NCBI GenBank assembly: GCA_965240325.2
Contig: OZ251231.1
Coordinates: 1,426,001 to 1,490,000, forward strand
Source: Rebecca billardiae RCC1528
Lineage: Eukaryota > Protista > Haptophyta
Length of the DNA stretch: 64,000 bases
Reading direction: 5' to 3'
The notes beneath the pieces were generated by a model. That model searched no databases. It had not been told where the DNA came from and worked only from the letters and a program-made list of their open reading frames with translations. Each line of letters begins with the position of its first letter. Within the stretch, counting starts at the first letter, position 1. Positions 1-64,000 of this stretch are shown here, in pieces. The position numbers and the translations under genes were made by a program.

Positions 1-3000
1 GTCCTCTGCGACCCCCACAAGAGAGACCAGCTCTCCGTCTGGGACCTGGAGCGCCTCACGCAGGTGTGCGTGATCCAGAACGACGTCAAGATGATCGCTC
101 ATCAGGTGCCGATCTCCATCGTGGACGGGCTGTGCCGCTGGGCTGTGTCCACGTGCGAGCAGAGGCGGCTCTACTTGTGGGACCTCTCCTCGGGCGCGTG
201 CGTGCGCTCGGTCGACGCCGACAGAGGCAGCGGCGTGACCAAGCTGACGCTCTCCGACGCCGATGGCGGCTGCCGCTGGGTGCTGTGCGGCACAGCCAAC
301 GGCCAGTTGGGGCTGTGGGACATGCAGGCGGGCGAGTGTGTGCGCACGCTCGAGGGCCACACGGGCGCGATCACAGAGCTGCAGTTCTCGAGCGCGGACG
401 GCGGCTGCCGCTGGGCGCTATCCGGATCGCAGGACGGCACTCTGCGGCTGTGGTCCCTCGCCATGCCCACCCGCGCTGCGCGCCCGATATGCGGGCTGCC
501 AGTGCGACCATGTGCTGGCGTGGTCGAGGCGATGGATGCGCTGAGGTGGGCAAGCGCGCGCGCGCGCAAGGCGCTCTCGGCCGCTCTGGACACGATTCGC
601 GCGCGCACCAACGGGAAGAGCCCGCCCGACGTCACGCTGATCAAGCGACGCGACGCGCTGCGTGCCGAGCTGTGCGCCGCCCTCGAGGCGCAGAGCGCTT
701 CGGCGCGAGCCGCGCTCGCCGACGCGCGCGCGCAGGCGGAGGCTCTGCGAGGCGAGGCGCGCGCGCTGCTCGCCGCGCTCGAGCTGAGCGAGACGGCCGC
801 GGAGCCGCTGGCGTCTGGGGCGACGCTGGCATCGTCGCTCTCCCTGTGCATCGGCCGCGCCATCCGCGCGCACGACCAGGCGTCAGCAGCTGACCTCGCT
901 GGGCGTGGGGCCGTGAGGGCCGCTTGGCACGCGGTGCACGCGGCGGTGGCGCTCGCCGCAGCCGCGGCGCACACCAGTCCAGGGAACTCGGCACTCGCGT
1001 CCGCGTGGGCGCGGGCCATCCCCATACTTCACGCGGCTGTGGCAGCGCCTGCGGCTGAGGCCTCGCTCGCCGACGTAGCTCTCGCCCACGCGAGCGCGTG
1101 CGACGAGCTCGCGGCCACGGCGGACGCCGCACGCGGCCTCGCTCGCGAGGTGGCCAGCGAGGCGGAGGCGGAGCTGCGCACGGCGCGCGCGCTGCCGACG
1201 ACTGAGATCGCGCACGGCCTGGAGCTTCGCGAGAGCGAAGGCGCGGCGCGCCGAGCGAGGCGCGCGCTCCGCGACGCACGGCGCACGCTGGAGGACGCGC
1301 ACGAGGACAGCGGCGACGTCGACGCGGCGCAGCGAGCGCTCGTCGACGCACGGCGCGCCGCGCAGCGCGCGCAGCGCGTACACGAGGCAGCCGTCGCGCG
1401 CCTCTTCGAGTGGGCTGCCGGACCGTTCCCCGAGCTGCCGGGCATTCTGCCTGAGATCTTTGGCGGCGGCGGGGAGGCGCTGCCGCCGGGCGCGCGCGCC
1501 GGCCTGCTGCACGGGCGCTCGCTCGAGCAGTACGAGCGCATCACGTGGCCCGACGGCGCGGAGCCGCCGCGTGGGCGGCACGAGGTGCTGCCGTGCACGT
1601 ACGCGGCCGAGCGCGTCGTGCTCAAGGCGTACCCGCTGGCGCGCGACTCGGAGCGGCGGGCGCTGGAGCGCGAGGCGGCCATCGTGCGCGCGCACCCGCA
1701 CCCACACGTCGCGCGCGTGCACGGCGTCTTCAGCTGCGCGCCCAGCGGCGCGGCTGAGTGGCGCGCGTACGTGCAGACGCCCCTCTACTCGGGCGGCGCG
1801 CTGAGCGGCTGGCTCGAGCGCGAAGCGACAGCGCCGCCCGAGGCTGTGCGCGGCGTGGCGCCCTGCGCGCTCCTCGACCCGAGCCATGCGCGCGTCGCCA
1901 CCACGCGCGTCTGCGCGCTGCGCCACCTCGTCGCCGCGCTCGCGCATCTGCACGCGCACGGCATCGTCCACGCCGACGTCAAGCTCGAGAACGCCTTTGT
2001 GCAGCTGCCGGGCGACGATGCGGCCCACTCCGCGCTCGGCGAGCGTGAGTGCTTCCGCGTGCTGCTTGGCGACTTTGACCTGGCGCGCGCCGAGGGCGGG
2101 CAGGAGGACGCAGCGGGCGTGACGACCCGCGCGCTCGCTGGGACGGATGGCCACATGGCGCCCGAGCTGCTCGTGCCCGGCGCGAGGGCGACGGCGGCGT
2201 CGGACGTGTTCGCGCTTGGCGTGTGCGTGCTGCGCGCGCTCGCCGCGGACGAGGCGACGCACGCCGCGGTGCTGCGCACCGCGGAGGGCGCACGCGCCGC
2301 CGCCGCCGCGCTTGGCGAGCCTCTCATCTGCGCCGCGCTGCACGAGTCAGCGCAACGCCGCCCGTCCGCTGCCGAGCTCCAGGCGGCGGCGATCTTCGGC
2401 GCGAGCGACGACGCGCTGCGCGAAGAGGCGGCGGCGCGCGCCGCGCGCGACGCAGAGGCCGCGCGGCTGCCGGCGCGGAGCTGCGCTGTGTGCCTGGACG
2501 AGCTGCTACCGGCTGAGCGCGGCATCGAGTGCGCGGCCGCGCACTTTGTCTGCGTGGAGTGCCTCTCTGCACACGTGCTCGCGTGCGCGCGCGCCGACGT
2601 GCACGGCGGAGGGGGCGCACGCCTCGATGCCGCCGGCGGCGTGCCGTGCGTCGAGCACGGCTGCGCGCACAGCTACCTGCCCGGAGCGCTCGCGCGCCAT
2701 TGCGCGCGCGCCTCCTTCGACGAGTACTGGTCCGCCCGCGAGTCCATCGCCGAGACGAGGATCGCAGCGCGCGTCGAGGCGGGCGTGGAGGCGCGCGTGC
2801 GCGCCGAGGCCGAGCGACTTGCACGCCTCCCGCCCGCGGAGCGCGAGCGAGCGCGGCACCGCGCGCACATCGTCGAGCACATCCTCACGCTCAAGTGCCC
2901 GCGCTGCGGCATGGCGTTTGCCGAGTGGCTCGACGGCGCGCTCGGGTTCGTCGGCTGCTGCGCGCTCGTCTGCGCGCGCGAGGCATGTGGCTGTCACTTC

Positions 3001-3312
3001 TGTGCCTTCTGCCTGGCGGACTGCGGCCGCGATGCGCACGCGCACGTGCGCAGCTGCGCATTCGGCAATGGCACGTACTTCACCTCCCGCGCGGCGTTCG
3101 AGGAGGCGCAGCGCTCGCGGCGCGTGCGCGCGATCCGCCAGTATCTGGACGACGACGTCGTGGGGGGGGCGGGCGCGCAGGGCGCGGCGGCGCAGCACCT
3201 TCTTTGTGCGCAGGTGGTCCATGATCTCGAGCAAGAGCTGCAAGACCTCCGCATCGACCCAGCCGACGTGAGCAGCCGTGCTGCTGCATCAGCATCATCG
3301 CGTCGTGGATGA
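1..3312 (+). CDS. WD40-repeat / helical linker / protein kinase-like / RING + RBR-RING2-like fusion protein (5' end outside window)
   Basis: The frame is open from base 1 (VLCDPHKRDQLSVWDLE...). WD40 signatures are LYLWDL, GQLGLWD and GHTGAITEL...SGSQDGTLRLW. Kinase motifs are VVLK, HADVKLEN, GDFDL, GTDGHMAPE and SDVFALG. A RING (CAVC...C..H..C..C...C...C) is followed by CPRC...GCCALVC...C.C.FCAFC...DAHAHV..C. Confidence 0.85.
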   Translation, partial: VLCDPHKRDQLSVWDLERLTQVCVIQNDVKMIAHQVPISIVDGLCRWAVSTCEQRRLYLWDLSSGACVRSVDADRGSGVTKLTLSDADGGCRWVLCGTANGQLGLWDMQAGECVRTLEGHTGAITELQFSSADGGCRWALSGSQDGTLRLWSLAMPTRAARPICGLPVRPCAGVVEAMDALRWASARARKALSAALDTIRARTNGKSPPDVTLIKRRDALRAELCAALEAQSASARAALADARAQAEALRGEARALLAALELSETAAEPLASGATLASSLSLCIGRAIRAHDQASAADLAGRGAVRAAWHAVHAAVALAAAAAHTSPGNSALASAWARAIPILHAAVAAPAAEASLADVALAHASACDELAATADAARGLAREVASEAEAELRTARALPTTEIAHGLELRESEGAARRARRALRDARRTLEDAHEDSGDVDAAQRALVDARRAAQRAQRVHEAAVARLFEWAAGPFPELPGILPEIFGGGGEALPPGARAGLLHGRSLEQYERITWPDGAEPPRGRHEVLPCTYAAERVVLKAYPLARDSERRALEREAAIVRAHPHPHVARVHGVFSCAPSGAAEWRAYVQTPLYSGGALSGWLEREATAPPEAVRGVAPCALLDPSHARVATTRVCALRHLVAALAHLHAHGIVHADVKLENAFVQLPGDDAAHSALGERECFRVLLGDFDLARAEGGQEDAAGVTTRALAGTDGHMAPELLVPGARATAASDVFALGVCVLRALAADEATHAAVLRTAEGARAAAAALGEPLICAALHESAQRRPSAAELQAAAIFGASDDALREEAAARAARDAEAARLPARSCAVCLDELLPAERGIECAAAHFVCVECLSAHVLACARADVHGGGGARLDAAGGVPCVEHGCAHSYLPGALARHCARASFDEYWSARESIAETRIAARVEAGVEARVRAEAERLARLPPAERERARHRAHIVEHILTLKCPRCGMAFAEWLDGALGFVGCCALVCAREACGCHFCAFCLADCGRDAHAHVRSCAFGNGTYFTSRAAFEEAQRSRRVRAIRQYLDDDVVGGAGAQGAAAQHLLCAQVVHDLEQELQDLRIDPADVSSRAAASASSRRG

Positions 3313-3326
3313 GCTTGTGCGCGTCT

Positions 3327-3376
3327 CTGTACGGCGGTACAAAGTAAACTGTACGGCGGTACAAAGTAAACTGTAC
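3327..3376. repeat. 22-bp tandem repeat (ctgtacggcggtacaaagtaaa x2 plus partial)
   Basis: Directly visible at 3327-3348, 3349-3370 and 3371-3376, with degenerate derivatives to about 3420. Confidence 0.9.
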
Positions 3377-3454
3377 CACCGCCCTTGACTGTACGGTACA
3401 AAGTACAGTGTACTTACAGTAGATGTGGCTGAATCGGAATCGATCTGCGCCGCG

Positions 3455-5062
3455 ATGGCGGGCGACGATGCCGGGGTGCGCATGCTCCGGCGCGCGGCGG
3501 GGCGGGGCGACGCACGTGCGACCTTCCTGCTGGCGAGGCGCACCGAATCGGGCGACGGCGTTGCACAGGACGTCGGCGAGGCGGTTCGCCTCTATGTTCT
3601 CGCTGCGAATCGCGGGTTTGCGCAAGCGCAGCAACGGGTGGGCGAGATTCACGCGGCCATGCTGAATTGGACAGAGGCCGCGCTCTGGTACGGGCTGGCG
3701 GCCGAGCAGGGCTACGCAGCTGCGCAATTCGACCTGGGCATGTGCTACAAACGAGGCGAGGGCGTGCAGCAGGATATGGCCGAGGCGGTGCGCTTGTACC
3801 GGCTGGCGGCAGAGCAGGGCTACGGAGTTGCGCAGTACAACCTGGGCGTGTGCTACGCACGAGGTGAGGGCGTGCCGCAGGAGATGGCCGAGGCGGTGCG
3901 CTGGTCCCGGCTGGCGGCCGAGCAGGGCTACGCAGCTGCGCAGTACATCCTGGGCAGGTGCTACGCACGAGGCGAGGGCGTGCCACATGATATGGCCGAG
4001 GCGGTGCGCTGGTACCGGCTGGCGGCAGAGCAGGGCTCCGCAGTTGCGCAGTACAACCTGGGCGTGTGCTACGCACGAGGTGAGGGCGTGCCGCAGGAGA
4101 TGGCCGAGGCTGCGCGCTGGTACCGGCTGGCGGCCGAGCAGGGCGATGCACGTGCGCAGATTACCCTGGGCGGGTACTACGCAACAGGCCAAGGCGTGCC
4201 GCAGGATATGGCCGAGGCGGTGCGCTTGTACCGGCTGGCGGCCGAGCAGGGCGATGCACGTGCGCAGTTCAGCCTGGGCGTGTGCTTTGAACTAGGCAAG
4301 GGCGTGCCGCAGGATATGGCCGAGGCGGTGCGCTGGTACCGGCTGGCGGCCGAGCAGGGCTACGCAGGTGGGCAGAACGACCTGGGCAGGTGCCACGAAC
4401 AAGGCGAGGGCGTGCCGCAGGATATGGCCGAGGCGGTGCGCTGGTACCGGCTGGCGGCCGAGCAGGGCTACGCAGGTGGGCAGAACAACCTGGGCAGGTG
4501 CCACGAACTAGGCGAGGGCGTGCCGCAGGATATGGCCGAGGCGGTGCGCTGGTACCGGCTGGCGGCCGAGCAGGGCTACGCAGGTGGGCAGAACAACCTG
4601 GGCGTGTGCTACGCACGAGGCGAGGGCGTGCCGCAGGATATGGCCGAGGCGGTGCGCTGGTACCGGCTGGCCATCGACGGCGGCCAGCGACATGCCCACT
4701 TGGGATTGGCGCGCCTGCTGCTTGCAGGCGGGGCCGTGCAGCGCGACGTGGCGGAGGGAGTGCGGCTGCTGCGCCGCGGGCACGAGCTTGACAGCTCCGT
4801 GGTGGATCCGAGCGAGGTGCTCGGCGACTGTGCCGGAGATCGCGAAGTGGTAGCTGCGTGCTGCATGATGTGCGCCAAGTCGGGCCGTGGCGTGAAGAAG
4901 TGCGAGCGGTGCCTCGTGGCGGTCTTCTGCTGTCGCGAGCACCTGCGGAGCGCGTGGAAAATGCACAAGCCGCACTGCACGGAGTGGCGCGCCGCGGCGG
5001 CGGTGATGACTACAGCTGCGAACCAGACCGAGGCTGCTGCCGACGATGACGACTGCTCATGA
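3455..5062 (+). CDS. Sel1-like repeat protein with C-terminal MYND-type zinc finger
   Basis: About 12 tandem 36-aa SLR units (AQYNLGVCYARGEGVPQDMAEAVRWYRLAAEQG) are followed by CMMC...KKCERC..AVFCCREH...W..HKPHC. The first in-frame ATG is at 3455; the track used GTG at 3425. Confidence 0.92.
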   Translation: MAGDDAGVRMLRRAAGRGDARATFLLARRTESGDGVAQDVGEAVRLYVLAANRGFAQAQQRVGEIHAAMLNWTEAALWYGLAAEQGYAAAQFDLGMCYKRGEGVQQDMAEAVRLYRLAAEQGYGVAQYNLGVCYARGEGVPQEMAEAVRWSRLAAEQGYAAAQYILGRCYARGEGVPHDMAEAVRWYRLAAEQGSAVAQYNLGVCYARGEGVPQEMAEAARWYRLAAEQGDARAQITLGGYYATGQGVPQDMAEAVRLYRLAAEQGDARAQFSLGVCFELGKGVPQDMAEAVRWYRLAAEQGYAGGQNDLGRCHEQGEGVPQDMAEAVRWYRLAAEQGYAGGQNNLGRCHELGEGVPQDMAEAVRWYRLAAEQGYAGGQNNLGVCYARGEGVPQDMAEAVRWYRLAIDGGQRHAHLGLARLLLAGGAVQRDVAEGVRLLRRGHELDSSVVDPSEVLGDCAGDREVVAACCMMCAKSGRGVKKCERCLVAVFCCREHLRSAWKMHKPHCTEWRAAAAVMTTAANQTEAAADDDDCS

Positions 5063-5634
5063 TCGGCTTGAGCTGCAAGCGTTTGCTGCGCATGGACGGA
5101 CTCGGTCCGGTTGGCGGGAGGCGGGCACGTCCCGGTGTCGCCTGTCGGGCAAGAGGAGGCGGCACAGATCTGACAGGACCTCACGCCCCGGGCTCACGGC
5201 GGCAGGACGCAGTCCATGAGGCACGGCACGAGTCCGGCAACCACTGGCCCCGGGGGCGGGCGGGCGGCTGGCTAGTGGCTGGGCGGTGCCCTGCATGCAC
5301 GGCAAGGTGCCGACGAAGGACCGAAGGTGCGCACCGCCAAAGCAGGCGGGCGCAGTATATAGCTACTATACAGCTGACGACAGCCGTCGGAGCCGGCGCG
5401 ACTCGGAGCGGCGAGTCGGAGCACTCGGAGCCGGCCGGCTGATGGCCGGCTGACGCTGACAACGTCACCGGCTGTCCGGCTGACGATAGATATACGTGAT
5501 GATGACTTGTTCGTCACTATATATGGGGGTACTTGACAGGTTACTTGTTGTCCGACGCGCGGCTGGTCGTCAGCCGTCTCAGCTGACTGTCTTAGGACTG
5601 CTGGGTCGGTCTCAGCAGACTCCGACGGTTAAAC

Positions 5635-7173
5635 TTAATCCTCGGCCAGGGCCGCACGGAGGCACCGCGCGAGCGAGCCGACGGCGGGCGCGCCGCCAAA
5701 GTACACGAGCGGGATCCACCAGTCGATGCCGTAGAAGTCGGCGTCGACGTACTCGTACAGCCGCCCGGCGCCGCCGAGCAGCAGCGGCGCGCCGTTGATG
5801 AGGCCGAGCTCGATCAGCGGGCCTCCCACCGCGGTCGCCACGCCGACAGCGGCGCCGACGAGGGTGCGGTCGAAGAGCCACCACGAGGCGAGCGCGCTCG
5901 CGCCGAGCACGCCGCCCACCACGCCCACGTCGCGCACGCCGCTCGCCCACAGCAGCCCCGAGAGCCAGTACTGCGCGGTGAAGAAGCTGATGGCGCGCAG
6001 CGTGTGCGGCGCGCTCGGCGCAGGCAGCACGGGGCGCGTGCGCGTCGAGCCGTCTCCTGGCGTGGCGGTCGCGGCGTCGAGGCCGACGTACAGCCCGCCG
6101 ATCAGCACCGCCGCGAGCGCGAAGAGCGGCGGCACCCACAGCGCGGTGTGCAGCTCGCCGTCCGCCGCGCAGTACCACCGGCCGAGCGGCAGGCTCAGCG
6201 CCAGGGGCGGGTAATATCGGAGTACGCCGAATGCGCCGTGGTAGCCGTCCAGGCACGGGCCGAGGAGCGCGCCGCACACGGCGAGGAGCGGGAGCAGCCG
6301 CGGGGTGGAGAGGGCGGCCAGCGCCGCGCCGCTCGGCGAGCCAGCCTCGCCCTCGCCGCCGGACGGCGCGGGAGGCCCCGTGGGCGAGCGCGCGCCGCCG
6401 GAGCCTAGCATGCTCACAGCAGCGCGCGCGCGGCGCGCGCGCGCGTTGCTGCGCGCCACCGCCGCGGTGGCTGGCGGCGGCGGCGGAGTCGGCAGCTGGC
6501 CGCGACCGAGGTGGTTTACCAGCTCGTGCAGCACGCGCGACCCGTCCGAAGCACGCGCCGCTTCAGCCGCCGAGACGAGCGGCGGCGTGGGGGCGCGCAC
6601 GGCGGCGGCAAAGGCGTGCGCGCCCACCGCGGCCACGCAGCCGCACGCGCGCAGGAGGCCCTGGTCGGAGCTCACCACGCGTGGGGCCGCGCGCGCGCGC
6701 GCGGCGAGCCAGCGCGCGCTCGCGGCGAGCACGTCGTCCGCGCTGTGCGCAGGCCCCGCGCGCACCACCGCGACGCGCGCGCCGTCGGCTGCGCCCGCCA
6801 CCAGCTGCGCACGCAGCGCGTCGCCTCCGTCAAACGCGACGAGGATGCGCTCGGGCAGGCGCGCGCGCGCGGACCACGCGCTGAGGTGCGCGACCAGCTC
6901 ATCCTCGCGAAGCCTGAACGACGTCGCGCCGAGCACGTTCGTCCCATCGACGAGCAGCGCGGGCTCGTCGGCGCTGAGCGCGAGCGCGCGCCGCACCTTT
7001 GCCTGCAGCCGCGTCGAGCCGCCGCGGCCGCCGATGAGAGGCACCGCGGGGCTCGCCGGCGGCGTACGCGAGTGTGGGCGCGACACGCGCGAGCGCAGCG
7101 CTGGGCGCGCGCCGAGCGCGCTGCTCGCCGCGCCGCAGAGCAGGGCGATGACGACGACCACGCCACGCGTCAT
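5635..7173 (-). CDS. Signal peptide + NYN/YacP-like (PIN-fold) domain + INSIG-like multi-pass membrane domain
   Basis: The acidic NYN motifs are LLVDGTNV, VAFDGG, SADDVL and VVSSDQGL. The C-terminal hydrophobic domain has GPCLDGYH, WVPPLF, FDRT...GGPLIE and W.IPLVYF, recalled as typical of the plant/bacterial INSIG-like family. The N-terminus is hydrophobic. Confidence 0.7.
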   Translation of the reverse strand: MTRGVVVVIALLCGAASSALGARPALRSRVSRPHSRTPPASPAVPLIGGRGGSTRLQAKVRRALALSADEPALLVDGTNVLGATSFRLREDELVAHLSAWSARARLPERILVAFDGGDALRAQLVAGAADGARVAVVRAGPAHSADDVLAASARWLAARARAAPRVVSSDQGLLRACGCVAAVGAHAFAAAVRAPTPPLVSAAEAARASDGSRVLHELVNHLGRGQLPTPPPPPATAAVARSNARARRARAAVSMLGSGGARSPTGPPAPSGGEGEAGSPSGAALAALSTPRLLPLLAVCGALLGPCLDGYHGAFGVLRYYPPLALSLPLGRWYCAADGELHTALWVPPLFALAAVLIGGLYVGLDAATATPGDGSTRTRPVLPAPSAPHTLRAISFFTAQYWLSGLLWASGVRDVGVVGGVLGASALASWWLFDRTLVGAAVGVATAVGGPLIELGLINGAPLLLGGAGRLYEYVDADFYGIDWWIPLVYFGGAPAVGSLARCLRAALAED

Positions 7174-7411
7174 CGTCGCGACTGGCGAGCGAACGATGGC
7201 GGCGCGATGATCTTGTGTGCTGCATGCGCCAGGAAAATAAAGAATTTCCGGGTGCTTCTTTCAAGAGAGCGAGGTGTGGGCGCCGCCCCGCGCCGCGGCC
7301 TGCTCGCACAGGCGCGCGCCGCGATCGCCATCGCGCGCGCCGACGCCGAGGCCGGCCGCGCGCACTATATATTTAACTGACTACTATAGTTACTGCTGCT
7401 TAAACTACTGT

Positions 7412-10176
7412 CTACTCATCTGACAGCTCCTTGCGCAGGTACGCCATGCGCGCGTCGATGGTGCTCTCGATGTCAGCCAGCCTGCCGAGCATGCGCTGCA
7501 TCGGGCACTTGTTGCAGTCATGCGCACACGCGTCGCAGCCGTCGGGCCCTGCGGCGCCGACGCGGCCGAGCGCGTGGCCGCCCGCGCTGTGCACGGCGAG
7601 GCTGAAGCTGAGCGGCTCCACCGCGGGGCTCGGTGCCGGGTCGGGCGCCTCTGCGCCGCGCTCAGTGCCGTCGTGCCCCCTCGGCGTCCGCGCCAGCGCC
7701 ACGTGGATACCGTCGAGCCCCGACGGTGGCGGGTCGGCCGGCCCGCTGCCTCCGTCCGCGCCCGCGTCCGCACCGCCGCTGCCGAGACTGGCGGCGGCGC
7801 CGTCGGTGCCGCCGGCAGCCTCGGCGCCGAGCGCTGAGCGCAGCACAAAGGGCACGATCACCATCGCCGTGCTCGGAGCCAGCGCGTGCAGCTCGAGCGA
7901 CACCGGTGTGCCCTCGCCGCCCCCCAGCGCGCTTGCGAGCATCCTCGGCACGCGCCCCATCTGCCCCTGTGGCAGCAGCGCCCTCCCGGCGCGCTGCGCC
8001 TCGAGCGCAGCCAAGCCGAGCCGCACGCACGGGCGCGCGGCGGGCGCGGGCGCGCCCGGGGCGAGCGGGTCGCGGAGGGCGAGCTCGATGACGATCGGGC
8101 CGCCGTGCGGCACGACCAGCTCGTACTGCGGGTTGTCGAAGAAGCTGGGCTCGCTCGGAGGGCCGCCGTCGGTGCCGGGCGGCACCCAGGCGCCGCGCTC
8201 GGATGAGGCGTGCCACGCGCGCGGCGCCTGCACGGCCACCGCGCGCGCGTCACCACCGCCGCGGCCGTCGTCTGCGCACACGTCGAGCTCAAGGAGCAGG
8301 GCGTGCGGCGGGGGTGGCGTGAGCAGGCGGGGCAGCACGACGCACTCGACGACCTCCGCCTCCTCCGCGCCGCCCACGCCGCGCGCCGTGTGCGCCCACG
8401 CCCGCGGAGCAGCAGCCTCGCCCGCGCCGCCGCGCGGCGCTGCGGGCGGCTCGGTGCCGCCGCTGCGCTCTGCGTCACGCGCCGGCCAGAGGAGCAGCGA
8501 GGTGCTCGCCTCAGCGAGCGGCGGCGGCTCGGCGCGCGGCGTGAGGAGCGCGCCCCTCTCGTCCACACCCGCCTGCGCCCAGCTCGCCTCGCGCCACGCC
8601 TCGGCCGACGTCTCAGCCGCCAGTCCGGCCGGCACCGCCGCTTCGGCCGCAGCGGCGCGGCCCTGGCTACGCCCGCCACCGTCACCGCCCGCGCCTCCGG
8701 CTGCAATCGCCGCCGCCCCGACCATCGAGCCGCCCTCGGCGAGCACGGGCGCGCGCTGCGACGCGAGGATGCGCAGCGCGGGCGCCGCGTGCGTGCCGCC
8801 CGCCAGCGCGCTCAGCGGGCGGCACACCACGACGCCCAGCTCGAGGGGAGCGGAGAAGAAGCGGGCGGCGCCGTCGCGCGGCCGCGCGCGCACGCTCACG
8901 CGCACGCGCGCGCCCGCGGCCGCTCGCACCGCCCACTGCGGCGCTGCCTCCGCGCCGCGCGCCGGCTCATCCCACGCGGCGCGTGCGCACGCGCGGGTCC
9001 ACGTCTGGGCCTGCGTGTGCGCGAGCACCACTTCGTCAAAGTGCGTGACGAAATCCTCGTAGCTCAGCCAGGTGCTCTGCGCGTCTGCGGGCGAGGCGCG
9101 CAGCAGCTGGCGCAGCCGCGCGCTCCAGCGGCCGCCGTCGTCCGCCGACCACGGGCCGTGCCAGTCTGCGCGCGGCGCGCCGTCCGCGCGCCGGGCGTCC
9201 GCGTACCGTCCACGCAGGCGGAGGAGGCGGCCTGCGCCCGCCACCTCGCCCCCCGCCACGACGGCGTACACGCGCCCCGCGCACAGCCCGTGCCGCTCCG
9301 CAGCGCTGCCCGGCGCCACGCGCGCGCCCACGACCGCCTCCGCACCGGACGCCCACAGCGCGAGCAGCTGGACCCACAGCAGCTCGTGCGCGCCCCTCGG
9401 CGCGGGCTGCTCGGGCGCAAGAGCGTCGGCGAGCGCGGGCGCCGCGCCGGCGTGGGCGGCAGCCGGCGTGGCGGCGGCGGCGCCGGGCGCGCCAGCGTCC
9501 GCCCCGTCCAGCGCGGGCGCGCCGTGCGCGCCCGCCGCCGCCGCGCGCGGCTCGGGTGCCGCAGCGGGCGCGCGCGGAACGGGGACTGAGCGAGCATCGC
9601 CGCCTGTGAGAAGGCGCAGCGCGGCGTGCGGATGCGCGCCGAGAGCGCCGTCGGCACACGGCAACGAGTACCCGCCGTAGTACTTGGCCACCGCCTTCTC
9701 CAGAATGGCGGCCCACAGCGCGGCGCGCGCGGCGGTGGTGTCCGTGGCGCCGCCCGCGGCAGCCGCGCGCGCCGCGCCGGCGCCGCGTCGCGCGCCCAGC
9801 GGCAGCAGCCCGAGGCAGAGCGGCTCCCCGGTGCGAGCGTCGTGCGGCAGCCTGTCGTCCACGGCGACGAGCGCGCACTCGTCCTCCTCCTCCGCGCCCG
9901 CCCGCGCCAGCGCGCGCGGGTACAGCCGCACCACGTACAGCCCGTGGTGTGCGTGCGCGCTGTGCACGATCGCGCGCCGGACGAGCTGAGGCGCCGCGCC
10001 GCCGAGCAGCGTCAGAGCCTCGTGCAGAGAGGCGTCGCGCCGCGCGCGCGCCGCTGCACGGCCGGAGAGGGGCGGCACAGGGGCGAGCGCGTCATGCGGC
10101 TCTTCGCCCGCGTCTCCGAACAGCGCCGTCCCGCGCGGCGGCCGCCACCACTCGACCTCCCGCCCCGCCGCCGCCT

Positions 10177-10207
<31 letters not shown>

Positions 10208-11020
10208 GCCCGAGGCACCCACCGCCGCCGCCGCCGACCCGCCGGCCGCGGGCTCGCCCCAGAGCGCCCGGGCGGACAGCGGGAACTCCGGGTCCTCGAA
10301 GAGCCCCGCGCCGGCGGGCACGCCGCGCGCGCGGGAGCAGTGGTGCAGCGCGCTCGCCACGAGCGCCTCGAGCTGCTCGCGCTGCGCCGCGCTCAGCGCC
10401 GCGCCCTCGGCGACCAGAACGGCCGAGTGTGGCGGCGGCGGGTGCGCGACCGCGCCGGGCCGCGCGCCGGCGGGAAAGACGCGGGCGAGCGAGCCCTCGG
10501 GCCCGAAGGTCATGCCGACGTCGTCGGTGCCGATCGAGAGGCGGAAACGCCCGCGCACGCCCCGCTCCGAGCAGCACGGCACGACCACGTACGCCTCGCC
10601 CGGCTCGAGCGGCACGAGTGACGCCAGCCGCACGCGCACCGCCGGCGCACGCTGGAACTTCGACGAGGCGACGAGCACGGGCTCGTCGCGCCGGTCGTAC
10701 TCGGCGCGGGTGAGCAGCACGAAGCCGATGGAGAGCCGCGACGCATTCCCCACCATCTGCGACAGCTCGATCTGCAGCGGGCTCGCTGCCACAGGCACCA
10801 GCTCAAAAACTGGATTGGCGCGCCAGCTGCGCAGGTGAGGGCCGCCGCCGCACGCGCCGTCGACCCAGGCGCCGTCAACCATCGCGCCTGCGCGGAGGTG
10901 AAGCGCGCTCGGGTTGGGCGCGGGCGTCGACCGCGCCCACGCGCGTTCTCCCCTCCTGGGCGCCGCCCATGGCGGCGCCGCGCCCGTGGCGCTCGTCGCG
11001 TGCATCCGACGGGCCGCCAT
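7412..11020 (-). CDS. Calpain-like protein (domain III - CysPc - domain III), probably catalytically inactive
   Basis: CysPc motifs are FEDPEFP, GLYVVRLY, VAVDDRLP, LWAAILEKAVAKYYGGY, ALRLLTGG, WHGPWS and TWLSYEDFVTHF. Domain-III motifs are GAW..GGG....W..NPVFEL and GAW...GG.....NPQYEL. The exact start is uncertain. Confidence 0.85.
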
Positions 11021-11060
11021 GCACAGGGCCTGCTCGCAACGGTCGTCAGCTCACGCCACG

Positions 11061-11696
11061 ATGGCGGCGTCTCACGCGGCCGAGCTGCTGGGCCCAATTC
11101 GGCACCTGGCGGCGCTGCCCGAGGACAAGCGCTCCGAGGCGGTGCACGCGATCGTCGACGAGGCTCGAGGTCTCGTGCGCGACTTTGGCGACACGCTGCT
11201 CGGCGACGAAGCCTATGACCGCGGCTCTCGTGCGCACGCCATCGTGCTGGCTGTCAAGTATCTGATCCACCGCTGCGTCGGGCACGGGGTCGACGAGGCT
11301 GAGCTCGCCGAGGAGCTCGTCGCGTCTGGCAGCGTCGAGGCCGAGCCCGCGTCCCGCCTCGCGCGCGAAATAGCCTCCGCCGCCCGCGCGCACCTCGTCG
11401 AGCTGCGCGCGCGCACCGCGGAGGCGACCGCTCGCATCTCCGGCGCGACTCTGGTGGACTTGGACTGGCGGCTGCACATGGTGCTCGCGACGAGCAAGCT
11501 CGCGCGCGCGCACGAGCCGGTCGTGCTGCTCACGCTTCACCTCGACGAGCCGGTCGGCGGGCGGCGCCGCGCTCGCTCGGTGCTCGTCGAGCTGACAGCC
11601 GACGCCCTTGACGAGCTGCTCGGCAGGCTAGGAGAGGCGAGCGCGGCCGTCGACGGCGCGCTCGCGTGGCAGGAGCGGCGCGGCGCGACGCGGTGA
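11061..11696 (+). CDS. COMM domain-containing protein (COMMD family; paralogue not assignable)
   Basis: A C-terminal COMM signature (LVDLDWRLHMVLATS....EPVVLLTL.....VELT...LDELL) follows a helical N-terminal domain. The in-frame ATG at 11061 gives about 211 aa, a typical size. Confidence 0.85.
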   Translation: MAASHAAELLGPIRHLAALPEDKRSEAVHAIVDEARGLVRDFGDTLLGDEAYDRGSRAHAIVLAVKYLIHRCVGHGVDEAELAEELVASGSVEAEPASRLAREIASAARAHLVELRARTAEATARISGATLVDLDWRLHMVLATSKLARAHEPVVLLTLHLDEPVGGRRRARSVLVELTADALDELLGRLGEASAAVDGALAWQERRGATR

Positions 11697-12249
11697 CAGC
11701 GGCGCGCGACGTGTGCGCAGCCCCACGCGCATGGCTGCCGCCGCACTGACGAGCACATCGGCACGCATGCAGCACGCGTCAGCTCCACCAATGGGCTGGT
11801 CCGGGGCCCCATTCACCAGCAGCCTGGCGCCGCCGCGGTCAAGACTCGACCAGAAGCGTAGTAGTCCAAAACCTTCGAGATGGCGGCATTCTCGCACGGC
11901 GTCTTTGCGACGTCGACTGCCAGGCTCGCTCACGGTCGATAGTGCAGTGCGACCGGCGACGAGAACGAACGTGACTGTGAGCTACAAGGCTGCGCGCTCA
12001 GTGCGGCATGCGCAGCATGCGGCCCGAGCTGCCACAGTGTGACTGTGTGCAGTGTGGGGATCACTGACACTCGCAACCGCATTTGCGCCTTCGAACCGCC
12101 GCATGCGGCCGTCGGGCCGCCCGCAACGGCCGCAATCTGAACTCGTCCGAGATTATTCGACGAGAACCACGCTGCGGGCGCCGGGCGACGAAGCACGTTA
12201 GCACGCCCGCATGATCACGCATGCCGACATGGCGCGGCATGACCTTCCG

Positions 12250-13440
12250 CCCTCAGTCACCCGGACGCCGAAGAGTCCGGCGGAGAGTGAATAATCTTCG
12301 CGGCGCCACCGGTCTGATCATCACCCGGAGCCCGTAATTATGACGCACGCCCCCCCCCCCCACCCCCCCCCCACCCCCCCCCCGAAAGGTCTGCTGAGCG
12401 TAAGCGAAAGCCGGGGAGGGGGGCGGCGCACGTGCTCCGCAAATAAATAAAAAAGAGGATCGATCGTCGATGCGCAGGATTTTGGCGGGGATATTGTAGG
12501 TGATGGATTTAGGCGACGATGAAAGTATAATAAGCCGAAGCGCATTCAAGTGGCGGATTGGACTGCCCTTGATGACGGTTCAGTGATTGCGTTCGTGTCA
12601 CTATTTGATTCCCAGGCCTGCTCGTATTACTACGGTATTAATTTATTTTTGTCATGTCGTACCATGGGTACAAATAGTCTGACCATTCCCTCGCCGAATA
12701 GCAACAAATAGCTGTTGGCCTTCCTGGCCCAATGCGGGTGGCATTCGAGGCATTCGACACCTAGCTCTATCTGCGAGGATTAGCAGCTCTGACGCGAAAG
12801 CTGTTATCCTGCTTTTAGCGAATCGTGCCCTCTTGCCTGCCCACGGTATCGTGTATTGAGAACTGCTATACGAGTTTGGGGCGCGTATGTGCGTTCCTAC
12901 GGGATCTGGCTTTATTTTTCCGCTTTGTATTCGGGCGATCCGTAGTAGTAGGTGAATAGTCAGCACCCTCCGTATTGGGCATTGGCCCGTCGTCTCGCGG
13001 CGTTTTGTAAGTGCCATCTGCGCGTAAGATACTACTATCTGAGAAATGGAGTCAGAGAATTGCTGTTAGGGTGGGTATTCATGTGCAGTATACCCATGAT
13101 ACCCTTATCTCACATCTGGTGTGTCAGAATGTGTTACAAGAAACACTTCGCCGATCCCGGCCGATCCTTCAGGAGCGCCGGTACCGTAAGGGCTGGATCA
13201 GTACGGCGGCCGGATGATCGAGGTGACGAGAAATAAAGGGCGGGGTTGACCCGCCGCGCAATATACGCGACGACTCTATTCACCATATATTGGCGCGCGC
13301 GCGTCGATCGATATCAATATATTATCATATATGATGCTGATCGCCGATGAATCGATATGTCGAGTACTGTAATGACCGCATATCGTCGACTTATCGTCCG
13401 ATATGACTCGGCAATCGGTATGCTGATGATTCAAATTTCA
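12250..13440. other. Low-GC non-coding island with poly-C tracts, possible mobile-element remnant
   Basis: GC drops abruptly relative to the flanks, stops occur in all frames, and C-runs lie at about 12350-12383. No RT or transposase motif was recognised. Confidence 0.4.
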
Positions 13441-13547
13441 ATGATGGGCACCGCAGCTACTGCCGCTGGGGGCGCACGTGTCGCCTCTACGACTGTCCTT
13501 ATTCGTCGCTGCGGCCCGCCCATCTCCGCCGCCAGCCGTGCAGCTCG

Positions 13548-15711
13548 TCAGCGGCTGCGGCTGCACTCGTGCTCGCGCGCGTCGAGCGGGCAGCAGTACG
13601 TCGTCGTCTCGCAGCAGCTGAGGTCACTCTGCGCGTCGAGCGAGAAGTTGGTCGCCGCCTGGCACACGTTGGCGCCCGTAAGTCCCAGCCTGGCGCGGAC
13701 GGGCGCGCGCGCGTGAGCCGCGGTAGTGCACTCGGACGGCGGTTGAGGCGCTCCGGCGCTGTGCGCGCGCCCGCATGCGACCCGCCGTGGGCGCGCGCGC
13801 GCGCCAGCGCGGGCGAGCGCGCGCGCACCCCTGAGGGAGCAGCTCGTACAGCGGGTTCGCCATCGCCGCGCCGCCCGCGCACGGCTCCCCGGCGTACGCA
13901 CCGCCCACCATCCGCACGAGGTCGAGCTCGGGCAGCAGCTGCTGCGCGCTCGCCGGCAGCTCGGCCAGGCTGTCGGCGTCGGCGACGCGCCACTCGGCTG
14001 CGGGGTTCGGGGCGTAGCGCTGCGCGGCGGGCGCGGCGGCGCGCGGCAGCGCGGGGAGCAGCGCCTCCCACTCCGTCCCGCGGTCGAGCTGCACGAGCAG
14101 CAGCTGCGCAAGGCACGGCACGTAACGGCCGTCGAGGGCATGCACCGCGTCCGCGGCGCGCCGCTCGGTGCGGCCGGCGTCGCGCAGCGTGCGCCTCAGC
14201 TCGTAGACCGGGCGCTCCTCGGCGCGCCAGCCGGCGCGGGTGAGGTCGAAGCTGAAGGCGAGGGCGTGCGCGAACGCGGCGTGCGCCGCCGCCGGCAGCT
14301 CCGCCTTGAGCTGCACCCCGTACCTGCAGAGCACCACCAGCTCGTACGCGCTCCACGCGCTGCCGATCAGCCCCGGGCGCAGCGCGGGCGCGCGGCGCGC
14401 GGCGAGCGGGGTCAGTGCCTCGATCAGAGCCACGAGCTGGTTGGGCGGCGGCGCTGGGAGGCGGTGCACGTAGCGGGGCGAGAGCACGCGCGTGTACGCC
14501 TCGACGACGCGCTCGCCCACGCCGTCCCCGGCCGCCACGCCGGCGCTCATCCACACCGTCGTCTGCGCGCCCGCTCTCTCGAGGCTCCCGACGACGAGCC
14601 GACGAACCGAGTCGGCCGCGACCTCGGCCGAGCGGATGAGCGGCTCGCGCGCAGCGCGCGCGGCGGCGCCGGCGCGCGCGTCGAGGCCGTCGCACCCGCC
14701 CACGTCCGCCGCGCTCGGCAGCGCGCCGTACAGCACGACCGCCGCGGTGCGCGGCCTGCCGGTGCTCGCGTTCCGCAGGCCCTGCCGCTGCGCCTGCAGC
14801 CGCGTCGGCATCGGGCTGTCGTGCCTCAGCCGGTCAAGCCGCGCGCGCAGGAGGCACGCTCGCTCGACGCGGCGCGCGCGGAGGGTGGTCGGCGCGCCGT
14901 TCTGCCGCGCCTCGTCCACGCACACGTCCTCCACGCTCCCGTCGCCGCGGCGGTGCCGATCCACCTCGTAGTCCAGCAGGTGCCCCTCCGGCAGGCCGAG
15001 CGATCGCTCGACTCCGCCCATGGCGTCCTCCGCGGCCGCGGTCGCGTCGATGGCGAGCGGCGGCAGCGTGTCGTGGTGGTGGTGGCCGGCGGGGGCGCGG
15101 ATGCCGCTCACGCGCGGCGTGGGCGTGCACGGCGGCAGCGACCACGCCTCGAGCTGCGCGCGGAACGGCGTGTGCGGCCACACGGCGTGCAGCCGCCGCG
15201 CCGCGCCCGACGCTCGCAGCCTCGCCTCAAAGTCGTACCGGCTGGGGCAGAGGTGCAGCCACTGGGCGTACGGCGCGACGGCGGTGGGCGGCGTGTGCGA
15301 GCACCGCTCCGACGGCGGCGCGGGCGTCGTGTCCGTCATCGCGCTGTACGCCTCGCGCACCGGCGCGCCGCGGCAGAACGCGCGCGCGCCTCGCAGCACG
15401 CCGTAGCACCCGCCCGCCCACTCGGTCTCGGAGCGCTTCGAGAACCAGGTGATGCACTGGTACTGCTCGATGGCCTGCCGCGTCACCAGCCACGCCGTGC
15501 ACTTGAACATGTTGGCGAAGTCGCCCAGGTACTTTACGGAGGCGGTCGAGACGCGCGGCCGCGTCGCGAGGCCGTACACGTCGCTCTCGTCGCGCCGCCA
15601 CTCGAGGCGGCCGCCAGGCCCGTCACTCTGCGACCACGTCGCGCGCGTCAAGCACACGAGCAGGAGGACGGCCGCGCGCGGCGCGCAGGCGCGCCAGCCG
15701 CCCGGTCGCAT
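13548..15711 (-). CDS. Secreted or signal-anchored protein of unknown function, 2 exons (15711-13829, 13689-13548)
   Basis: ATG 15711 starts MRPGGWRACAPRAAVLLLVCLTRATWS. A predicted intron at 13828-13690 (GTGCGC...CAG) joins YELLPQG to LGLTGANVCQAATNFS...CCETTTYCCP...HEC*, giving a Cys-rich C-terminus. Confidence 0.6.
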
Positions 15712-16009
15712 CGCGCCGACGACGGCCGTGGACGACCGCTCCGCGCTGCTCTGCGTGCGCGAGCGCGTGGCACTCCTGCGGGCACGCGGCGGGGAGGTGT
15801 CGTCGTGGAGCCGCTGGACGCCTTCTGGAGCCACCGGAGCTGCAGCCGTTCGCCGAATCACTGAAGAGCACTGAGCAGATATGAAGGCGAAGTATGCCAT
15901 TTAAAAGCAGTCTTTAAGGCCAACGCGCTCCGACATCCTCCATTAAAATTAGTACAGTAGTCGCGATGACAACCGGTGATCACTCGTCGCGACAGTCTCA
16001 TCACTCACA

Positions 16010-17674
16010 TCACTGACCACCCGTCGTGGGTCCCGGCAAACGCCGAGTGTGCCGGAGGTCCCTGGCAGGGGCCCGCCGCTCTGGCGCTCCGGGCAGCGCG
16101 TGCGTCGCCGCGACGCGCTGCGGCGCGCTCACCGGCCTGTGGCGCGACGGCCGCCAGGGCACAGCCGCGCCGACAATATCTGTGCGCGTGGCGCGAGCGT
16201 CGCCAGTGCACGTGGTGGCAGCGACGCTGCTGTCGTTGGGCGTAGCGCCCGCAAGCTCCTTGCCCGGCACCCCGCCGTCCCTCAGCCCGAGCCTGCGCTC
16301 CAGCCGCTCACGTGCGTCTGCCGGCGCGCCAAGCAGCGCAGAGTCCGCGGTGCAGACCACCCACTGCGCCGCGCCCGGCGCGGGCCGCGCGCCCGGCGCG
16401 CGGCCCTGCTCGCGCGGCGGCAGGTGCGAGTCGTGCGCCGCGCGCGGCACCAGCGCGCGGCTACCCTCGAGAGGGTGCCACGCCGGGTCCTCCGCGGCGA
16501 AGAGCGGCGGCTCGGCGCCGTGCGAGGTGCGCACGCGCTCGGGCGCGCGGCTGTGCACGCCCGCGAACCCCTCGGCCGCGCTGCCGGCCGCGCCGCGCAG
16601 CTGCGGCACGGTCGAGAGCAGCGCGCCCGACGCGATGTGCCGAACAAGAACCGGCGCGTGCGCACGCACGGGACGAGCGCGCTCGGGGCGCGCGCCTCCG
16701 GTACCCCGAGCCCTCGGCGGCGGCGCGCCGCCGGGCGTGCGCCACAGGCCCGGCGACGGGCCGGCCGCCGCGGCTCGGGGCTGGTCGCGTGCGCGCGAGG
16801 CCGCGCCGCCCTCGCCCGGCTGTAGCGCGAGCAGCGCCGCCATCGCCGCCGACTGGTCTGTGGGCGAGAGCATCGCGTCCGCACGCTGAGCGCCGGCGAG
16901 CGCGGACGGCGGCGGGTGCGGCGCTGACGGTGCCTCCTCCAGCCGCCAGTGGCAGTGCGCGTCGGGCACGTCGACGGCCGAGACGACGAGCGAGGCGACG
17001 CGCCGCGCACCGTCCACGCCGTCCACGGCGGAGCGGTGGGCGTGCAGGTACAGCGTCGGGGCGTCGGGCGTGCGCGGCCGCGCGACGAGCAGCAGCGGTT
17101 GGGCGGTTGCGACAACATCCGTGCGGCTGGGCGCCGCGCCGGCAGGCCCCTCCCCGGCTGTTGGCATGGGCGTGCAGTCGGCGGGGTGGAGCACGAATGC
17201 CATGCGCGCGCATGCGAGCGGGGCCTCGCCCGCGCACACAGGCCACGCCCGACCGCCGCTCGGCTTGGGCGCGGGCCTGGCTGAACTCGAGAGCGCGAGC
17301 GCTGCGCTGCCATCCGCGCTCGCGAGAACGACCGCGTCGCCGAAGCGGACGCACCCGTCCGCGTGCGTGGGCGCCAGCTGCACGAGAGCAAGGTCCGCCT
17401 CCAGCTGCCGGAGCACGCCGAGGTGCTTCAGCTGCCCGCCCTCGCGCCGCCGCGCAAACTCTTGCGCCTCGGCTGCGCGCTCGAGAGCCTGGTGATGCCA
17501 GCTGCCGATCCGCGTCTCGGGCGCCCATGGACCGCCGCCGACGAGCTCGCGGCGCGCGTGGGTGTAGTACGCGCTCAGCTCAGTGATGCTCTTCTTCCTC
17601 TGCACGCTCGGCTGGCGCGGCGCGAGATTCGGCACCAGTCGTTGCTGCCCCCCGCGCGCGTCGTCCGCCATCAT
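16010..17674 (-). CDS. CFAP161-like cilia/flagella-associated protein (divergent)
   Basis: The blocks RIGSW...EFARRREGGQL...LVQLAPTHADGCVRFGDAVVL, ARMAFVL, LYLHA, HCHWRL and PVRAHAPVLVRH occur in the order I recall for the CFAP161/C15orf26 family. Confidence 0.65.
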   Translation of the reverse strand: MMADDARGGQQRLVPNLAPRQPSVQRKKSITELSAYYTHARRELVGGGPWAPETRIGSWHHQALERAAEAQEFARRREGGQLKHLGVLRQLEADLALVQLAPTHADGCVRFGDAVVLASADGSAALALSSSARPAPKPSGGRAWPVCAGEAPLACARMAFVLHPADCTPMPTAGEGPAGAAPSRTDVVATAQPLLLVARPRTPDAPTLYLHAHRSAVDGVDGARRVASLVVSAVDVPDAHCHWRLEEAPSAPHPPPSALAGAQRADAMLSPTDQSAAMAALLALQPGEGGAASRARDQPRAAAAGPSPGLWRTPGGAPPPRARGTGGARPERARPVRAHAPVLVRHIASGALLSTVPQLRGAAGSAAEGFAGVHSRAPERVRTSHGAEPPLFAAEDPAWHPLEGSRALVPRAAHDSHLPPREQGRAPGARPAPGAAQWVVCTADSALLGAPADARERLERRLGLRDGGVPGKELAGATPNDSSVAATTCTGDARATRTDIVGAAVPWRPSRHRPVSAPQRVAATHALPGAPERRAPARDLRHTRRLPGPTTGGQ

Positions 17675-17878
17675 CGTCCAGTTTTTGACGCGGACCGTTG
17701 CTGCTCACAGCCGTTCCGGTGCTCACGCGGACAACCGACAAACATCAACTGAAACAAGGGCCAGTTAGACTCAGTACAGTTTATTTATTGTTTTAACGTG
17801 CGTATAAGGCTCACGGTGGCAGGTTGCCGCGCCATCCTTCATTCAGCGCACGCTCTCCGAAGAGAGACCTGTAGGTCG

Positions 17879-18937
17879 CTATTTGCCGTATTTGGTCGCC
17901 GCGACGCGCTCGGCGCTGCTCACGAGAGCGCTGTGGTGTGCCTTGGCTATCATGGAGCGAAACATCTGCATCTGCTTCTGCAGCCTTGCAGCATCCCACG
18001 CGCAGACAGTCCGAACGCGCGTCAGCGGCTCGGTCACAGCACGCACGTGCTCACTGTGAGCTGCGAACATCGCGGCCAGCTTCGAGACGTTGGAAGCGGC
18101 CACGTCGTCAATGCTGTCAAACACGCTGAGGAGGCTCGCGATCTTCATGGAAGTTGCGGAGCGCAGGCAGCCAAGGAGATCAAAGTATGATGGCAAGCCA
18201 CCTCCAATAGCTTCCACAATGGACGGCTTGCAGACAGTATCTCCGCTCCCGAGCCAGCGCTCAGCCCTGCGGATAGCCCAGGCAGTCGGGTGCCGTTGCG
18301 TGAAAACGATCGACAGGCTTGGGATGGCTGCCAGGATCTCGTCCACCAGGTAGGAATATGGCGTGTCGGACAGCACCACAACGCCACTCGTGAGCACGTT
18401 CCGAAGCAGCTCCAACACTCGCGCTGCCGTGCGGGCCGGCGACGGACATGCGTGCCCAGCAGTCGGATTGGTGGCGCATGGGCGGAATTCGTGCTCAATG
18501 AAGCTCGCCATGTCTCCCACCGCTGCTCGTCCCCGGGGATTATTCCACATGTTGCACGTGCTGTTAAAATGGGCTGACGGCATGCCGGCTCGGCAGCCGG
18601 CACGGTGAATCATGCGAGTGGCGGTGGTGCCTTGCCCGACGCTCAGCACCCGCACAGTGATCGACTCACGCGGGAGATTCGCCCAGAATCGAGCGCTCGC
18701 CATGATCAGCTCAGGACTTCTGCGCCGCAGTGCCGGCCACGGCGCCCCGAGTGCCTCTTCGAATGCCCGCTGCTCGGTGTCGTCCCATGAGCAGTTGCTG
18801 GGCGCACATGGGCCTCTGGCCGGTGCAGCACCGAACGGATGGCCACACGCCCTGAGCTTCCAGTGCGGCGGTCGGTGGCCGACCGATCCGTGCACGCGCA
18901 GGATGAGAAGCAGCACCGCACGTGGCACCGGCGCCAT
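17879..18937 (-). CDS. Secretory-pathway sulfotransferase-like P-loop protein (Sulfotransfer_4-like)
   Basis: A signal or anchor MAPVPRAVLLLIL starts at ATG 18937. It has a 5'-PSB-like VLSVGQGTTATRMIH, then SDTPY, and a 3'-PB-like IVFTQRHPTAW..R. Confidence 0.65.
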   Translation of the reverse strand: MAPVPRAVLLLILRVHGSVGHRPPHWKLRACGHPFGAAPARGPCAPSNCSWDDTEQRAFEEALGAPWPALRRRSPELIMASARFWANLPRESITVRVLSVGQGTTATRMIHRAGCRAGMPSAHFNSTCNMWNNPRGRAAVGDMASFIEHEFRPCATNPTAGHACPSPARTAARVLELLRNVLTSGVVVLSDTPYSYLVDEILAAIPSLSIVFTQRHPTAWAIRRAERWLGSGDTVCKPSIVEAIGGGLPSYFDLLGCLRSATSMKIASLLSVFDSIDDVAASNVSKLAAMFAAHSEHVRAVTEPLTRVRTVCAWDAARLQKQMQMFRSMIAKAHHSALVSSAERVAATKYGK

Positions 18938-19022
18938 GCCGCCATCGTACAGTTTACTAAGAATAAGAGACGCACACAGCTCAGGCAGGCGATCGAGATT
19001 GACGCCCGCCAACTGTCACCTC

Positions 19023-19160
19023 ACAGTTTACTATGATTTAACGTGCACACTTGGTTAAGGCGTGATTAACGCCATCCAACACTGCACAAAGACACCGCCA
19101 CAAAACAGACCGGCGCAGGCAGGTGAGGGGCGCGTTGCCGCACCTCATCGAGGCGGCCAT
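19023..19160 (-). repeat. 138-bp inverted repeat, left copy
   Basis: The reverse complement matches 25162-25299 with 2 mismatches by manual alignment. Confidence 0.95.
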
Positions 19161-19296
19161 TGCAGCAAGCGGCCGCCCCGCGCTCGGAGGCACGCGCTCG
19201 AGAGCGCGCTCTGACACCACACGGGGAGGGTGCTGCACCTGGATGTATCATAGTTTGGCCGTCGGGCCGCCGGCGGTAGCCCGGCACGTCGGGTGA

Positions 19297-20262
19297 ATGG
19301 CGGCAGCCCGGCTCGTCGGCGTCGTTTTGCGTCTCTCTGCTCAACCGCACAACATCGGCTACCGCACAGCATCGGCCGCCGTGCTGCTGCTGTGCGCGCC
19401 AGCGATTGCGCTGCGCGATAAAGTGTTCTTTCTTGGGCCCGGCTCAACCAGCTCACGCACGCTCCACCGGTTTATGAAGAGCCCCGGGATGGGATACAGC
19501 TCAACTCACTACCGGTGCTTGAAGGACAGCGAGAGGAAAGGCCGGGAGTTCACAGAAAGCAAGCCACTTTGGGCGCATGACGCAAGAGACCATATCTCCG
19601 ATTCAGTCTGCTGGTCCCGTTTCAACGCCTTCTCAGACGCCGGCGAGCAGGCCGACTTTGAGTGGCTTGACGTGCACTTCGCGGATGCGCGCTTCGTGCT
19701 CAACACGCGGCCGCTGCTGCCCTTGCTCGTGAGCCGGCTTGACCACCACAGGCGTGATGCCAATAGTTCCACGCACTCGCTCGCGTGGCACGAGCTGCCT
19801 CTCCCTCCGGACACGACCGAGTGGATCGTACAGCTCGTCGTGGCGCTGGCGGCGCACCAGGAGCGGGTCCTGCGCTACTTCGGCGCGAGCTGGGAGCGCA
19901 TGCAGCGCTTCGTCGTCGTGTCCGTGCAGACCATGGACCCTTGCGAGGTGGGCGAGCTGCTGAGGTGGGTGACGCGGCCCGACTGGCGGGGCACCCGCAC
20001 GACGCGCGAGCTCGTGGACGACCCAGCCAAGCTGCCAGCGCCCGCCCCGCCGCTCAACTCGAGTGATCGACTGTGTCTCCCAACGAGGCACTTCGGCGAC
20101 GAGGGCGCGCATCCCGCGTCATCGCTGCACGCCGTGCTCTCCGTCGTGAAGGACGAGCTCGGGTGTGATGATCGAGCACTCCATCAGCTCATGTACCGGG
20201 GCTGTGCGCAGCACGGCCGGCTGTACGCAGCAAGGTTCATCAATGGCACCATCGTCGTCTGA
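19297..20262 (+). CDS. Sulfotransferase-like P-loop protein (Sulfotransfer_4-like), secreted/Golgi
   Basis: The N-terminus is hydrophobic. Motifs are KVFFLGPGSTSSRTLH (PSB-like), AFSD and F.WLD..F.DARFVLNTR......SR. Confidence 0.7.
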   Translation: MAAARLVGVVLRLSAQPHNIGYRTASAAVLLLCAPAIALRDKVFFLGPGSTSSRTLHRFMKSPGMGYSSTHYRCLKDSERKGREFTESKPLWAHDARDHISDSVCWSRFNAFSDAGEQADFEWLDVHFADARFVLNTRPLLPLLVSRLDHHRRDANSSTHSLAWHELPLPPDTTEWIVQLVVALAAHQERVLRYFGASWERMQRFVVVSVQTMDPCEVGELLRWVTRPDWRGTRTTRELVDDPAKLPAPAPPLNSSDRLCLPTRHFGDEGAHPASSLHAVLSVVKDELGCDDRALHQLMYRGCAQHGRLYAARFINGTIVV

Positions 20263-20651
20263 AGGGTGGTGCCACCACTGTGGACGCCCCGGAACACCCG
20301 CCTGTGCCACAGTCTGGCGTCGCGGCCAGACTCGCTGGCACTGAGAGCCGCTCAGATGACGCTCTGCTGTCTGCAGCCCACGACACCAGCAGTTCAAGTT
20401 CACGGTCGAGCCTCGGTGTCGTTCATCGTGATCGACACTTCCGCAGCAGACCGCAGACTGAATCGTCGGATAGAATCCGAGAGTCAGTCACGCGTATAAC
20501 TTGGGGGCGGGCCTAAGGCTATGTCGCACCGTCTGCTAGCTGCTATAACTTATAATAAGAGCGCGCATCATATATATATATATATATCAGTGACACTATA
20601 TGCTGACTCAGTGAGCTCGCGGACTCTTCCAGTGACTTATGCCTTATGGTG

Positions 20652-20689
20652 GGGCCCCGAGCAGACTCAGTGGGCCCCCGAGCAGACTC
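20652..20689. repeat. 21-bp tandem duplication (ggg(g/c)ccccgagcagactc) following a short (AT)n run
   Basis: Two copies are directly visible, with (TA)n at about 20570-20587. Confidence 0.7.
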
Positions 20690-21325
20690 TTCCAGCCACA
20701 TACATAGGCCGAGCCCATATCGCTGACCTCGATTTGACCCGCAGCGTACGCACAGGGCGTTCCCTGCCGCCATGGGGCCATGTACATCTCGCCCAACTGC
20801 TGCCAATAGACAATAGTGGCTTCTCTAATGGCCCCACGGAGTGCCGCCGACGTTCGCGAGCAGGCGCACACCTCCGAAACAGCCTCGGCGCGCGGTTTAA
20901 ACGACCGGACGCACGAGTGCGCGTCTGTCTCCGTTCGCCCTGACCACCTGGGCGGCCATTGGCGCACATGCCATGCCGCGCATCCACCGCATCTGCAGCT
21001 CGCGAGCCGGACCGCACGGTGCACGCTGGCCCGTGGCTCGAGCGTGAAGGGGAATGCGACGAGCCCATTAGGGGGCGGGCCAGGAGGCCGCCGCATGTGC
21101 TTTGACCACCCGTCATGCGCTCCGGACCGTGCTCGCTGTGCACGAGTCTCGAATCGGCCTCGCAACTTCACGAGCGGCAGCCATGAATGTTTTCGGTCGC
21201 AACTCGCGGTCCGGCGGCGGTCCTTGGTCCGGGCCACCTCTGCCTTCGTAGTCCGTCCGCTGTACAATACTCAATAGGGGGAAAGTGCATGCCTTGAATC
21301 CCTTGATGGGGCAAGGCCGTGGGGG

Positions 21326-23590
21326 ATGAACTCGCGACCATGGTGCGCCCGGCAGTGCGCGCTCGCCGGTCGAATTGTCCTGCTCGTCGTGGTGCTGCTC
21401 ATCGCCAGACCGGCCGACGCCGCGAACGTTACGCGCATCCGCATGCCGACGCGCGAGCGGTGCGAGCGCGCGTGGGATTCCGGCGCCACCACGTCGGTCG
21501 CAGCGCTCGCAATCATTCGCAACCGCGCAGACATTGCGCGCGAGTGGGTGGAGCACTACGCCAGTCAGGGCGTGCGGCGCGCCTTCTTGATCGACGACAA
21601 CTCGACGGATGGCCTCGATCGCGTGCTCGGCTGCCTCCCGGCGGCTCACCGGCCGACGGTGTGGCGCACGGCCGACATGGTGCGCGAGCCGCACCAGGTC
21701 TGGCTCATGCGGCAGGTGCAGATGTACGCCGTCGCATTCCGCCGCGTGCACGCCCTCGGCGCGTTCGAGTGGCTGGTCGTCGTCGACATTGACGAGTTCA
21801 TGCTGAGCCGCCTGTGCCCGGCGCGTACGCTCGCGTCCCTGCTCGCCAACGAGCTCAGCGCGTGCGACGTGGTCTCTGCGCCGTGGGTGCTCTTCTGGGG
21901 CCTCGGCTTTGGCGTCGAGCAGTGCGGCCGGATGCTCGAGCGCGTGCGCACGCGCGAGCCGTTCGGCGGCCCCGAGCTCCTCGCCGACCCGCCCGGCCTG
22001 CCCTTCAACGTGCGGCGCAAGCGGCGGCGCGACAGGCGCGGGCGCGAGGCGGCGGTCAACGAGCACAAGTACGCTGTGCGCCTCTCCGCAGTGCTGCCGG
22101 TCGCCACGCAGACCGTCTGGACCGCGGGCGTGCCGAAGGGCGTGAACGCGTCCGGGCTGGGCATACACTCGGCACAGGTGCGCATGGGCTCGCAGGTGTG
22201 CGCCATGCGCCCCGACGACACGCGCAAGCCCAAGTGGGTGCGCAGCGCGTCCCGCAAGGACAGGTTGCAGTCCCCCGACTGGTTTGGCGGCCTCTCCGAC
22301 CGCCACACGGACAAGCTGCTGTTGGCCACGCACCACTACCGCGCGTCGAGCGAGGCGACGTGGCTTGTGAAGGTGAGGGCGCGGGCGCAAGTAGGCGCCG
22401 TGCTGTACGGCGAGCTGAGCGAGCACCGCCTCTTCCTCATGCGCCGCGCCAACGTGAGCGACAACGCGACCCTCTCCGCGCAGCTGCTGCAGAGCCGCCG
22501 CCGGGAGCTAGCGCGCCTGCCCGGCTGGGGCGACGGCGGCGGCACGTGCGCGGCGGCGCTCGCGCGCCCGCACCCGGCGCTCCGCGGTGAGTGCGCGCGC
22601 GGGCCCGGCGGGCACGCCGACGCGTACCTCGTGCCGCGCGCCTCGGCATGCACGAGTGCCTTCCAGGTCGAGCCCTCGGGGCGCACGGGGCGCGAGCGCG
22701 GCGCGCCCGCGGCCGAGGCGCCGGACGGCGCCGATGGTCCGCACCGGCTCTCGCCCGCGCCGCACGGCGCCATCGCGGTGAGCGCCGCGCCGGGCGGCGC
22801 GGCCGTCGACGGGCTCCACGCTGGTCTGTGCGCGGCCGGCGTGCGCACACTCCACGGCGCGCGGAACCGCTCGTGCCACGTGGGCACGGCCGTGCGCGCG
22901 CTGCACGCCCAACTCGTCGCACTTGTGGACGCGCACCCGGGCGGCGGCGGCGCGCTCGAGGCGTGCGCGCTTGCGAGCGAACGCGGCGCGCGCGCGTGCA
23001 TGCCGCCCGGCGCGCACGCCGCCGCGCTCGGGCTGCTCGGGCGCATCGCCCGCGCCCAGCCGCAGGCGCTGCTCGCGCCGTACTGGCTGTGGCTGCGCGA
23101 GCTCCTCGAGCTGCTCCCCGGCTGCATCGTCGTGCACCCGCTCGAGAGCGCGACGGACTGGGCCGGGCGCAGGGCTGCCCCCGAGGACGGCGCCGCAGGG
23201 TCGGCGCGCGCCGCGCAGTGGCCGTCGCGCGGTGCAGCGGCCGCGCAGTACGTCACGTACAACTCGCGCGTGCAGGCACTCGCCGCGCGCAGGCGCGCCG
23301 AGGACGGCAGGTGGCGAGTGGAGGAGTACTGGCAGCTGTGCGCCGCCGATCGCGCCGCTGCCGACAGCCGGGCGGCGGGCGCTGCTTCGCACGCCGCAGC
23401 AGCCGCAGGCGGAGGAGCGCCAGCAGTCTCCGGTGAAGCTGGCGGCATCAACTTGCGGAAGGCCCAGCCGTGCGACGGCGAGGCGGTGCAAGCCGCGCTG
23501 GTGGACCGGCTCACAGGGCCGCTCGCATTGTGCAACATCACTGATGCGCGCGCTCATAATTCATATCCGAGGCACGGTGACGCGATATGA
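21326..23590 (+). CDS. GT-A glycosyltransferase (GT2/GT92-like) fused to a degenerate sulfotransferase-like domain
   Basis: A type-II anchor IVLLVVVLLIA precedes AIIRN...REWVEHY...G...FLIDDNSTDG, the DxD motif WLVVVDIDEF, and HHYR. The C-terminal LHAGLCAAGVRTLH...APYWLWLRELLELLPGCIVVH....DWAGRR parallels the protein at 17879-18937. Confidence 0.75.
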   Translation: MNSRPWCARQCALAGRIVLLVVVLLIARPADAANVTRIRMPTRERCERAWDSGATTSVAALAIIRNRADIAREWVEHYASQGVRRAFLIDDNSTDGLDRVLGCLPAAHRPTVWRTADMVREPHQVWLMRQVQMYAVAFRRVHALGAFEWLVVVDIDEFMLSRLCPARTLASLLANELSACDVVSAPWVLFWGLGFGVEQCGRMLERVRTREPFGGPELLADPPGLPFNVRRKRRRDRRGREAAVNEHKYAVRLSAVLPVATQTVWTAGVPKGVNASGLGIHSAQVRMGSQVCAMRPDDTRKPKWVRSASRKDRLQSPDWFGGLSDRHTDKLLLATHHYRASSEATWLVKVRARAQVGAVLYGELSEHRLFLMRRANVSDNATLSAQLLQSRRRELARLPGWGDGGGTCAAALARPHPALRGECARGPGGHADAYLVPRASACTSAFQVEPSGRTGRERGAPAAEAPDGADGPHRLSPAPHGAIAVSAAPGGAAVDGLHAGLCAAGVRTLHGARNRSCHVGTAVRALHAQLVALVDAHPGGGGALEACALASERGARACMPPGAHAAALGLLGRIARAQPQALLAPYWLWLRELLELLPGCIVVHPLESATDWAGRRAAPEDGAAGSARAAQWPSRGAAAAQYVTYNSRVQALAARRRAEDGRWRVEEYWQLCAADRAAADSRAAGAASHAAAAAGGGAPAVSGEAGGINLRKAQPCDGEAVQAALVDRLTGPLALCNITDARAHNSYPRHGDAI

Positions 23591-23881
23591 TGATCGATGT
23601 CATTGATGACGAACTCCGACTCATCATCGTCATTGAATGATTGATGACATCGTGACAACTGACATCGCGTCAACAGGCGGCGGCTATAATCAGAGTAGTA
23701 GTATAGACCTGCTGCTGCTCAATGATAAGCCACGCGCGCAGCCCTGATGCTGCCATCACAGACACCGAGCCCGAGGCGCTCACTCAGACACTCACTTCTC
23801 AGACTCAGTTCCTCAGAGTCTTACTCAGCCTGAAAGTAGCAGGCGACAGGGCACAGGCGGGCTGCGGGGCCCGCGTGGTCA

Positions 23882-25042
23882 TCAAAGGTGCTCATCCTCA
23901 GGGTAGGCCTCGTGGCTCCGAAGCCACTGACGATTGGCGCTTGCCCGAGCACGATTGCTCGGCACGTCGTCGAGGCAACGCTTGCGCTCTGCGTGCGCGC
24001 ACGTCCACTGCCGCGGCCACACGGGCCGCTCGAGCAGCGCGCGCATCACAAAGTCGATCATGACGTGGATGAGCGTGTCGCACCGCCCACCGTGGAAGCC
24101 GAAGGCGACGCCCATCGCCCCCTCCACGTCGGACTGGTGGAACTGCAGGCTGTCGTGGAGCGGCGCCTGCTCCGTCAGCGAGCGCAGCGCCTCCTTCCAC
24201 CGCTCGCCGCGCCGCACCTCCCGCTCGCTCGGCAGCGGGTTGAAGTTGACGACAAAGTCGTCGTCGTCAAGGAAGCCGTCGCGCTTGAGCGCGAGGTACA
24301 TGGCCGTGCTCTGCTCGGGCGAAAGGCGGTAGCGCGCGCCGAGCACGGCGGCGAAGAAGTGCGGGCCGACGCGGTGCGGCCACGACTTGAGCTCCGCTGC
24401 CGGCGTGCCAAGACGCCGCAGCTCCAGCACCGCCTCGCGCACCGCCTTGGCGCGCGGGGCGTCGCGCGGGTTGTACGTGAACAGCGTCGGCGGCGCCCCC
24501 TGCAGCATCGGCGAGAGCCTCGCCGGGACCTGGCAGAGGTGCGCAGCGAAGCGGTGGCCGGCGCGCAGAAGATCGAGCGCGGAGACTACCGCCGATGATT
24601 GCGAGAGCAGCACGAGCGGCACGCCTGCGGGCGCCGCTACCTCGCGAGCGGCAAAGCGCACCGCCCAGTCGAGCACGTGCGAGTCGCGCGGGAATTCCCA
24701 CCCGCCGCGCGGCACCCACGCGCGGCCGTTGAGAAAGGTGCGGTCTGGGGCCGAGGGGATGAAGACGCCAAGCTGTGCGCTGACGAGGCGATCCACCAGA
24801 CATATCTTGTCGTAGTAGCCGTTGCACACCGGGCACGCGGCCGACTTGGGGAAGAAGCGCCGCGCCGAGTTTCCACCGCCGTGCGCGACAAAGACAAGCG
24901 CCAGCGGCCGTGATGGCAGCTGCCAGATGAGCTCGATGGTGCCGTTAGCCACACGGTACGTGGGCTCGTCCGCGGGCCCGTCAGCAGCTCGTCCCGTCGC
25001 CGCAGCGAGCAGGAGAGCCGCACCCTGCCACCAGGTCGCCAT
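23882..25042 (-). CDS. Secreted alpha/beta-hydrolase-fold protein
   Basis: A signal peptide MATWWQGAALLLAAA starts at ATG 25042. It has IWQLP..PLALVFVAHG...C.VC.G, a nucleophile-elbow-like PLVLLSQSSA, PPTLF..NPRD, and a late His in FGFHG. Confidence 0.7.
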   Translation of the reverse strand: MATWWQGAALLLAAATGRAADGPADEPTYRVANGTIELIWQLPSRPLALVFVAHGGGNSARRFFPKSAACPVCNGYYDKICLVDRLVSAQLGVFIPSAPDRTFLNGRAWVPRGGWEFPRDSHVLDWAVRFAAREVAAPAGVPLVLLSQSSAVVSALDLLRAGHRFAAHLCQVPARLSPMLQGAPPTLFTYNPRDAPRAKAVREAVLELRRLGTPAAELKSWPHRVGPHFFAAVLGARYRLSPEQSTAMYLALKRDGFLDDDDFVVNFNPLPSEREVRRGERWKEALRSLTEQAPLHDSLQFHQSDVEGAMGVAFGFHGGRCDTLIHVMIDFVMRALLERPVWPRQWTCAHAERKRCLDDVPSNRARASANRQWLRSHEAYPEDEHL

Positions 25043-25161
25043 TATTTTCACCACGCGAACAGTGCTTCCGCATGATCCATACACTGACATACTGTAGTAA
25101 ACTGTACCTTGGTCTAGTACTGTGTTTTGTGGCGAGTATCGTAGACATTCGTCGTACCAGT

Positions 25162-25299
25162 ATGGCCGCCTCGATGAGGTGCGGCAACGCGCCCCTCACC
25201 TGCCTGCGCCGGTCTGTTTTGTGGCGGTGTCTTTGTGCAGTGTTGGATGGCGTCAATCACGCCTTAACCAAGTGTGCACGTTAAAACATAGTAAACTGT
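25162..25299 (+). repeat. 138-bp inverted repeat, right copy
   Basis: Matches the reverse complement of 19023-19160 (136/138). Confidence 0.95.
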
Positions 25300-25528
25300 A
25301 CATAATCAGGACCGGGTGGAGTCTGAGTAACTACACAGTGTCCGTACACAATACTCTGTGAACTTCAGACGATAGTAACTAGTTATATGCGTCCTCGCAA
25401 CTGCGGCCCTGACTAACGAAAGTACTTACAGTAAAAGCTTATGTCTAGTAAGCTGGTATGTACATGCTCCTTATTTAAGACGATGCGTTGCAGCTGTCGC
25501 GGCACACGGAGCGAGTCAGGCCCGTAAA

Positions 25529-26458
25529 TCAGGGCCTGCTCACGCGGCGCCGGAGCATGGCGCGCACTTCGGGCGGCACGTCCGGCGCGGTGAGTGCCTG
25601 CTGCACGCGCCAAAAGTTGTATATCTTCATGTGGTGCGGCGGCGGTGGCGCGCGCGTGCCCGCCTCGGGCTGCAGCACAGCCGCGATCGCCTCGACTGGC
25701 ACCGGCAGGCCCCATGCTGCGAGCACGGCGCGAAATGCAAGCGCGGACCGCGGCAGTGCGAGGCTGTCGTGCGTGAACTCGGCGAGGTCCTCGAAGATCG
25801 CGACGTGCGGCGAGACAGCATAGCCCCGGGCGGCCAGTGCCTCGCGCCTATTGATCACCTGCCGGCGCAACTGCGTCAGGTGGCCAGCGATGGTGCTCGG
25901 ATCGAAGCGTACGAGCAGCTTGCCGGGCGCGGCCTCGCTTTGGGAGCGGCGGCGGCGGAAGCACAGATCGGAGACGGTGCCGTTGCTGAACACGGGCGTC
26001 CCCTTCGATCTCGGAACGAAGCAGTCGTTCACGCTGCAGATCAAGTAGTCCAGCCTGTTGGCGCGGTAGATGTACACGAGCCGCACCCCCGCGCTCCGAA
26101 ATGCGCGCACCATCGGCTCTGAGGACATGTGGTTCAAGTCAGCCTTGAAGACGAGGGCGTGGCCCTCCGAGACAGCGCGCTTGTTCATCTCAAGGAATGC
26201 GCCATGCGCGCCCCGGCTGGGCGTGTAGAACGGGTTCTTCTCGGGCTTGAGAATCTCGTGCCCTGTGGCCTTGATCTGGACGTGCGTCGCGTTGCTCACG
26301 ATCTTGCGCAGCGTCGTGAGAGTCCACGTCGAGCCCGAGCAGCCTTGCATCGCAATCGCGCGCGGCGCAGTGTCGAGGGCCAGCGCGACGCCGCTGGGCG
26401 CCAAGCTACCGAGGAAGAGCGCCACGTTCAGCGCCGATCGACGCGTCATCCTTAGCAT
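25529..26458 (-). CDS. Stf0-like sulfotransferase-fold protein
   Basis: The likely start is MLRMTRRSALNVALFLGSLA (ATG 26458). Motifs are AMQGCSGSTW (PSB-like), HEIL, VFK, LVYIYRANRLD and IFEDL. The start is uncertain. Confidence 0.6.
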   Translation of the reverse strand: MLRMTRRSALNVALFLGSLAPSGVALALDTAPRAIAMQGCSGSTWTLTTLRKIVSNATHVQIKATGHEILKPEKNPFYTPSRGAHGAFLEMNKRAVSEGHALVFKADLNHMSSEPMVRAFRSAGVRLVYIYRANRLDYLICSVNDCFVPRSKGTPVFSNGTVSDLCFRRRRSQSEAAPGKLLVRFDPSTIAGHLTQLRRQVINRREALAARGYAVSPHVAIFEDLAEFTHDSLALPRSALAFRAVLAAWGLPVPVEAIAAVLQPEAGTRAPPPPHHMKIYNFWRVQQALTAPDVPPEVRAMLRRRVSRP

Positions 26459-27319
26459 CGAAGGCCGTGGCCGCCACCAAGGCGCGAAGCGCGACCGGCC
26501 GGGGCGCGCCCCCATCCTCAAATCCGGAGCGTGAGGTCCGGACTCCTCACGAGGAGAGTCGAAATCGTCGCTCGGCACAAACCGGAAAGGAATCGAGGCT
26601 GCATGCATCTCAGGATGGCGAGCGACGCCCGACGGCGCGGTAGCGCGGTTTTGTGCGATAAACACCGAAGGCTGGTGGATTAGTGAAGGTGGGGTCAAGC
26701 TGAGAGGTGCTCGAAACCCGACCCCACCGACGCGTAGTACGCCACTTGCGCCCAGCGGCGCCGCGCTGCGTACAGCGAATGGTCGCCGATCGGCGTGCGT
26801 CGTCGCGATCACCTCAGGCCGGCGAGGTTGTACAGGTCTGAGTCGGCGGCAATGCTGTCGATCGGCAGCTCGCGCATCGTCGTCCGACCGGCGCCGTCGT
26901 TCGAGACGTGTACGAGGCGCAGCCGAGGCGTCATGCTCGCGCCGGCCGCGTTGTCGTCCTCCGCTTCCGCGAGCGCGGCCGACAGCTCCGACGTCACGAT
27001 CGCGCCGATCGTCATCTGCGCCGTTGGCCAGGTCCGCACGAATCCCTTGCTGCCTACCGCGTTACAAGTACGAGTCAGCAGGACAGGGCCTGGCCTGATG
27101 GCACTGGGCCTGGCCGGACGACGATGATGACAGGCAGACGATGAGCAGTAGTCCTCAGCATCATGGACGAGACGACATGCTGATCTGACATGATGAGTCA
27201 CAGAGTCGTGATGGGCGGCCAGCCGCGGCCGGCCTCAACCTCCGCGAACGCACGACCCGCCCGGACAGTCCCAACGCCCTGCCCACCGCGCCTCCCGGGC
27301 GGGCTGCGCTCGGTCCCAA

Positions 27320-27950
27320 CTACCCCTTGAAGAAGAAGCGCATCGCGTCGAGCGCGGCGCTTGCGCCGAGCACGAGCGAGGACTCGGCCAGATCGGCGAG
27401 CACGCCGCCCTCGACGAGCGCGCGCGCGGCCCACGGCGCGAGCTGGCCGAGCGCGAGCAGCAGCGGCTCCTCGAGGGCGAACGTGCCGAGCAGCGCCGCG
27501 CCCCACGACGCGAGCATCGCCTCGGTGCGCGCGCGGCCGAAGAGGCGTCCGTACACGATCACGAGGGCGCACAGGCCTGTGTACAGGGCCAGCATGGCCG
27601 CCCACGCGAGGGGCGAGCGCGCCCACCGCGGCGGCGGCGCGCACGGGCAGAGCACGCGCGCCCACTCGGCCGCGCGCCGCTCCGCCGCCCTCTGCCGCGC
27701 GAACCACACGACCATCTCGAGCTCGTCCACGCGCAGGTCGGCGTCGAGATCGAGATCTCGCAGCAGCCGCCGCCGCTCGTGCGGCAGCAGCGGGTCGCCC
27801 AGCTCGGCCATGATCAGCCCGACGCCCGCCTCGTCCACGCGCCCGTCGCCAGTCGGATCGCACCGCGAGAACGCGGCGCGCAGCGCGGCGAGCTCGGCAC
27901 TGGTCAGCTCGGCGTGTGCTCTGAAGAGCGAGCTGCGGCGCGCGCGGCGT

Positions 27951-27982
<32 letters not shown>

Positions 27983-30900
27983 CGGCAGGTCGCCCTCGCC
28001 CATCGGGCTGCCCACGCCGCCGCTCGGCGCGCTTCCCGTCTCCGCCGGCGGCGGCGGGTGAGGCGGCAGCGAGGGTGGCGGCGGTGGCACCGGGCGCCGC
28101 GCACCGACCATCGGCGCGCGCTCGCCGGTAGCTTCGGTCTGCGGCGCCGCGGCGGCCGTCGGCGCGGCGGCGCACGTCAAGCACGGGCGTGGCCCGGGTG
28201 ACGTGGGCGTATCACCCGAGCCCGAGCGAGCAAGCGCGGGCAGGCGCCGCGGGCCACCTCGAGCGCCGACCTCCCGGCTGGAGCCGCCGCCCTGCTCGGC
28301 CTCATCGGGCGCATGCGCCGCCTGCGGCATGTGCGGGCGCTGCTGCCCCGGCGCGCTCATGCACTCGCGTGGCGGCGAGGCGGGGGGCGGGGACGGCGGC
28401 GGCGGCGCCGCGGCAGCGGGCGCGGGCGCGCCGTCTAGCGTGGGCGGCGCGCGCGGCGAGTGCTGCGGCGGCCCGCCACATCCCGCGGCCGACGGCGCGT
28501 CGCGCACGGCGGCGCCGGGCGACGAGGGCGGCCGGACGCGCCGGCGCTGCGAGTGGAAGGAGCCCGAGCCGGCGGCGGAGGCGTCCGAGCCGGCGCTGCC
28601 GCGCCACGAGCCGCTCGGACTGCTGCAGCCGCTGCCGCTGCGGACAGAGCCCGGCGGCGCGGCAAGGTGACGTCGACCCGGCCGGTAGGGGGACTGGAAG
28701 CCGGGCGCGGGCGGCGCGCCGCCGCCCGGGCTGCCGGCCGGCGAGCTGGCGACGGCGCCAGGCTGGCGCTCGGCCGGCGTCGGCGTGGCGCGGAGGCTGC
28801 CGGCGCGCGCGGCGAGCGCGCCGCCCGACTGCAGCGGCGCGACGATGCCGCAGCCGCAGGACGCGCGGCGCCGCGAGCCGCCCGAGCGCGGCGCGCTGCC
28901 AACGCTGCTCGCGCCGGGCGAGCAGCTGCCGCCTGCGCCGGAGCCGCCGCGCCCGTCCATGCTGCGTGGACTGCGCGCCGCCGGCGGCGGTGGTGAACGC
29001 TGCCCCGCGCGCGAGCGCGCGCCCGGCGCTGAGGCTGTTGTGGCGCCGCCCTCCTCCTGGCCCTCCGGCGGGGCGCTGAGTGGCGTGACGGCCGGGCCGC
29101 GCGCGGGCACGGGCGGCGCGCGCGGCGCGGGCTGTGCCGACGCCCACGGCGCGACCCCGAGAAGGCTCGCGCGCGAGCTCACTGCGCTCAGCAGCGTGCC
29201 CGCGGAGGTGGCGGAGGAGAGCGTGTTGGCGGCGGTCGAGCTGCTCACTGAGCCGCGCGCGCCGCACCGCCACCCGCCCTCGCGCGTCTTGGCGCACGCC
29301 GGCCGCGTGTCGACGTATCGGCGCGCGCCGCCGGCGCAGCAGCCACCGCCGCCGGCGCCGCCGGCGCGGCTCGCCCTCCGCCGCTCGGCACGGCCGATCG
29401 CCGGGCCGGCCGACACCGCCTCGGCCGCGCGCGCGCGCGCGTCCGCGTCCGCGCCGAGCCATCCGCCGAGGTGCTCGCGCAGGCCGTGGTACAGCCGCCA
29501 CGACGGCAGCGCGCGGCCGTCGTGCCGCGCGAGGTGCCACGCGCCCTTGAACGCCCACAGCGCCGGCAGCGCCACCGCACCGACGATCAGCGCGCGCAGC
29601 AGCAGCGTCAGCAGCCCCACTCCGCCGCCGTCGCCACCGCCCGCGCCGTCCTGCGTGTACAGCATGCACTCGAGCGCGAGCTGCAGCGCGAGTGTGTTGA
29701 AGAGCGTCTGCACCAGCTCGACGCGCCGCAGCGCGCGCTCGGGGCGCGCGAATAGCAGCGCGAGCAACGTGTGCTGCTCGGCCACCGCCTCGAGCACCGC
29801 GCGCGCGCGCTCGAGGCCGCGCGCACGGCCGGCGCGGGTGTGCGTCAGCATCGAGACGTGCCGCTCCGGGTCGTCGTGCTCGGCGACGTCCTGCGCGGCG
29901 CTGCGCGGCGGAGCAATGCCGGCGAGCGTGGCGGCGCGCGGCGGCAAGCGCGGTGGCGGCGAGCGCGGGCGCGAGGGCGGCGAGCGCGAGCGGGAGCGCC
30001 GCCACTCGAGCGGGGCGGAGGCGGAGGCGGAGGCGGAGTCACCGCTGGTGCGAGCCTCCGCCTCCGCCTCCGCCTCGGTGGCGGGCGCGTCATCCGCCGT
30101 GCCCGCGGGCGCAGCCCACGCCCCGCCCTCGTCCGCCTCCGCCTCCGCGCCCGCCGCCCGCCCCTCCTCCTCCTCCTCCTCCTCCTCCACGACCGGCCTG
30201 GCGCCAAGGTAGCGGTCCAGAGCGCTGCACGACGGCTCCTCCGCGCCGCGGACGGGCGTGGCGATGCCGCCGGCGGCGGCAGCAGCCGAGGCCGCGCGAC
30301 GCGCGCGCACGCGCTCGACGGTCGTCTGCGCCGCGCCCGCGCCCGCGCCGCAGCCCCCGCCGCCGCGGAAGCTGCCCCCATCGGCCACGCTGGCGCACCG
30401 GCCGAAGCTGCCAGCGTCGCGCGCGCTGCCGTCGTCGCGCCGGCCGCTGCCAGCCAGCGAGCGCCCGCGCGAGCGAGGCGAGCGCGACGACGTCCGCGAT
30501 GACAAGCGCAGCGAGCGGACGCCGACCGCGGCGCGCAGGCCGCTGCCGCCGCCGAAGCGCCCGCTGCCGCCTCGCAGCAGCAGCCCGCGCCCGCCGCCCT
30601 CGGAGTCGGCGAGGTCGGCGGCGCCCAGCCCGGACGTGAGCCGCTCCGACTCGAGCCAGCGCGAATACGCCGCGAGCGCGCGCCGGTCCGCCGCGGCCGC
30701 GAGGAGCAGGCACAGGCCGTTGAGGCCGCTCAGCAGGTAGACCAGCCGGTAGATCGTCACATTCTCCCGGTGGCCCTCGGCCGGGCTGAGGAGCACCGCC
30801 GCGGCGTGGGGTAAGCTGAACGTGTTCACGCGCACGCCGGCCGCCTCCTCCGCCGCCGCCTCCGGCGAGGCGGGCACGGAGATGCCCGCAAAGTCGGTGA

Positions 30901-31399
30901 GGTGCGTGCACGCGCAGTAGAGCAGCGACGGCTCGGCGCCGTCGGGCGGCGCGCCCAGCGTCGTGCACCCCTCCGCCGACCACTCGCGCCGCGCCTCGTC
31001 CCACCAGTGGCACGCGTCCACGCGGCCGCACTCGGGCCCGTGGTACGGCGGCTCGCACGCGCAGCCGCGCAGCCCGCCGCCCAGCTCGACGCACGCGCCG
31101 CGCGCGCTGCACGGCGGCGCCGCCGCGCCGTCGGCGGCGTGCGCGGCGCACGACGCGGACGGCTCGACGGCCGCCGCCGCCTCTCGCGCGGGCGGCAGCC
31201 CGAGCACGACCGGCTCGCTCAGCCCCGAGATTGCAATCTGGGCGCCCGTCGTCGGGTCGCGCAGCTGTACGCGCAGCACGCCCGTGCGCAGCGGGCCGAG
31301 CGCGCCGCTCTGGTTGGCGGGCTCGGCGTGCACATTCGAGCCGAAGGCGATGAGCACCACGTCGACGGGCGCGTCGGCCGCGCGCGCCGCGCTGCCGCC

Positions 31400-31430
<31 letters not shown>

Positions 31431-34400
31431 CTGCCGCCGCCGCCGCCAGCCTCCCACAGCGACGCGGGCAGCGCGAGCGCGCCGCCGCCGCCCGCGCCGT
31501 CGAGCGTCGCGTTGGCCGCGAGCGCCGCCGCCGTGCGCCGCGCCACGCTCACGTTGACGCGCGCCGACACCGCCTCGGCGGGCAGCTCGCCCGGGACGGC
31601 GCCGGCGAGCAGCGCGAGCGCCAGGCCCGACGCCGCCTCGAGCGCCGCGCCGCCCAGCGCCACCGCCTCCTCCGCCGTGAGCGCACCGCCGGCGGCGGGC
31701 GCGCCGAGCGCGCTGTCAACAGAGCTGAGCAGCGCGCTCGCCGCCCCGCCGTCGACGCCGCCGGCCGCCGCGGCCGCGCTCGCGAGCGCGGCCACGTGCG
31801 CGAGCCCAGCGGCGCGCGTGGGCGCGTCGAGCGGGACGGGCACGCTCAGCGCGGCCGCGAGCGCCGCCGCCGACTGCGCGCGCGCCTCGGCGGTGGGCGG
31901 CGCGACCGCCGCGCCCTCGGCCGCGTTGAGCCGCACAATGCCCGCCACGAGCGCGCTGCCGTTGCCGCGCGCGCCACCCGGCTCGGCGAGCGCGTGCGCG
32001 AGCCCGTCGAGCAGCTGCATCGCCTCCGCGTGGTCCGAGCGCTCGAGCGCGGAGCGCGCGCGGCCGAGCGCGTCCGCGGGGCCGTCCGCGCTCCCGTCGT
32101 CGTCGGGTGGCTCGACGGTGACGAGCACGGCGGGCGCGCTCGCGCGCGCGCCCACCGCGTCCTCGACGGCCAGCTGCAGCGCGCGCGGCCCCGCCGGCAG
32201 CAGCGCGGACGCGAGCGGCGACGGGCCCGCCACGCCGAGCGGCACGGCCGTCGGCTCGGCCGCGCCGCCCGCGCCGCCGCCGTCCGCGCGGCGCTGGGCG
32301 AACGCGTAGCTCAGCGGCAGCTCGTCAGAGCGCCAGCCCGCCGCCTGCACGCGGAAGCGAGTGCGCAGCGCGACGCCGCCCGCGCTCGGCGCGGCGCTGA
32401 GCGCGCCGCCGTACGGCGGCCGGCTGATCGGCACGACGATGGACGCGCGCGCAACCTGCTGCTGCGCCGCCGAGCCGCCGCCGCCGCCGCCGCCGCCGCC
32501 CGCCGCGTGCACACTCAGCTCGAACGCGTACGTCGCGCCGGGCAGCAGCGCGCCCGAGCGGAAGGCGAGCGTGTGCCCCGCGCCGCCGGTCGTGGTGACG
32601 GCGGCCGTGTCGTCCAGGTCGAGGCCCGCGTCCTCCGGGGCGCCGCCCGCGCCGACGAGGAGCGCGCGCCAGCGCAGCGCGTACGATGCCGCGCCGCTCG
32701 CCCGGCGCGCGGCGGACTCGGCGTCGAGTGCGGTGGCGAGGGCAAGCCGCGCGCTCGGCGCGGACCAGCGCGCGCTGTACGCCGCGCGGCCGAGCGGGGC
32801 GAAGGTGATCGTCGGGATGGGCGCGGCGACGAGCGTCAGCCGCACCGACGCGCTCGCGCCCTGCGGCAGCTCTCTTGCCGCCGCGCTCGGCGGCGCGGCT
32901 GCCGGCTGCGCCGCGCTCACTGCGAGGAACACCTCGTACTCGCCCGCGGCCAGCGCGCCCGGCGGCAGCAGCAGCACGGAGGCGTTGGTCGGCACGGCCG
33001 GGGCCAGCGGCTCGGCGGCGGGCGCGGAGCCGTTCGCCCCGCCGCCGCGTCCCTCCGCGCCCACCGCCACCACGCGCCACGCAAACCGCAGCCCCTCCGC
33101 CGAGCCCGTGTTCGGGTCGAGCGTCGCGGACGCGTCCAGCCGGACGGGCCGCTCGGCGGCCATGCTGCGGTCGCCGCCGGCGATGGTCGCGCGCAGCGGC
33201 AGCTGCTCGACGAGCACGCGCACGCGCGCGCTCGCCGCTGCGCCGCCGTCCGCCGCCATCCTCGCCACGACCTGCACCTCGTACGTGTGCAGCGGCGACA
33301 GGCTGAACGGCGGCAGCAGCAGCGTCGCCGCGGACGCGGAGGCGCCGTCCAGAGCTGCCGGCCGCGCGACGCCGCCGTCCGCGGGCTCGGCGCTGCCGGT
33401 GCGCGTGACGCCGAGCAGCGACCAGCTGAAGAGCACGCGCGCGTCCGCGCGCGCCCAGCAGCCCGCAACCGCCGCCGCCGCGCTGAGCAGCGTCGGCGCC
33501 TCGGCGCGCGCCACCCGGAGCGCGGGGCCGTCGACCGCGACCGTCGGCGCGCCTTGGGCGGCCGCGCGCCACACCGTGTGTGCTGCCGGCTCGGAGAGCG
33601 AGCCGAGCATCGCCGAGCGCACGCGGAGCGCGAAGGTGAGCGCGCTCGCGCGCGGCGCGAGCGCGCCCAGCGCGGGCAGCTCGAGCGCCACGCCGCGCTC
33701 CGCGCGCAGCCGCGCGTTCAGAGCCGCCGCCTCGGCCTCGGACACGCCGGCCGATCGGCTGCGGTCGAGCGCCCACTCGTAGGCCAGACCCGCCGCGCCG
33801 CCGCCGGCCGAGGCGGAGCCGTCGAGCCGGAGCGTGGCGTCGGGGCAGCGCGAGAGCGTGTCGGGGCCCGAGAGCGCGGCGAGCGGCGTCGGGCACGCCA
33901 CGCCCACGCCGCACGGCGCGTCCGCGTCGATGGTGGCGGCGCCGGCCGCCGCGAGCGCGGACGGGTCGCACGGCGGCGCGCAGACCGAGGCCGCCGGGTG
34001 CACCGCGCCCGCGCGCAGCGCCAGCGCCGAGCCCGGGCGCACGGCGGTGCCCACGCCGAGCTGCACGACCAGCGTCGACGCCGAGGGCCAGTAGCACGCC
34101 GGCTCCGCGCCGCTCGTCCGGTTGGGCCCGCCGACGAGCTCGAGCGTACCGTCGTCGAGCGCGCGCGCGCACGCGCCGAGCGCGCCGCCCATGCCCGCGC
34201 GGTCGGTCGGCTGCGCGTCGAAGCGCAGCACGACGGACGTGGCGCTGCCGTCGAGGGACGCGGACTCGAGTCGCGGCGCGTGCGCGCCGATGAACGCAAA
34301 CGTCACGCCCGGCGCGCCCGCCCCCGCCCCCTCCGACGGCGCGGGCTCGAACTGCTGCCCGTTGAGCGACACGCGCACCGCCGCGGGCGCGCCGCCCGCC

Positions 34401-37400
34401 ACGCCGCCGCCCGCCGAGCGCACCTGCACGAGCGAGTCGGTGGCGTTGGCGGGCGGCGGCGCGAGCGCGTCGCCAAACGCCACGCGGAGGAGCCCGCCGA
34501 GGCCCGCGGCGTGCAGCGCGCCCAGGCCCTCGCCCTCGATCACCGTCGGCTCGCCCGCGCCGCCCTGCGCGGGGCGGATCGAGAGCAGCCGCGGCGGCGC
34601 GTAGTAGCGGAATTGCATGCCGTCGGCGGTGGTCGTGTGCGCCGTGCCGTTGCCGAGCGAGAGCTCGAGCGCGACGGCGGCCACGCCGCCGAGCGCGGGC
34701 GCGGGCTCGGAGGCGGGCAGCGGCGGCAGCGTGCAGCGCGCGCGCGTGCTGCCGCCCGCGCCGGCGGGCAGCATGCTCGCGCGCGCCGCGCAGCCGCCGC
34801 CGCCGAGAACGCCACCTCCGCCGCGCAGCACGCAGCACAGCTGGCCCTCGCCGTACTCGGCAAAGCCCGAGCCCTCGAGCGTCACCACCGTGCCGCCGCC
34901 CACCGGGCCCGCGGGCGGGTGCAGCGCGCGCACGCCCACCGCGCCCATCTCGTACAGCCAGATTGCAATCTCGTCGTCGAAGAGCGGCGGCGCGGCGTAC
35001 GCGCCGCCGTCCAGGCGCAGGCTGACCACATAGCGGCCGGCGGGCAGCGCGGACCCGTCGGCCGCGGCGGAGGGCACCGCGCACGCCACGGCGTGCGGGC
35101 TCAGCACGACGGCGGGCGTGCTCGCCTCCGCGCCCGCGCCGCCCGCGCGCGAGAAGGCACACGCCGCGGGCCCGACGTCACCGCCACCGCCGCCACCGTC
35201 CCCGCCGCCGCCCGCCGGGCCGACGAACCCAGCGCCTCGCAGCGTCAGGACGGAGGCCGAGCCGAGCGGCGCGCCGAGCGGCTCGCTGCCGTGCACGACG
35301 GCGCGGATGGCGGGCGGCGGAGGCGCCACGGGCGGCGGCGAGCTCGGCGGGCTGGGTGGTGGGAACGGGAGCTCGCGCGGCGGCGGCGGAGGCGACGGCG
35401 GGCTGGGCGGAGGAGGTGGAGGCGGCGGCTGGCGTGGCGGCTGGCGCGGCGGCGGTGACGGCGGCGGCGGCGGCGATGGCGGTGGGCTCGGCGGCGGCGC
35501 GGGCGCCACCAGGGGTGGCGGTGCGGCGGACTGAAGTGCTGGCGGCGGCGATGGCGGCGGGAATGGCGGCGAGTGCGGCGAGTGCGGCGGCGCCGGTGGC
35601 GAGCCTGGAGGCGGCGAGGGCGCCGCCGTCAGCACCAGCCCGGCGATGCCGAGCACCGAGCCCACGCTCGACTGCAGCTGCGAGCTCAGCTCGGAGACGG
35701 CGGTGTCGGAGCCGAGCACGCCCAGCACGCGCGGGGCGTCCGCCGCCTCCTCCGCGTCGAACTCGACGGAGAAGTCGAAGACGACGCTGCCCGCCGCGTA
35801 CCCGCCGATGCGCACGCGCGAGGGGTGCACGCCACCCACGCTCGCGAGCGCGCCCGCCACCGCCGCCTCTGTCGCGCCGTCGACCGCGCCCACGTCCACG
35901 TCCGCCGTGAGCTCGCCCTGCAGGAGCAGAGGCTGGGCAGCGGGCGGCGGTGGCGAGGGCGGCGGCGAAGGCGAGGGCGAGGGCGAGGGCGGGGAGCGAG
36001 GAGGTGGCAAGCTCGGTGGACGCCTCGGCGGAGGGAACGGTGGCACTGACGGCGGCGGGCTCGGCGGCGGGAATGGTGGCGGGACCACAGGGGGAGACGG
36101 CGGTGGCGAAGGCGGCGGGCCCGGCGGTGGGCTCGGAGGTGGGCTTGGCGGCAAGCTCGGTGGTTGCGAAGGCGGCGGGCTCGGCGGTGCGCCGATGGGC
36201 GGTGCGCTCGGTGGCGGGCTTGGTGGCGGGCTCGGAGGCGGGCTCGGTGGCGGGCTCGGTGGCGGGCTCGGTGGCGGGCTCGGTGGCGGGCTCGGTGGCG
36301 GGCTCGGTGGCGGGCTTGGTGGTGGGCTCGGTGGCGGGATTGGCGGCAAGCGCGGTGGTGGCGAAGGCGGCGGGCTCGGCGGTGCGCCGATGGGCGGTGC
36401 GCTCGGTGGCGGGCTTGGTGGCGGGCTCGGTGGCGGGCTCGGTGGCGGGCTCGGTGGCGGGCTCGGTGGCGGGCTCGGTGGCGGGCGCGGTGACGGGCTC
36501 GGTGGTGGACTTGGTGGTGGGCTCGGTGGCGGGATTGGCGGCAAGCGCGGTGGTGACGAAGGCGGCGGGCTCGGCAGTGCGCCGATGGGCGGTGGCGACG
36601 GCGGTGGGCTTGGTGGCAGGATTGGCGGCAGGCTCGGTGGTGGGCTCGGTGGCGAGCTTGGCGGCGGGCTCAGTGGTGGGCTCGGTGGTAGAGTCGGCGG
36701 CGGGCTTGGCGGCAAGCTCGGTGGTGGCGAAGGCGGTGGGCTCGGCAGTGCGGCGATGGGCGGTGGCGACGGCGGTGGGCTTGGTGGCGGGCTCTGAAGG
36801 GGTGACGGTGGAGGCGATGGTGGCGGGCTCGGCGGTGGCGGGCCCGGGGGCGGTGATGGCGGCGGCAATGGTGGCGGGCTCGGTGGTGGTGTCGGCGGTA
36901 GTGGGCTCGGTGGCGGTGACGGAGGCGGGCTCGGTGGTGGGCTCGGTGGCACGCTCGGCGGCACTCTCGGTGGCGGCGACGGCGGAGGCGACGGTGGCGG
37001 GCTCAGCGGTGGCGGGCCCGGGGGCGGTGATGGCGGGGGCGATGGTGGCGGGCGCGGCGGTGGTGTCGGCGGTGGTGGGCTTGGTGGCGGTGACGGAGGC
37101 GGGCTCGGTAGTGGGCTTGGTGGCACGCTCGGTGGCGGCGACGGCGGAGGCGACGGTGGTGGGCTCGGCGGTGGCGGGCCCGGGGGCGGTGATGGCGGCG
37201 GCGATGGTGGCGGGCTCGGTGGTGGTATCGGCGGTGGTGGGCTTGGTGGCGGTGACGGAGGCGGGCTCGGTGGTGGGCTCGGTGGTGGGCTCGGCGGCAC
37301 GCTCGGTGGCGGCGACGGCGGAGGCGACGGTGGCGGGCTCGGCGGTGGCGGGCCCGGGGGCGGTGATGGCGGCGGCAATGGTGGCGGGCTCGGTGGTGGT

Positions 37401-40400
37401 GACAGCGGTGGTGGGCTCGGCGGCGGTGACGGAGGCGGGCTCGGTGGTGGGCTCGGTGGTGGGCTCGGCTGCACGCTCGGTGGCGGCGACGGCGGAGGCG
37501 ACGGTGGCTGGCTCGGTGGTGGCTGGCCCGGGGGCGGTGATGGCGCGGGGAATGGTGGCGGGCTCGGTGGTGGTGTTGGCGGTGGTGGGCTCGGCGGCGG
37601 TGACGGAGGCGGGCTTGGTGGTGGGCTCGGTGGCACGCTCGGCGGCACTCTCGGTGGCGGTGACGGCGGAGGCGACGGTGGCGGGCTCGGCGGTGGCGGG
37701 CCCGGGGGCGGTGATGGCGGGGGCGATGGTGGCGGGCGCGGCGGTGGTGTCGGCGGTGGTGAGCTTGGCGGCGGTGACGGAGGCGGGCTCGGTGGTGGGC
37801 TCGGTGGCACGCTCGGCGGCACGCTCGGTGGCGGTGACGGCGGAGGCGACGGTGGCGGGCTCGGCGGTGGCGGGCCCGGGGGCGGTGATGGCGGCGGCGA
37901 TGGTGGCGGGCTCGGTGGTGGTGACGGCGGTAGTGGGCTCGGTGGCGGTGACGGAGGCGGACTCGGTGGTGGGCTCGGTGGCACGCTCGGCGGCACGCTC
38001 GGTGGCGGCGACGGCGGAGGCGACGGTGGCGGGCTCGGCGGTGGCGGGCCCGGGGGCGGTGATGGCGGCGGCGATGGTGGCGGGCTCGGTGGTGGTGACG
38101 GCGGTAGTGGGCTCGGTGGCGGTGACGGAGGCGGACTCGGTGGTGGGCTCGGTGGCACGCTCGGCGGCACGCTCGGTGGCGGCGACGGCGGAGGCGACGG
38201 TGGCGGGCTCGGCGGTGGCGGGCCCGGGGGCGGTGATGGCGGCGGCGATGGTGGCGGGCTCGGTGGTGGTGTGGGTGGTGGTGGGATCGGTGGCGGTGAC
38301 GGAGGCGGACTCGGTGGTGGGCTCGGTGGCACGCTCGGTGGCACGCTCGGTGGCGGCGACGGCGGAGGCGATGGTGGCGGGCTCGGTGGTGGCGGGCCCG
38401 GGGGCGGTGATGGCGGCGGCGATGGTGGCGGGCTCGGTGGTGGTGTCGGCGGTAGTGGGCTCGGTGGCGGTGACGGAGGCGGGCTCGGTGGTGGGCTCGG
38501 TGGCACGCTCGGCGGCACTCTCGGTGGCGGCGACGGCGGAGGCGACGGTGGCGGGCTCGGCGGTGGCGGGCCCGGGGGCGGTGATGGCGGGGGCGATGGT
38601 GGCGGGCGCGGCGGTGGTGTCGGCGGTGGTGAGCTTGGCGGCGGTGACGGTGACGGAGGCGGACTCGGTGGTGGGCTCGGTGGCACGCTCGGCGGCACGC
38701 TCGGTGGCGGTGACGGCGGAGGCGACGGTGGCGGGCTCGGCGGTGGCGGGCCCGGGGGCGGTGATGGCGGCGGCGATGGTGGCGGGCTCGGTGGTGGTGA
38801 CGGCGGTAGTGGGCTCGGTGGCGGTGACGGAGGCGGACTCGGTGGTGGGCTCGGTGGCACGCTCGGCGGCACGCTCGGTGGCGGCGACGGCGGAGGCGAC
38901 GGTGGCGGGCTCGGCGGTGGCGGGCCCGGGGGCGGTGATGGCGGCGGCGATGGTGGCGGGCTCGGTGGTGGTGACGGCGGTGGTGAGCTTGGTGGCGGTG
39001 ACGGAGGCGGGCTCGGTGGTGGGCTCGGTGGTGGGCTCGGTGGCACGCTCGGTGGCGGCGACGGCGGAGGCGACGGTGGCGGGCTCGGTGGCGGCGACGG
39101 CGGTGGCGACGGTGGCGGGCTCGGCGGTGGCGGGCCCGGGGGCGGTGATGGCAACGGCGATGGTGGCGGGCTCGGTGGTGGTGACGGCGGTGGTGAGCTT
39201 GGCGGCGGTGACGGAGGCGGGCTCGGTGGTGGGCTCGGTGGTGGGCTCGGTGGCACGCTCGGTGGCGGCGACGGCAGAGGCGACGGTGGCGGGCTTGGCG
39301 GTGGCGGGCCCGGGGGCGGTGATGGCGCGGGGGATGGTGGCGGGCTCGGTGGTGGTGACGGCGGTGGTGAGCTTGGCGGCGGTGACGGAGGCGGGCTCGG
39401 TGGTGGGCTCGGTGGTGGGCTCGGTGGCACGCTCGGTGGCGGTGACGGCGGTGGGCTTGGTGGCGGGCTCGGCGGTGGCGGGCCCGGGGGCAGTGATGGC
39501 GGCGGCAATGGTGGCGGGCTTGGTGGTGGTGTCGGCGGTGGTGAGCTTGGCGGCGGTGACGGAGGCGGGCTCGGTGGTGGGCTCGGTGGTGGGCTCGGTG
39601 GCACGCTCGGTGGCGGTGACGGCGGTGGGCTTGGTGGCGGGCTCGGCGGTGGCGGGCCCGGGGGCGGTGATGGCGGCGGCAATGGTGGCGGGCATGGTGG
39701 TGGTGACGGCGGTGGTGGGCTCGGCGGCGGTGATGGAGGCGGACGCGGCGGTGGGCTCGGTGGTGGGCTCGGTGGCACGCTCGGTGGCGGCGACGGCAGA
39801 GGCGACGGTGGCGGGCTTGGCGGTGGCGGGCCCGGGGGCGGTGATGGCGCGGGGGATGGTGGCGGGCTCGGTGGTGGTGACGGCGGTGGTGAGCTTGGCG
39901 GCGGTGACGGAGGCGGGCTCGGTGGTGGGCTCGGTGGTGGGCTCGGTGGCACGCTCGGTGGCGGTGACGGCGGTGGGCTTGGTGGCGGGCTCGGCGGTGG
40001 CGGGCCCGGGGGCGGTGATGGCGGCGGCAATGGTGGCGGGCTTGGTGGTGGTGTCGGCGGTGGTGAGCTTGGCGGCGGTGACGGAGGCGGGCTCGGTGGT
40101 GGGCTCGGTGGTGGGCTCGGTGGCACGCTCGGTGGCGGTGACGGCGGTGGCGACGGTGGCGGGCTCGGCGGTGGCGGGCCCGGGGGCGGTGATGGCGGCG
40201 GCGATGGTGGCGGGCGCGGTGGTGGTGACGGCGGTGGTGAGCTTGGCGGCGGTGACGGAGGCGGGCTCGGTGGTGGGCTCGGTGGTGGGCTCGGTGGCAC
40301 GCTCGGTGGCGGCGACGGCGGTGGGCTTGGTGGTGGGCTCGGAAGAGGTGACGGCGGAGGCGATGGTGGCGGCGGCGATGGTGGCGGGCTCGGTGGTGGT

Positions 40401-43400
40401 GACGGCGGTGGTGAGCTTGGCGGCGGTGACGGAGGCGGGCTCGGTGATGGGCTCGGTGGTGGGCTCGGTGGCACGCTCGGTGGCGGTGACGGCGGTGGGC
40501 TTGGTGGCGGGCTCGGCGGTGGCGGGCCCGGGGGCGGTGATGGCGGCGGCGATGGTGGCGGGCTCGGTGGTGGTGTCGGCGGTGGTGAGCTTGGCGGCGG
40601 TGACGGAGGCGGGCTCGGTGGTGGGCTCGGTGGTGGGCTCGGTGGCACGCTCGGTGGCGGCGACGGCAGAGGCGACGGTGGCGGGCTTGGCGGTGGCGGG
40701 CCCGGGGGCGGTGATGGCGCGGGGGATGGTGGCGGGCTCGGTGGTGGTGACGGCGGTGGTGAGCTTGGCGGCGGTGACGGAGGCGGGCTCGGTGGTGGGC
40801 TCGGTGGTGGGCTCGGTGGCACGCTCGGTGGCGGTGACGGCGGTGGCGACGGTGGCGGGCTCGGCGGTGGCGGGCCCGGGGGCGATGATGGCGGCGGCGA
40901 TGGTGGCGGGCTCGGTGGTGGTGACGGCGGTGGTGAGCTTGGCGGCGGTGACGGAGGCGGGCTCGGTGGTGGGCTCAGTGATGGGCTCGGTGGCACGCTC
41001 GGTGGCGGTGACGGCGGTGGCGACGGTGGCGGGCTCGGCGGTGGCGGGCCCGGGGGCGGTGATGGCGGCGGCGATGGTGGCGGGCTCGGTGGTGGTGACG
41101 GCGGTGGTGAGCTTGGCGGCGGTGACGGAGGCGGGCTCGGTGGTGGGCTCGGTGGTGGGCTCGGTGGCACGCTCGGTGGCGGCGACGGCGGTGGGCTTGG
41201 TGGTGGGCTCGGAAGAGGTGACGGCGGAGGCGATGGTGGCGGGCTTGGCGGTGGCGGGCCCGGGGGCGGTGATGGCAGGGGCAATGGTGGCGGGCGTGGC
41301 GGTGGTGTCGGTGGTGGTGGGCTTGGTGGCGCGCTCGGTGGCGGCGACGGTGGTGGGCTTGCTGGCGGGCTCGGAAGAGGTGACGGCGGAGGCGATGGTG
41401 GCGGGCTCGGCGGTGGCGGGCCCGGGGGCGGTGATGGCGGCGGCGATGGTGGCGGGCTCGGCGGTGGTGACGGCGGTGGTGGGCTCGGCGGCGGTGATGG
41501 AGGCGGACGCGGCGGTGGGCTCGGTGGTGGGCTCGGCGGCGGCGGGCTCGGCGGTGGGCTCGGTGGCATGCTTGGTGGCGGCGACGGCGGAAGCGATGGT
41601 GGCGGGTTCGGTGGTGGGCTCGGTGGCACGCTCGGTGGCGGTGACGGCGGTGGGCTTGGTGGCGGGGGTGACGGCGGAGGCGGTGGTGGCGGCGATGGCG
41701 GTGGCGGCTGAGGCGGCAGGCTCGGCGGTGGACGTGGCGGCGGCGATGGTGGGGGCGAGGGTGGCAGCGAGGGGGCAGGCGGGCTCGGCGGCGGTGAAGG
41801 TGGCGGGCTGGGCGGGTGCGATGGCGGCGGGCTGGGTGGTCGGCTTGGCGGTGGGCTTGGCGGGGGAGAAGGTGATGCGGGTGTTGGTGGCGGCGCAGGC
41901 GGGCTGCGCGGCGGGCTGCGCGGCGGGCTCGGCGGCGGGTTCAGCGGCGGGCTCGGCGGCGGCGCCGGCGGAGGTGGCGGCGGCACGTCGATCGGTGGCA
42001 GCCCGTCGCCCATCGTGGCGCTGTCGAAGCCGCGCGAGTTCAGGTCCCCAAGCCCAAGCTCGCCGAATGCGTTCTTGCCAAAGCTGAGGGTGGAGGGGGG
42101 TCGGCGCGCGACGGCGGCGGTAGGCGGGGTCACGTGCACACACGGCGCAGCGCGGCGGGCGCGCGGTATCGGCGCTGGGGCGAGGACAGGCGCGGCGGCC
42201 ACCGGCCCTGTTGCCGCGGTGGCAAACAGCAGCTGCCACTGCGTCATGCTGGGCTGCATGCGGCCACTGCCGCGCACGGCACTGCGCACGACCGCCGAGG
42301 CCGGGGCACGCGCGGCTCCGCCCCGCGCGCGTGCGCGGCGGAGGCGGGGGCGTGCGCACACCACTTGACCTCCTCCGTGTCGAGCACGGCGCACGAGTAG
42401 TCGTCACCCGTCCCGCCCAGCGTCACAGTCCGGCCGCTGCCCAGCCGCACGGGGAGCAGCGCGTCGCCCAGCTCGCCCGGCGCATCGCCGCGGCTCTTCG
42501 TGTCACCCGCGCCGTTCGCGCCGCTGTTCGCACCCTTGCCCCAGCTGTGTGGCACGGGGCAGGGCGCGCGCCGCGGCACGCGTCGGCGCGGGCGCGCACA
42601 GCCACGGTTCGGTCCTGCGGGCGTGTGTCGCTTCGCGGCGCGTGCAGGGGCGGCGCGCGCGCGGAGGCGCACCACTTCAGCTGCTGCTGCGGGCTCGTGA
42701 TGGCGCACGAGATGTCGCTCCCCAGCTGGAGCGACGCGGGCTCGACGCCTGCGCCCAGGTTGAAGGACACTGCGAGCGCCGAGTCAATGATGTTGCTTGT
42801 GCCCCCGCTGCCCAGCTGGCCCGAGCCGCCCAGCCCCCAGCAGTTGATCAGCCCGCCATCCAGCCGCACGCACGAGTGCTCGAACCCCACCGCCACCTCG
42901 AGCGCAGCGGCCCCGCCCAGGTCGACAAATGCCAGCGCGTCGCCCATCTCCCCAGGATGGTCCCCCTTGTCGTCGATGGTGCCGTCGCCCAGCTGGCCTT
43001 GGTTGTTGCGGCCCCAGCTGCGGCCGCAGGGGCATGCGCCAGGGGCGCGGCGCACACGCTCAGCGGGTGCGCGCGCCCACACACTTGCGCAGCGCTCCGG
43101 ACGCACGCGCGGGGCACCGGATCGTCCGGAGCGCGCTCTCGCGCCCGCGCTCGCGTGGGCACCGGCGGGGGGCGGGCCGGGGCGTGCGCGGTGCGCGCTG
43201 TGCGGTGTGCGCGGCCGCACCATTTAACGGTGCCGCCGATGAAGAGCACGCAGCCATGCGCGCCGAGGTGCACGTCCCAGCCGGACACTTCGAGTCCGGT
43301 TCCAAAGTCGAGGTGCGCGCCGAGCGTGGACACGTGGTCCGTGCTGCCCGTGCCCAGCGCGCCCTGGTCCCCGCGGCCGCAGCAGTGCACACCCACCGCG

Positions 43401-44162
43401 CCGCTGAGCTCAGACTGCACGCACGTGAAGTGCCGCCCCAGCTTGACCGCCTGTGGCGTCGCGCCCCCGAGGTCCGCGGCGAGGAGCGTGTCGCCCATCG
43501 CGCGGCCGGAGCCATCGCCGGTATAGACCGTGTCGCCGGTGCCGTGCTGCCCGAACTGGTTGTTCCCCCAGCTGCGACCGGCGGCGCGCGGCAAACGGCA
43601 CGCGCGCACGGGTGAGGCTCTTGCGCTTAGCGTGAGACGGGGCACACGCGTGCGGAGCGGGGAGCGCGGCGCGTGCGCGCGGCGGTGGGGCGCGCACCAT
43701 CGCACGCTCGCGTCCGAGAGCACCGCGCACGAGTGGATCCGCCCCGTGTCCACATCCACCGCCGTGAGGCCGGCGGGGAGCGCCACGTACGGCAGGCTGA
43801 GCCCAAGCTCGCCCGGCTGGTCGCCGCGAGTCTCGGTGTCGTCGTAGCCGAGCTGGCCGGAGTCGCCGCGGCCCCAGCTGCGCGTGGCGCCCGCCGCACA
43901 CCGCGCGGTGACGCCCGCCACCTCAGCGCGCAGCGCGCGCGGGGAGTGCGATCCACGGGTGCGGCGCTAACGCGCATGAGAGGTTGGGCGGCGCCGCGCC
44001 GCACCATTTGATCGCGCCGTTGGCATAGATCATGCAGGCGTGTTGGTGGCCCGTGGCGATCGAGGCCACGGTGCCCGCACTACCCCAGCCGATGAGCGCC
44101 CCCGGATGCAGCGCCGGGCTCGTCAGCGTGATGAGCACGACCGCCCACGACGCGGCGGGCAT
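27320..44162 (-). CDS. Giant polycystin-1-like receptor 1 (~5,326 aa, 6 exons): signal peptide, 7-blade RCC1-like propeller, ~2,000-aa SPPP stalk, IPT/TIG, REJ, EGF-like, GAIN/GPS, 5 TM, EF-hand pair
   Basis: Exons 44162-44005, 43877-43698, 43571-43221, 43017-42673, 42544-42362 and 42083-27320 splice in frame via GT..CAG. Motifs: RCC1 H.C....G.VKCWG....GQLG; IPT P.AGPVGGGTVVTLEGSGF and VSLNGQQF; REJ LDASATLDP and PPYGG; GPS CHWWD...W...GC...CACTHL/TDF; PKD1-like HTLL...RRVEL and EEP. Confidence 0.88.
35944..41983 (-). repeat. Coding extensin-like (SPPP)n array with a 174-bp higher-order repeat
   Basis: The base unit is 12 bp. The marker ggcccggggg (PPGPP) recurs mostly at 174-bp spacing (36841, 37015, then 37177, 37351, 37525, 37699...) up to about 41420. 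Confidence 0.95.
42084..44004 (-). other. Five phase-2 introns: 43878-44004, 43572-43697, 43018-43220, 42545-42672, 42084-42361
   Basis: Each reads ...TG|GTG(C/T)G...CAG|C TGG/TTT GG, which restores [KR]-C-[WF]-G. Confidence 0.85.
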
Positions 44163-44421
44163 GACGCGAGATGCGAGCTCGCCCGCGGGTGCGCACCAGA
44201 AATAATATGTGGTTTGTGTGGGTCACTCCTATCTAATAATAGCATGTGGCTTGCGACTGATTCTCGCTGATCAACGACGCGGGTACGTCGGCGGCAGTCG
44301 ATCTGTAAGTACCAGGTATTTTGAGTGAACACGTCGTCATATCAATCTGATGCTCGCGCGGCGTAAGCAGAATATATCCGCCATAATAATCAACCGTACT
44401 GATGCCGTTGCCCGTTGGGTG

Positions 44422-45648
44422 ATGATGGCGGCAGCCGTCGCTCGCGGCGCGCGACATCTTCTCGTGCTGGCCGCGGCACAGGCCGCGCGCCTTCCACACG
44501 ACGACAGCCGGCGCATGCTGGGCGTCACGCACGTGCACTTTCACAAGGCGGGCGGCTCGTCTATGGACGGCTACCTCGCCGCCGCGGGCTGGGAGCGGGT
44601 GGGCGACAGACTGCGGAAGAACCTCGCGGTGCGCGCGGCGCTGGGCGTGCCATCCAGCGTGGACGACGGGTGGGATATCACCGACTACCTGAACTGGACC
44701 GACGGCATCACGCCGGCCATCGAGGTACTGCAGCTTGCTCACGGCTCGGGCGAGATCGTTTTCGAGCGCAGCTTCCCACCGCCGCACATCACGGCAGCGC
44801 TCACGTGCGTGACCGCAGTCGTCACCTCGCTCCGCCGGCCGTTTGAGCGATGGGCGAGCCAGTACGAGCGCGAGCTGTTTATCCGTTGCAGGTACATGCG
44901 TCGCACCAAGTTCACGAGATGCGCGCTCGCGTACAACGTGAGCGTCTACGCGACCGCGCCCAATGAGCGCGACCCCTACCGTGCGACCGCCGCGCCAAAC
45001 TATTACGTGCGCTCGATGCTCGGGCGGACGCTGGAGGCGGCGGTCGGCGGCGTGACGACGGCGCAGCTTGAGCAGGCGCAGGGCCTGCTCACGCGCTTCG
45101 ACGCGGTCGTGTACGTCGAGCAGCCGGATGACGTCAAGCTGGCCATCCTCGCCGCGCGCCTCCCGCCCTCGCCCCACGCTGGCGCGGGATTACCCGCTTC
45201 TTACCCGCACTCGTCCAACAACGGGCTGCATCACGGCCACGGGCCTCTCGTGTCCGCGTATCAGGCGCTCAGGATGAGCCGCCCAGACGCGCTCGACCCG
45301 CGGGCGCCTGCGCACCGGGCGCGCTTCGACGCGGAGAACGGCCCGGACGAGGCCTTCTACGCCTTTGGCACGGCGCTCTCCGATGCGATGGCGGCAGAGC
45401 TGACGCGCCCGTCGCGCCGCGGCCCGGCGGCGCGGCTGCTGGCTGTCCAGGACTCGGAGCCGGACGGAGAGCAGCCGAAGACGGTGCCAACCACGCACTC
45501 GCTCGGCGCGCCTACATCCGGCGGTGCTCCCGCGCATCAAATCAGTTCCCGCTCGTCCGGCCGCCAAGACACTGGCAACAAAGAATGCCGCCACACCTGG
45601 CGGCTGTGGCAACCGGGCGAGGACGCCGCAGGCGCATCAGCCGACTGA
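44422..45648 (+). CDS. Golgi-type carbohydrate sulfotransferase (Sulfotransfer_2-like)
   Basis: It has a signal or anchor, the 5'-PSB HVHFHKAGGSS, the 3'-PB TSLRRPFERWASQY, PNYYVRSMLG and LEQAQGLLTRFDAV. The likely ATG is 44422; an upstream in-frame ATG lies at 44350. Confidence 0.8.
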   Translation: MMAAAVARGARHLLVLAAAQAARLPHDDSRRMLGVTHVHFHKAGGSSMDGYLAAAGWERVGDRLRKNLAVRAALGVPSSVDDGWDITDYLNWTDGITPAIEVLQLAHGSGEIVFERSFPPPHITAALTCVTAVVTSLRRPFERWASQYERELFIRCRYMRRTKFTRCALAYNVSVYATAPNERDPYRATAAPNYYVRSMLGRTLEAAVGGVTTAQLEQAQGLLTRFDAVVYVEQPDDVKLAILAARLPPSPHAGAGLPASYPHSSNNGLHHGHGPLVSAYQALRMSRPDALDPRAPAHRARFDAENGPDEAFYAFGTALSDAMAAELTRPSRRGPAARLLAVQDSEPDGEQPKTVPTTHSLGAPTSGGAPAHQISSRSSGRQDTGNKECRHTWRLWQPGEDAAGASAD

Positions 45649-45729
45649 GTGAGCGCAGTAAGTGGGAGGGCGCGCGCGGAGTAGACAACGGTGCAGGCGC
45701 GCTCGGGGATCGAGCCATCGACTGCAGAC

Positions 45730-45755
45730 TATCTATCTATCCGGATCTCGTCTCG

Positions 45756-45822
<67 letters not shown>

Positions 45823-45935
45823 ATCGATCTCTCTCGATCTCTGCTCTCTCTCTCGATCTCGATCTCTCTCGATCTCTGCTCTCTCTCTCTGACTCTATAT
45901 AGCTGAGGAGTCTCTCTAGAGCTCTCTCTCTCTCA
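45730..45935. repeat. Interrupted (CT)n microsatellite
   Basis: Long CT runs are interrupted by cgat units. Confidence 0.95.
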
Positions 45936-46595
45936 TCTAACTTCGACGTGGTCTCGGATGCAACTCGGGCTAAGCCTACGAAGCGTCAGGCTCAGCTAGA
46001 GTGCGCAGCAGCAGACACGTACTACATAGAATGCGTCCGCGCCTTCCAACCAGGTCAGGCAGTGCGGCACCCGCAGCCCTGCCCCCCTGACTGAGGGAGC
46101 AGGGCCGGGATGGATGGAGCACCGCCTCGGCCTGGCTGGGGGCACGCGGCGGCGACGGCAGATGCCGCCGCGGCCGAGCGCCTTCCGGAGCACTTGGATG
46201 AGGGTGAGGTCGTAGTCAATGTCGCTGCCCGCCGACCTAGCGGCGAGCAGCTGCGGCAGACGGCAGCCGCGGCTGTCGCCCCCGTGCGCCCGCGTGGGCG
46301 CCTGGATGAGGATGAGGTCGTAGTACAGTATGCGTCGCCGCGCGCCGCGGCCAAGCGGCGCGCCGCGCAGCTGCAGCCAATAAGAGGGGCGGCTTGGAGA
46401 GTGAGCGCGCCGCCTAGTGCGCTCTGGGCGATGAAGCGGATGAGGTTGTAGTCGACGTCGCAGCCCGGCCCGCCGGCGGGCTGCTGCAGATGCAGTGCTT
46501 GATGCTGATATATATATACGATCTGATGAATATAAGCTTATTAAATGCGCGTCAGCGCCAGCAGTGTCATCAGCGCACGATGCCAGCTGAGCAGT

Positions 46596-47456
46596 TCAGG
46601 GTCGGCGGAGCCTGGCGAAGTCCTCGCGAATGTCTTCCATGCGCCAATTGTACGCATTCCACCAATGGGATACGTCGTCGAGATTCGCATCGAGAGGCGT
46701 GTCTGGGATGCCAGCCAGTGCCCACACCATCGCACGCGCCTGCCGGGGAGATGCGACGACGTTGGCAAACGGTACCTCGAGCCAAGGAGTGCTGTGGTTC
46801 GCAAGCGTACTGCGCGCCCACGCGTACCATTTGCGTTGCTCTCGCTTAAAATGCCGCGACGCATTCGCGGGATCGCATGGCGGGCGCGCTCGCCCGGTCC
46901 GGTTTTCGAGCTGTGCATGCTCATTCGGATGGTGGGACCAGTCGTTCGTGCGAGATGCCCAGTGAAATGAGCACTCGACCTGCGCTGCGGGTCGTTCGAC
47001 GATCACAAAGCGCACACTTTTGAGATGCGCGAGATCTTGAAGGACTGCTCCCGGCGCCGTGTGAGTGCGGAACAATTTGATGACCACGGTGCACTGCTGC
47101 GCGCACGCTCTGTTGGCCGCGAGCTTGCTGTAGTCCTGGCAAAGAGCACGGCGCGTGCCGAACAGCCGTTCCAACGGCGGTCGCGATAGGTCGAAATAGA
47201 GCTCGGGTACGATATGCTGAGCAACGGCGCGCGGATGTTCCCTGCGGTGCACAAGGAAGCCCGGGTTGAAGAACTCGTCGAGCCCGATCACGCACGGATG
47301 GTACTGTAGCGCCGTCATGAAGGTTGTGGTGCCCGCGCGCATCGTCCCGACGAGGACGATGATGTCCGCAGGTGGCAAAGGCGAGCAAGAGGACGTGGAA
47401 GAAGGTAGCAACACCGCAAGCGAGAGCCATCGTGCCCAGACCGCTTGCCTCGCCAT
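46596..47456 (-). CDS. Stf0/Sulfotransfer_3-like sulfotransferase
   Basis: A signal MARQAVWARWLSLAVLL starts at ATG 47456. Motifs are VGTMRAGTT....LQYHP.V....EFFNP, VIKLF, FVIVER and VPFANVVASP. Confidence 0.75.
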   Translation of the reverse strand: MARQAVWARWLSLAVLLPSSTSSCSPLPPADIIVLVGTMRAGTTTFMTALQYHPCVIGLDEFFNPGFLVHRREHPRAVAQHIVPELYFDLSRPPLERLFGTRRALCQDYSKLAANRACAQQCTVVIKLFRTHTAPGAVLQDLAHLKSVRFVIVERPAAQVECSFHWASRTNDWSHHPNEHAQLENRTGRARPPCDPANASRHFKREQRKWYAWARSTLANHSTPWLEVPFANVVASPRQARAMVWALAGIPDTPLDANLDDVSHWWNAYNWRMEDIREDFARLRRP

Positions 47457-47733
47457 CCCTCCGAGCGAGATGCACACCGCGGGTCCAGACGGCAGCGATC
47501 CCGGTAATCTGGCCTCGCGAACCTTGGTTCCAACTTCCAACCACACCGGAGTAGCGTGAACTCATCACGGCCTTCTCAAGGTCACCGACGATGATGTCGC
47601 AAACTTTCGCGAACCGTACGCGAACCGATATTTATTCGATGGTTCCCCAGACCGAGGCCAGCCGACGTGGCGAACGAACGCGAACCTACTCAACCTAGGC
47701 GAAAAGCCGGTTCGTAAACCCGGTTCGCGAACT

Positions 47734-48260
47734 TTTTACGAACCGGGACCGCTGCCAGTTGGACGGCATCCGGTTTCAGATCGGTGCCCGTTACTTTTCC
47801 GAATAACGAAACACAATGGCGGCGGCGCATTATTTCGAACTCTCTAGCAGCTGCTACTCTGCTAGTCGTCGTCGTTATTGTAATTCATCAGCATTACATC
47901 TACAGTGCGTATCATTATAAAGGCGTCAGACGGAAGCGCCGAGCCTGCCCCGCCCGTGCCCGAGCAGCTGAGCCTGCTGCCTGCGCCGCGAACGTTGTTT
48001 TACGAACCGGGACCGCGCTGCTGCTCACCAGTTGGACGGCAGCCGGTTTCAGATCGGTGCCCGTTATACTTCTCCGAATAACGAAACACAATGGCGGCGG
48101 CGCATTATTCGGCATTATTCGCGACGAACTCTCTGTATAGCTATAAGCTAAGCTATAGTCGTCGTCGTTATTGTAATTCATCATTACATCCGTACAGTGC
48201 GTATCATAAAGGCGTGACGGAAGCGCCGAGCCTGCCCCGTGCCCGAGCAGCTGAGCCTGC
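47734..48260. repeat. ~250-bp diverged tandem duplication (about 47734-47976 and 47998-48260)
   Basis: Shared blocks occur twice in the same order: ttttacgaaccgggacc, ccggtttcagatcggtgcccgtta, ccgaataacgaaacacaatggcggcggcgcattatt and gcccgagcagctgagcctgc. Confidence 0.9.
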
Positions 48261-48294
48261 GCCTGCGCGCCGGCCCACGGCGCCGGAGGCCCAC

Positions 48295-49398
48295 TCACGC
48301 CTGGAGCGCGTTGATGATGCTCGCCATAGAGCCCGCGAGGCACTCATTGACAAAGTCGCCGAACGGCGTGCCGCCGCCGAATGCGCGCTCGAAGAGCGCG
48401 GGCGCGATCACAACAAGTGCGATGATGATGGGCTCCTGAGAGAGGGCGCGGGGGCGCCGAGCGCGCGGCGCGAGCGCAGAGCGGCGGCGGGCGTGCAGCG
48501 TGAGCGTCGATCGGGAGGCGGGCGCGCGCGGGCGCGCGCGCGCGGCGCGGGCGGCACGCGCGCGGCCTGCTGCCTGCTGCGTGCGCACCTCGACGCCCAG
48601 GCTCTGCACCTCCGCCAGCCCCCACGACATCATCATGAGCCGCGTCTGCTCGTTCCCAAACTGGCGCGCGTACACGACGGCTAGCATCGCCATGGCGGTG
48701 AAGGCGGCCCAGACGGCGAGCCACGCGATGGCGAGGCGCACGCGCGGCGGCGGCGAGCAGCGCGCGAGCGCCGCCCGGCACGCGCGGAGCCGGCTCTCCC
48801 GCCGCCGCTTCTCGCGCGCCGCCTCCTCCTGCGTGCGACGCAGGCCGTGGGCGCGCGCGCGCGTGCGGTCAGTGGTGCGCGTGCGCGGTCAGTGGTGCGT
48901 GTGTGCGGTCAGTGGTGCGTGTGTGCGGTCAGTGGTGCGTGTGCGCGGTCGGCGGTGCGGCCCAGGGCAGCCGTGCGGCGCGCGGCGGCCGCGGCCGGCA
49001 GCGGGTGCACGCTCGGAGGTGCGGAGTGGCGCGCGGCCCGCCACGCGCCTCGCCCCGACGCGCGCCCACACACGCCCGCGCGCGCACCTTCACCATCCGG
49101 TCGTACCACCCCACCAGCTCGGCGAAGCTCACCAGACCGTCCGCGTCCAAGTCGAGCTCGTCGGCGACGATGCGCACGCGCCGCCGGCCCATCCGGAAGC
49201 CGAGGTCCTTGAGGAGCGCGCCGAGCTCGTCGATGTCGACCTGGCCCGAGCCGTCGGCGTCGTACCGCACGAACTTGCGCCGCAGCAGCCGCAGCGTCTC
49301 CGGCTCCAGGTCGTGCTCCACCTCCTCGCCGCCCAGCTCCGAGTCCTCCTCTGCAAAGTACACGCCGTCCGCGGCGCGCGAGCCGCCGCCGCCGCCGA

Positions 49399-49429
<31 letters not shown>

Positions 49430-52400
49430 CGAGGGCGTGGCGGGGGCGTGCTCGGCGGGGCCGATGGACGCGCCGCGCGGCGTGGCGCGCGACAAGGCGG
49501 CGCTCTCGGCGTGCGACGCGACGCGCATGCGCACGCGCGGCCCGCTGCTCGCCGCCGACGGCCGCGCCGCCGCCCCGCGCGCCGCCGCCCCCGTCACCGC
49601 AACGGCGCTGGCCGCCGTTGTGAACTTGAGAAGCGCCGGCCGCGGCGCCGAGGGCGGGAGCTCGCTCGCCGCGCGCACGGGCGGCGCGGTGGGCGAGCGC
49701 GGGCGCGGCGGCGAGGGCGGCGGCTCGTTGTACGCCGGCGGCGGCGGCCCGCGCTCACCGCCACCGCCACCGCCACCGCCGCTGCCGTCGGCCGCGCCGC
49801 CGCTCGCCCACGCGGCACTTGCCGGCGTAATGCTGGGCGGCAGCACAGAGCCCAGCGCTCCGCCGTACTCCCGCGCGCGGCTCATGCGCTCGGCGGGCGA
49901 GAGCGGCCGCGCCGGGTGGACGGGCGGCCGGCCGGACGACGCGTACACCGCCGCGCGCCGCGGCTCGAGCGACGACGACGACGACGACGGCCTCCTCGGC
50001 GCGGCCGGCTGGCAGCGCGCGCCGCTCGGCTCGCGGTGCGGTCGCGAGGTCTGAGGGCGGGCGGGCGGACGCGTGCGCACGGTGGGCGTGGCGGACGCGA
50101 CGGACGACGCGGGCGGCGAGGACGGCGCCGTCGTCGGCGCTGGCTTGGCGGGCTGCGCCGCTGGCGCCGCCGGGGCGGGCGTCGCGCGCGTGAAGACGCG
50201 CCCACCGCCGGCAGCGGCGGGCTGCGCGCCGCCGGCAGCGGCCGGCGCGCCGGCCGGCGCGCCGGCCGGCGGCGCTCGCGGGCTGCGCAGGTGAAACGTC
50301 TGCCACAGCAGCGCGAGCGTGTTGCGGTCGACGCCGCCGCCCTCCGCTGTGTCCAGCCTGCGCGTGATCTCGTTCAGCCGGCGCACGCGCCGCCGGTCGT
50401 GCGAGCGCGGCGTCGGCTCGGCCGAGCCCGCCGCCGAGCAGCCATCCGCGACCGGCTGCGCGCACACGTCCGCTCCGCCCGCCATCGCCTGGCGGAGCGC
50501 GCGCAGCTTGGTGCTCGAGCGCGGGCGCTCGGGGCGCTCGGCGTCGTCGACGCCGACGCGCGCGTGCCTGTACTCGTCCAGCCGCGCGCGCGGCGTCGGA
50601 CCGCCGCCCGCCACCGCCTCGAGGCGCTCCTCGGCGGCGGCGGAGAGCCGCGCGCTGCGCCGCGCGCTCCGGCGCACGCCGCCGCCGCCGCCGCCGTCCG
50701 CGCCGCCGTCGTCGCCCTCGCTCCCGCCAGAGTCGACGGCGCGCGAGCGCGAGCGCACGCCGCCGCCGGCCGAGCCGCCGCGCGCGTGCGCGGGCGCGGC
50801 GTCGCCCGCCTCGCTCCCCGAGTCGGTCGTCGCGTCGTCCTCCTCCTCCTCGTCCCCCGAGCCCTCGGAGCGGGTCAGGTCGGCCTCGACCTCGGCGGCG
50901 CCGCCGCCCTCGGGCGCGATCCGGATCGCGCGCCGCGCACGCCCGCTGGAGGGGCGGGGCGCGGGCGGCGTGGGCACCGCGGCGCTCTGCCCGTCCCACG
51001 GCGCGCACACCGGCTGGGTCGGGTCTCGCGGGCTCGCGCCGCACGACGCCGCCGCGTGCTGCGCGCGCCACAGCGCTCGCTCGCCGCCGGACGCCGGCGC
51101 GGCGCGCCCGCGCGCGGAGCTCGGCCGAGAGATCGGAGCGGCGCGCGGCGCGGACTCAAAGCGCGCGCGCAGCGAGGGCACGCGCGCGGCGGGCGGGCCG
51201 ACCTCCGCGCCCTCCTCGGGCGAGATGCGCGCGACCTGCGAGCGCGGCGTGAGCGCGGCGGGCGCGAGCACGCGCGCCGCCGGCGCGCCCACCTCCGCGC
51301 CCTCCTCGGGCGAGATGCGCGCGACTTGCGAGCGCGGCGTGAGCGCGGCGGGCGGTGCGAACACGCGCGTGGCCGCCAGTGCCGCGCCGCCCGCAACGTC
51401 CGCGCCCTCCTCGGGCGAGATGCGCGCGGCCTGCGAGCGCGGCGTGAGCGCGGCGGGCGCGAGCACGCGGCGCGTCGCCGCCGCGCCCGCCTCCGCCGCG
51501 CCCGCCCGCGCCTCGGCGCCCGCCGGCGCGTCGCCGGCGCCAGCGTCGGCGCGCGCCGCGCCTTCGGCCGAGTCCGCGCCGCCCGCGCGCGCGCCCGCCT
51601 CGGCGGCGTGCGGGCGCGAGCGGCGGAAGCTCGCGACGGGCGAGCGGCCCGCGGAGGACGGGCGGCTCGGCGACGCCGCGCGCTGCTCGGGCAGCGCGAC
51701 CACGCCGAGCTGCGCCGCGCGCAGCGTGCGCCGCACCGAGAAGCGGAAGACCGAGCGCTCGCGCGCCGCCTGCGCGGGCGTGCGCTGCGCCGCGCCGGCC
51801 GTCGCGTCCGGCTCGCCCTTGAGGAGCAGGCCGAAGGCGCGCTCGGAGAGCGTGCCCGAGCTGCGGCCGTAGCCCCACGCGAGCACGAGCTTGTGCACCT
51901 CGAGCGCGGGCACGAGCAGCCCGCCGGTGAACAGCGCGGCGAAGACGATGTGCACGAGCGAGACGGCGGCGCCGTCGGCCGTCGTCGGCGCCGGGTCGGC
52001 GTCGAACAGGATGCACGAGATGAGAACGCCCAGCATGGCGACCGACCAGAAGAGCTGGCAGAGCTCGGCGCGCTTCGCGTCCTCGGGGTCTCCGAACCAC
52101 AGCCCGAGCACCGTGTGGTCGCTCTGGATCTTGTCCAGCACGCGCCGCACCACCTTGGTCAGCGTGTGCTCCGTCTTTGGGTCCCCGCCTCGTAGCTTGA
52201 GGGCGGCGCCGAGCGGCACGCCTGCGCGCTCCGCGTCCGCGCGCACGTCGTCGCGCGCGATGCGGCCGCGCGCGTGGCGCTGCAGCACGAGCGCCGCGCG
52301 CTCCGCCTTCGCCGCCAGCGCGTCGTCCACCGCGTCCAGCCGCGCCTCGAGCCGCTCGGCGAACGTCGCCGCCCGCGCCTTGCGCTCGAGCTCGGCCTGG

Positions 52401-55400
52401 GCCGCGCGCGCGCGCCGCTCGCTCGCGTCGCGCTTGTCGCGCGCGGCGAAGAAGAGGAGCGTGAGCGCGTTGGCGCCCGCCATGCCGAGGACGAGGCCGT
52501 ACACCCACGGGTTCTCCGCCAGCTCGGGCGCGGCGAGCACCGCGAAGTCCTCCCCCGACAGCGTGTTCACGTTGAACGACTCGGCGTCCGAGCTGAACTG
52601 GTCGGCACTCGTCGGCACAGAGAGACCTCCAAAGTCGGTGAGGTGGTCGCACGCGCAGTACAGCCAGTCGGGCTTGGCGCCGGCCGGGAGCTCGCGGTCC
52701 TCGGAGGGGAGCGTCTCGCACCCCTCGCTCGACCAGCGCTCGCGCGCCTCGTCCCAGTACTGGCACGTGTCGCGCAGCTCGCACGCCGCGCCGTACCACG
52801 GCGGAGGGCACTCGCACGCGCCACCAAAGCACGGGGAGCGCCCGTTGCACTCGTCGAACTCGACGCACGTGCCGGTGGTGCCGTAGACCTTGGCGGTGGG
52901 CCTGGCCTGCTGCAGCGGCAGCGCGACGATCAGCGGCTCCGCCAGCCCGCCGATCTCGAGCTCGTCGCCCGACGCAGCCGAGCGCAAGGTCACGGACAGC
53001 ACGCCCGTGCGCAGCCCGCTGCCCGCGCCCGAGCTCGCGCCGAGCGCCAGGCTGACGCCGCCGCCGCCGCCGCCCGCCGTCGCGTTGGCGCCGTGGGCGA
53101 CGGCGTGCACGTTGCGATCGAACGAGGCGAACACGACGTCCACGCCGCCGCTGAGCGCGCCCGCCGGCTGCCCGTCGAGCAGGCCGGACGGGACGGCGAG
53201 AGACGCGGCGCCGCCCGCGCCGCCGAGCGCGCCGCCCGCGCCCGCGCCGCCAAAGCCGAGCAGCGCGGCCGGGTCGACGCGCGTCGCGCTCAGGTTGAGG
53301 TTGGCGCCGAGCACTTCGAGCGGGGGCTCGCCCACCACCGCGCCGGCGAGCAGCGCGCCCGCCAGCCCCGACGCCGCCGCGCGCGCCTCCTCCTCCACCG
53401 CGCCCAGCTCGTCCAGGCTCAGAACGCTCGCGTTGGCGCCGAGCACGCCGTCGATAGTGCGAAAAAGCGCGGCGGCGGTGTCGGCGTCGACGCCGACGGC
53501 GGCAGACTCGCGCGCGAGCGAGGCGGCCTGCGCGATCGACGACGCCTGCGACGGCCCGTCGAGCGGCACGCCGCTCGAGACCACGCTGTCGAGCACGCCC
53601 GCGCTCAGCTTGCGCGACGTCGCCGTCGAGACCGCCACCGCCGCCGCGTCGCCGAGCACGGCGATCATCTCGCGCACGACGGCGGACGCGCTCTCGTTGG
53701 CCGAGTTGGACGCGTCCAGGAACGGCGCGCACGGCACGAGCGACTGCGCGAGCGCGCCGAGGATCTGCTTCGCCGCGTCGCCGCTCGCGCGCTCGACCGC
53801 GTACCGCGCGCTCTCGAGCGCGCCGGGCACGGTCGCGCCGCACGTGCTCGACGGGAGCGGCAGCACGAGCACGTCGACGGCGGCGGCGGCCGCGGCGCCG
53901 AGCGCGTCGAGCACCTCGACGCCGAGCGAGAGGTTGCCCGCGGGCAGCACGGCGCGCGCGGCGGGCGTGCGCAGCGTCTCGCCGAGCGACGCGCGCGCGC
54001 CGCTGCGCGCCGCGGAATACGAGAACGCGTAGCGCAGCGGCAGGTCCTCCGGGTCATCCGCCCAGCCGAGCGCCGAGAGGGCGTGCGGGGAGATGAGGGC
54101 GAACGCGCCCGAGCGCGGCGAGACGCGGAGCACGCCGCCGTGCGGCGGCCGGTTGATGAGCACGCGCACCTCGGCGCTCGCCACCTGCTCGCTCCCGCGC
54201 ACCTCGAGCCGGAACGCGTACTCCGCGCCCGGCGTGAGCGCGCCCGAGCTGAGCGCGAGCGCCGCGCCGCGCACGCCCGTCGCCGAGACGCCCGGTGCGG
54301 TCAGGTCGAACGGCACCTCGGCGCCGCCCACGATGGCGGCCGCGCTCCACAGCCGCGAGTACGACACGAGGCCGCGCGCCTGCAGCGAGGCGGAGGCCTC
54401 GTCGAGGCTCGTGCTCAGCACGAGCCGCTGCGTCGGCCGCTCCCACGTCGGGTTGTGCTTGCGAGCCTCGAGGGGCGCAAACGAGATCGAAGGCACCACG
54501 CCCGAGATCACCCGCACCCGAACGGACGCGCCGGCCGGTGCGAGGCCGGGCTTGGAGAGGGAGAGGCTCGCGCGCCACACGCCGAGCGAGAGCGTGCCGG
54601 GCGGCACGAGCAGCGCGCGCGCGTTGTGCACCGTCGCGTTGCGCGCCACCGCCTCCGCCAAGCCCACCGCCGCCGCCTCCTCCGCGCCGCCGCCGCCCGC
54701 ACCGGCAGCGCTGCTCGCGAGCTCGAGCGACCAGCTGAAGCGGAGCGCCGCATCGGGCACGCGCGCGCCGCTCGCGTCGAGCGCGCGCGGCACGTTAGGG
54801 TCGGACGAGGCGGAGGCGTCGACGTTCAGCTCGGATGCGTCGGACGCGCGCCGGTCGCCGCCGGCGATCACCGCGCGCAGCGGCTCCGGCACGACGCGCA
54901 GGCGCACGCTCGCGGAGGTGCGCGCGCTCGGCTGCGCGCGCATGAACGCCACGAGCTGAAGCGTGTACGTGCGGCCGGCGCGCAGCGAGAAGGGCGGGAG
55001 GAGCAGCGTGGCGCGCGTGGCGGCGGAGAGGTCGAGCTCGGCCGCGGCGTCGGGCTCGGGCTCGCCGCTCTCCGACAGCGTCGCGTTCAGCGCGCGCCAC
55101 TCGAAGCCGACCGCCGCGCCCTCGCCCACCGCCCAGCACTCGGCCAGGCTCGCCGCGCCGAGGAGGAGCGCCTCTGCGGACGCGCGCACGGCCTGCTCGA
55201 ACGGCCCGTCGATCACGAGGCTGGGGCTCGGCACGGCCGTGCGCGACACCTCCCACTCCGCCACATTCGACGGCACGCCGAGGAACGACGTCACGCGCAG
55301 CTGGAACACAAAGTGCTCGCCGCGCACGGACGGCAGCTCGAGCGCGCGCGTGTCGGGCGGGAGCGCCGCCAGCACCGCGTTCAGCTCGGACGCAAAGTCG

Positions 55401-58400
55401 GAGCGCGCCGGGTCGACGTGCCACGAGTACGTGGCGGGCTGCAGGCCGCCGCCCACGGACGCGGAGCCGTCGAGCCGCAGCGGCTCGTCCGGACACGCCG
55501 ACAGCTGCGTCGGCCCGACGAGCGCCGCCACGGGCGTCGGGCAGCGCGTGAGGCACGGCGCGTCCGCGTCCACGGTCGCGCCGGCGCCGTGCGGCGTGCA
55601 GAGCTCGTGCGGGCATGTCGCGTTCGACGCGGCGGCGGGCTTGAGCACGCCGCCGCGCACGCCGACGCGCGAGCCCGGCCCGAGGGTCGAGCGGATGCTG
55701 AGGCCGACCACGAGCGTGCTGCCACCCTCCCAGTGGCACATGGGCTCGTCGGCGGGCGCGTCGGCGCCGTCGCCGCGCAGAGCGGCGACCGTGTCGTCGT
55801 CGAGGACGAGCCGGCACGGCTGCTGCCCCACCATCGCCGCGCGGTTCGTCGGCTGCTCGCCGAACTGGACGACGAGCTGCGTCGCCTCGTCGTTGAACGC
55901 GGCAGATACGATCTCGGGCGCGTGCAGCCCAACGAACGTGAACCACACGCCCTCGCCGCCGCCGCCGCCGTCGGCCGGCGCCGGGTGGAACTGCTGCCCG
56001 TTGAGCGAGACGCGCACGCGCGCGAACCCCTCCGCGCCGTAGCCGGTGCGCAGCGAGATCGACGCGTCGTCGGCGCCGAGCGTGGCCTGCGCGAGGGTGG
56101 GGCCGAGCCGGACGAGCGGCGCGGGCGCCTCCGCCGTGCTCGCCGCCAGCGCGCCGAAGCCCGAGCCGGACACGACGGCGGTGAGCCCGCCGATCGCGAG
56201 CCCACTCGACGGCGAGATTGCAATCACGACGGGCGGCTCGTAGAAGACGAACTGCGTGGGCGCGGCGGCGGTGGAGGCGGCCGAGCCGGCGTTGAGCGAG
56301 AGCGCGAGCGAGGCGTTGCGCGCGCCGCCCACGGCCGGCGTCGTGCACACCGCGCGCGCCGTGCCGTCCGACAGCGGCGCGAGCAGCGTCGCCGCCACCG
56401 AGCACTCCGCTCCGCCGTCGAGCACGCAGCACAGCTGGCCGTCGCCAAAGTCGCGGAAGCCGCCACCCAGCAGCGTGACGCGCGTGCCCCCGCCGACGGG
56501 CCCGCCCGGCGGCCAGATCGCGTCCACGCGCACGGCCGAGGGCTCGTACAGCTCGACTCGCAGCGCGTCGAAGAGCTCGGGCACGGCGTTCGCCCCGCCG
56601 TTGAGCGAGAGCCGCAGCGAGTAGAGGCCAGCAGGCGCGCGCGGCGGCGTGTGGCAAGCCACGCGCGACTCGCCGAGCACGGCGCCCTGCACGTCGAGCG
56701 CGGCGGCGCCGGGCGCGCTGAAGGTGCACACGGTGGCGCCCAGGTCCACAAAGCCCGCGCCGCGCAGCTCGAGCGCCGTGCCCGCGCCGACGGGCGCGCC
56801 TGCGGGCGAGGCGCCGTCCACGCGCGCCGTGTACAGCTGCAGCACTGCGCCGGAGTCCGTGTATGCGTGGCCGTCGAGCGACACCTCGACGCCGATCGAG
56901 CGGAGCGGCGACAGCGGCGAGATGTACACACCCTGGCAGACGAGCGCCGACGCGCCGGCGTCCGGCATCGTCGCCTCCACCGCCTCGCCCACGCCGCCGA
57001 AGCGCACGCGCAGCCCGCCGTAGTCGGCGAAGTTGGCCCCTTGCACGCTCACGGTCCCGACCTGCGCGCCGCGCGGCCAGCCGGGCGGCGCGAGCGAGTC
57101 GATCGTCACGGCGCTCAGGTCGTAGTAGGCGAAGCCGTCTGCGGCCAGGATCGGGTCGAAGGGGCGGCCCGTCTGCGGGTCGGCGAGCTCGGCGAGGATG
57201 CTCACCGCCACCGCGCCCGCCTCCGCGCGCGCGGGCGCGGCGCACTCAAGCCGCGTCTCGCTCACGCTGAGCACCGCCGCTCGCGCGCCGCCCACGAGGC
57301 AGGTGATGTTGCCGAGCAGCGGCGCGGCGCGCGAGAAGCCGGAGCCGAGCAGCGTGATGGTTGTCGGCGCGCCCACCGCCGCGCCCGTCGGCACGACGCG
57401 CTCGATCTCGGCGAGCGCCAGCGGGTCCGCCGGCAGCGCCACCGACAGCGCCGTCCGCGGGAAGAGCGCCGCCGGCAGCGCTCCGCCGCCGTCGCCTCCG
57501 CCGCCTTCGCCGCCTTCGCCGCCGCCGCCAAAGCGGTAGCACAACAGGAGGCCTGTGTGGGTCGAGGCGAAGGTGAAGTTGGCGGCGCCGCCGCTGACGG
57601 TGGCCGTGACGTTCTCCACCGCGAGCCCCGGCTGCGCGCACGCCGCGCTCCCGCCGCCCTCGCCGAGCGCCACCTCGCGCCGCACCCACCACGCCAGGTC
57701 CCCGTCCATCAGGCCGACGCCCCCGAAGCGGACCGTCTCGGCCGCGCGCACGGCGCCGATCGCGACGCGCGGCGTGCGCACCTCGAGCACGTCGAGGCCC
57801 TGCAGCTGCGCGTACAGCCGGAAGGGCTTGTCGCCGAAGGCGTAGCACAGCCTGAACCCCAGCCCGCCCGCGCTGGGCAGGAACGTGTGCCGGACGCTCG
57901 CGCCCTCGCCCCCGCCCTCGCCGAGCGTGACGGGCTGGCTTCCGCCAAACATCTCGAGAGGGCCGCCCTCGCACGACGTGGCGGAGGCGGGCACCCAGAA
58001 CGCGGCGTCCGCCGCGGAGACGCCCGCGCCGAGCAGCGTCGCCGTGTGCGCCGTCCCCACCACCGTGCGGTTCGGCCCGCCCACCGCGCGCAACCCGAAC
58101 ACCTCCAGGGTAATTCCGGAGTAGGCGCGCCAAGGCTCGGCCGCGTGCCGAAAGCACAGCTGCAGGGCGCCGTCGCTCGGGCTGAGCGGCGTGAACGCGG
58201 CCTCGCCGAAGCGGACGGTCCACGCGCCGCCGTACTCGGGCCTCGCGCCCGACTCGGCGCCCTCCGCCGCCGCGCACTCCGCCGCGTCGCGCACCCAGAA
58301 GCCGCGGTCGCCGTCGGCGATCCCAACGCCCACCAGCGGAACGGCCTCGGCCGCGCCCGCGACCGCGACGGTGCGCGCCGGCCCTTGCACCTCGGCGACG

Positions 58401-61400
58401 ACGAGGCGGTGGTCGGCGTACAGCGCGAAGGGCTCGTCGCGGTGGCGGTAGCAGAGCCGCGCGTCGGCCACCGCGCGCCCGAAGCTCACCGACACCTCGC
58501 CGCCCGCCGGCACCTCGGCCTCTGCGAGCGGCGCGGCCGCAGCCGCTCGCTCGCACGCCGTGGCCGTGCCGTTGGCGAGCACCCAGCGCGCGGCGTCGCC
58601 CGCCGAGACGCCGACGCCGCGGAAGGCGAAGGGCTCGGCGACGGCGAGGACGGCGAGCGTGCGCCGCGCGCCGCTCAGCCCGAGCACGTCGAGCGTCGTG
58701 TTGCCGTACAGCGCGAACGGCTCCGAGCCGAACCGAAAACAGAGCACGCGGCCGGTGCCGGCGCGGCCGGCAGTTGGCAGCGGCGCCGCACCGCCCGCGA
58801 CGAGCTGCGTGCCGCCTGGCGCGTTGGCGGCGGCGCAGCTGTCGGCGGCGGCGCCGCTCTGCACCCAGCGCACCGCGTCGCCGTCCGCGACGCCGTACCC
58901 GCTCGGCACGAACGCCTTCGCCACGCCCTTCACCGCGTCGACGTGCGAGCGCGCGCGCGCCAGTCCGCGCACATGCAGCCGCGCGCTCGAGTAGAGCACT
59001 TCGCTCTCGCCTGCAAACGTGTAACACAGCTGCAGCCCGCTGGGGTGCTCGGCGGTGGTGGCCGTCGGCGTGAAGCGGAGGGCACCGGCCGCGTCGACGA
59101 GCAGCGCGCCGCCGAACGCGCCGCCGCCCGCGTCGCCCGCAGGCTCGTCGGCGCACGCCGTCGCGTCGGCGCGCACCCAGCGCGCCCGGTCGCCGGGCGT
59201 AATGCCGACGCCGCGCAGCGGCACGGCCTTGCCCACGCCAGCGACCGCGATCGTCTCGGCGGGCCCGGAGATGTCGAAGACGTCGAGCTCGAGCGAGGCG
59301 GCGGCGGACGCGTTCACGTACACGCCCGTCCCTTCGAAGCGGAAGCACAGCGCCAGGCGGAGCGCGGGCTCCGACGGCGTGAACAGCGCCGCGCCGCGCA
59401 CAACGCTGAACTCGCCGCCCAGCGCATCGGCCGCGCCGCCGGCCGCGCACGCGGCCGCGCCCGGCGGCGCCCAGTACGCCGAGTCCGAGCCGCCGAGCCC
59501 GACGCCGCTGAGCGCCAGCGCCTCGGGCACGCCGGCGACCGCGACCGTGCGCGCCGGGCCCGTTACGCCGAGCGCCTGCAGCGTAGGCCGCGCGTACGCT
59601 CGCCAGCCCGACCCGCGCGCTCGCTCGAAGCGAAAGCAGAGGGCGAGTGTGCCGTTCGGCGTGGGCGGCACGGCGCGCAGGGTGAAGCGCGCCCAGCCGT
59701 CGTCGTCGACGGTGCCCACGCCGCCGTACGCGCCGAGCGCCTCGCCCGCCGCGCAGTGCGCCGCGTCCTCTGCCCAGAAGAAGCCGTCGCCGCCGCCCAC
59801 GCCCACGCCCGCAAGCTGCACGGCGACGGGCGCGCCGACGGGGGCGCGCGCGCTCGCCGGGCCTTGCACGTCGAGCACGTCGAGCGCGGCGGCGTGCGCG
59901 AAGAGCGCCGGCGGCTCGGTGTCGCTGAACTGCACGCACGGCGCGAAGCCGAGCCCGGCGCTCCCAAACTCGAAGCTCGCCGTCCCGTTCGCGTCGAGCG
60001 GCCGCGCGGCCGTCGAGCCCGCAGGCGCCTCGGCCGACGCAGCGCACGCGTCCGCGCCCGCGCCGGGCGGCAGCCAGCGCACGAGCACGCCGCCGGCGCG
60101 CACGCCGACTCCGCTGAGCGAGATGGGCGTGGGCACGGCGCGGAGCACGGACACGAGCGCCGGGCCGTCCACGCCGAGCGACGCGAGCGTGTGCGCGCGC
60201 ACGAGCACCGCTCGCTCGCCTCGGAACGAGTAGCAGAGCAGCAGGCGCGACGCGACGACTGTGGCGGTGAGGCGCACGGCGCCGCCTGTGCCCACCTCGA
60301 GCAACCCGCCGTACTGGGCGCGCGGCGGCTCGCTCGCGCACTCGAGCGCGGTGCTGTCCACCCACCACGCGCGGTCGCCCGGCCCGACGCCGCGCCCGGC
60401 GAGGCGCAGCTCCTTCTCCACGCCTGACACGATCGCATGCCGCGTGCCAAACCGCGCGCCGCCGCCCTCGCCCTCGCCGCCGCCGCCGCCACCGCCGCCG
60501 CCGTCGCCGTCGTCGCCGTGATCGTCAAAGCCGAGCAGCTCGAGGGTCACGTTGACGCGCGCGGCGCCGAGGCCGGCGAACGCGTAGCAGAGGGCGAGCC
60601 GCGTGCCGCCGCCCGGCGCGAGCGACGTGAACGTTGCCACGGCGCGCGAGCCGACGACGGCGAGCTCGCCCGCGCCACCGGCGTCGGAGGCGGCAGCCGC
60701 CGAGCAGTTGGCACTGCCGTCTGACGCGTCGATCCAGCGCGCGGTGTCGCCCGTGGCCACGCCGAGCCCGCTGAAGCTGAGCGGCGTGGGCACCCCCGCG
60801 ACCGCGAACGCGCGGCTCACGCCGCGCAGCTCGAGCACGTCGAGCAGCACCGTCGGCTCGGCGCGCCACGCGGCCGTGCCGTTGCGAATCGTGCACAGCA
60901 CCGCCGCCCAGCCCGCTTCGTCGAACGCCCACTCCAGGGCGCCATCCGGCGGCAGCGGGATGCCCGCGGGCCCTCCGAACGCGTCGGAGGACGGCAGCGA
61001 GCAGTTCGCCGTGCCGAACGGCGCCCAGCGCACCGGCGCGCCGGGCGAGAGCCGCTCGTCATCCAGCGGCAGCCGCAGCGTCACGCGCGAGCCGACGAGC
61101 GCGCGCAGCGAGGTCGTGTTGTAGCGGAGTGGCGGCGGCGGCGAGGGCGGCGGCGGGCTCGGCGGCGGCGGGCTCGGCGGCGGCGAGGGCGGCGGCGAGG
61201 GCGGCGGCGAGGGCGGCGGCGCGGGCGGCGGCGAGGGCGGCGGCGCGGGTGGCGGCGCGGGCGGCGGCGAGGGCGGCGGCGTGGGTGGCGAGAGCGGCGG
61301 CGGCGACGGTGGTGACGGCGGCGGGAACGGCGAAGCGCGCGGGGGCGGCGGCGGGCTCTGAGGCGGGCTCGGCGGCGGCGGGCTCGGCGGCGGGCTCGGC

Positions 61401-64000
61401 GGCGGGCTCGGCGGCGGGCTCGGCGGCGGGCTCGGCGGCGGGCTCGGCGGCGGCCCCGGCGGCGGGCTCGGCGGCGGCGGGAAGGGGATGCATTCCGTGC
61501 CGTCATTGATCTCGGCGGCAGAATCGAAATTCGACATGGTCGGGTCGACGCACCCCTCGAACACCCGGCGCGGGGTGGCGACGAGCGGCGCGCCGAACGC
61601 CGCGGCGAGCTGCGCGGCCGAGGCGGCGCGCAGCACGCCGATCACATCCGTCGCGCCCGGGCCCGACGGTTGGTACAGCCGCAGCACCACGCGCGCGGAC
61701 GCGGCCGTCACGGAGTGCACGCTCACCCAGCCGCGCGGCACGCCAGCCAGCGCCGCCGCGCCGGCCTCGAGCTCGCTCTGCGCGGAGGGCGAGCTGAGCG
61801 CGTCGACGTCGGCGTCGAGCGTGATGGCCGCGTACACGGTCGTGCCCGGTGGCGCGGGCGGCGGCGGCGCGGGCGGCGGCGGTGACGGCGAGGGCGGCGG
61901 CGGCGGGCTCGGCGGGGGCGAGGGCGGAGGCGTGGGCGGCGGGCTGGGGGGTGGCGACGGCGGCGGGCTCGGCGGCGGCAGCGGGGGCGGTGGGCTCGGT
62001 GGCGGGCTCGGTGGCGGCGAAGGCGGCGGTGCAGGTGGCGGGCTTGGCGGCGGCGACGGCGGTGGGCTCGGCGGAGGGCTCGGCGGAGCGCCCGGCGGTG
62101 GCGGGCTGGGCGGAGGCGAAGGCGGTGGGCTCGGCGGCGGCGACGGTGGCGACTTGGGCGGCGGCGGACTCGGTGGTGGGCTCGGCGGTGGGCTTGGCGG
62201 TGGGCTTGGCGGAGGCAGCGGTGGCGGCGGGCTCGGCGGCGGGCTCGGCGGCGGCGACGGCGGAGGGCTCGGAGGCGGCGAAGGTGGCGGGCTCGGCGGC
62301 GGCGACGGCGGAGGGCTCGGAGGCGGCGAAGGCGGCGGTGAGGGCGGCGGTGCGGGCGGCTGGCTCGGCGGCGGCGGGCTGGGCGGCGGGCTCGGCGGCG
62401 GCGACGGCGGCGGGCTCGGCGGTGGCGGCGACGGCGGCGGCGACGGCGGCGGCGAGGGCGGCGGGCTCGGCGGTGGCGGGCTGGGCGGCGGGCTGGGCGG
62501 CGGGCTGGGCGGCGGGCTCGGCGGCGGGCTCGGCGGTGGCGATGGCGGCGGCGACGGCGGCGGCGACGGCGGCGGCGACGGCGGCGGGCTGGGCGGCGGG
62601 CTCGGCGGCGGGCTGGGCGGCGGGCTGGGCGGCGGGCTGGGCGGCGGGCTCGGCGGCGGGCTCGGCGGTGGCGATGGCGGTGGGCTCGGCGGCGGGCTTG
62701 GTGGTGGGCTCGGCGGCGGGCTTGGTGGCGGCGATGGCGGCGGGCTCGGCGGCGGGCTCGGCGGCGGGCTCGGCGGTGGCGATGGCGGCGGCGACGGTGG
62801 TGGTGACGGCGGCGGCGAAGGCGGCGGGCTCGGCGGCGGGCTCGGCGGCGGACTTGGCGGCGGGCTCGGCGGCGGGCTCGGCGGCGGGCTCGGCGGCGGG
62901 CTCGGCGGTGGCGATGGCGGTGGGCTCGGCGGCGGGCTTGGTGGTGGGCTCGGCGGCGGGCTTGGTGGCGGCGATGGCGGCGGGCTCGGCGGCGGCGATG
63001 GCGGCGGGCTCGGCGGTGGCGATGGCGGCGGGCTCGGCGGTGGTGATGGCGGCGGCGACGGCGGTGGTGACGGCGGCGGCGAAGGCGGCGGGCTCGGCGG
63101 CGGGCTCGGAGGCGGGCTCGGCGGCGGGCTTGGCGGCGGGCTCGGTGGCGGGCTCGGTGGCGGTGACGGCGGCGGTGACGGCGGCGGGCTCGGCGGCGGG
63201 CTCGGCGGCGGGCTCGGCGGCGGGCTCGGCGGAGGTGACGGTGGCGGCGACGGCGGCGGGCTCGGCGGTGGCGCAGGCGGCGGGCTTGGCGGCGGGCTGG
63301 GTGGTGGGCTTGGAGGCGGCGGGCTCGGCGGTGGCGACGGCGGAGGCGATGGCGGCGGGCTCGGTGGCGACGTTGGAGGCGGCGGGCTCGGCGGCGGCGA
63401 AGGCGGCGGCGAAGGCGGCGGAGACGGGGGCGGCGACGGGGGCGGACTCGGCGGCGGGCTTGGTGGCGGGCTTGGTGGTGGGCTCGGCGGTGGGCTCGGC
63501 GGCGGGCTCGGCGGCGGGCTCGGCGGCGGGCTCGGCGGCGGGCTCGGTGGTGGCGACGGCGGTGGGCTAGGCGGCGGAGGGCTAGGCGGCGGTGACGGCG
63601 GGGGACTCGGCGGAGGGCTTGGCGGTGGTGACGGCGGCGGGCTCGGAGGCGGGGTCGGCGGAGGACTTGGTGGCGGGCTCGGCGGCGGCGGGCTGGGCGG
63701 CGGACTTGGCGGCGGCGACGGTGGAGGCGAGGGCGGCGGGCTGGGCGGAGGTGAGGGCGGTGGGCTCGGTGGTGGGCTCGGTGGTGGGCTCGGCGGCGGT
63801 GGGCTTGGCGGTGGGCTTGGCGGCGGGCTCGGTGGTGGGCTCGGCGGCGGGCTCGGCGGAGGCGAAGGCGGCGGGCTTGGCGGTGGACTCGGAGGCGGTG
63901 ACGGCGGTGGGCTTGGAGGTGGAGACGGCGGCGGGCTTGGTGGAGGCGAGGGCGGCGGCGGCGAGGGTGGCGGCGAGGGTGGCGGCGAGGGCGGCGGCGA
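48295..64000 (-). CDS. Giant polycystin-1-like receptor 2 (5' end beyond window): SPPP stalk, 12 Cys-containing ~95-aa repeats, IPT/TIG, REJ, EGF-like, GPS, 5 TM, EF-hand pair
   Basis: The Pro frame appears open from 64000 into the 4302-aa ORF. GPS is CQYWD...W...GC...CACDHL/TDF and the EF-hands are DADGSGQVDIDE and DLDADGLVSFAE. Introns at 48829-49087 and 48436-48588 join TM4/TM5 (LAIAWLAVW..., SLGVE|EPIII), collinear with paralogue 1. Confidence 0.88.
48863..48958. repeat. Intronic 20-bp minisatellite (gtgygcggtcagtggtgcgt, about 5 copies)
   Basis: Directly visible inside the predicted intron 48829-49087. Confidence 0.85.
51180..51475 (-). repeat. Three ~30-aa coding repeats (RVLAPAALTPRSQVARISPEEGAEVG) in the cytoplasmic loop of receptor 2
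   Basis: Near-identical units at both DNA and protein level. Confidence 0.85.
61850..64000 (-). repeat. Coding (SPPP)n extensin-like array of receptor 2, truncated by the window
   Basis: 12-bp ggcggcgggctc-type units run continuously to the window end. Confidence 0.95.

Follow-up and report, generated by a model that had tools for sequence, protein, structure and literature searches.

An island of sulfotransferase-type and other predicted secretory-pathway genes interleaved with two giant SPPP-rod membrane proteins in a haptophyte

The window (the whole stretch of 64,000 nucleotides analysed here, from Rebecca billardiae RCC1528, a haptophyte alga with very GC-rich DNA) contains seven small genes, A to G, placed around and between two giant genes. 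Its features are as follows.

17879..18937, minus strand: gene A, predicted secreted or lumenal sulfotransferase of the Sulfotransfer_4 family (352 aa from the first ATG)
19023..19160, no strand: left copy of a 138-nt repeat, in the divergent A/B intergenic region, inverted relative to 25162-25299
19297..20262, plus strand: gene B, divergent sulfotransferase fold of the Sulfotransfer_4 family with an altered PAPS loop (321 aa)
21326..23590, plus strand: gene C, predicted type-II-anchored GT-A glycosyltransferase (GT-A domain at approximately residues 65-173)
23882..25090, minus strand: gene D, predicted orphan secreted protein (402 aa)
25162..25299, no strand: right copy of the 138-nt repeat, showing presence/absence polymorphism
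25529..26458, minus strand: gene E, candidate Stf0-type sulfotransferase (309 aa from the MLRMTRR start)
27320..44162, minus strand: giant 1, 5,024-aa ORF with Pfam matches to REJ, GPS, EF-hand and RCC1
44422..45648, plus strand: gene F, candidate Sulfotransfer_2-type (carbohydrate) sulfotransferase, head-to-head with giant 1
46596..47456, minus strand: gene G, probable Sulfotransfer_3-type sulfotransferase (286 aa)
48295..64000, minus strand: giant 2, running past the window edge, with SPPP rods, three TIG domains, REJ, GPS, a transmembrane region and an EF-hand (Pfam)

The giants lie in tandem on the minus strand, each with at least 5,000 encoded residues. Giant 1 consists of a signal peptide, RCC1 blades, an SPPP rod of about 2,260 aa, a TIG-like region, REJ, GPS, a transmembrane region and an EF-hand. 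Its RCC1 blades are encoded by spliced exons (42.4-44.2 kb, the first exon starting at 44162), and the Pro-rich stalk spans approximately residues 121-2380. The frame of giant 2 is free of stops from 64000 down to 48932, and its C-terminal transmembrane tail is encoded in a separate frame (48298-48741) and matches the tail of giant 1 (1e-9). Two tandem receptors with long SPPP stretches had been described here earlier, and this description holds: both lie on the minus strand, and the SPPP motif occurs 332 times in giant 1 and 179 times in the in-window part of giant 2. Pfam REJ matches have E-values of 4.6e-25 and 2.4e-32 across the two giants, GPS (above threshold) and EF-hand are matched in both, and TIG is above threshold in giant 2 only. 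The REJ-GPS stretches of the two proteins are 38% identical, and on this identity we regard the giants as old paralogues.

The label "polycystin-1-like", proposed in the first-pass annotation, fits one part of these proteins. As in the Polycystin-1 and sea-urchin REJ receptor family, REJ is followed by the GPS autoproteolysis motif and transmembrane segments, while no counterpart was detected of the PLAT domain or of the 11-TM, PKD-channel-like C-terminal half, PLAT and PKD_channel being unmatched in either giant (Pfam, E <= 0.01). Unlike these receptors, the giants combine an SPPP rod with heads of RCC1 or TIG type and end in an EF-hand region. The repeated Ser-Pro(3-5) motifs are shared with extensin-type hydroxyproline-rich glycoproteins.

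Among the small genes, A and B are well supported as sulfotransferases. Gene A passes the cut-off of Pfam Sulfotransfer_4 (PF17784; 28.2 bits, cut-off 22.8), and its translation contains the putative PAPS motifs VGQGTTAT and QRHPTAWAIRR. Gene B has no Pfam match of its own, and its assignment comes from the family profile and an AF2 model. Gene B has 76 representative homologues, PF17784 being matched by 32 of the 46 aligned family members, and the family profile matches the PDB sulfotransferase Cpz8 (9kf1; 7e-4). The model of gene B (pLDDT 86) resembles known PAPS-dependent sulfotransferases in fold: every one of its 50 best structural matches is a sulfotransferase (Z 8.4-10.6, 161-229 residues), among them TPST, Cpz8, NDST and 3-OST (Z up to 10.6). 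The corresponding motifs are GPGSTSSRT and TRPLLPLLVS. The PAPS loop is derived, GSTSSRT in gene B against GKTGTTT in its family, with the usual Lys, Gly and Thr lost, while H71, R138 and S146 are kept.

The support for the remaining three is weaker. Gene G is probably a Sulfotransfer_3-type sulfotransferase, as it aligns with positions 2-214 of the 216 positions of PF13469 below the cut-off (E 5e-4, 20.8 bits, cut-off 27) and has the motifs GTMRAGTTT and ERPAAQVECS in its translation. Genes E and F are candidates, Stf0-like and Sulfotransfer_2-like respectively, identified by both PAPS-binding motifs and by their neighbours in a language-model feature search. For gene E, without a match in Pfam, PDB, NCBIfam or PHROG, the nearest named Atlas clusters are Stf0/Sulfotransfer_3 (score 0.94, 176 shared features), and the motifs are QGCSGST and RANRLDYLICS, with YRANRLDYLICS visible in the translation. 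For gene F, with neither a Pfam match nor a detected homologue, they are haptophyte Sulfotransfer_2 clusters (score 0.95, 175-186 shared features), and the motifs are HFHKAGGSS and RRPFERWAS, with LRRPFERWASQY visible in the translation.

Gene C contributes the single GT-A glycosyltransferase that had been expected in this region. Its N-terminus matches Glyco_tranf_2_4 (PF13704; 1.2e-12, 48.6 bits, cut-off 27.5) and, below the threshold, GT92 (PF01697; 3e-4), and a DxD motif is present as DID within VVVDIDEF. The C-terminal half (about 350 aa, rich in Ala, Gly and Arg) had been taken for another sulfotransferase domain. The coding-frame GC3 pattern continues unbroken to about 23300, and the tail resembles gene A in BLASTP only at E 0.19; both PAPS motifs are degenerate in it (APGGAAV, PLESATDW). 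It has no Pfam match and no homologue, hhalign yielded nothing, and the single-sequence AF2 model (pLDDT 41) is unusable. Gene D, previously read as a secreted alpha/beta-hydrolase, is at most a putative one: it has no match in Pfam, NCBIfam, PHROG or PDB and no homologue, and only the motifs HGGG and S-x-S-x-A (S-Q-S-S-A) recall such an enzyme. The protein is encoded identically on an independent Logan DNA contig, L001 (ERR14847151).

Of six sulfotransferase-like domains claimed for the region, A and B are thus retained, E, F and G are retained with weaker support, and the C-terminus of C is left unassigned. One of the six (gene A) exceeds a curated cut-off in the HMM search, which also confirmed the GT-A domain of C. 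The 5'-PSB and 3'-PB motifs are recognisable in the translations of A, B (with the altered loop), E, F and G, and both PAPS-binding motifs are common to these proteins and the families Sulfotransfer_4 (PF17784), Sulfotransfer_2 (PF03567), Sulfotransfer_3 (PF13469) and Stf0 (PF09037), from the known members of which the window proteins are extremely divergent. Several families are indeed represented, numbering four or more rather than about three. They are mutually unrecognisable by sequence, and therefore are not recent tandem copies. Only one of these sulfotransferases is picked up by standard Pfam annotation, and the numbers published for such algae are therefore probably far too low.

Secretory signals had been ascribed to all the small proteins. 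An N-terminal hydrophobic stretch is clear in B, C and E; in A, D, F and G it is weaker but still resembles a signal. Unlike cytosolic small-molecule sulfotransferases, the window proteins would thus act in the lumen, a cell location that we infer from these predicted signal peptides.

The sulfotransferase genes flank and separate the giants, as was initially noticed, with F and G located between the paralogues. Gene F and giant 1 are divergent and head-to-head, their start codons being 188-260 bp apart. A same-strand sulfotransferase gene lies directly downstream of each giant, E after giant 1 and G after giant 2. The co-location of sulfotransferases, the GT-A gene and the giants is real. In a binomial model assuming gene independence, fewer than 0.1 stretches with at least five sulfotransferases among nine genes would be expected in a genome in which sulfotransferases make up no more than about 3% of genes; under the same assumption, the observed density is unlikely to have arisen by chance unless they constitute 3-5% of all genes. 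The link between the enzymes and the giants is positional only, and its best clue is the F/giant 1 pair.

We give an even chance to the reading of this locus as a dense island of general Golgi tailoring genes, forming no dedicated unit with the giants. The island would be an unusually dense set of secretory-pathway glycan-tailoring genes, with at least five PAPS-type sulfotransferase-fold genes of four or more families, one GT-A gene (C) and the orphan secreted D, interleaved with two anciently duplicated members of a large family of SPPP-rod/REJ-GPS membrane proteins, in a pavlovophyte-like haptophyte. N-terminal signals or anchors would take the enzymes into the ER and Golgi, where PAPS would be used to sulfate glycans on secreted material and C would extend glycans. 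The enzymes are most likely general Golgi tailoring enzymes, and their clustering may mean that secretory genes which evolve fast and are specific to the lineage have accumulated, perhaps under common regulation, in a plastic chromosome stretch. This reading draws on the divergence between the families, the signal-like N-termini, the density under independence, the expansion of sulfotransferases in haptophytes, the orphan state of D, F and the C tail, the unrelated surroundings of gene B relatives, and the signs of plasticity given below. No enzyme-substrate unit dedicated to the neighbouring giants is assumed, and the giants remain plausible candidate substrates. Against this reading counts the order of the genes, as F head-to-head with giant 1 and E and G following the giants is the look expected of a co-regulated scaffold-plus-enzyme unit.

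The coverings of haptophyte cells and the polymers that they secrete are important in the marine carbon cycle, and to our knowledge hardly any of the genes for their biosynthesis have been identified. The locus provides a compact candidate set, comprising at least five predicted lumenal sulfotransferases of different families, one glycosyltransferase, and two proline-rod giants as possible acceptors.

The gene order, together with the signal-like N-termini of all small proteins (giving them a lumenal or secreted look), favours a dedicated eukaryotic cluster, which we nevertheless consider unlikely, and in which the neighbouring enzymes would act specifically on the SPPP rods of the giants, adding glycans and sulfate to yield a sulfated surface filament or coat. 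The abundance of SPPP motifs is consistent with such a substrate, and there are precedents. Volvox SSG 185 is a sulfated, rod-like Hyp-rich glycoprotein with a proline/hydroxyproline block bearing a highly sulfated glycan (PMC2115946), which is the chemistry proposed for the giants. However, SSG 185 is a chemically characterised green-algal matrix protein with an 80-residue Hyp block, while the giants have rods of more than 2,000 residues and REJ-GPS membrane anchors, belong to a haptophyte, and are known from genes alone. In brown algae, FK-GFPP, a sulfotransferase and a hydrolase form a microsyntenic cluster conserved across orders (PMC11468063). It is likewise an algal locus linking a carbohydrate sulfotransferase to other glycan-pathway genes, including a hydrolase, with function inferred from linkage. 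It ties a sulfotransferase to nucleotide-sugar synthesis, whereas the present island has at least five unrelated sulfotransferases, whose neighbours are candidate substrates, not precursor-supply enzymes. Furthermore, the families of prolyl 4-hydroxylase (P4H) and Hyp-arabinosyltransferase (HPAT) are expanded in the genomes of Phaeocystis, a haptophyte (PMC12480563 supplement).

Several observations oppose the dedicated cluster. The region itself contains no P4H, HPAT or other Hyp-glycosylation gene (Pfam). No similarity could be detected between E and G, though the giants are 38% identical, and therefore there is no sign of joint duplication of a giant with its enzyme. Conserved synteny in relatives, which would have suited this reading, was not found for the gene B family, the one family with homologues: on seven other contigs (a small sample, with no true orthologous locus among them) its genes adjoin unrelated genes, the neighbours being PEMT, a mitochondrial carrier, CDC37, phosducin, PEPCK, an EGF protein and one 2OG oxygenase. 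Homologues were not detected for gene D, gene F or the C-terminus of C, and therefore no conserved synteny is possible for them. Finally, Sulfotransfer_4 relatives of solved structure (Cpz8, SgdX2) act on small molecules.

A more specific form of the same idea, which we also hold to be improbable, is that of a scaffold plus decorators: the sulfotransferases would act in sequence with the GT-A enzyme and the orphan D on Hyp-linked glycans of both giants, all being co-regulated via shared or adjacent promoters (F/giant 1 especially), and the product would be a sulfated hair or coat on the cell surface, micrometres in length. Both these substrates and this co-regulation we infer from gene position. 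In the literature we found no description of a eukaryotic locus linking a structural glycoprotein with its tailoring enzymes; if the positional link is functional, this would be a rare eukaryotic case of a substrate and its tailoring enzymes being clustered.

It is likewise doubtful that the co-location is neutral, that is, that both families are expanded and often locally duplicated, with no functional meaning to their proximity and some sulfotransferases being, perhaps, inactive relics. The sulfotransferase family is expanded in haptophytes (PMC12480563), and A and B, perhaps together with the C tail, have the look of Sulfotransfer_4 copies duplicated locally long ago. The loss of the usual residues from the PAPS loop of gene B and the degeneration of both motifs in the C tail would agree with relics, as would the GC3 of genes A and G (0.72 and 0.71, respectively), below the 0.87-0.95 of typical genes here. 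On the other hand, all ORFs are intact with coding-type GC by codon position, gene D is identical in the second sample, and four unrelated sulfotransferase families in approximately 14 kb of non-giant DNA are improbable, assuming independence, unless sulfotransferases account for at least 3-5% of genes.

The two 138-nt copies, with 99% complementarity, enclose exactly three genes, B, C and D, which raises a further explanation, that a 6-kb transposon with 138-nt terminal inverted repeats carries the block 19023-25299 as its cargo, and the enzymes came by transposition. This is very improbable, given that the right copy is missing from Logan contig L001 (ERR14847151; otherwise a 99.9% match to the window), that no target-site duplication is visible and no transposase ORF is present, that the motif at the outer end of the arm (ACAGTTTACT) occurs in many intergenic regions of the window, and that there is a single repeat pair around the sulfotransferase genes. 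In this second sample of the same species, gene D and its flank are present and the right arm is absent, and therefore the arm is a short insertion/deletion polymorphism in its own right, not the end of a mobile 6-kb element. The intergenic motif ACAGTTTACTA is carried at the outer end of the left copy. A tandem duplication (47734-48268) and a (CT)n array also lie in the region and, along with the polymorphic 138-nt insertion, are signs of plasticity.

The seven small genes A to G lie around and between two tandem giant genes, which encode membrane proteins with SPPP rods and REJ-GPS modules. The first-pass annotation read the whole as a possible sulfated-glycan modification cluster whose enzymes decorate the neighbouring giants, and counted six sulfotransferase-like domains in it. 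Five of these (A, B, E, F and G) stand, at differing strength, while the sixth, in the C-terminus of C, has found no support.

Genes of the region and of its left flank (window positions)
1-17.8 kb: upstream genes, namely a WD40-kinase, a Sel1/MYND protein, an INSIG-like protein, a calpain and two ORFs without family
17879-18937, minus strand: A, Sulfotransfer_4, above the Pfam cut-off
19297-20262, plus strand: B, Sulfotransfer_4 family by way of its relatives and an AF2 model
21326-23590, plus strand: C, GT-A domain (Glyco_tranf_2_4, 1.2e-12) behind a strong membrane anchor
23882-25090, minus strand: D, orphan
25529-26458, minus strand: E, Stf0/Sulfotransfer_3 clusters in the Atlas feature search (0.94), two PAPS motifs
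27320-42394, minus strand: giant 1, main ORF, 5,024 codons without interruption
up to the ATG at 44162, minus strand: giant 1, 5' part, RCC1-blade exons, the ATG opening a signal peptide
44422-45648, plus strand: F, haptophyte Sulfotransfer_2 clusters in the Atlas feature search (0.95), two PAPS motifs
46596-47456, minus strand: G, Sulfotransfer_3 profile over nearly the whole length, below the curated cut-off
window end (64000) down to 48932, minus strand: giant 2, no stop codon, 179 SPPP motifs in the in-window part

A Pfam search with B alone gave no match, and the assignment comes from its relatives. An exhaustive phmmer search retrieved 76 representatives; Sulfotransfer_4 is matched by 32 of the 46 aligned members of the B family, and the family profile matches the solved sulfotransferase Cpz8. 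The AF2 model of B, built on the family alignment, has a pLDDT of 86, and its structural matches are almost exclusively (Foldseek) or, among the best 50 in VIA, entirely sulfotransferases (Z 8.4-10.6). The near-invariant family residues H71, R138 and S146 are retained. The PAPS loop, GKTGTTT in most relatives, is GSTSSRT in B, and due to this change the activity of B as a sulfotransferase is open to doubt. A metagenome scan with the B-family alignment yielded three loci, of which the one inspected, L015, has a bacterial-looking layout.

E and F show no match to family profiles (including Pfam, NCBIfam and PHROGs), to PDB entries or to homologues, the word-indexed search with F being empty as well, and scans of viral contigs with both were negative. 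In their translations both PAPS motifs are seen in the expected order, and the best ten named Atlas hits of each agree, in ten cases out of ten, on the family or clan; E and F are thus probable sulfotransferases. The single-sequence phmmer search of the PDB gave no match for A, D, E, F or G, and the B-family HMM, run against the six-frame translation of the window, recovered B only. Moreover, BLASTP and HMM comparisons among the sulfotransferase-like proteins show no mutual recognition, so these are not recent tandem copies.

The GT-A glycosyltransferase proposed for C is confirmed by the Glyco_tranf_2_4 match. The C-terminal half of this protein is a single continuous coding frame, and its BLASTP alignment with A is colinear, but with an E-value of 0.19 and with both motifs degenerate. 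The word-indexed search with residues 420-754 found no homologue, and the AF2 model of the tail from the single sequence (pLDDT 41) is unusable. In hhalign the tail does not match the B-family profile; A fails likewise despite being Pfam-positive, so this comparison is uninformative. D, described initially as a secreted alpha/beta-hydrolase, has two short motifs alone behind that name: no Pfam, NCBIfam, PHROGs or PDB match was found, and the word-indexed search returned only D itself. Secretory signals were ascribed to all the enzymes, and N-terminal hydrophobic stretches are indeed present in all seven, but only three of the proteins (B, C and E) have strong ones, those of A, D, F and G being weaker; by their sequences, the enzymes look likely to act in the lumen.

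Both giants are confirmed. The stalk of giant 1, some 2,260 residues long, contains 332 SPPP motifs. The C-terminal transmembrane tail of giant 2 is encoded at 48298-48741 (minus strand), in another frame and beyond what looks like the stop codon, at 48929. Since this tail matches that of giant 1 (1e-9), the gene ends near 48295 and has at least one 3' intron; the tail ORF is split by a GC-rich insert. Pfam domains common to both giants are REJ, GPS and EF-hand, with three TIG domains in giant 2, while PLAT and PKD-channel domains were found by Pfam in neither, and so the term polycystin-1-like holds for the REJ-GPS module but not beyond it. Over this module the giants are 38% identical, hence their duplication is old.

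The genes at 1-17.8 kb are unrelated ones, so that the enrichment begins at the boundary originally drawn. By a binomial estimate for the nine genes of the region, fewer than 0.1 such groups with five or more sulfotransferases should occur among 15,000-30,000 genes, provided that this class makes up no more than about 3% of the total. In Phaeocystis, published InterPro counts put the number of sulfotransferase domains at roughly 60-100 in each genome (PMC12480563 supplement). As only one gene of the island is countable at curated thresholds, the true number in such genomes may be several-fold higher than published.

The island may be a set of general Golgi tailoring enzymes gathered in a plastic region, a reading to which we give an even chance. 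A dedicated cluster, in which the neighbouring enzymes decorate the two giants, seems to us unlikely, although F and giant 1 point away from each other, their start codons being 188-260 bp apart, E and G each lie downstream of a giant on the same strand, and all the enzymes are lumenal-looking. There are precedents both for the chemistry (the sulfated Hyp-rich glycoprotein SSG 185 of Volvox, PMC2115946) and for the linkage (a conserved sulfotransferase-containing glycan cluster in brown algae, PMC11468063). The P4H and HPAT families are expanded in haptophytes (PMC12480563 supplement), but no gene of either lies within the region. Furthermore, E and G have no detectable mutual similarity, and thus there is no sign of a duplicated giant-plus-enzyme unit. 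Seven further contigs with B-family genes, which come from related GC-rich samples and marine eukaryotic metagenomes, show these beside unrelated genes; among the neighbours, just two are suggestive, a 2OG-Fe oxygenase and an EGF-repeat protein.

On a Phaeocystis-like metagenome contig (L008:191-3379), a B-family sulfotransferase and a 2OG-Fe(II) oxygenase of the prolyl-hydroxylase type (PF13640) are 1.4 kb apart; this pairing is what the model of the first-pass annotation predicts, and it is a single case. At L004:5997-8384, a 795-aa protein (P0004) with an N-terminal B-like Sulfotransfer_4 domain adjoins a 935-aa teneurin/tenascin-type EGF-repeat protein; the former belongs to a 139-member cluster from marine metagenome assemblies, Tara among them.

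GC content across the window is 60-84%; in Diacronema lutheri, the only published pavlovophyte genome, it is 73%, with 45% single-exon genes (PMC8379373). The small genes occupy lower-GC stretches. Neighbouring genes have a GC3 of 0.87-0.95; among the small genes, A, G and B have values of 0.71-0.80 and the remainder 0.85-0.92. The dip has two main causes, the ordinary GC1/GC2 of globular proteins and AT-richer intergenic DNA. The lower GC, which at first pointed to a foreign origin, is thus no evidence of horizontal transfer of the small genes: amino-acid composition and intergenic DNA mainly account for it, and GC3 is only mildly reduced in A, B and G. The reduced GC3 may mean that these genes are younger or less expressed. 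The AT-richest part of the window (12500-13400, 0.9 kb at 48-51% GC), which separates the calpain-like gene from the following one, contains no long ORF.

Genes B, C and D are bracketed by a 138-nt inverted repeat (19023-19160 and 25162-25299) with arms 99% complementary and no visible target-site duplication or transposase. In exact look-ups, D alone was recovered. The Logan contig L001 (ERR14847151, independent DNA of the same species; one mismatch in 1,822 nt, 99.9% identity) carries D and its upstream flank without the right arm (window 25158-25299 against L001:1-90), the junction reading CCGGTACAG. It follows that the right arm, which lies immediately upstream of D, is a recent and short insertion/deletion polymorphism, with no evidence for a 6-kb block moving whole, and a composite transposon B-C-D is dismissed, its right arm being absent from a second sample that retains D.

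The outer end of the arm is the motif ACAGTTTACTA. With at most two mismatches allowed, the window has 10 occurrences of ACAGTTTACT(A/T) (3342, 3364, 3405, 5536, 17776, 18949, 19023, 25095, 25289 and 25446) where 0.55 would be expected, all of them in intergenic DNA near gene starts or ends. This excess and placing suggest a general signal of the alga, perhaps one that acts as promoter, transcription start, regulatory element or 3' end.

Between the end of giant 2 and the start of G, a stretch of about 270 bp is duplicated in tandem (47734-48268, 81% identity); the two copies share a 43-nt core at 98% identity. F and G, which are convergent, are separated by a (CT)n-rich microsatellite array followed by three copies of a GC-rich unit of about 105 bp (45726-45885 and 46128-46460), the unit containing GATGAGG-TGAGGTCGTAGT.

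What the first reader, a model, noticed from the sequence alone, without database searches (positions are those of the whole stretch)
27320..52770. Channel-less polycystin-1 subtype: intact GPS, PKD1 TM1-5 only, no PLAT, EF-hands in the TM3-TM4 loop
Seen in both paralogues: an HL/T autoproteolysis motif (30896-30904 and 52637-52645), an EGF-like module just before the GPS, TM1, a low-complexity loop, the H..L.....R.E motif, TM2-3, a long disordered loop ending in two EF-hands, TM4-5 with EP, and then the stop. Established: animal PKD1 has PLAT after TM1 and a further 6-TM TRP-like module. Inference: a cleavable, Ca2+-regulated receptor using only the N-terminal 5-TM bundle, possibly partnering a separate channel.
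Basis: partly seen in the sequence, partly recalled or inferred. Interest (0 to 1): 0.7.

Follow-up and report, generated by a model that had tools for sequence, protein, structure and literature searches.

The report
Channel-less polycystin-1-like algal surface receptors
Two neighbouring giant genes of a GC-rich haptophyte alga encode self-cleaving surface receptors that keep only the first five membrane helices of the kidney-disease protein polycystin-1, carry calcium-sensing parts instead of its channel half, and belong to a family of about 100 such genes in this genome.

Summary
Both minus-strand genes (A, 27320-42394; B, 48298-61837) have REJ, a GPS motif with HL|T at the stated coordinates, five membrane helices and an EF-hand pair in the TM3-TM4 loop. 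Neither has PLAT or PKD_channel.

The stop is real. All 31 paralogues examined, a metagenomic relative, and all 176 retrieved database homologues (two are MMETSP transcripts) end about 45-50 residues after TM5.

The PKD1 reading is supported mainly by fold. AlphaFold models of gene A and of a B-like paralogue both match human polycystin-1 residues 3063-3610 (TM1-TM5), at Z 11.3 and 13.8 (rank 1 of 48,161 chains). Sequence similarity is faint but lies at the equivalent helices of fish PKD1.

New here:
- The genome has roughly 90-100 such genes and 30 or more PKD_channel matches, none adjacent to a family member.
- Named relatives are Pavlovales.
- A B-type subfamily has a canonical IQ motif in the TM1-TM2 loop, always with two intact EF loops.
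- Gene A's first EF loop is degenerate.

Channel-less, PLAT-less PKD1-family proteins are already known in sea urchin, so this is a new variant of a known kind. Two first-reader notes elsewhere in this genome describe the same base. Partnership with a channel is untested.

The parts
27320..42394 (-). Gene A main exon: a 5024-codon ORF with its stop at 27320-27322. It encodes a polyproline stalk, TIG, REJ, GPS, five TM helices and EF-hands.
42426..43966 (-). Gene A 5' exons encoding RCC1-like repeats (the N-terminal head)
   Evidence: Pfam RCC1 / WD40_RLD; ORF pieces
35525..41977 (-). Gene A SPPP-type polyproline stalk of about 2,150 residues
   Evidence: translation
32012..33328 (-). Gene A REJ domain
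   Evidence: Pfam PF02010, E 4e-25
31028..31114 (-). Gene A EGF-like Cys module (sub-threshold match)
   Evidence: Pfam EGF_2, E 0.033
30887..31012 (-). Gene A GPS motif, with HL|T at 30896-30904 followed by the conserved stalk
   Evidence: Pfam PF01825, 25.2 bits; (C, C, H, L, T and F invariant in 19 paralogues)
30689..30754 (-). Gene A TM1
   Evidence: hydropathy; model helix 55-96 with pLDDT above 90
29528..29773 (-). Gene A H-motif (29708-29773), TM2 (29660-29725) and TM3 (29528-29614)
   Evidence: alignment A1; model helices 400-421 and 437-465
27710..27886 (-). Gene A EF-hand pair at the end of the roughly 550-residue disordered TM3-TM4 loop. The first loop is degenerate.
   Evidence: Pfam EF-hand_7, 25.6 bits (below cut-off); calmodulin matches
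27326..27628 (-). Gene A TM4 (27539-27628), TM5 with the EEP motif (27410-27535), and the C-terminal helix that ends in the family's conserved tail (27326-27400)
   Evidence: alignment A2; model; stop conservation
49094..61837 (-). Gene B main exon: Cys-domain repeats, four TIG stretches, REJ (53855-55027), GPS, TM1-3, a long loop and the EF pair
52628..52768 (-). Gene B GPS motif, with HL|T at 52637-52645
   Evidence: Pfam, 27.9 bits
52253..52285 (-). Gene B IQ motif (L-Q-x3-R-G-x3-R) in the cytoplasmic TM1-TM2 loop, where PKD1 has PLAT
   Evidence: Q, R, G and R nearly invariant in B-type paralogues
51842..52117 (-). Gene B H-motif, TM2 and TM3
   Evidence: alignments A1 and A4
49103..49285 (-). 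Gene B EF-hand pair with two canonical loops
   Evidence: Pfam EF-hand_7, 36.6 bits
48588..48828 (-). Gene B exon 2: TM4 and the first half of TM5. The flanking introns are 48829-49093 and 48436-48587.
   Evidence: aligned in A2
48298..48435 (-). Gene B exon 3: the EP half of TM5, the C-terminal helix and the stop (48298-48300)

Best explanation
Genes A and B encode giant type-I-like surface receptors of the polycystin-1/REJ family.

Architecture (shown):
- A variable adhesive head and a stalk sit on TIG-REJ-GAIN/GPS.
- These are anchored by a five-helix membrane module that is the counterpart of the polycystin-1 N-terminal TM1-TM5 bundle.
- The protein ends about 45-50 residues after TM5, with no PLAT and no TRP-like channel half.
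- Both cytoplasmic loops are regulatory. The TM3-TM4 loop ends in an EF-hand pair, and in the B-type subfamily the TM1-TM2 loop carries an IQ motif.

Mechanism (inferred):
- The ectodomain is cut at HL|T and stays bound non-covalently.
- Pulling on, or shedding of, the N-terminal fragment exposes the strongly conserved stalk, which acts on the 5-TM bundle.
- The bundle's output is tuned by Ca2+ through the built-in EF pair. In B-type proteins the EF pair could clamp the protein's own IQ helix, like a tethered calmodulin lobe.
- The most likely effector is one of the separately encoded PKD2-like channels, because a 5-TM module cannot form a pore itself.
For: Domains: Pfam REJ, GPS, TIG and EF-hand.

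Fold:
- The gene A model matches chain 8z6b_A (human PC1/PC2 complex) at Z 11.3, 198 residues aligned, PC1 residues 3063-3610.
- The B-like paralogue model matches the same range at Z 13.8, 195 residues aligned, rank 1 of 48,161 chains.
- No other membrane protein appears in either top 50.

Sequence:
- The family profiles' best matches in fish PKD1 fall at 2859-2955, right after PLAT (2726-2831), and at 3202-3268.
- 0, 9 and 0 of 1000 local shuffles reach those scores. hhalign gives E 0.0047 and 0.055.
- A bridge form, P0183, has REJ-GPS-5TM, a PKD1-like FTRPQR motif and PLAT, and ends 20 residues after TM5.

Real C-terminus.

Family size: about 90 loci for each TM block and about 100 REJ loci.

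IQ and EF-hand co-occurrence: 12 of 12 in this genome; outside it, 8 of 8 against 4 of 31.

Conserved stalk and HLT.

Separate channels: 30 PKD_channel matches, none within 20 kb downstream of a family member.
Against: - Profile searches of the TM blocks against all PDB sequences found no PKD1 at E up to 10.
- hhalign probabilities are low (7% and 1%).
- The rmsd of the fold match is high (5.2-5.7 A), and Z 11-14 can occur by chance for helical bundles.
- Both models used overlapping alignments of the same family, so they are not fully independent.
- No RNA data exist for this organism.
- Cleavage, Ca2+ binding, IQ-EF contact and any channel partner are untested.
- Gene A lacks the IQ motif and has a degenerate first EF loop.
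Confidence: 0.72

Rival explanations
1. The five-helix module only looks like PC1 TM1-5. Under this reading the family is a separate class of GAIN/REJ receptor whose membrane anchor arose independently of polycystin-1.
For: No PKD1 hit from three family profiles against PDB sequences. hhalign probabilities are 1-7%. Foldseek found no membrane match. The tool's own caution is that Z under about 13 is common for helical bundles.
Against: - REJ plus GPS is the PKD1-family hallmark.
- The same PC1 range (3063-3610) was hit by two models, once at rank 1, and no other membrane protein reached the top 50.
- The weak sequence matches land on the positionally equivalent helices and beat shuffles.
- The long TM3-TM4 cytoplasmic loop is shared.
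- P0183 bridges the motifs.
Confidence: 0.15
2. The gene models are incomplete, and further 3' exons encode TM6-11, so these would be ordinary 11-TM polycystin-1 genes.
For: In genes A and B the stop codon overlaps a GT (GG|GTAG in A, GC|GTGAGT in B), which could be an intron donor.
Against: - In 29 other paralogues the stop context has no GT, yet the stop is at the homologous place.
- Nothing downstream is conserved between A and B.
- The next ORFs are separate genes about 0.85 kb away, one of them sulfotransferase-like.
- There is no PF08016 match in the window.
- MMETSP transcript ORFs end 4-6 residues after the block.
- In the metagenomic relative the next gene is on the opposite strand.
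Confidence: 0.02
3. The proteins are as described but act without a channel, as a diversified adhesion or gamete/cell-recognition repertoire. Their 5-TM base and Ca2+/calmodulin-type loops would signal on their own or only anchor the ectodomain.
For: - About 100 paralogues with very different heads.
- REJ proteins act in gamete recognition in sea urchin, are male-gamete specific in Ectocarpus, and REJ-like proteins sit at the gamete contact site in Cryptosporidium (PMC1934368, PMC4700764, bioRxiv 10.64898/2026.10.13.757955).
- P0183 carries a GEX2-type Ig domain.
- Sea urchin SpREJ1, 2, 8 and 9 have only 1-2 TM helices.
Against: The strict conservation of five helices, the stalk and the cytoplasmic motifs goes beyond what a passive anchor needs. 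In animals the homologous bundle is always part of a channel complex.
Confidence: 0.3

Closest known systems
Animal polycystin-1 (PKD1, PKD1L1-3, PKDREJ; structure 8z6b/6A70)
   Same: REJ domain, GPS with HL|T, a conserved stalk, a five-helix N-terminal membrane bundle with the same topology, a long cytoplasmic TM3-TM4 loop, the H-x-x-L...R motif before TM2, and an EP motif in TM5.
   Different: No PLAT after TM1 (a low-complexity loop or an IQ motif instead). No TM6-11, TOP domain or PKD_channel. No C-terminal coiled-coil tail. An EF-hand pair is inserted before TM4. The ectodomain is built from a polyproline stalk, RCC1 or other heads instead of PKD repeats, lectin or LRR.
Sea urchin SpREJ proteins with few TM helices (SpREJ1, 8, 9: one TM; SpREJ2: two; SpREJ7: six), PMC1934368
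   Same: PKD1-family members with REJ and GPS that lack the channel half. Only half of the ten have PLAT.
   Different: Those have 1, 2 or 6 predicted helices, not a complete stand-alone TM1-5 bundle. They have no EF-hand or IQ. There are ten genes, not about 100. I did not compare their sequences here.
Ectocarpus Esi0130_0068 (brown alga, male-gamete specific), PMC4700764
   Same: An algal protein with REJ, GPS and a short multi-pass C-terminus (6-7 predicted helices, 1427 aa).
   Different: Much smaller, with no EF-hand reported. Whether its helices are homologous to this 5-TM module was not tested here.
Adhesion GPCRs
   Same: A GAIN/GPS autoproteolytic module with a tethered stalk in front of the first membrane helix, and a giant modular adhesive ectodomain.
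   Different: Adhesion GPCRs have a 7-TM secretin-like domain. Here there are five helices, no 7tm Pfam match, and a fold match to PC1 only.
Database relatives in Pavlovales (Diacronema lutheri KAG8462819 and KAG8461221; Pavlovales sp. CCMP2436 KAJ1633484 and KAJ1636386)
   Same: The same architecture: TIG, REJ, GPS, H-motif block, EF pair, and a C-terminal TM4-5 block.
   Different: They are annotated only as 'REJ domain-containing', 'EF-hand domain-containing' or hypothetical. I found no description of the 5-TM module or of the family.

Membership tests
Polycystin-1 / REJ (PKD1) family | REJ domain (PF02010) | tested here: met
   E 4e-25 (A) and 2.4e-32 (B). About 100 loci genome-wide.
Polycystin-1 / REJ (PKD1) family | GPS motif with HL|T directly before TM1 | tested here: met
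   25.2 and 27.9 bits against a cut-off of 22.5. C-x-C-x-H-L-T-x-F is invariant in 19 paralogues.
Polycystin-1 / REJ (PKD1) family | Actual autoproteolysis at the GPS | not testable with these tools
   Needs a western blot or mass spectrometry of the native protein.
Polycystin-1 / REJ (PKD1) family | PLAT/LH2 domain in the TM1-TM2 loop | tested here: not met
   No PF01477 match in A or B. There are only 2 PLAT matches in the genome; the one examined (C10) is a PP2C fusion and the other was not inspected.
Polycystin-1 / REJ (PKD1) family | N-terminal membrane bundle TM1-TM5 | tested here: met
   Fold: chain 8z6b_A residues 3063-3610, Z 11.3 and 13.8, 198 and 195 residues aligned, rmsd 5.7 and 5.2. 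Sequence support is only weak: searches are positive, while searches are blank.
Polycystin-1 / REJ (PKD1) family | TM6-TM11 TRP-like channel half with TOP domain (PF08016, PF20519) | tested here: not met
   No match in A, B or the window. The protein ends about 45-50 residues after TM5 in every relative.
Adhesion GPCR | Seven-helix secretin-like domain after the GPS | tested here: not met
   No 7tm Pfam match. Five helices in the models. No GPCR among the fold matches.
EF-hand pair (calmodulin-like lobe) | Two helix-loop-helix motifs with canonical 12-residue loops | tested here: met
   B: 36.6 bits (cut-off 30) and two canonical loops. A: 25.6 bits (below cut-off), with the first loop lacking Glu12. 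Fold matches to calmodulin and troponin C. Ca2+ binding itself was not tested.
IQ calmodulin-binding motif | [ILVFM]-Q-x3-[RK]-G-x3-[RK] on a helix | tested here: met
   Present in gene B and in 11 of 19 paralogues examined, and absent from gene A. It lies on a predicted helix in the L054 model. Binding was not tested.

The most novel reading that the evidence does not exclude
The pavlovophyte REJ-GPS-5TM proteins may preserve the unfused state of polycystin-1. On this reading, animal PKD1 arose when such a 5-TM GAIN receptor fused to a PKD2-like channel subunit. In these algae, about 100 interchangeable receptors with different heads would dock onto a few dozen separately encoded PKD2-like channels as a combinatorial sensor-channel system, with a built-in calmodulin-like lobe and IQ switch providing Ca2+ feedback.
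Probability: 0.2. Interest if true: 0.85.

Novelty: new variant of a known kind. Interest (0 to 1): 0.6.

Why it matters
The function of the polycystin-1 TM1-TM5 bundle, and how the GPS stalk acts on it, is an open question in polycystic kidney disease research. In animals the bundle is always welded to the channel half.

This family offers the same module on its own:
- It occurs in about 100 natural variants in a culturable group of algae.
- The stalk is conserved.
- The cytoplasmic inserts vary from member to member: EF pair, IQ, PLAT, RING, or almost nothing.

That makes three questions directly testable: whether the bundle is an autonomous signalling unit, whether it docks onto PKD2-type channels in trans, and whether PKD1 arose by gene fusion. 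It also flags a very large, unannotated receptor repertoire in Pavlovales.

Tried and rejected
- phmmer of the gene A C-terminus against the PDB gave only calmodulins.
- Profiles A1, A2 and A6 against the PDB gave no PKD1.
- Foldseek against the PDB and the ESM Atlas shape search matched only the EF-hand part.
- The ESM Atlas feature search gave no usable hit.
- NCBIfam TIGR00864 matches only the REJ part, so it says nothing about the membrane region.
- Large ORFs with PKD_channel matches, and the stronger of the two PLAT loci, were inspected as possible true 11-TM PKD1 genes. They are ankyrin/SPRY-channel, four-domain Ion_trans, WD40 and PP2C proteins. None has REJ or GPS.
- RNA evidence: one run holds the locus, at low coverage. 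Its contig crosses an intron boundary unspliced, so it reads as genomic DNA of the same organism. No transcript information came from it.
- A word-index search with gene B's GPS-TM3 region found a single metagenomic relative.
- A loose literature search for REJ in haptophytes, diatoms and dinoflagellates returned nothing relevant.
Only 19 complete and 12 partial paralogues were therefore analysed.
Feature coordinates were derived instead from model residue numbers and earlier outputs.
- Gene B's three exons were never joined. They were aligned and searched exon by exon, and the single-ORF paralogue L054 served as B's proxy for folding.
Full report
**What is there**

The window is G000:C14:1426001-1490000, from a 72-Mb, 41-contig genome with 75-84% GC in coding stretches. 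Two giant minus-strand ORFs fill the finding: 27320-42394 (gene A, 5024 codons) and 48929-61837 (gene B, 4302 codons).

Pfam results:
- REJ: E 4e-25 in A and 2.4e-32 in B.
- GPS: 25.2 and 27.9 bits, against a cut-off of 22.5.
- TIG in both, and an EF-hand pair in both. B scores 36.6 bits, over the cut-off. A scores 25.6 bits, under it.
- Sub-threshold EGF-like matches lie just before the GPS.
- Neither gene has PLAT or PKD_channel.

The HLT triplets are exactly at 30896-30904 and 52637-52645.

**Gene structure and the C-terminus**

Gene A runs as one ORF from the polyproline stalk to the stop. Its RCC1-repeat exons lie upstream at 42426-43966.

In gene B the big ORF reads into an intron after the EF pair. 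The true end lies in two short exons, 48588-48828 and 48301-48435, flanked by GT..AG introns. Their translation matches gene A's TM4-TM5 residue by residue in motif order.

Six results speak against it:
1. Twelve paralogues found with the TM4-5 block, and 19 more complete ones, all stop at the homologous place after a conserved hydrophobic tail. Their stop contexts are not donor-like.
2. Nothing downstream of the stop is conserved between A and B, at DNA or protein level.
3. The next ORFs are separate genes. The one after B has a weak sulfotransferase match.
4. The window has no PF08016 match, while 30 lie elsewhere in the genome. None of these is within 20 kb downstream of any family member.
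5. A metagenomic relative (P0001 on L060) has the same last exon, followed by a gene on the opposite strand.
6. An exhaustive profile search of 1.84 billion proteins with the TM4-5 block found 337 clusters. In all 176 proteins retrieved the block is C-terminal, with at most 68 residues beyond the profile end. These include two MMETSP transcript ORFs that end 4-6 residues after it.

The proteins are truly channel-less.

**Is the membrane part PKD1 TM1-5?**

Sequence profiles of the TM2-3 block (A1), the TM4-5 block (A2) and compact relatives (A6) found no PKD1 among PDB sequences at E up to 10. Ordinary sequence search therefore does not show it.

Fold comparison does:
- An AlphaFold model of gene A from the GPS to the end, built on a 19-sequence family alignment, has pLDDT 85-97 for the stalk plus TM1, the pre-TM2 helix, TM2, TM3, the EF pair, TM4, TM5 and a C-terminal helix. 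The loops score below 40.
- Aligned against 48,161 representative chains, its only non-EF-hand match in the top 50 is 8z6b_A, human polycystin-1 in the PC1/PC2 complex. The match has Z 11.3, rmsd 5.7 A and 198 residues aligned, spanning model residues 31-1158 and PC1 residues 3063-3610.
- From my own knowledge of the human protein, that PC1 range is TM1 through TM5.
- A second model, of the B-like single-ORF paralogue L054, gives the same chain and the same range at rank 1, with Z 13.8, rmsd 5.2 A and 195 residues aligned. The next row, an EF-hand protein, is at Z 11.1.

I then obtained a fish polycystin-1 (P0182, Amia) through a REJ-based search:
- The best match of A1 anywhere in its 4030 residues is 2859-2955, directly after PLAT (2726-2831). 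It aligns the invariant His, the R-x-x-R/Q motif and the Pro of TM3.
- The best matches of A2 and A6 are at 3202-3268. They align the YG..F motif and the EP motif.
- In 1000 shuffles that preserve local composition, 0, 9 and 0 reach these scores.
- hhalign gives E 0.0047 and 0.055, but low probabilities.

A metagenomic protein, P0183, is a bridge form. It has filamin, invasin and GEX2-type Ig domains, then REJ, GPS and five helices with a PKD1-like FTRPQR motif. It ends 20 residues after TM5. Its PLAT domain sits in the TM3-TM4 loop and an IQ motif precedes TM4.

Together these results support homology with the PC1 N-terminal bundle. The high rmsd and the shared family alignments of the two models leave some room for convergence.

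**The family**

- Each TM block hits about 90 loci in this genome and REJ hits about 100, mostly in open frames of 4,000-12,000 codons.
- Named relatives are Pavlovales: Diacronema lutheri and Pavlovales sp. CCMP2436. They are annotated only as REJ- or EF-hand-domain proteins.
- The TM3-TM4 loop is an insertion hot spot. It holds an EF pair in the pavlovophyte members, PLAT in P0183, a RING finger in P0146, two or three IQ motifs in others, and only 21-34 residues in compact forms such as P0102/P0160.
- This genome has two subtypes. B-type proteins (12 of 21, including gene B) have a canonical IQ motif about 50 residues before the H-motif, plus two canonical EF loops 36 residues apart. A-type proteins (including gene A) have no IQ and have degenerate EF loops.
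- IQ upstream and EF loops co-occur 12 of 12 times here. Outside this genome they co-occur 8 of 8 times, against 4 of 31 without IQ. These counts are not phylogenetically independent.

**How it probably works**

Shown:
- Topology with the GPS outside, and both long loops and the tail inside. This is consistent with the cytosolic EF and IQ modules.
- An invariant HL|T and a nearly invariant stalk.
- A conserved 5-TM core.

Inferred:
- Autoproteolysis at HL|T.
- Force- or ligand-dependent exposure of the stalk, which acts on the bundle.
- Ca2+ feedback through the EF pair, which in B-type proteins could bind the protein's own IQ helix.
- Output through a PKD2-like channel encoded elsewhere. The genome has at least 30 PKD_channel matches, and none of the large ones inspected carries REJ or GPS.

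A channel-independent adhesion or gamete-recognition role is a serious rival, given REJ biology in sea urchin, Ectocarpus and Cryptosporidium (PMC1934368, PMC4700764, bioRxiv 10.64898/2026.10.13.757955).

**Comparison with what is known, and novelty**

Sea urchin SpREJ proteins already show that PKD1-family members can have 0-6 helices and lack PLAT (PMC1934368). An Ectocarpus REJ-GPS protein has 6-7 predicted helices (PMC4700764). 'Channel-less' is therefore not new in kind.

As far as I could find, three things are new:
- A complete, conserved, stand-alone TM1-5 module.
- Its EF-hand/IQ equipment.
- Its expansion to about 100 genes in a pavlovophyte.

Two first-reader notes on other pieces of this genome describe the same base under other heads. 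A third note covers gene A itself.

**Limits**

- No RNA data exist for this organism. The only run holding the locus looks like low-coverage genomic DNA.
- Gene B's exons were never joined.
- More paralogues could not be fetched.

Noticed in passing
window 52253-52285 (-); also L036, L038-L040, L042, L043, L045-L047, L051, L054: A canonical IQ motif sits in the TM1-TM2 loop of gene B and of 11 paralogues, always together with two canonical EF loops. This suggests an intramolecular EF-pair/IQ switch.
   Followed up: partly
P0183 (ENA metagenome protein, 4954 aa): A channel-less REJ-GPS-5TM protein with eight filamin repeats, invasin and GEX2-type Ig domains. PLAT is inserted in the TM3-TM4 loop and an IQ motif precedes TM4. 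It bridges this family and animal PKD1 and hints at a gamete-attachment role.
   Followed up: partly
P0146; P0102/P0160; P0105, P0125, P0175 (database relatives): The TM3-TM4 loop is an insertion hot spot. It holds a RING finger in one lineage, 2-3 IQ motifs in others, and only about 31 residues in compact forms without an EF-hand.
   Followed up: partly
window 42426-43966 (-) and 35525-41977 (-): Gene A begins with RCC1-repeat exons and a roughly 2,150-residue SPPP polyproline stalk. Another first-reader note covers this head-shaft-anchor layout.
   Followed up: partly
window 46599-47561 (-) and 25532-27061 (-): Each receptor gene is followed, about 0.85 kb downstream on the same strand, by a separate ORF with a signal-anchor-like start. 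The one after B has a weak Sulfotransfer_3 match. The one after A has no Pfam match.
   Followed up: partly
G000 loci L055-L057 (C16:880300-890299, C15:1631000-1639500, C19:1084500-1092500): PKD_channel matches in this genome include unusual large ORFs. One combines SPRY, LRR, ankyrin and a polycystin-type channel in 3225+ codons. One is a four-domain Ion_trans channel. One is a 2245-codon WD40 protein. None has REJ or GPS.
   Followed up: no
G000:C10:2962704-2964362 (L059:4704-6362): The stronger of the genome's two PLAT matches is fused to a PP2C phosphatase domain, not to a polycystin. The second match (C33) was not inspected.
   Followed up: no
window 48900-48990 (-): The first intron of gene B's 3' end contains four or more tandem copies of a roughly 20-bp unit (ACCGCACACACGCACCACTG-like).
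   Followed up: no
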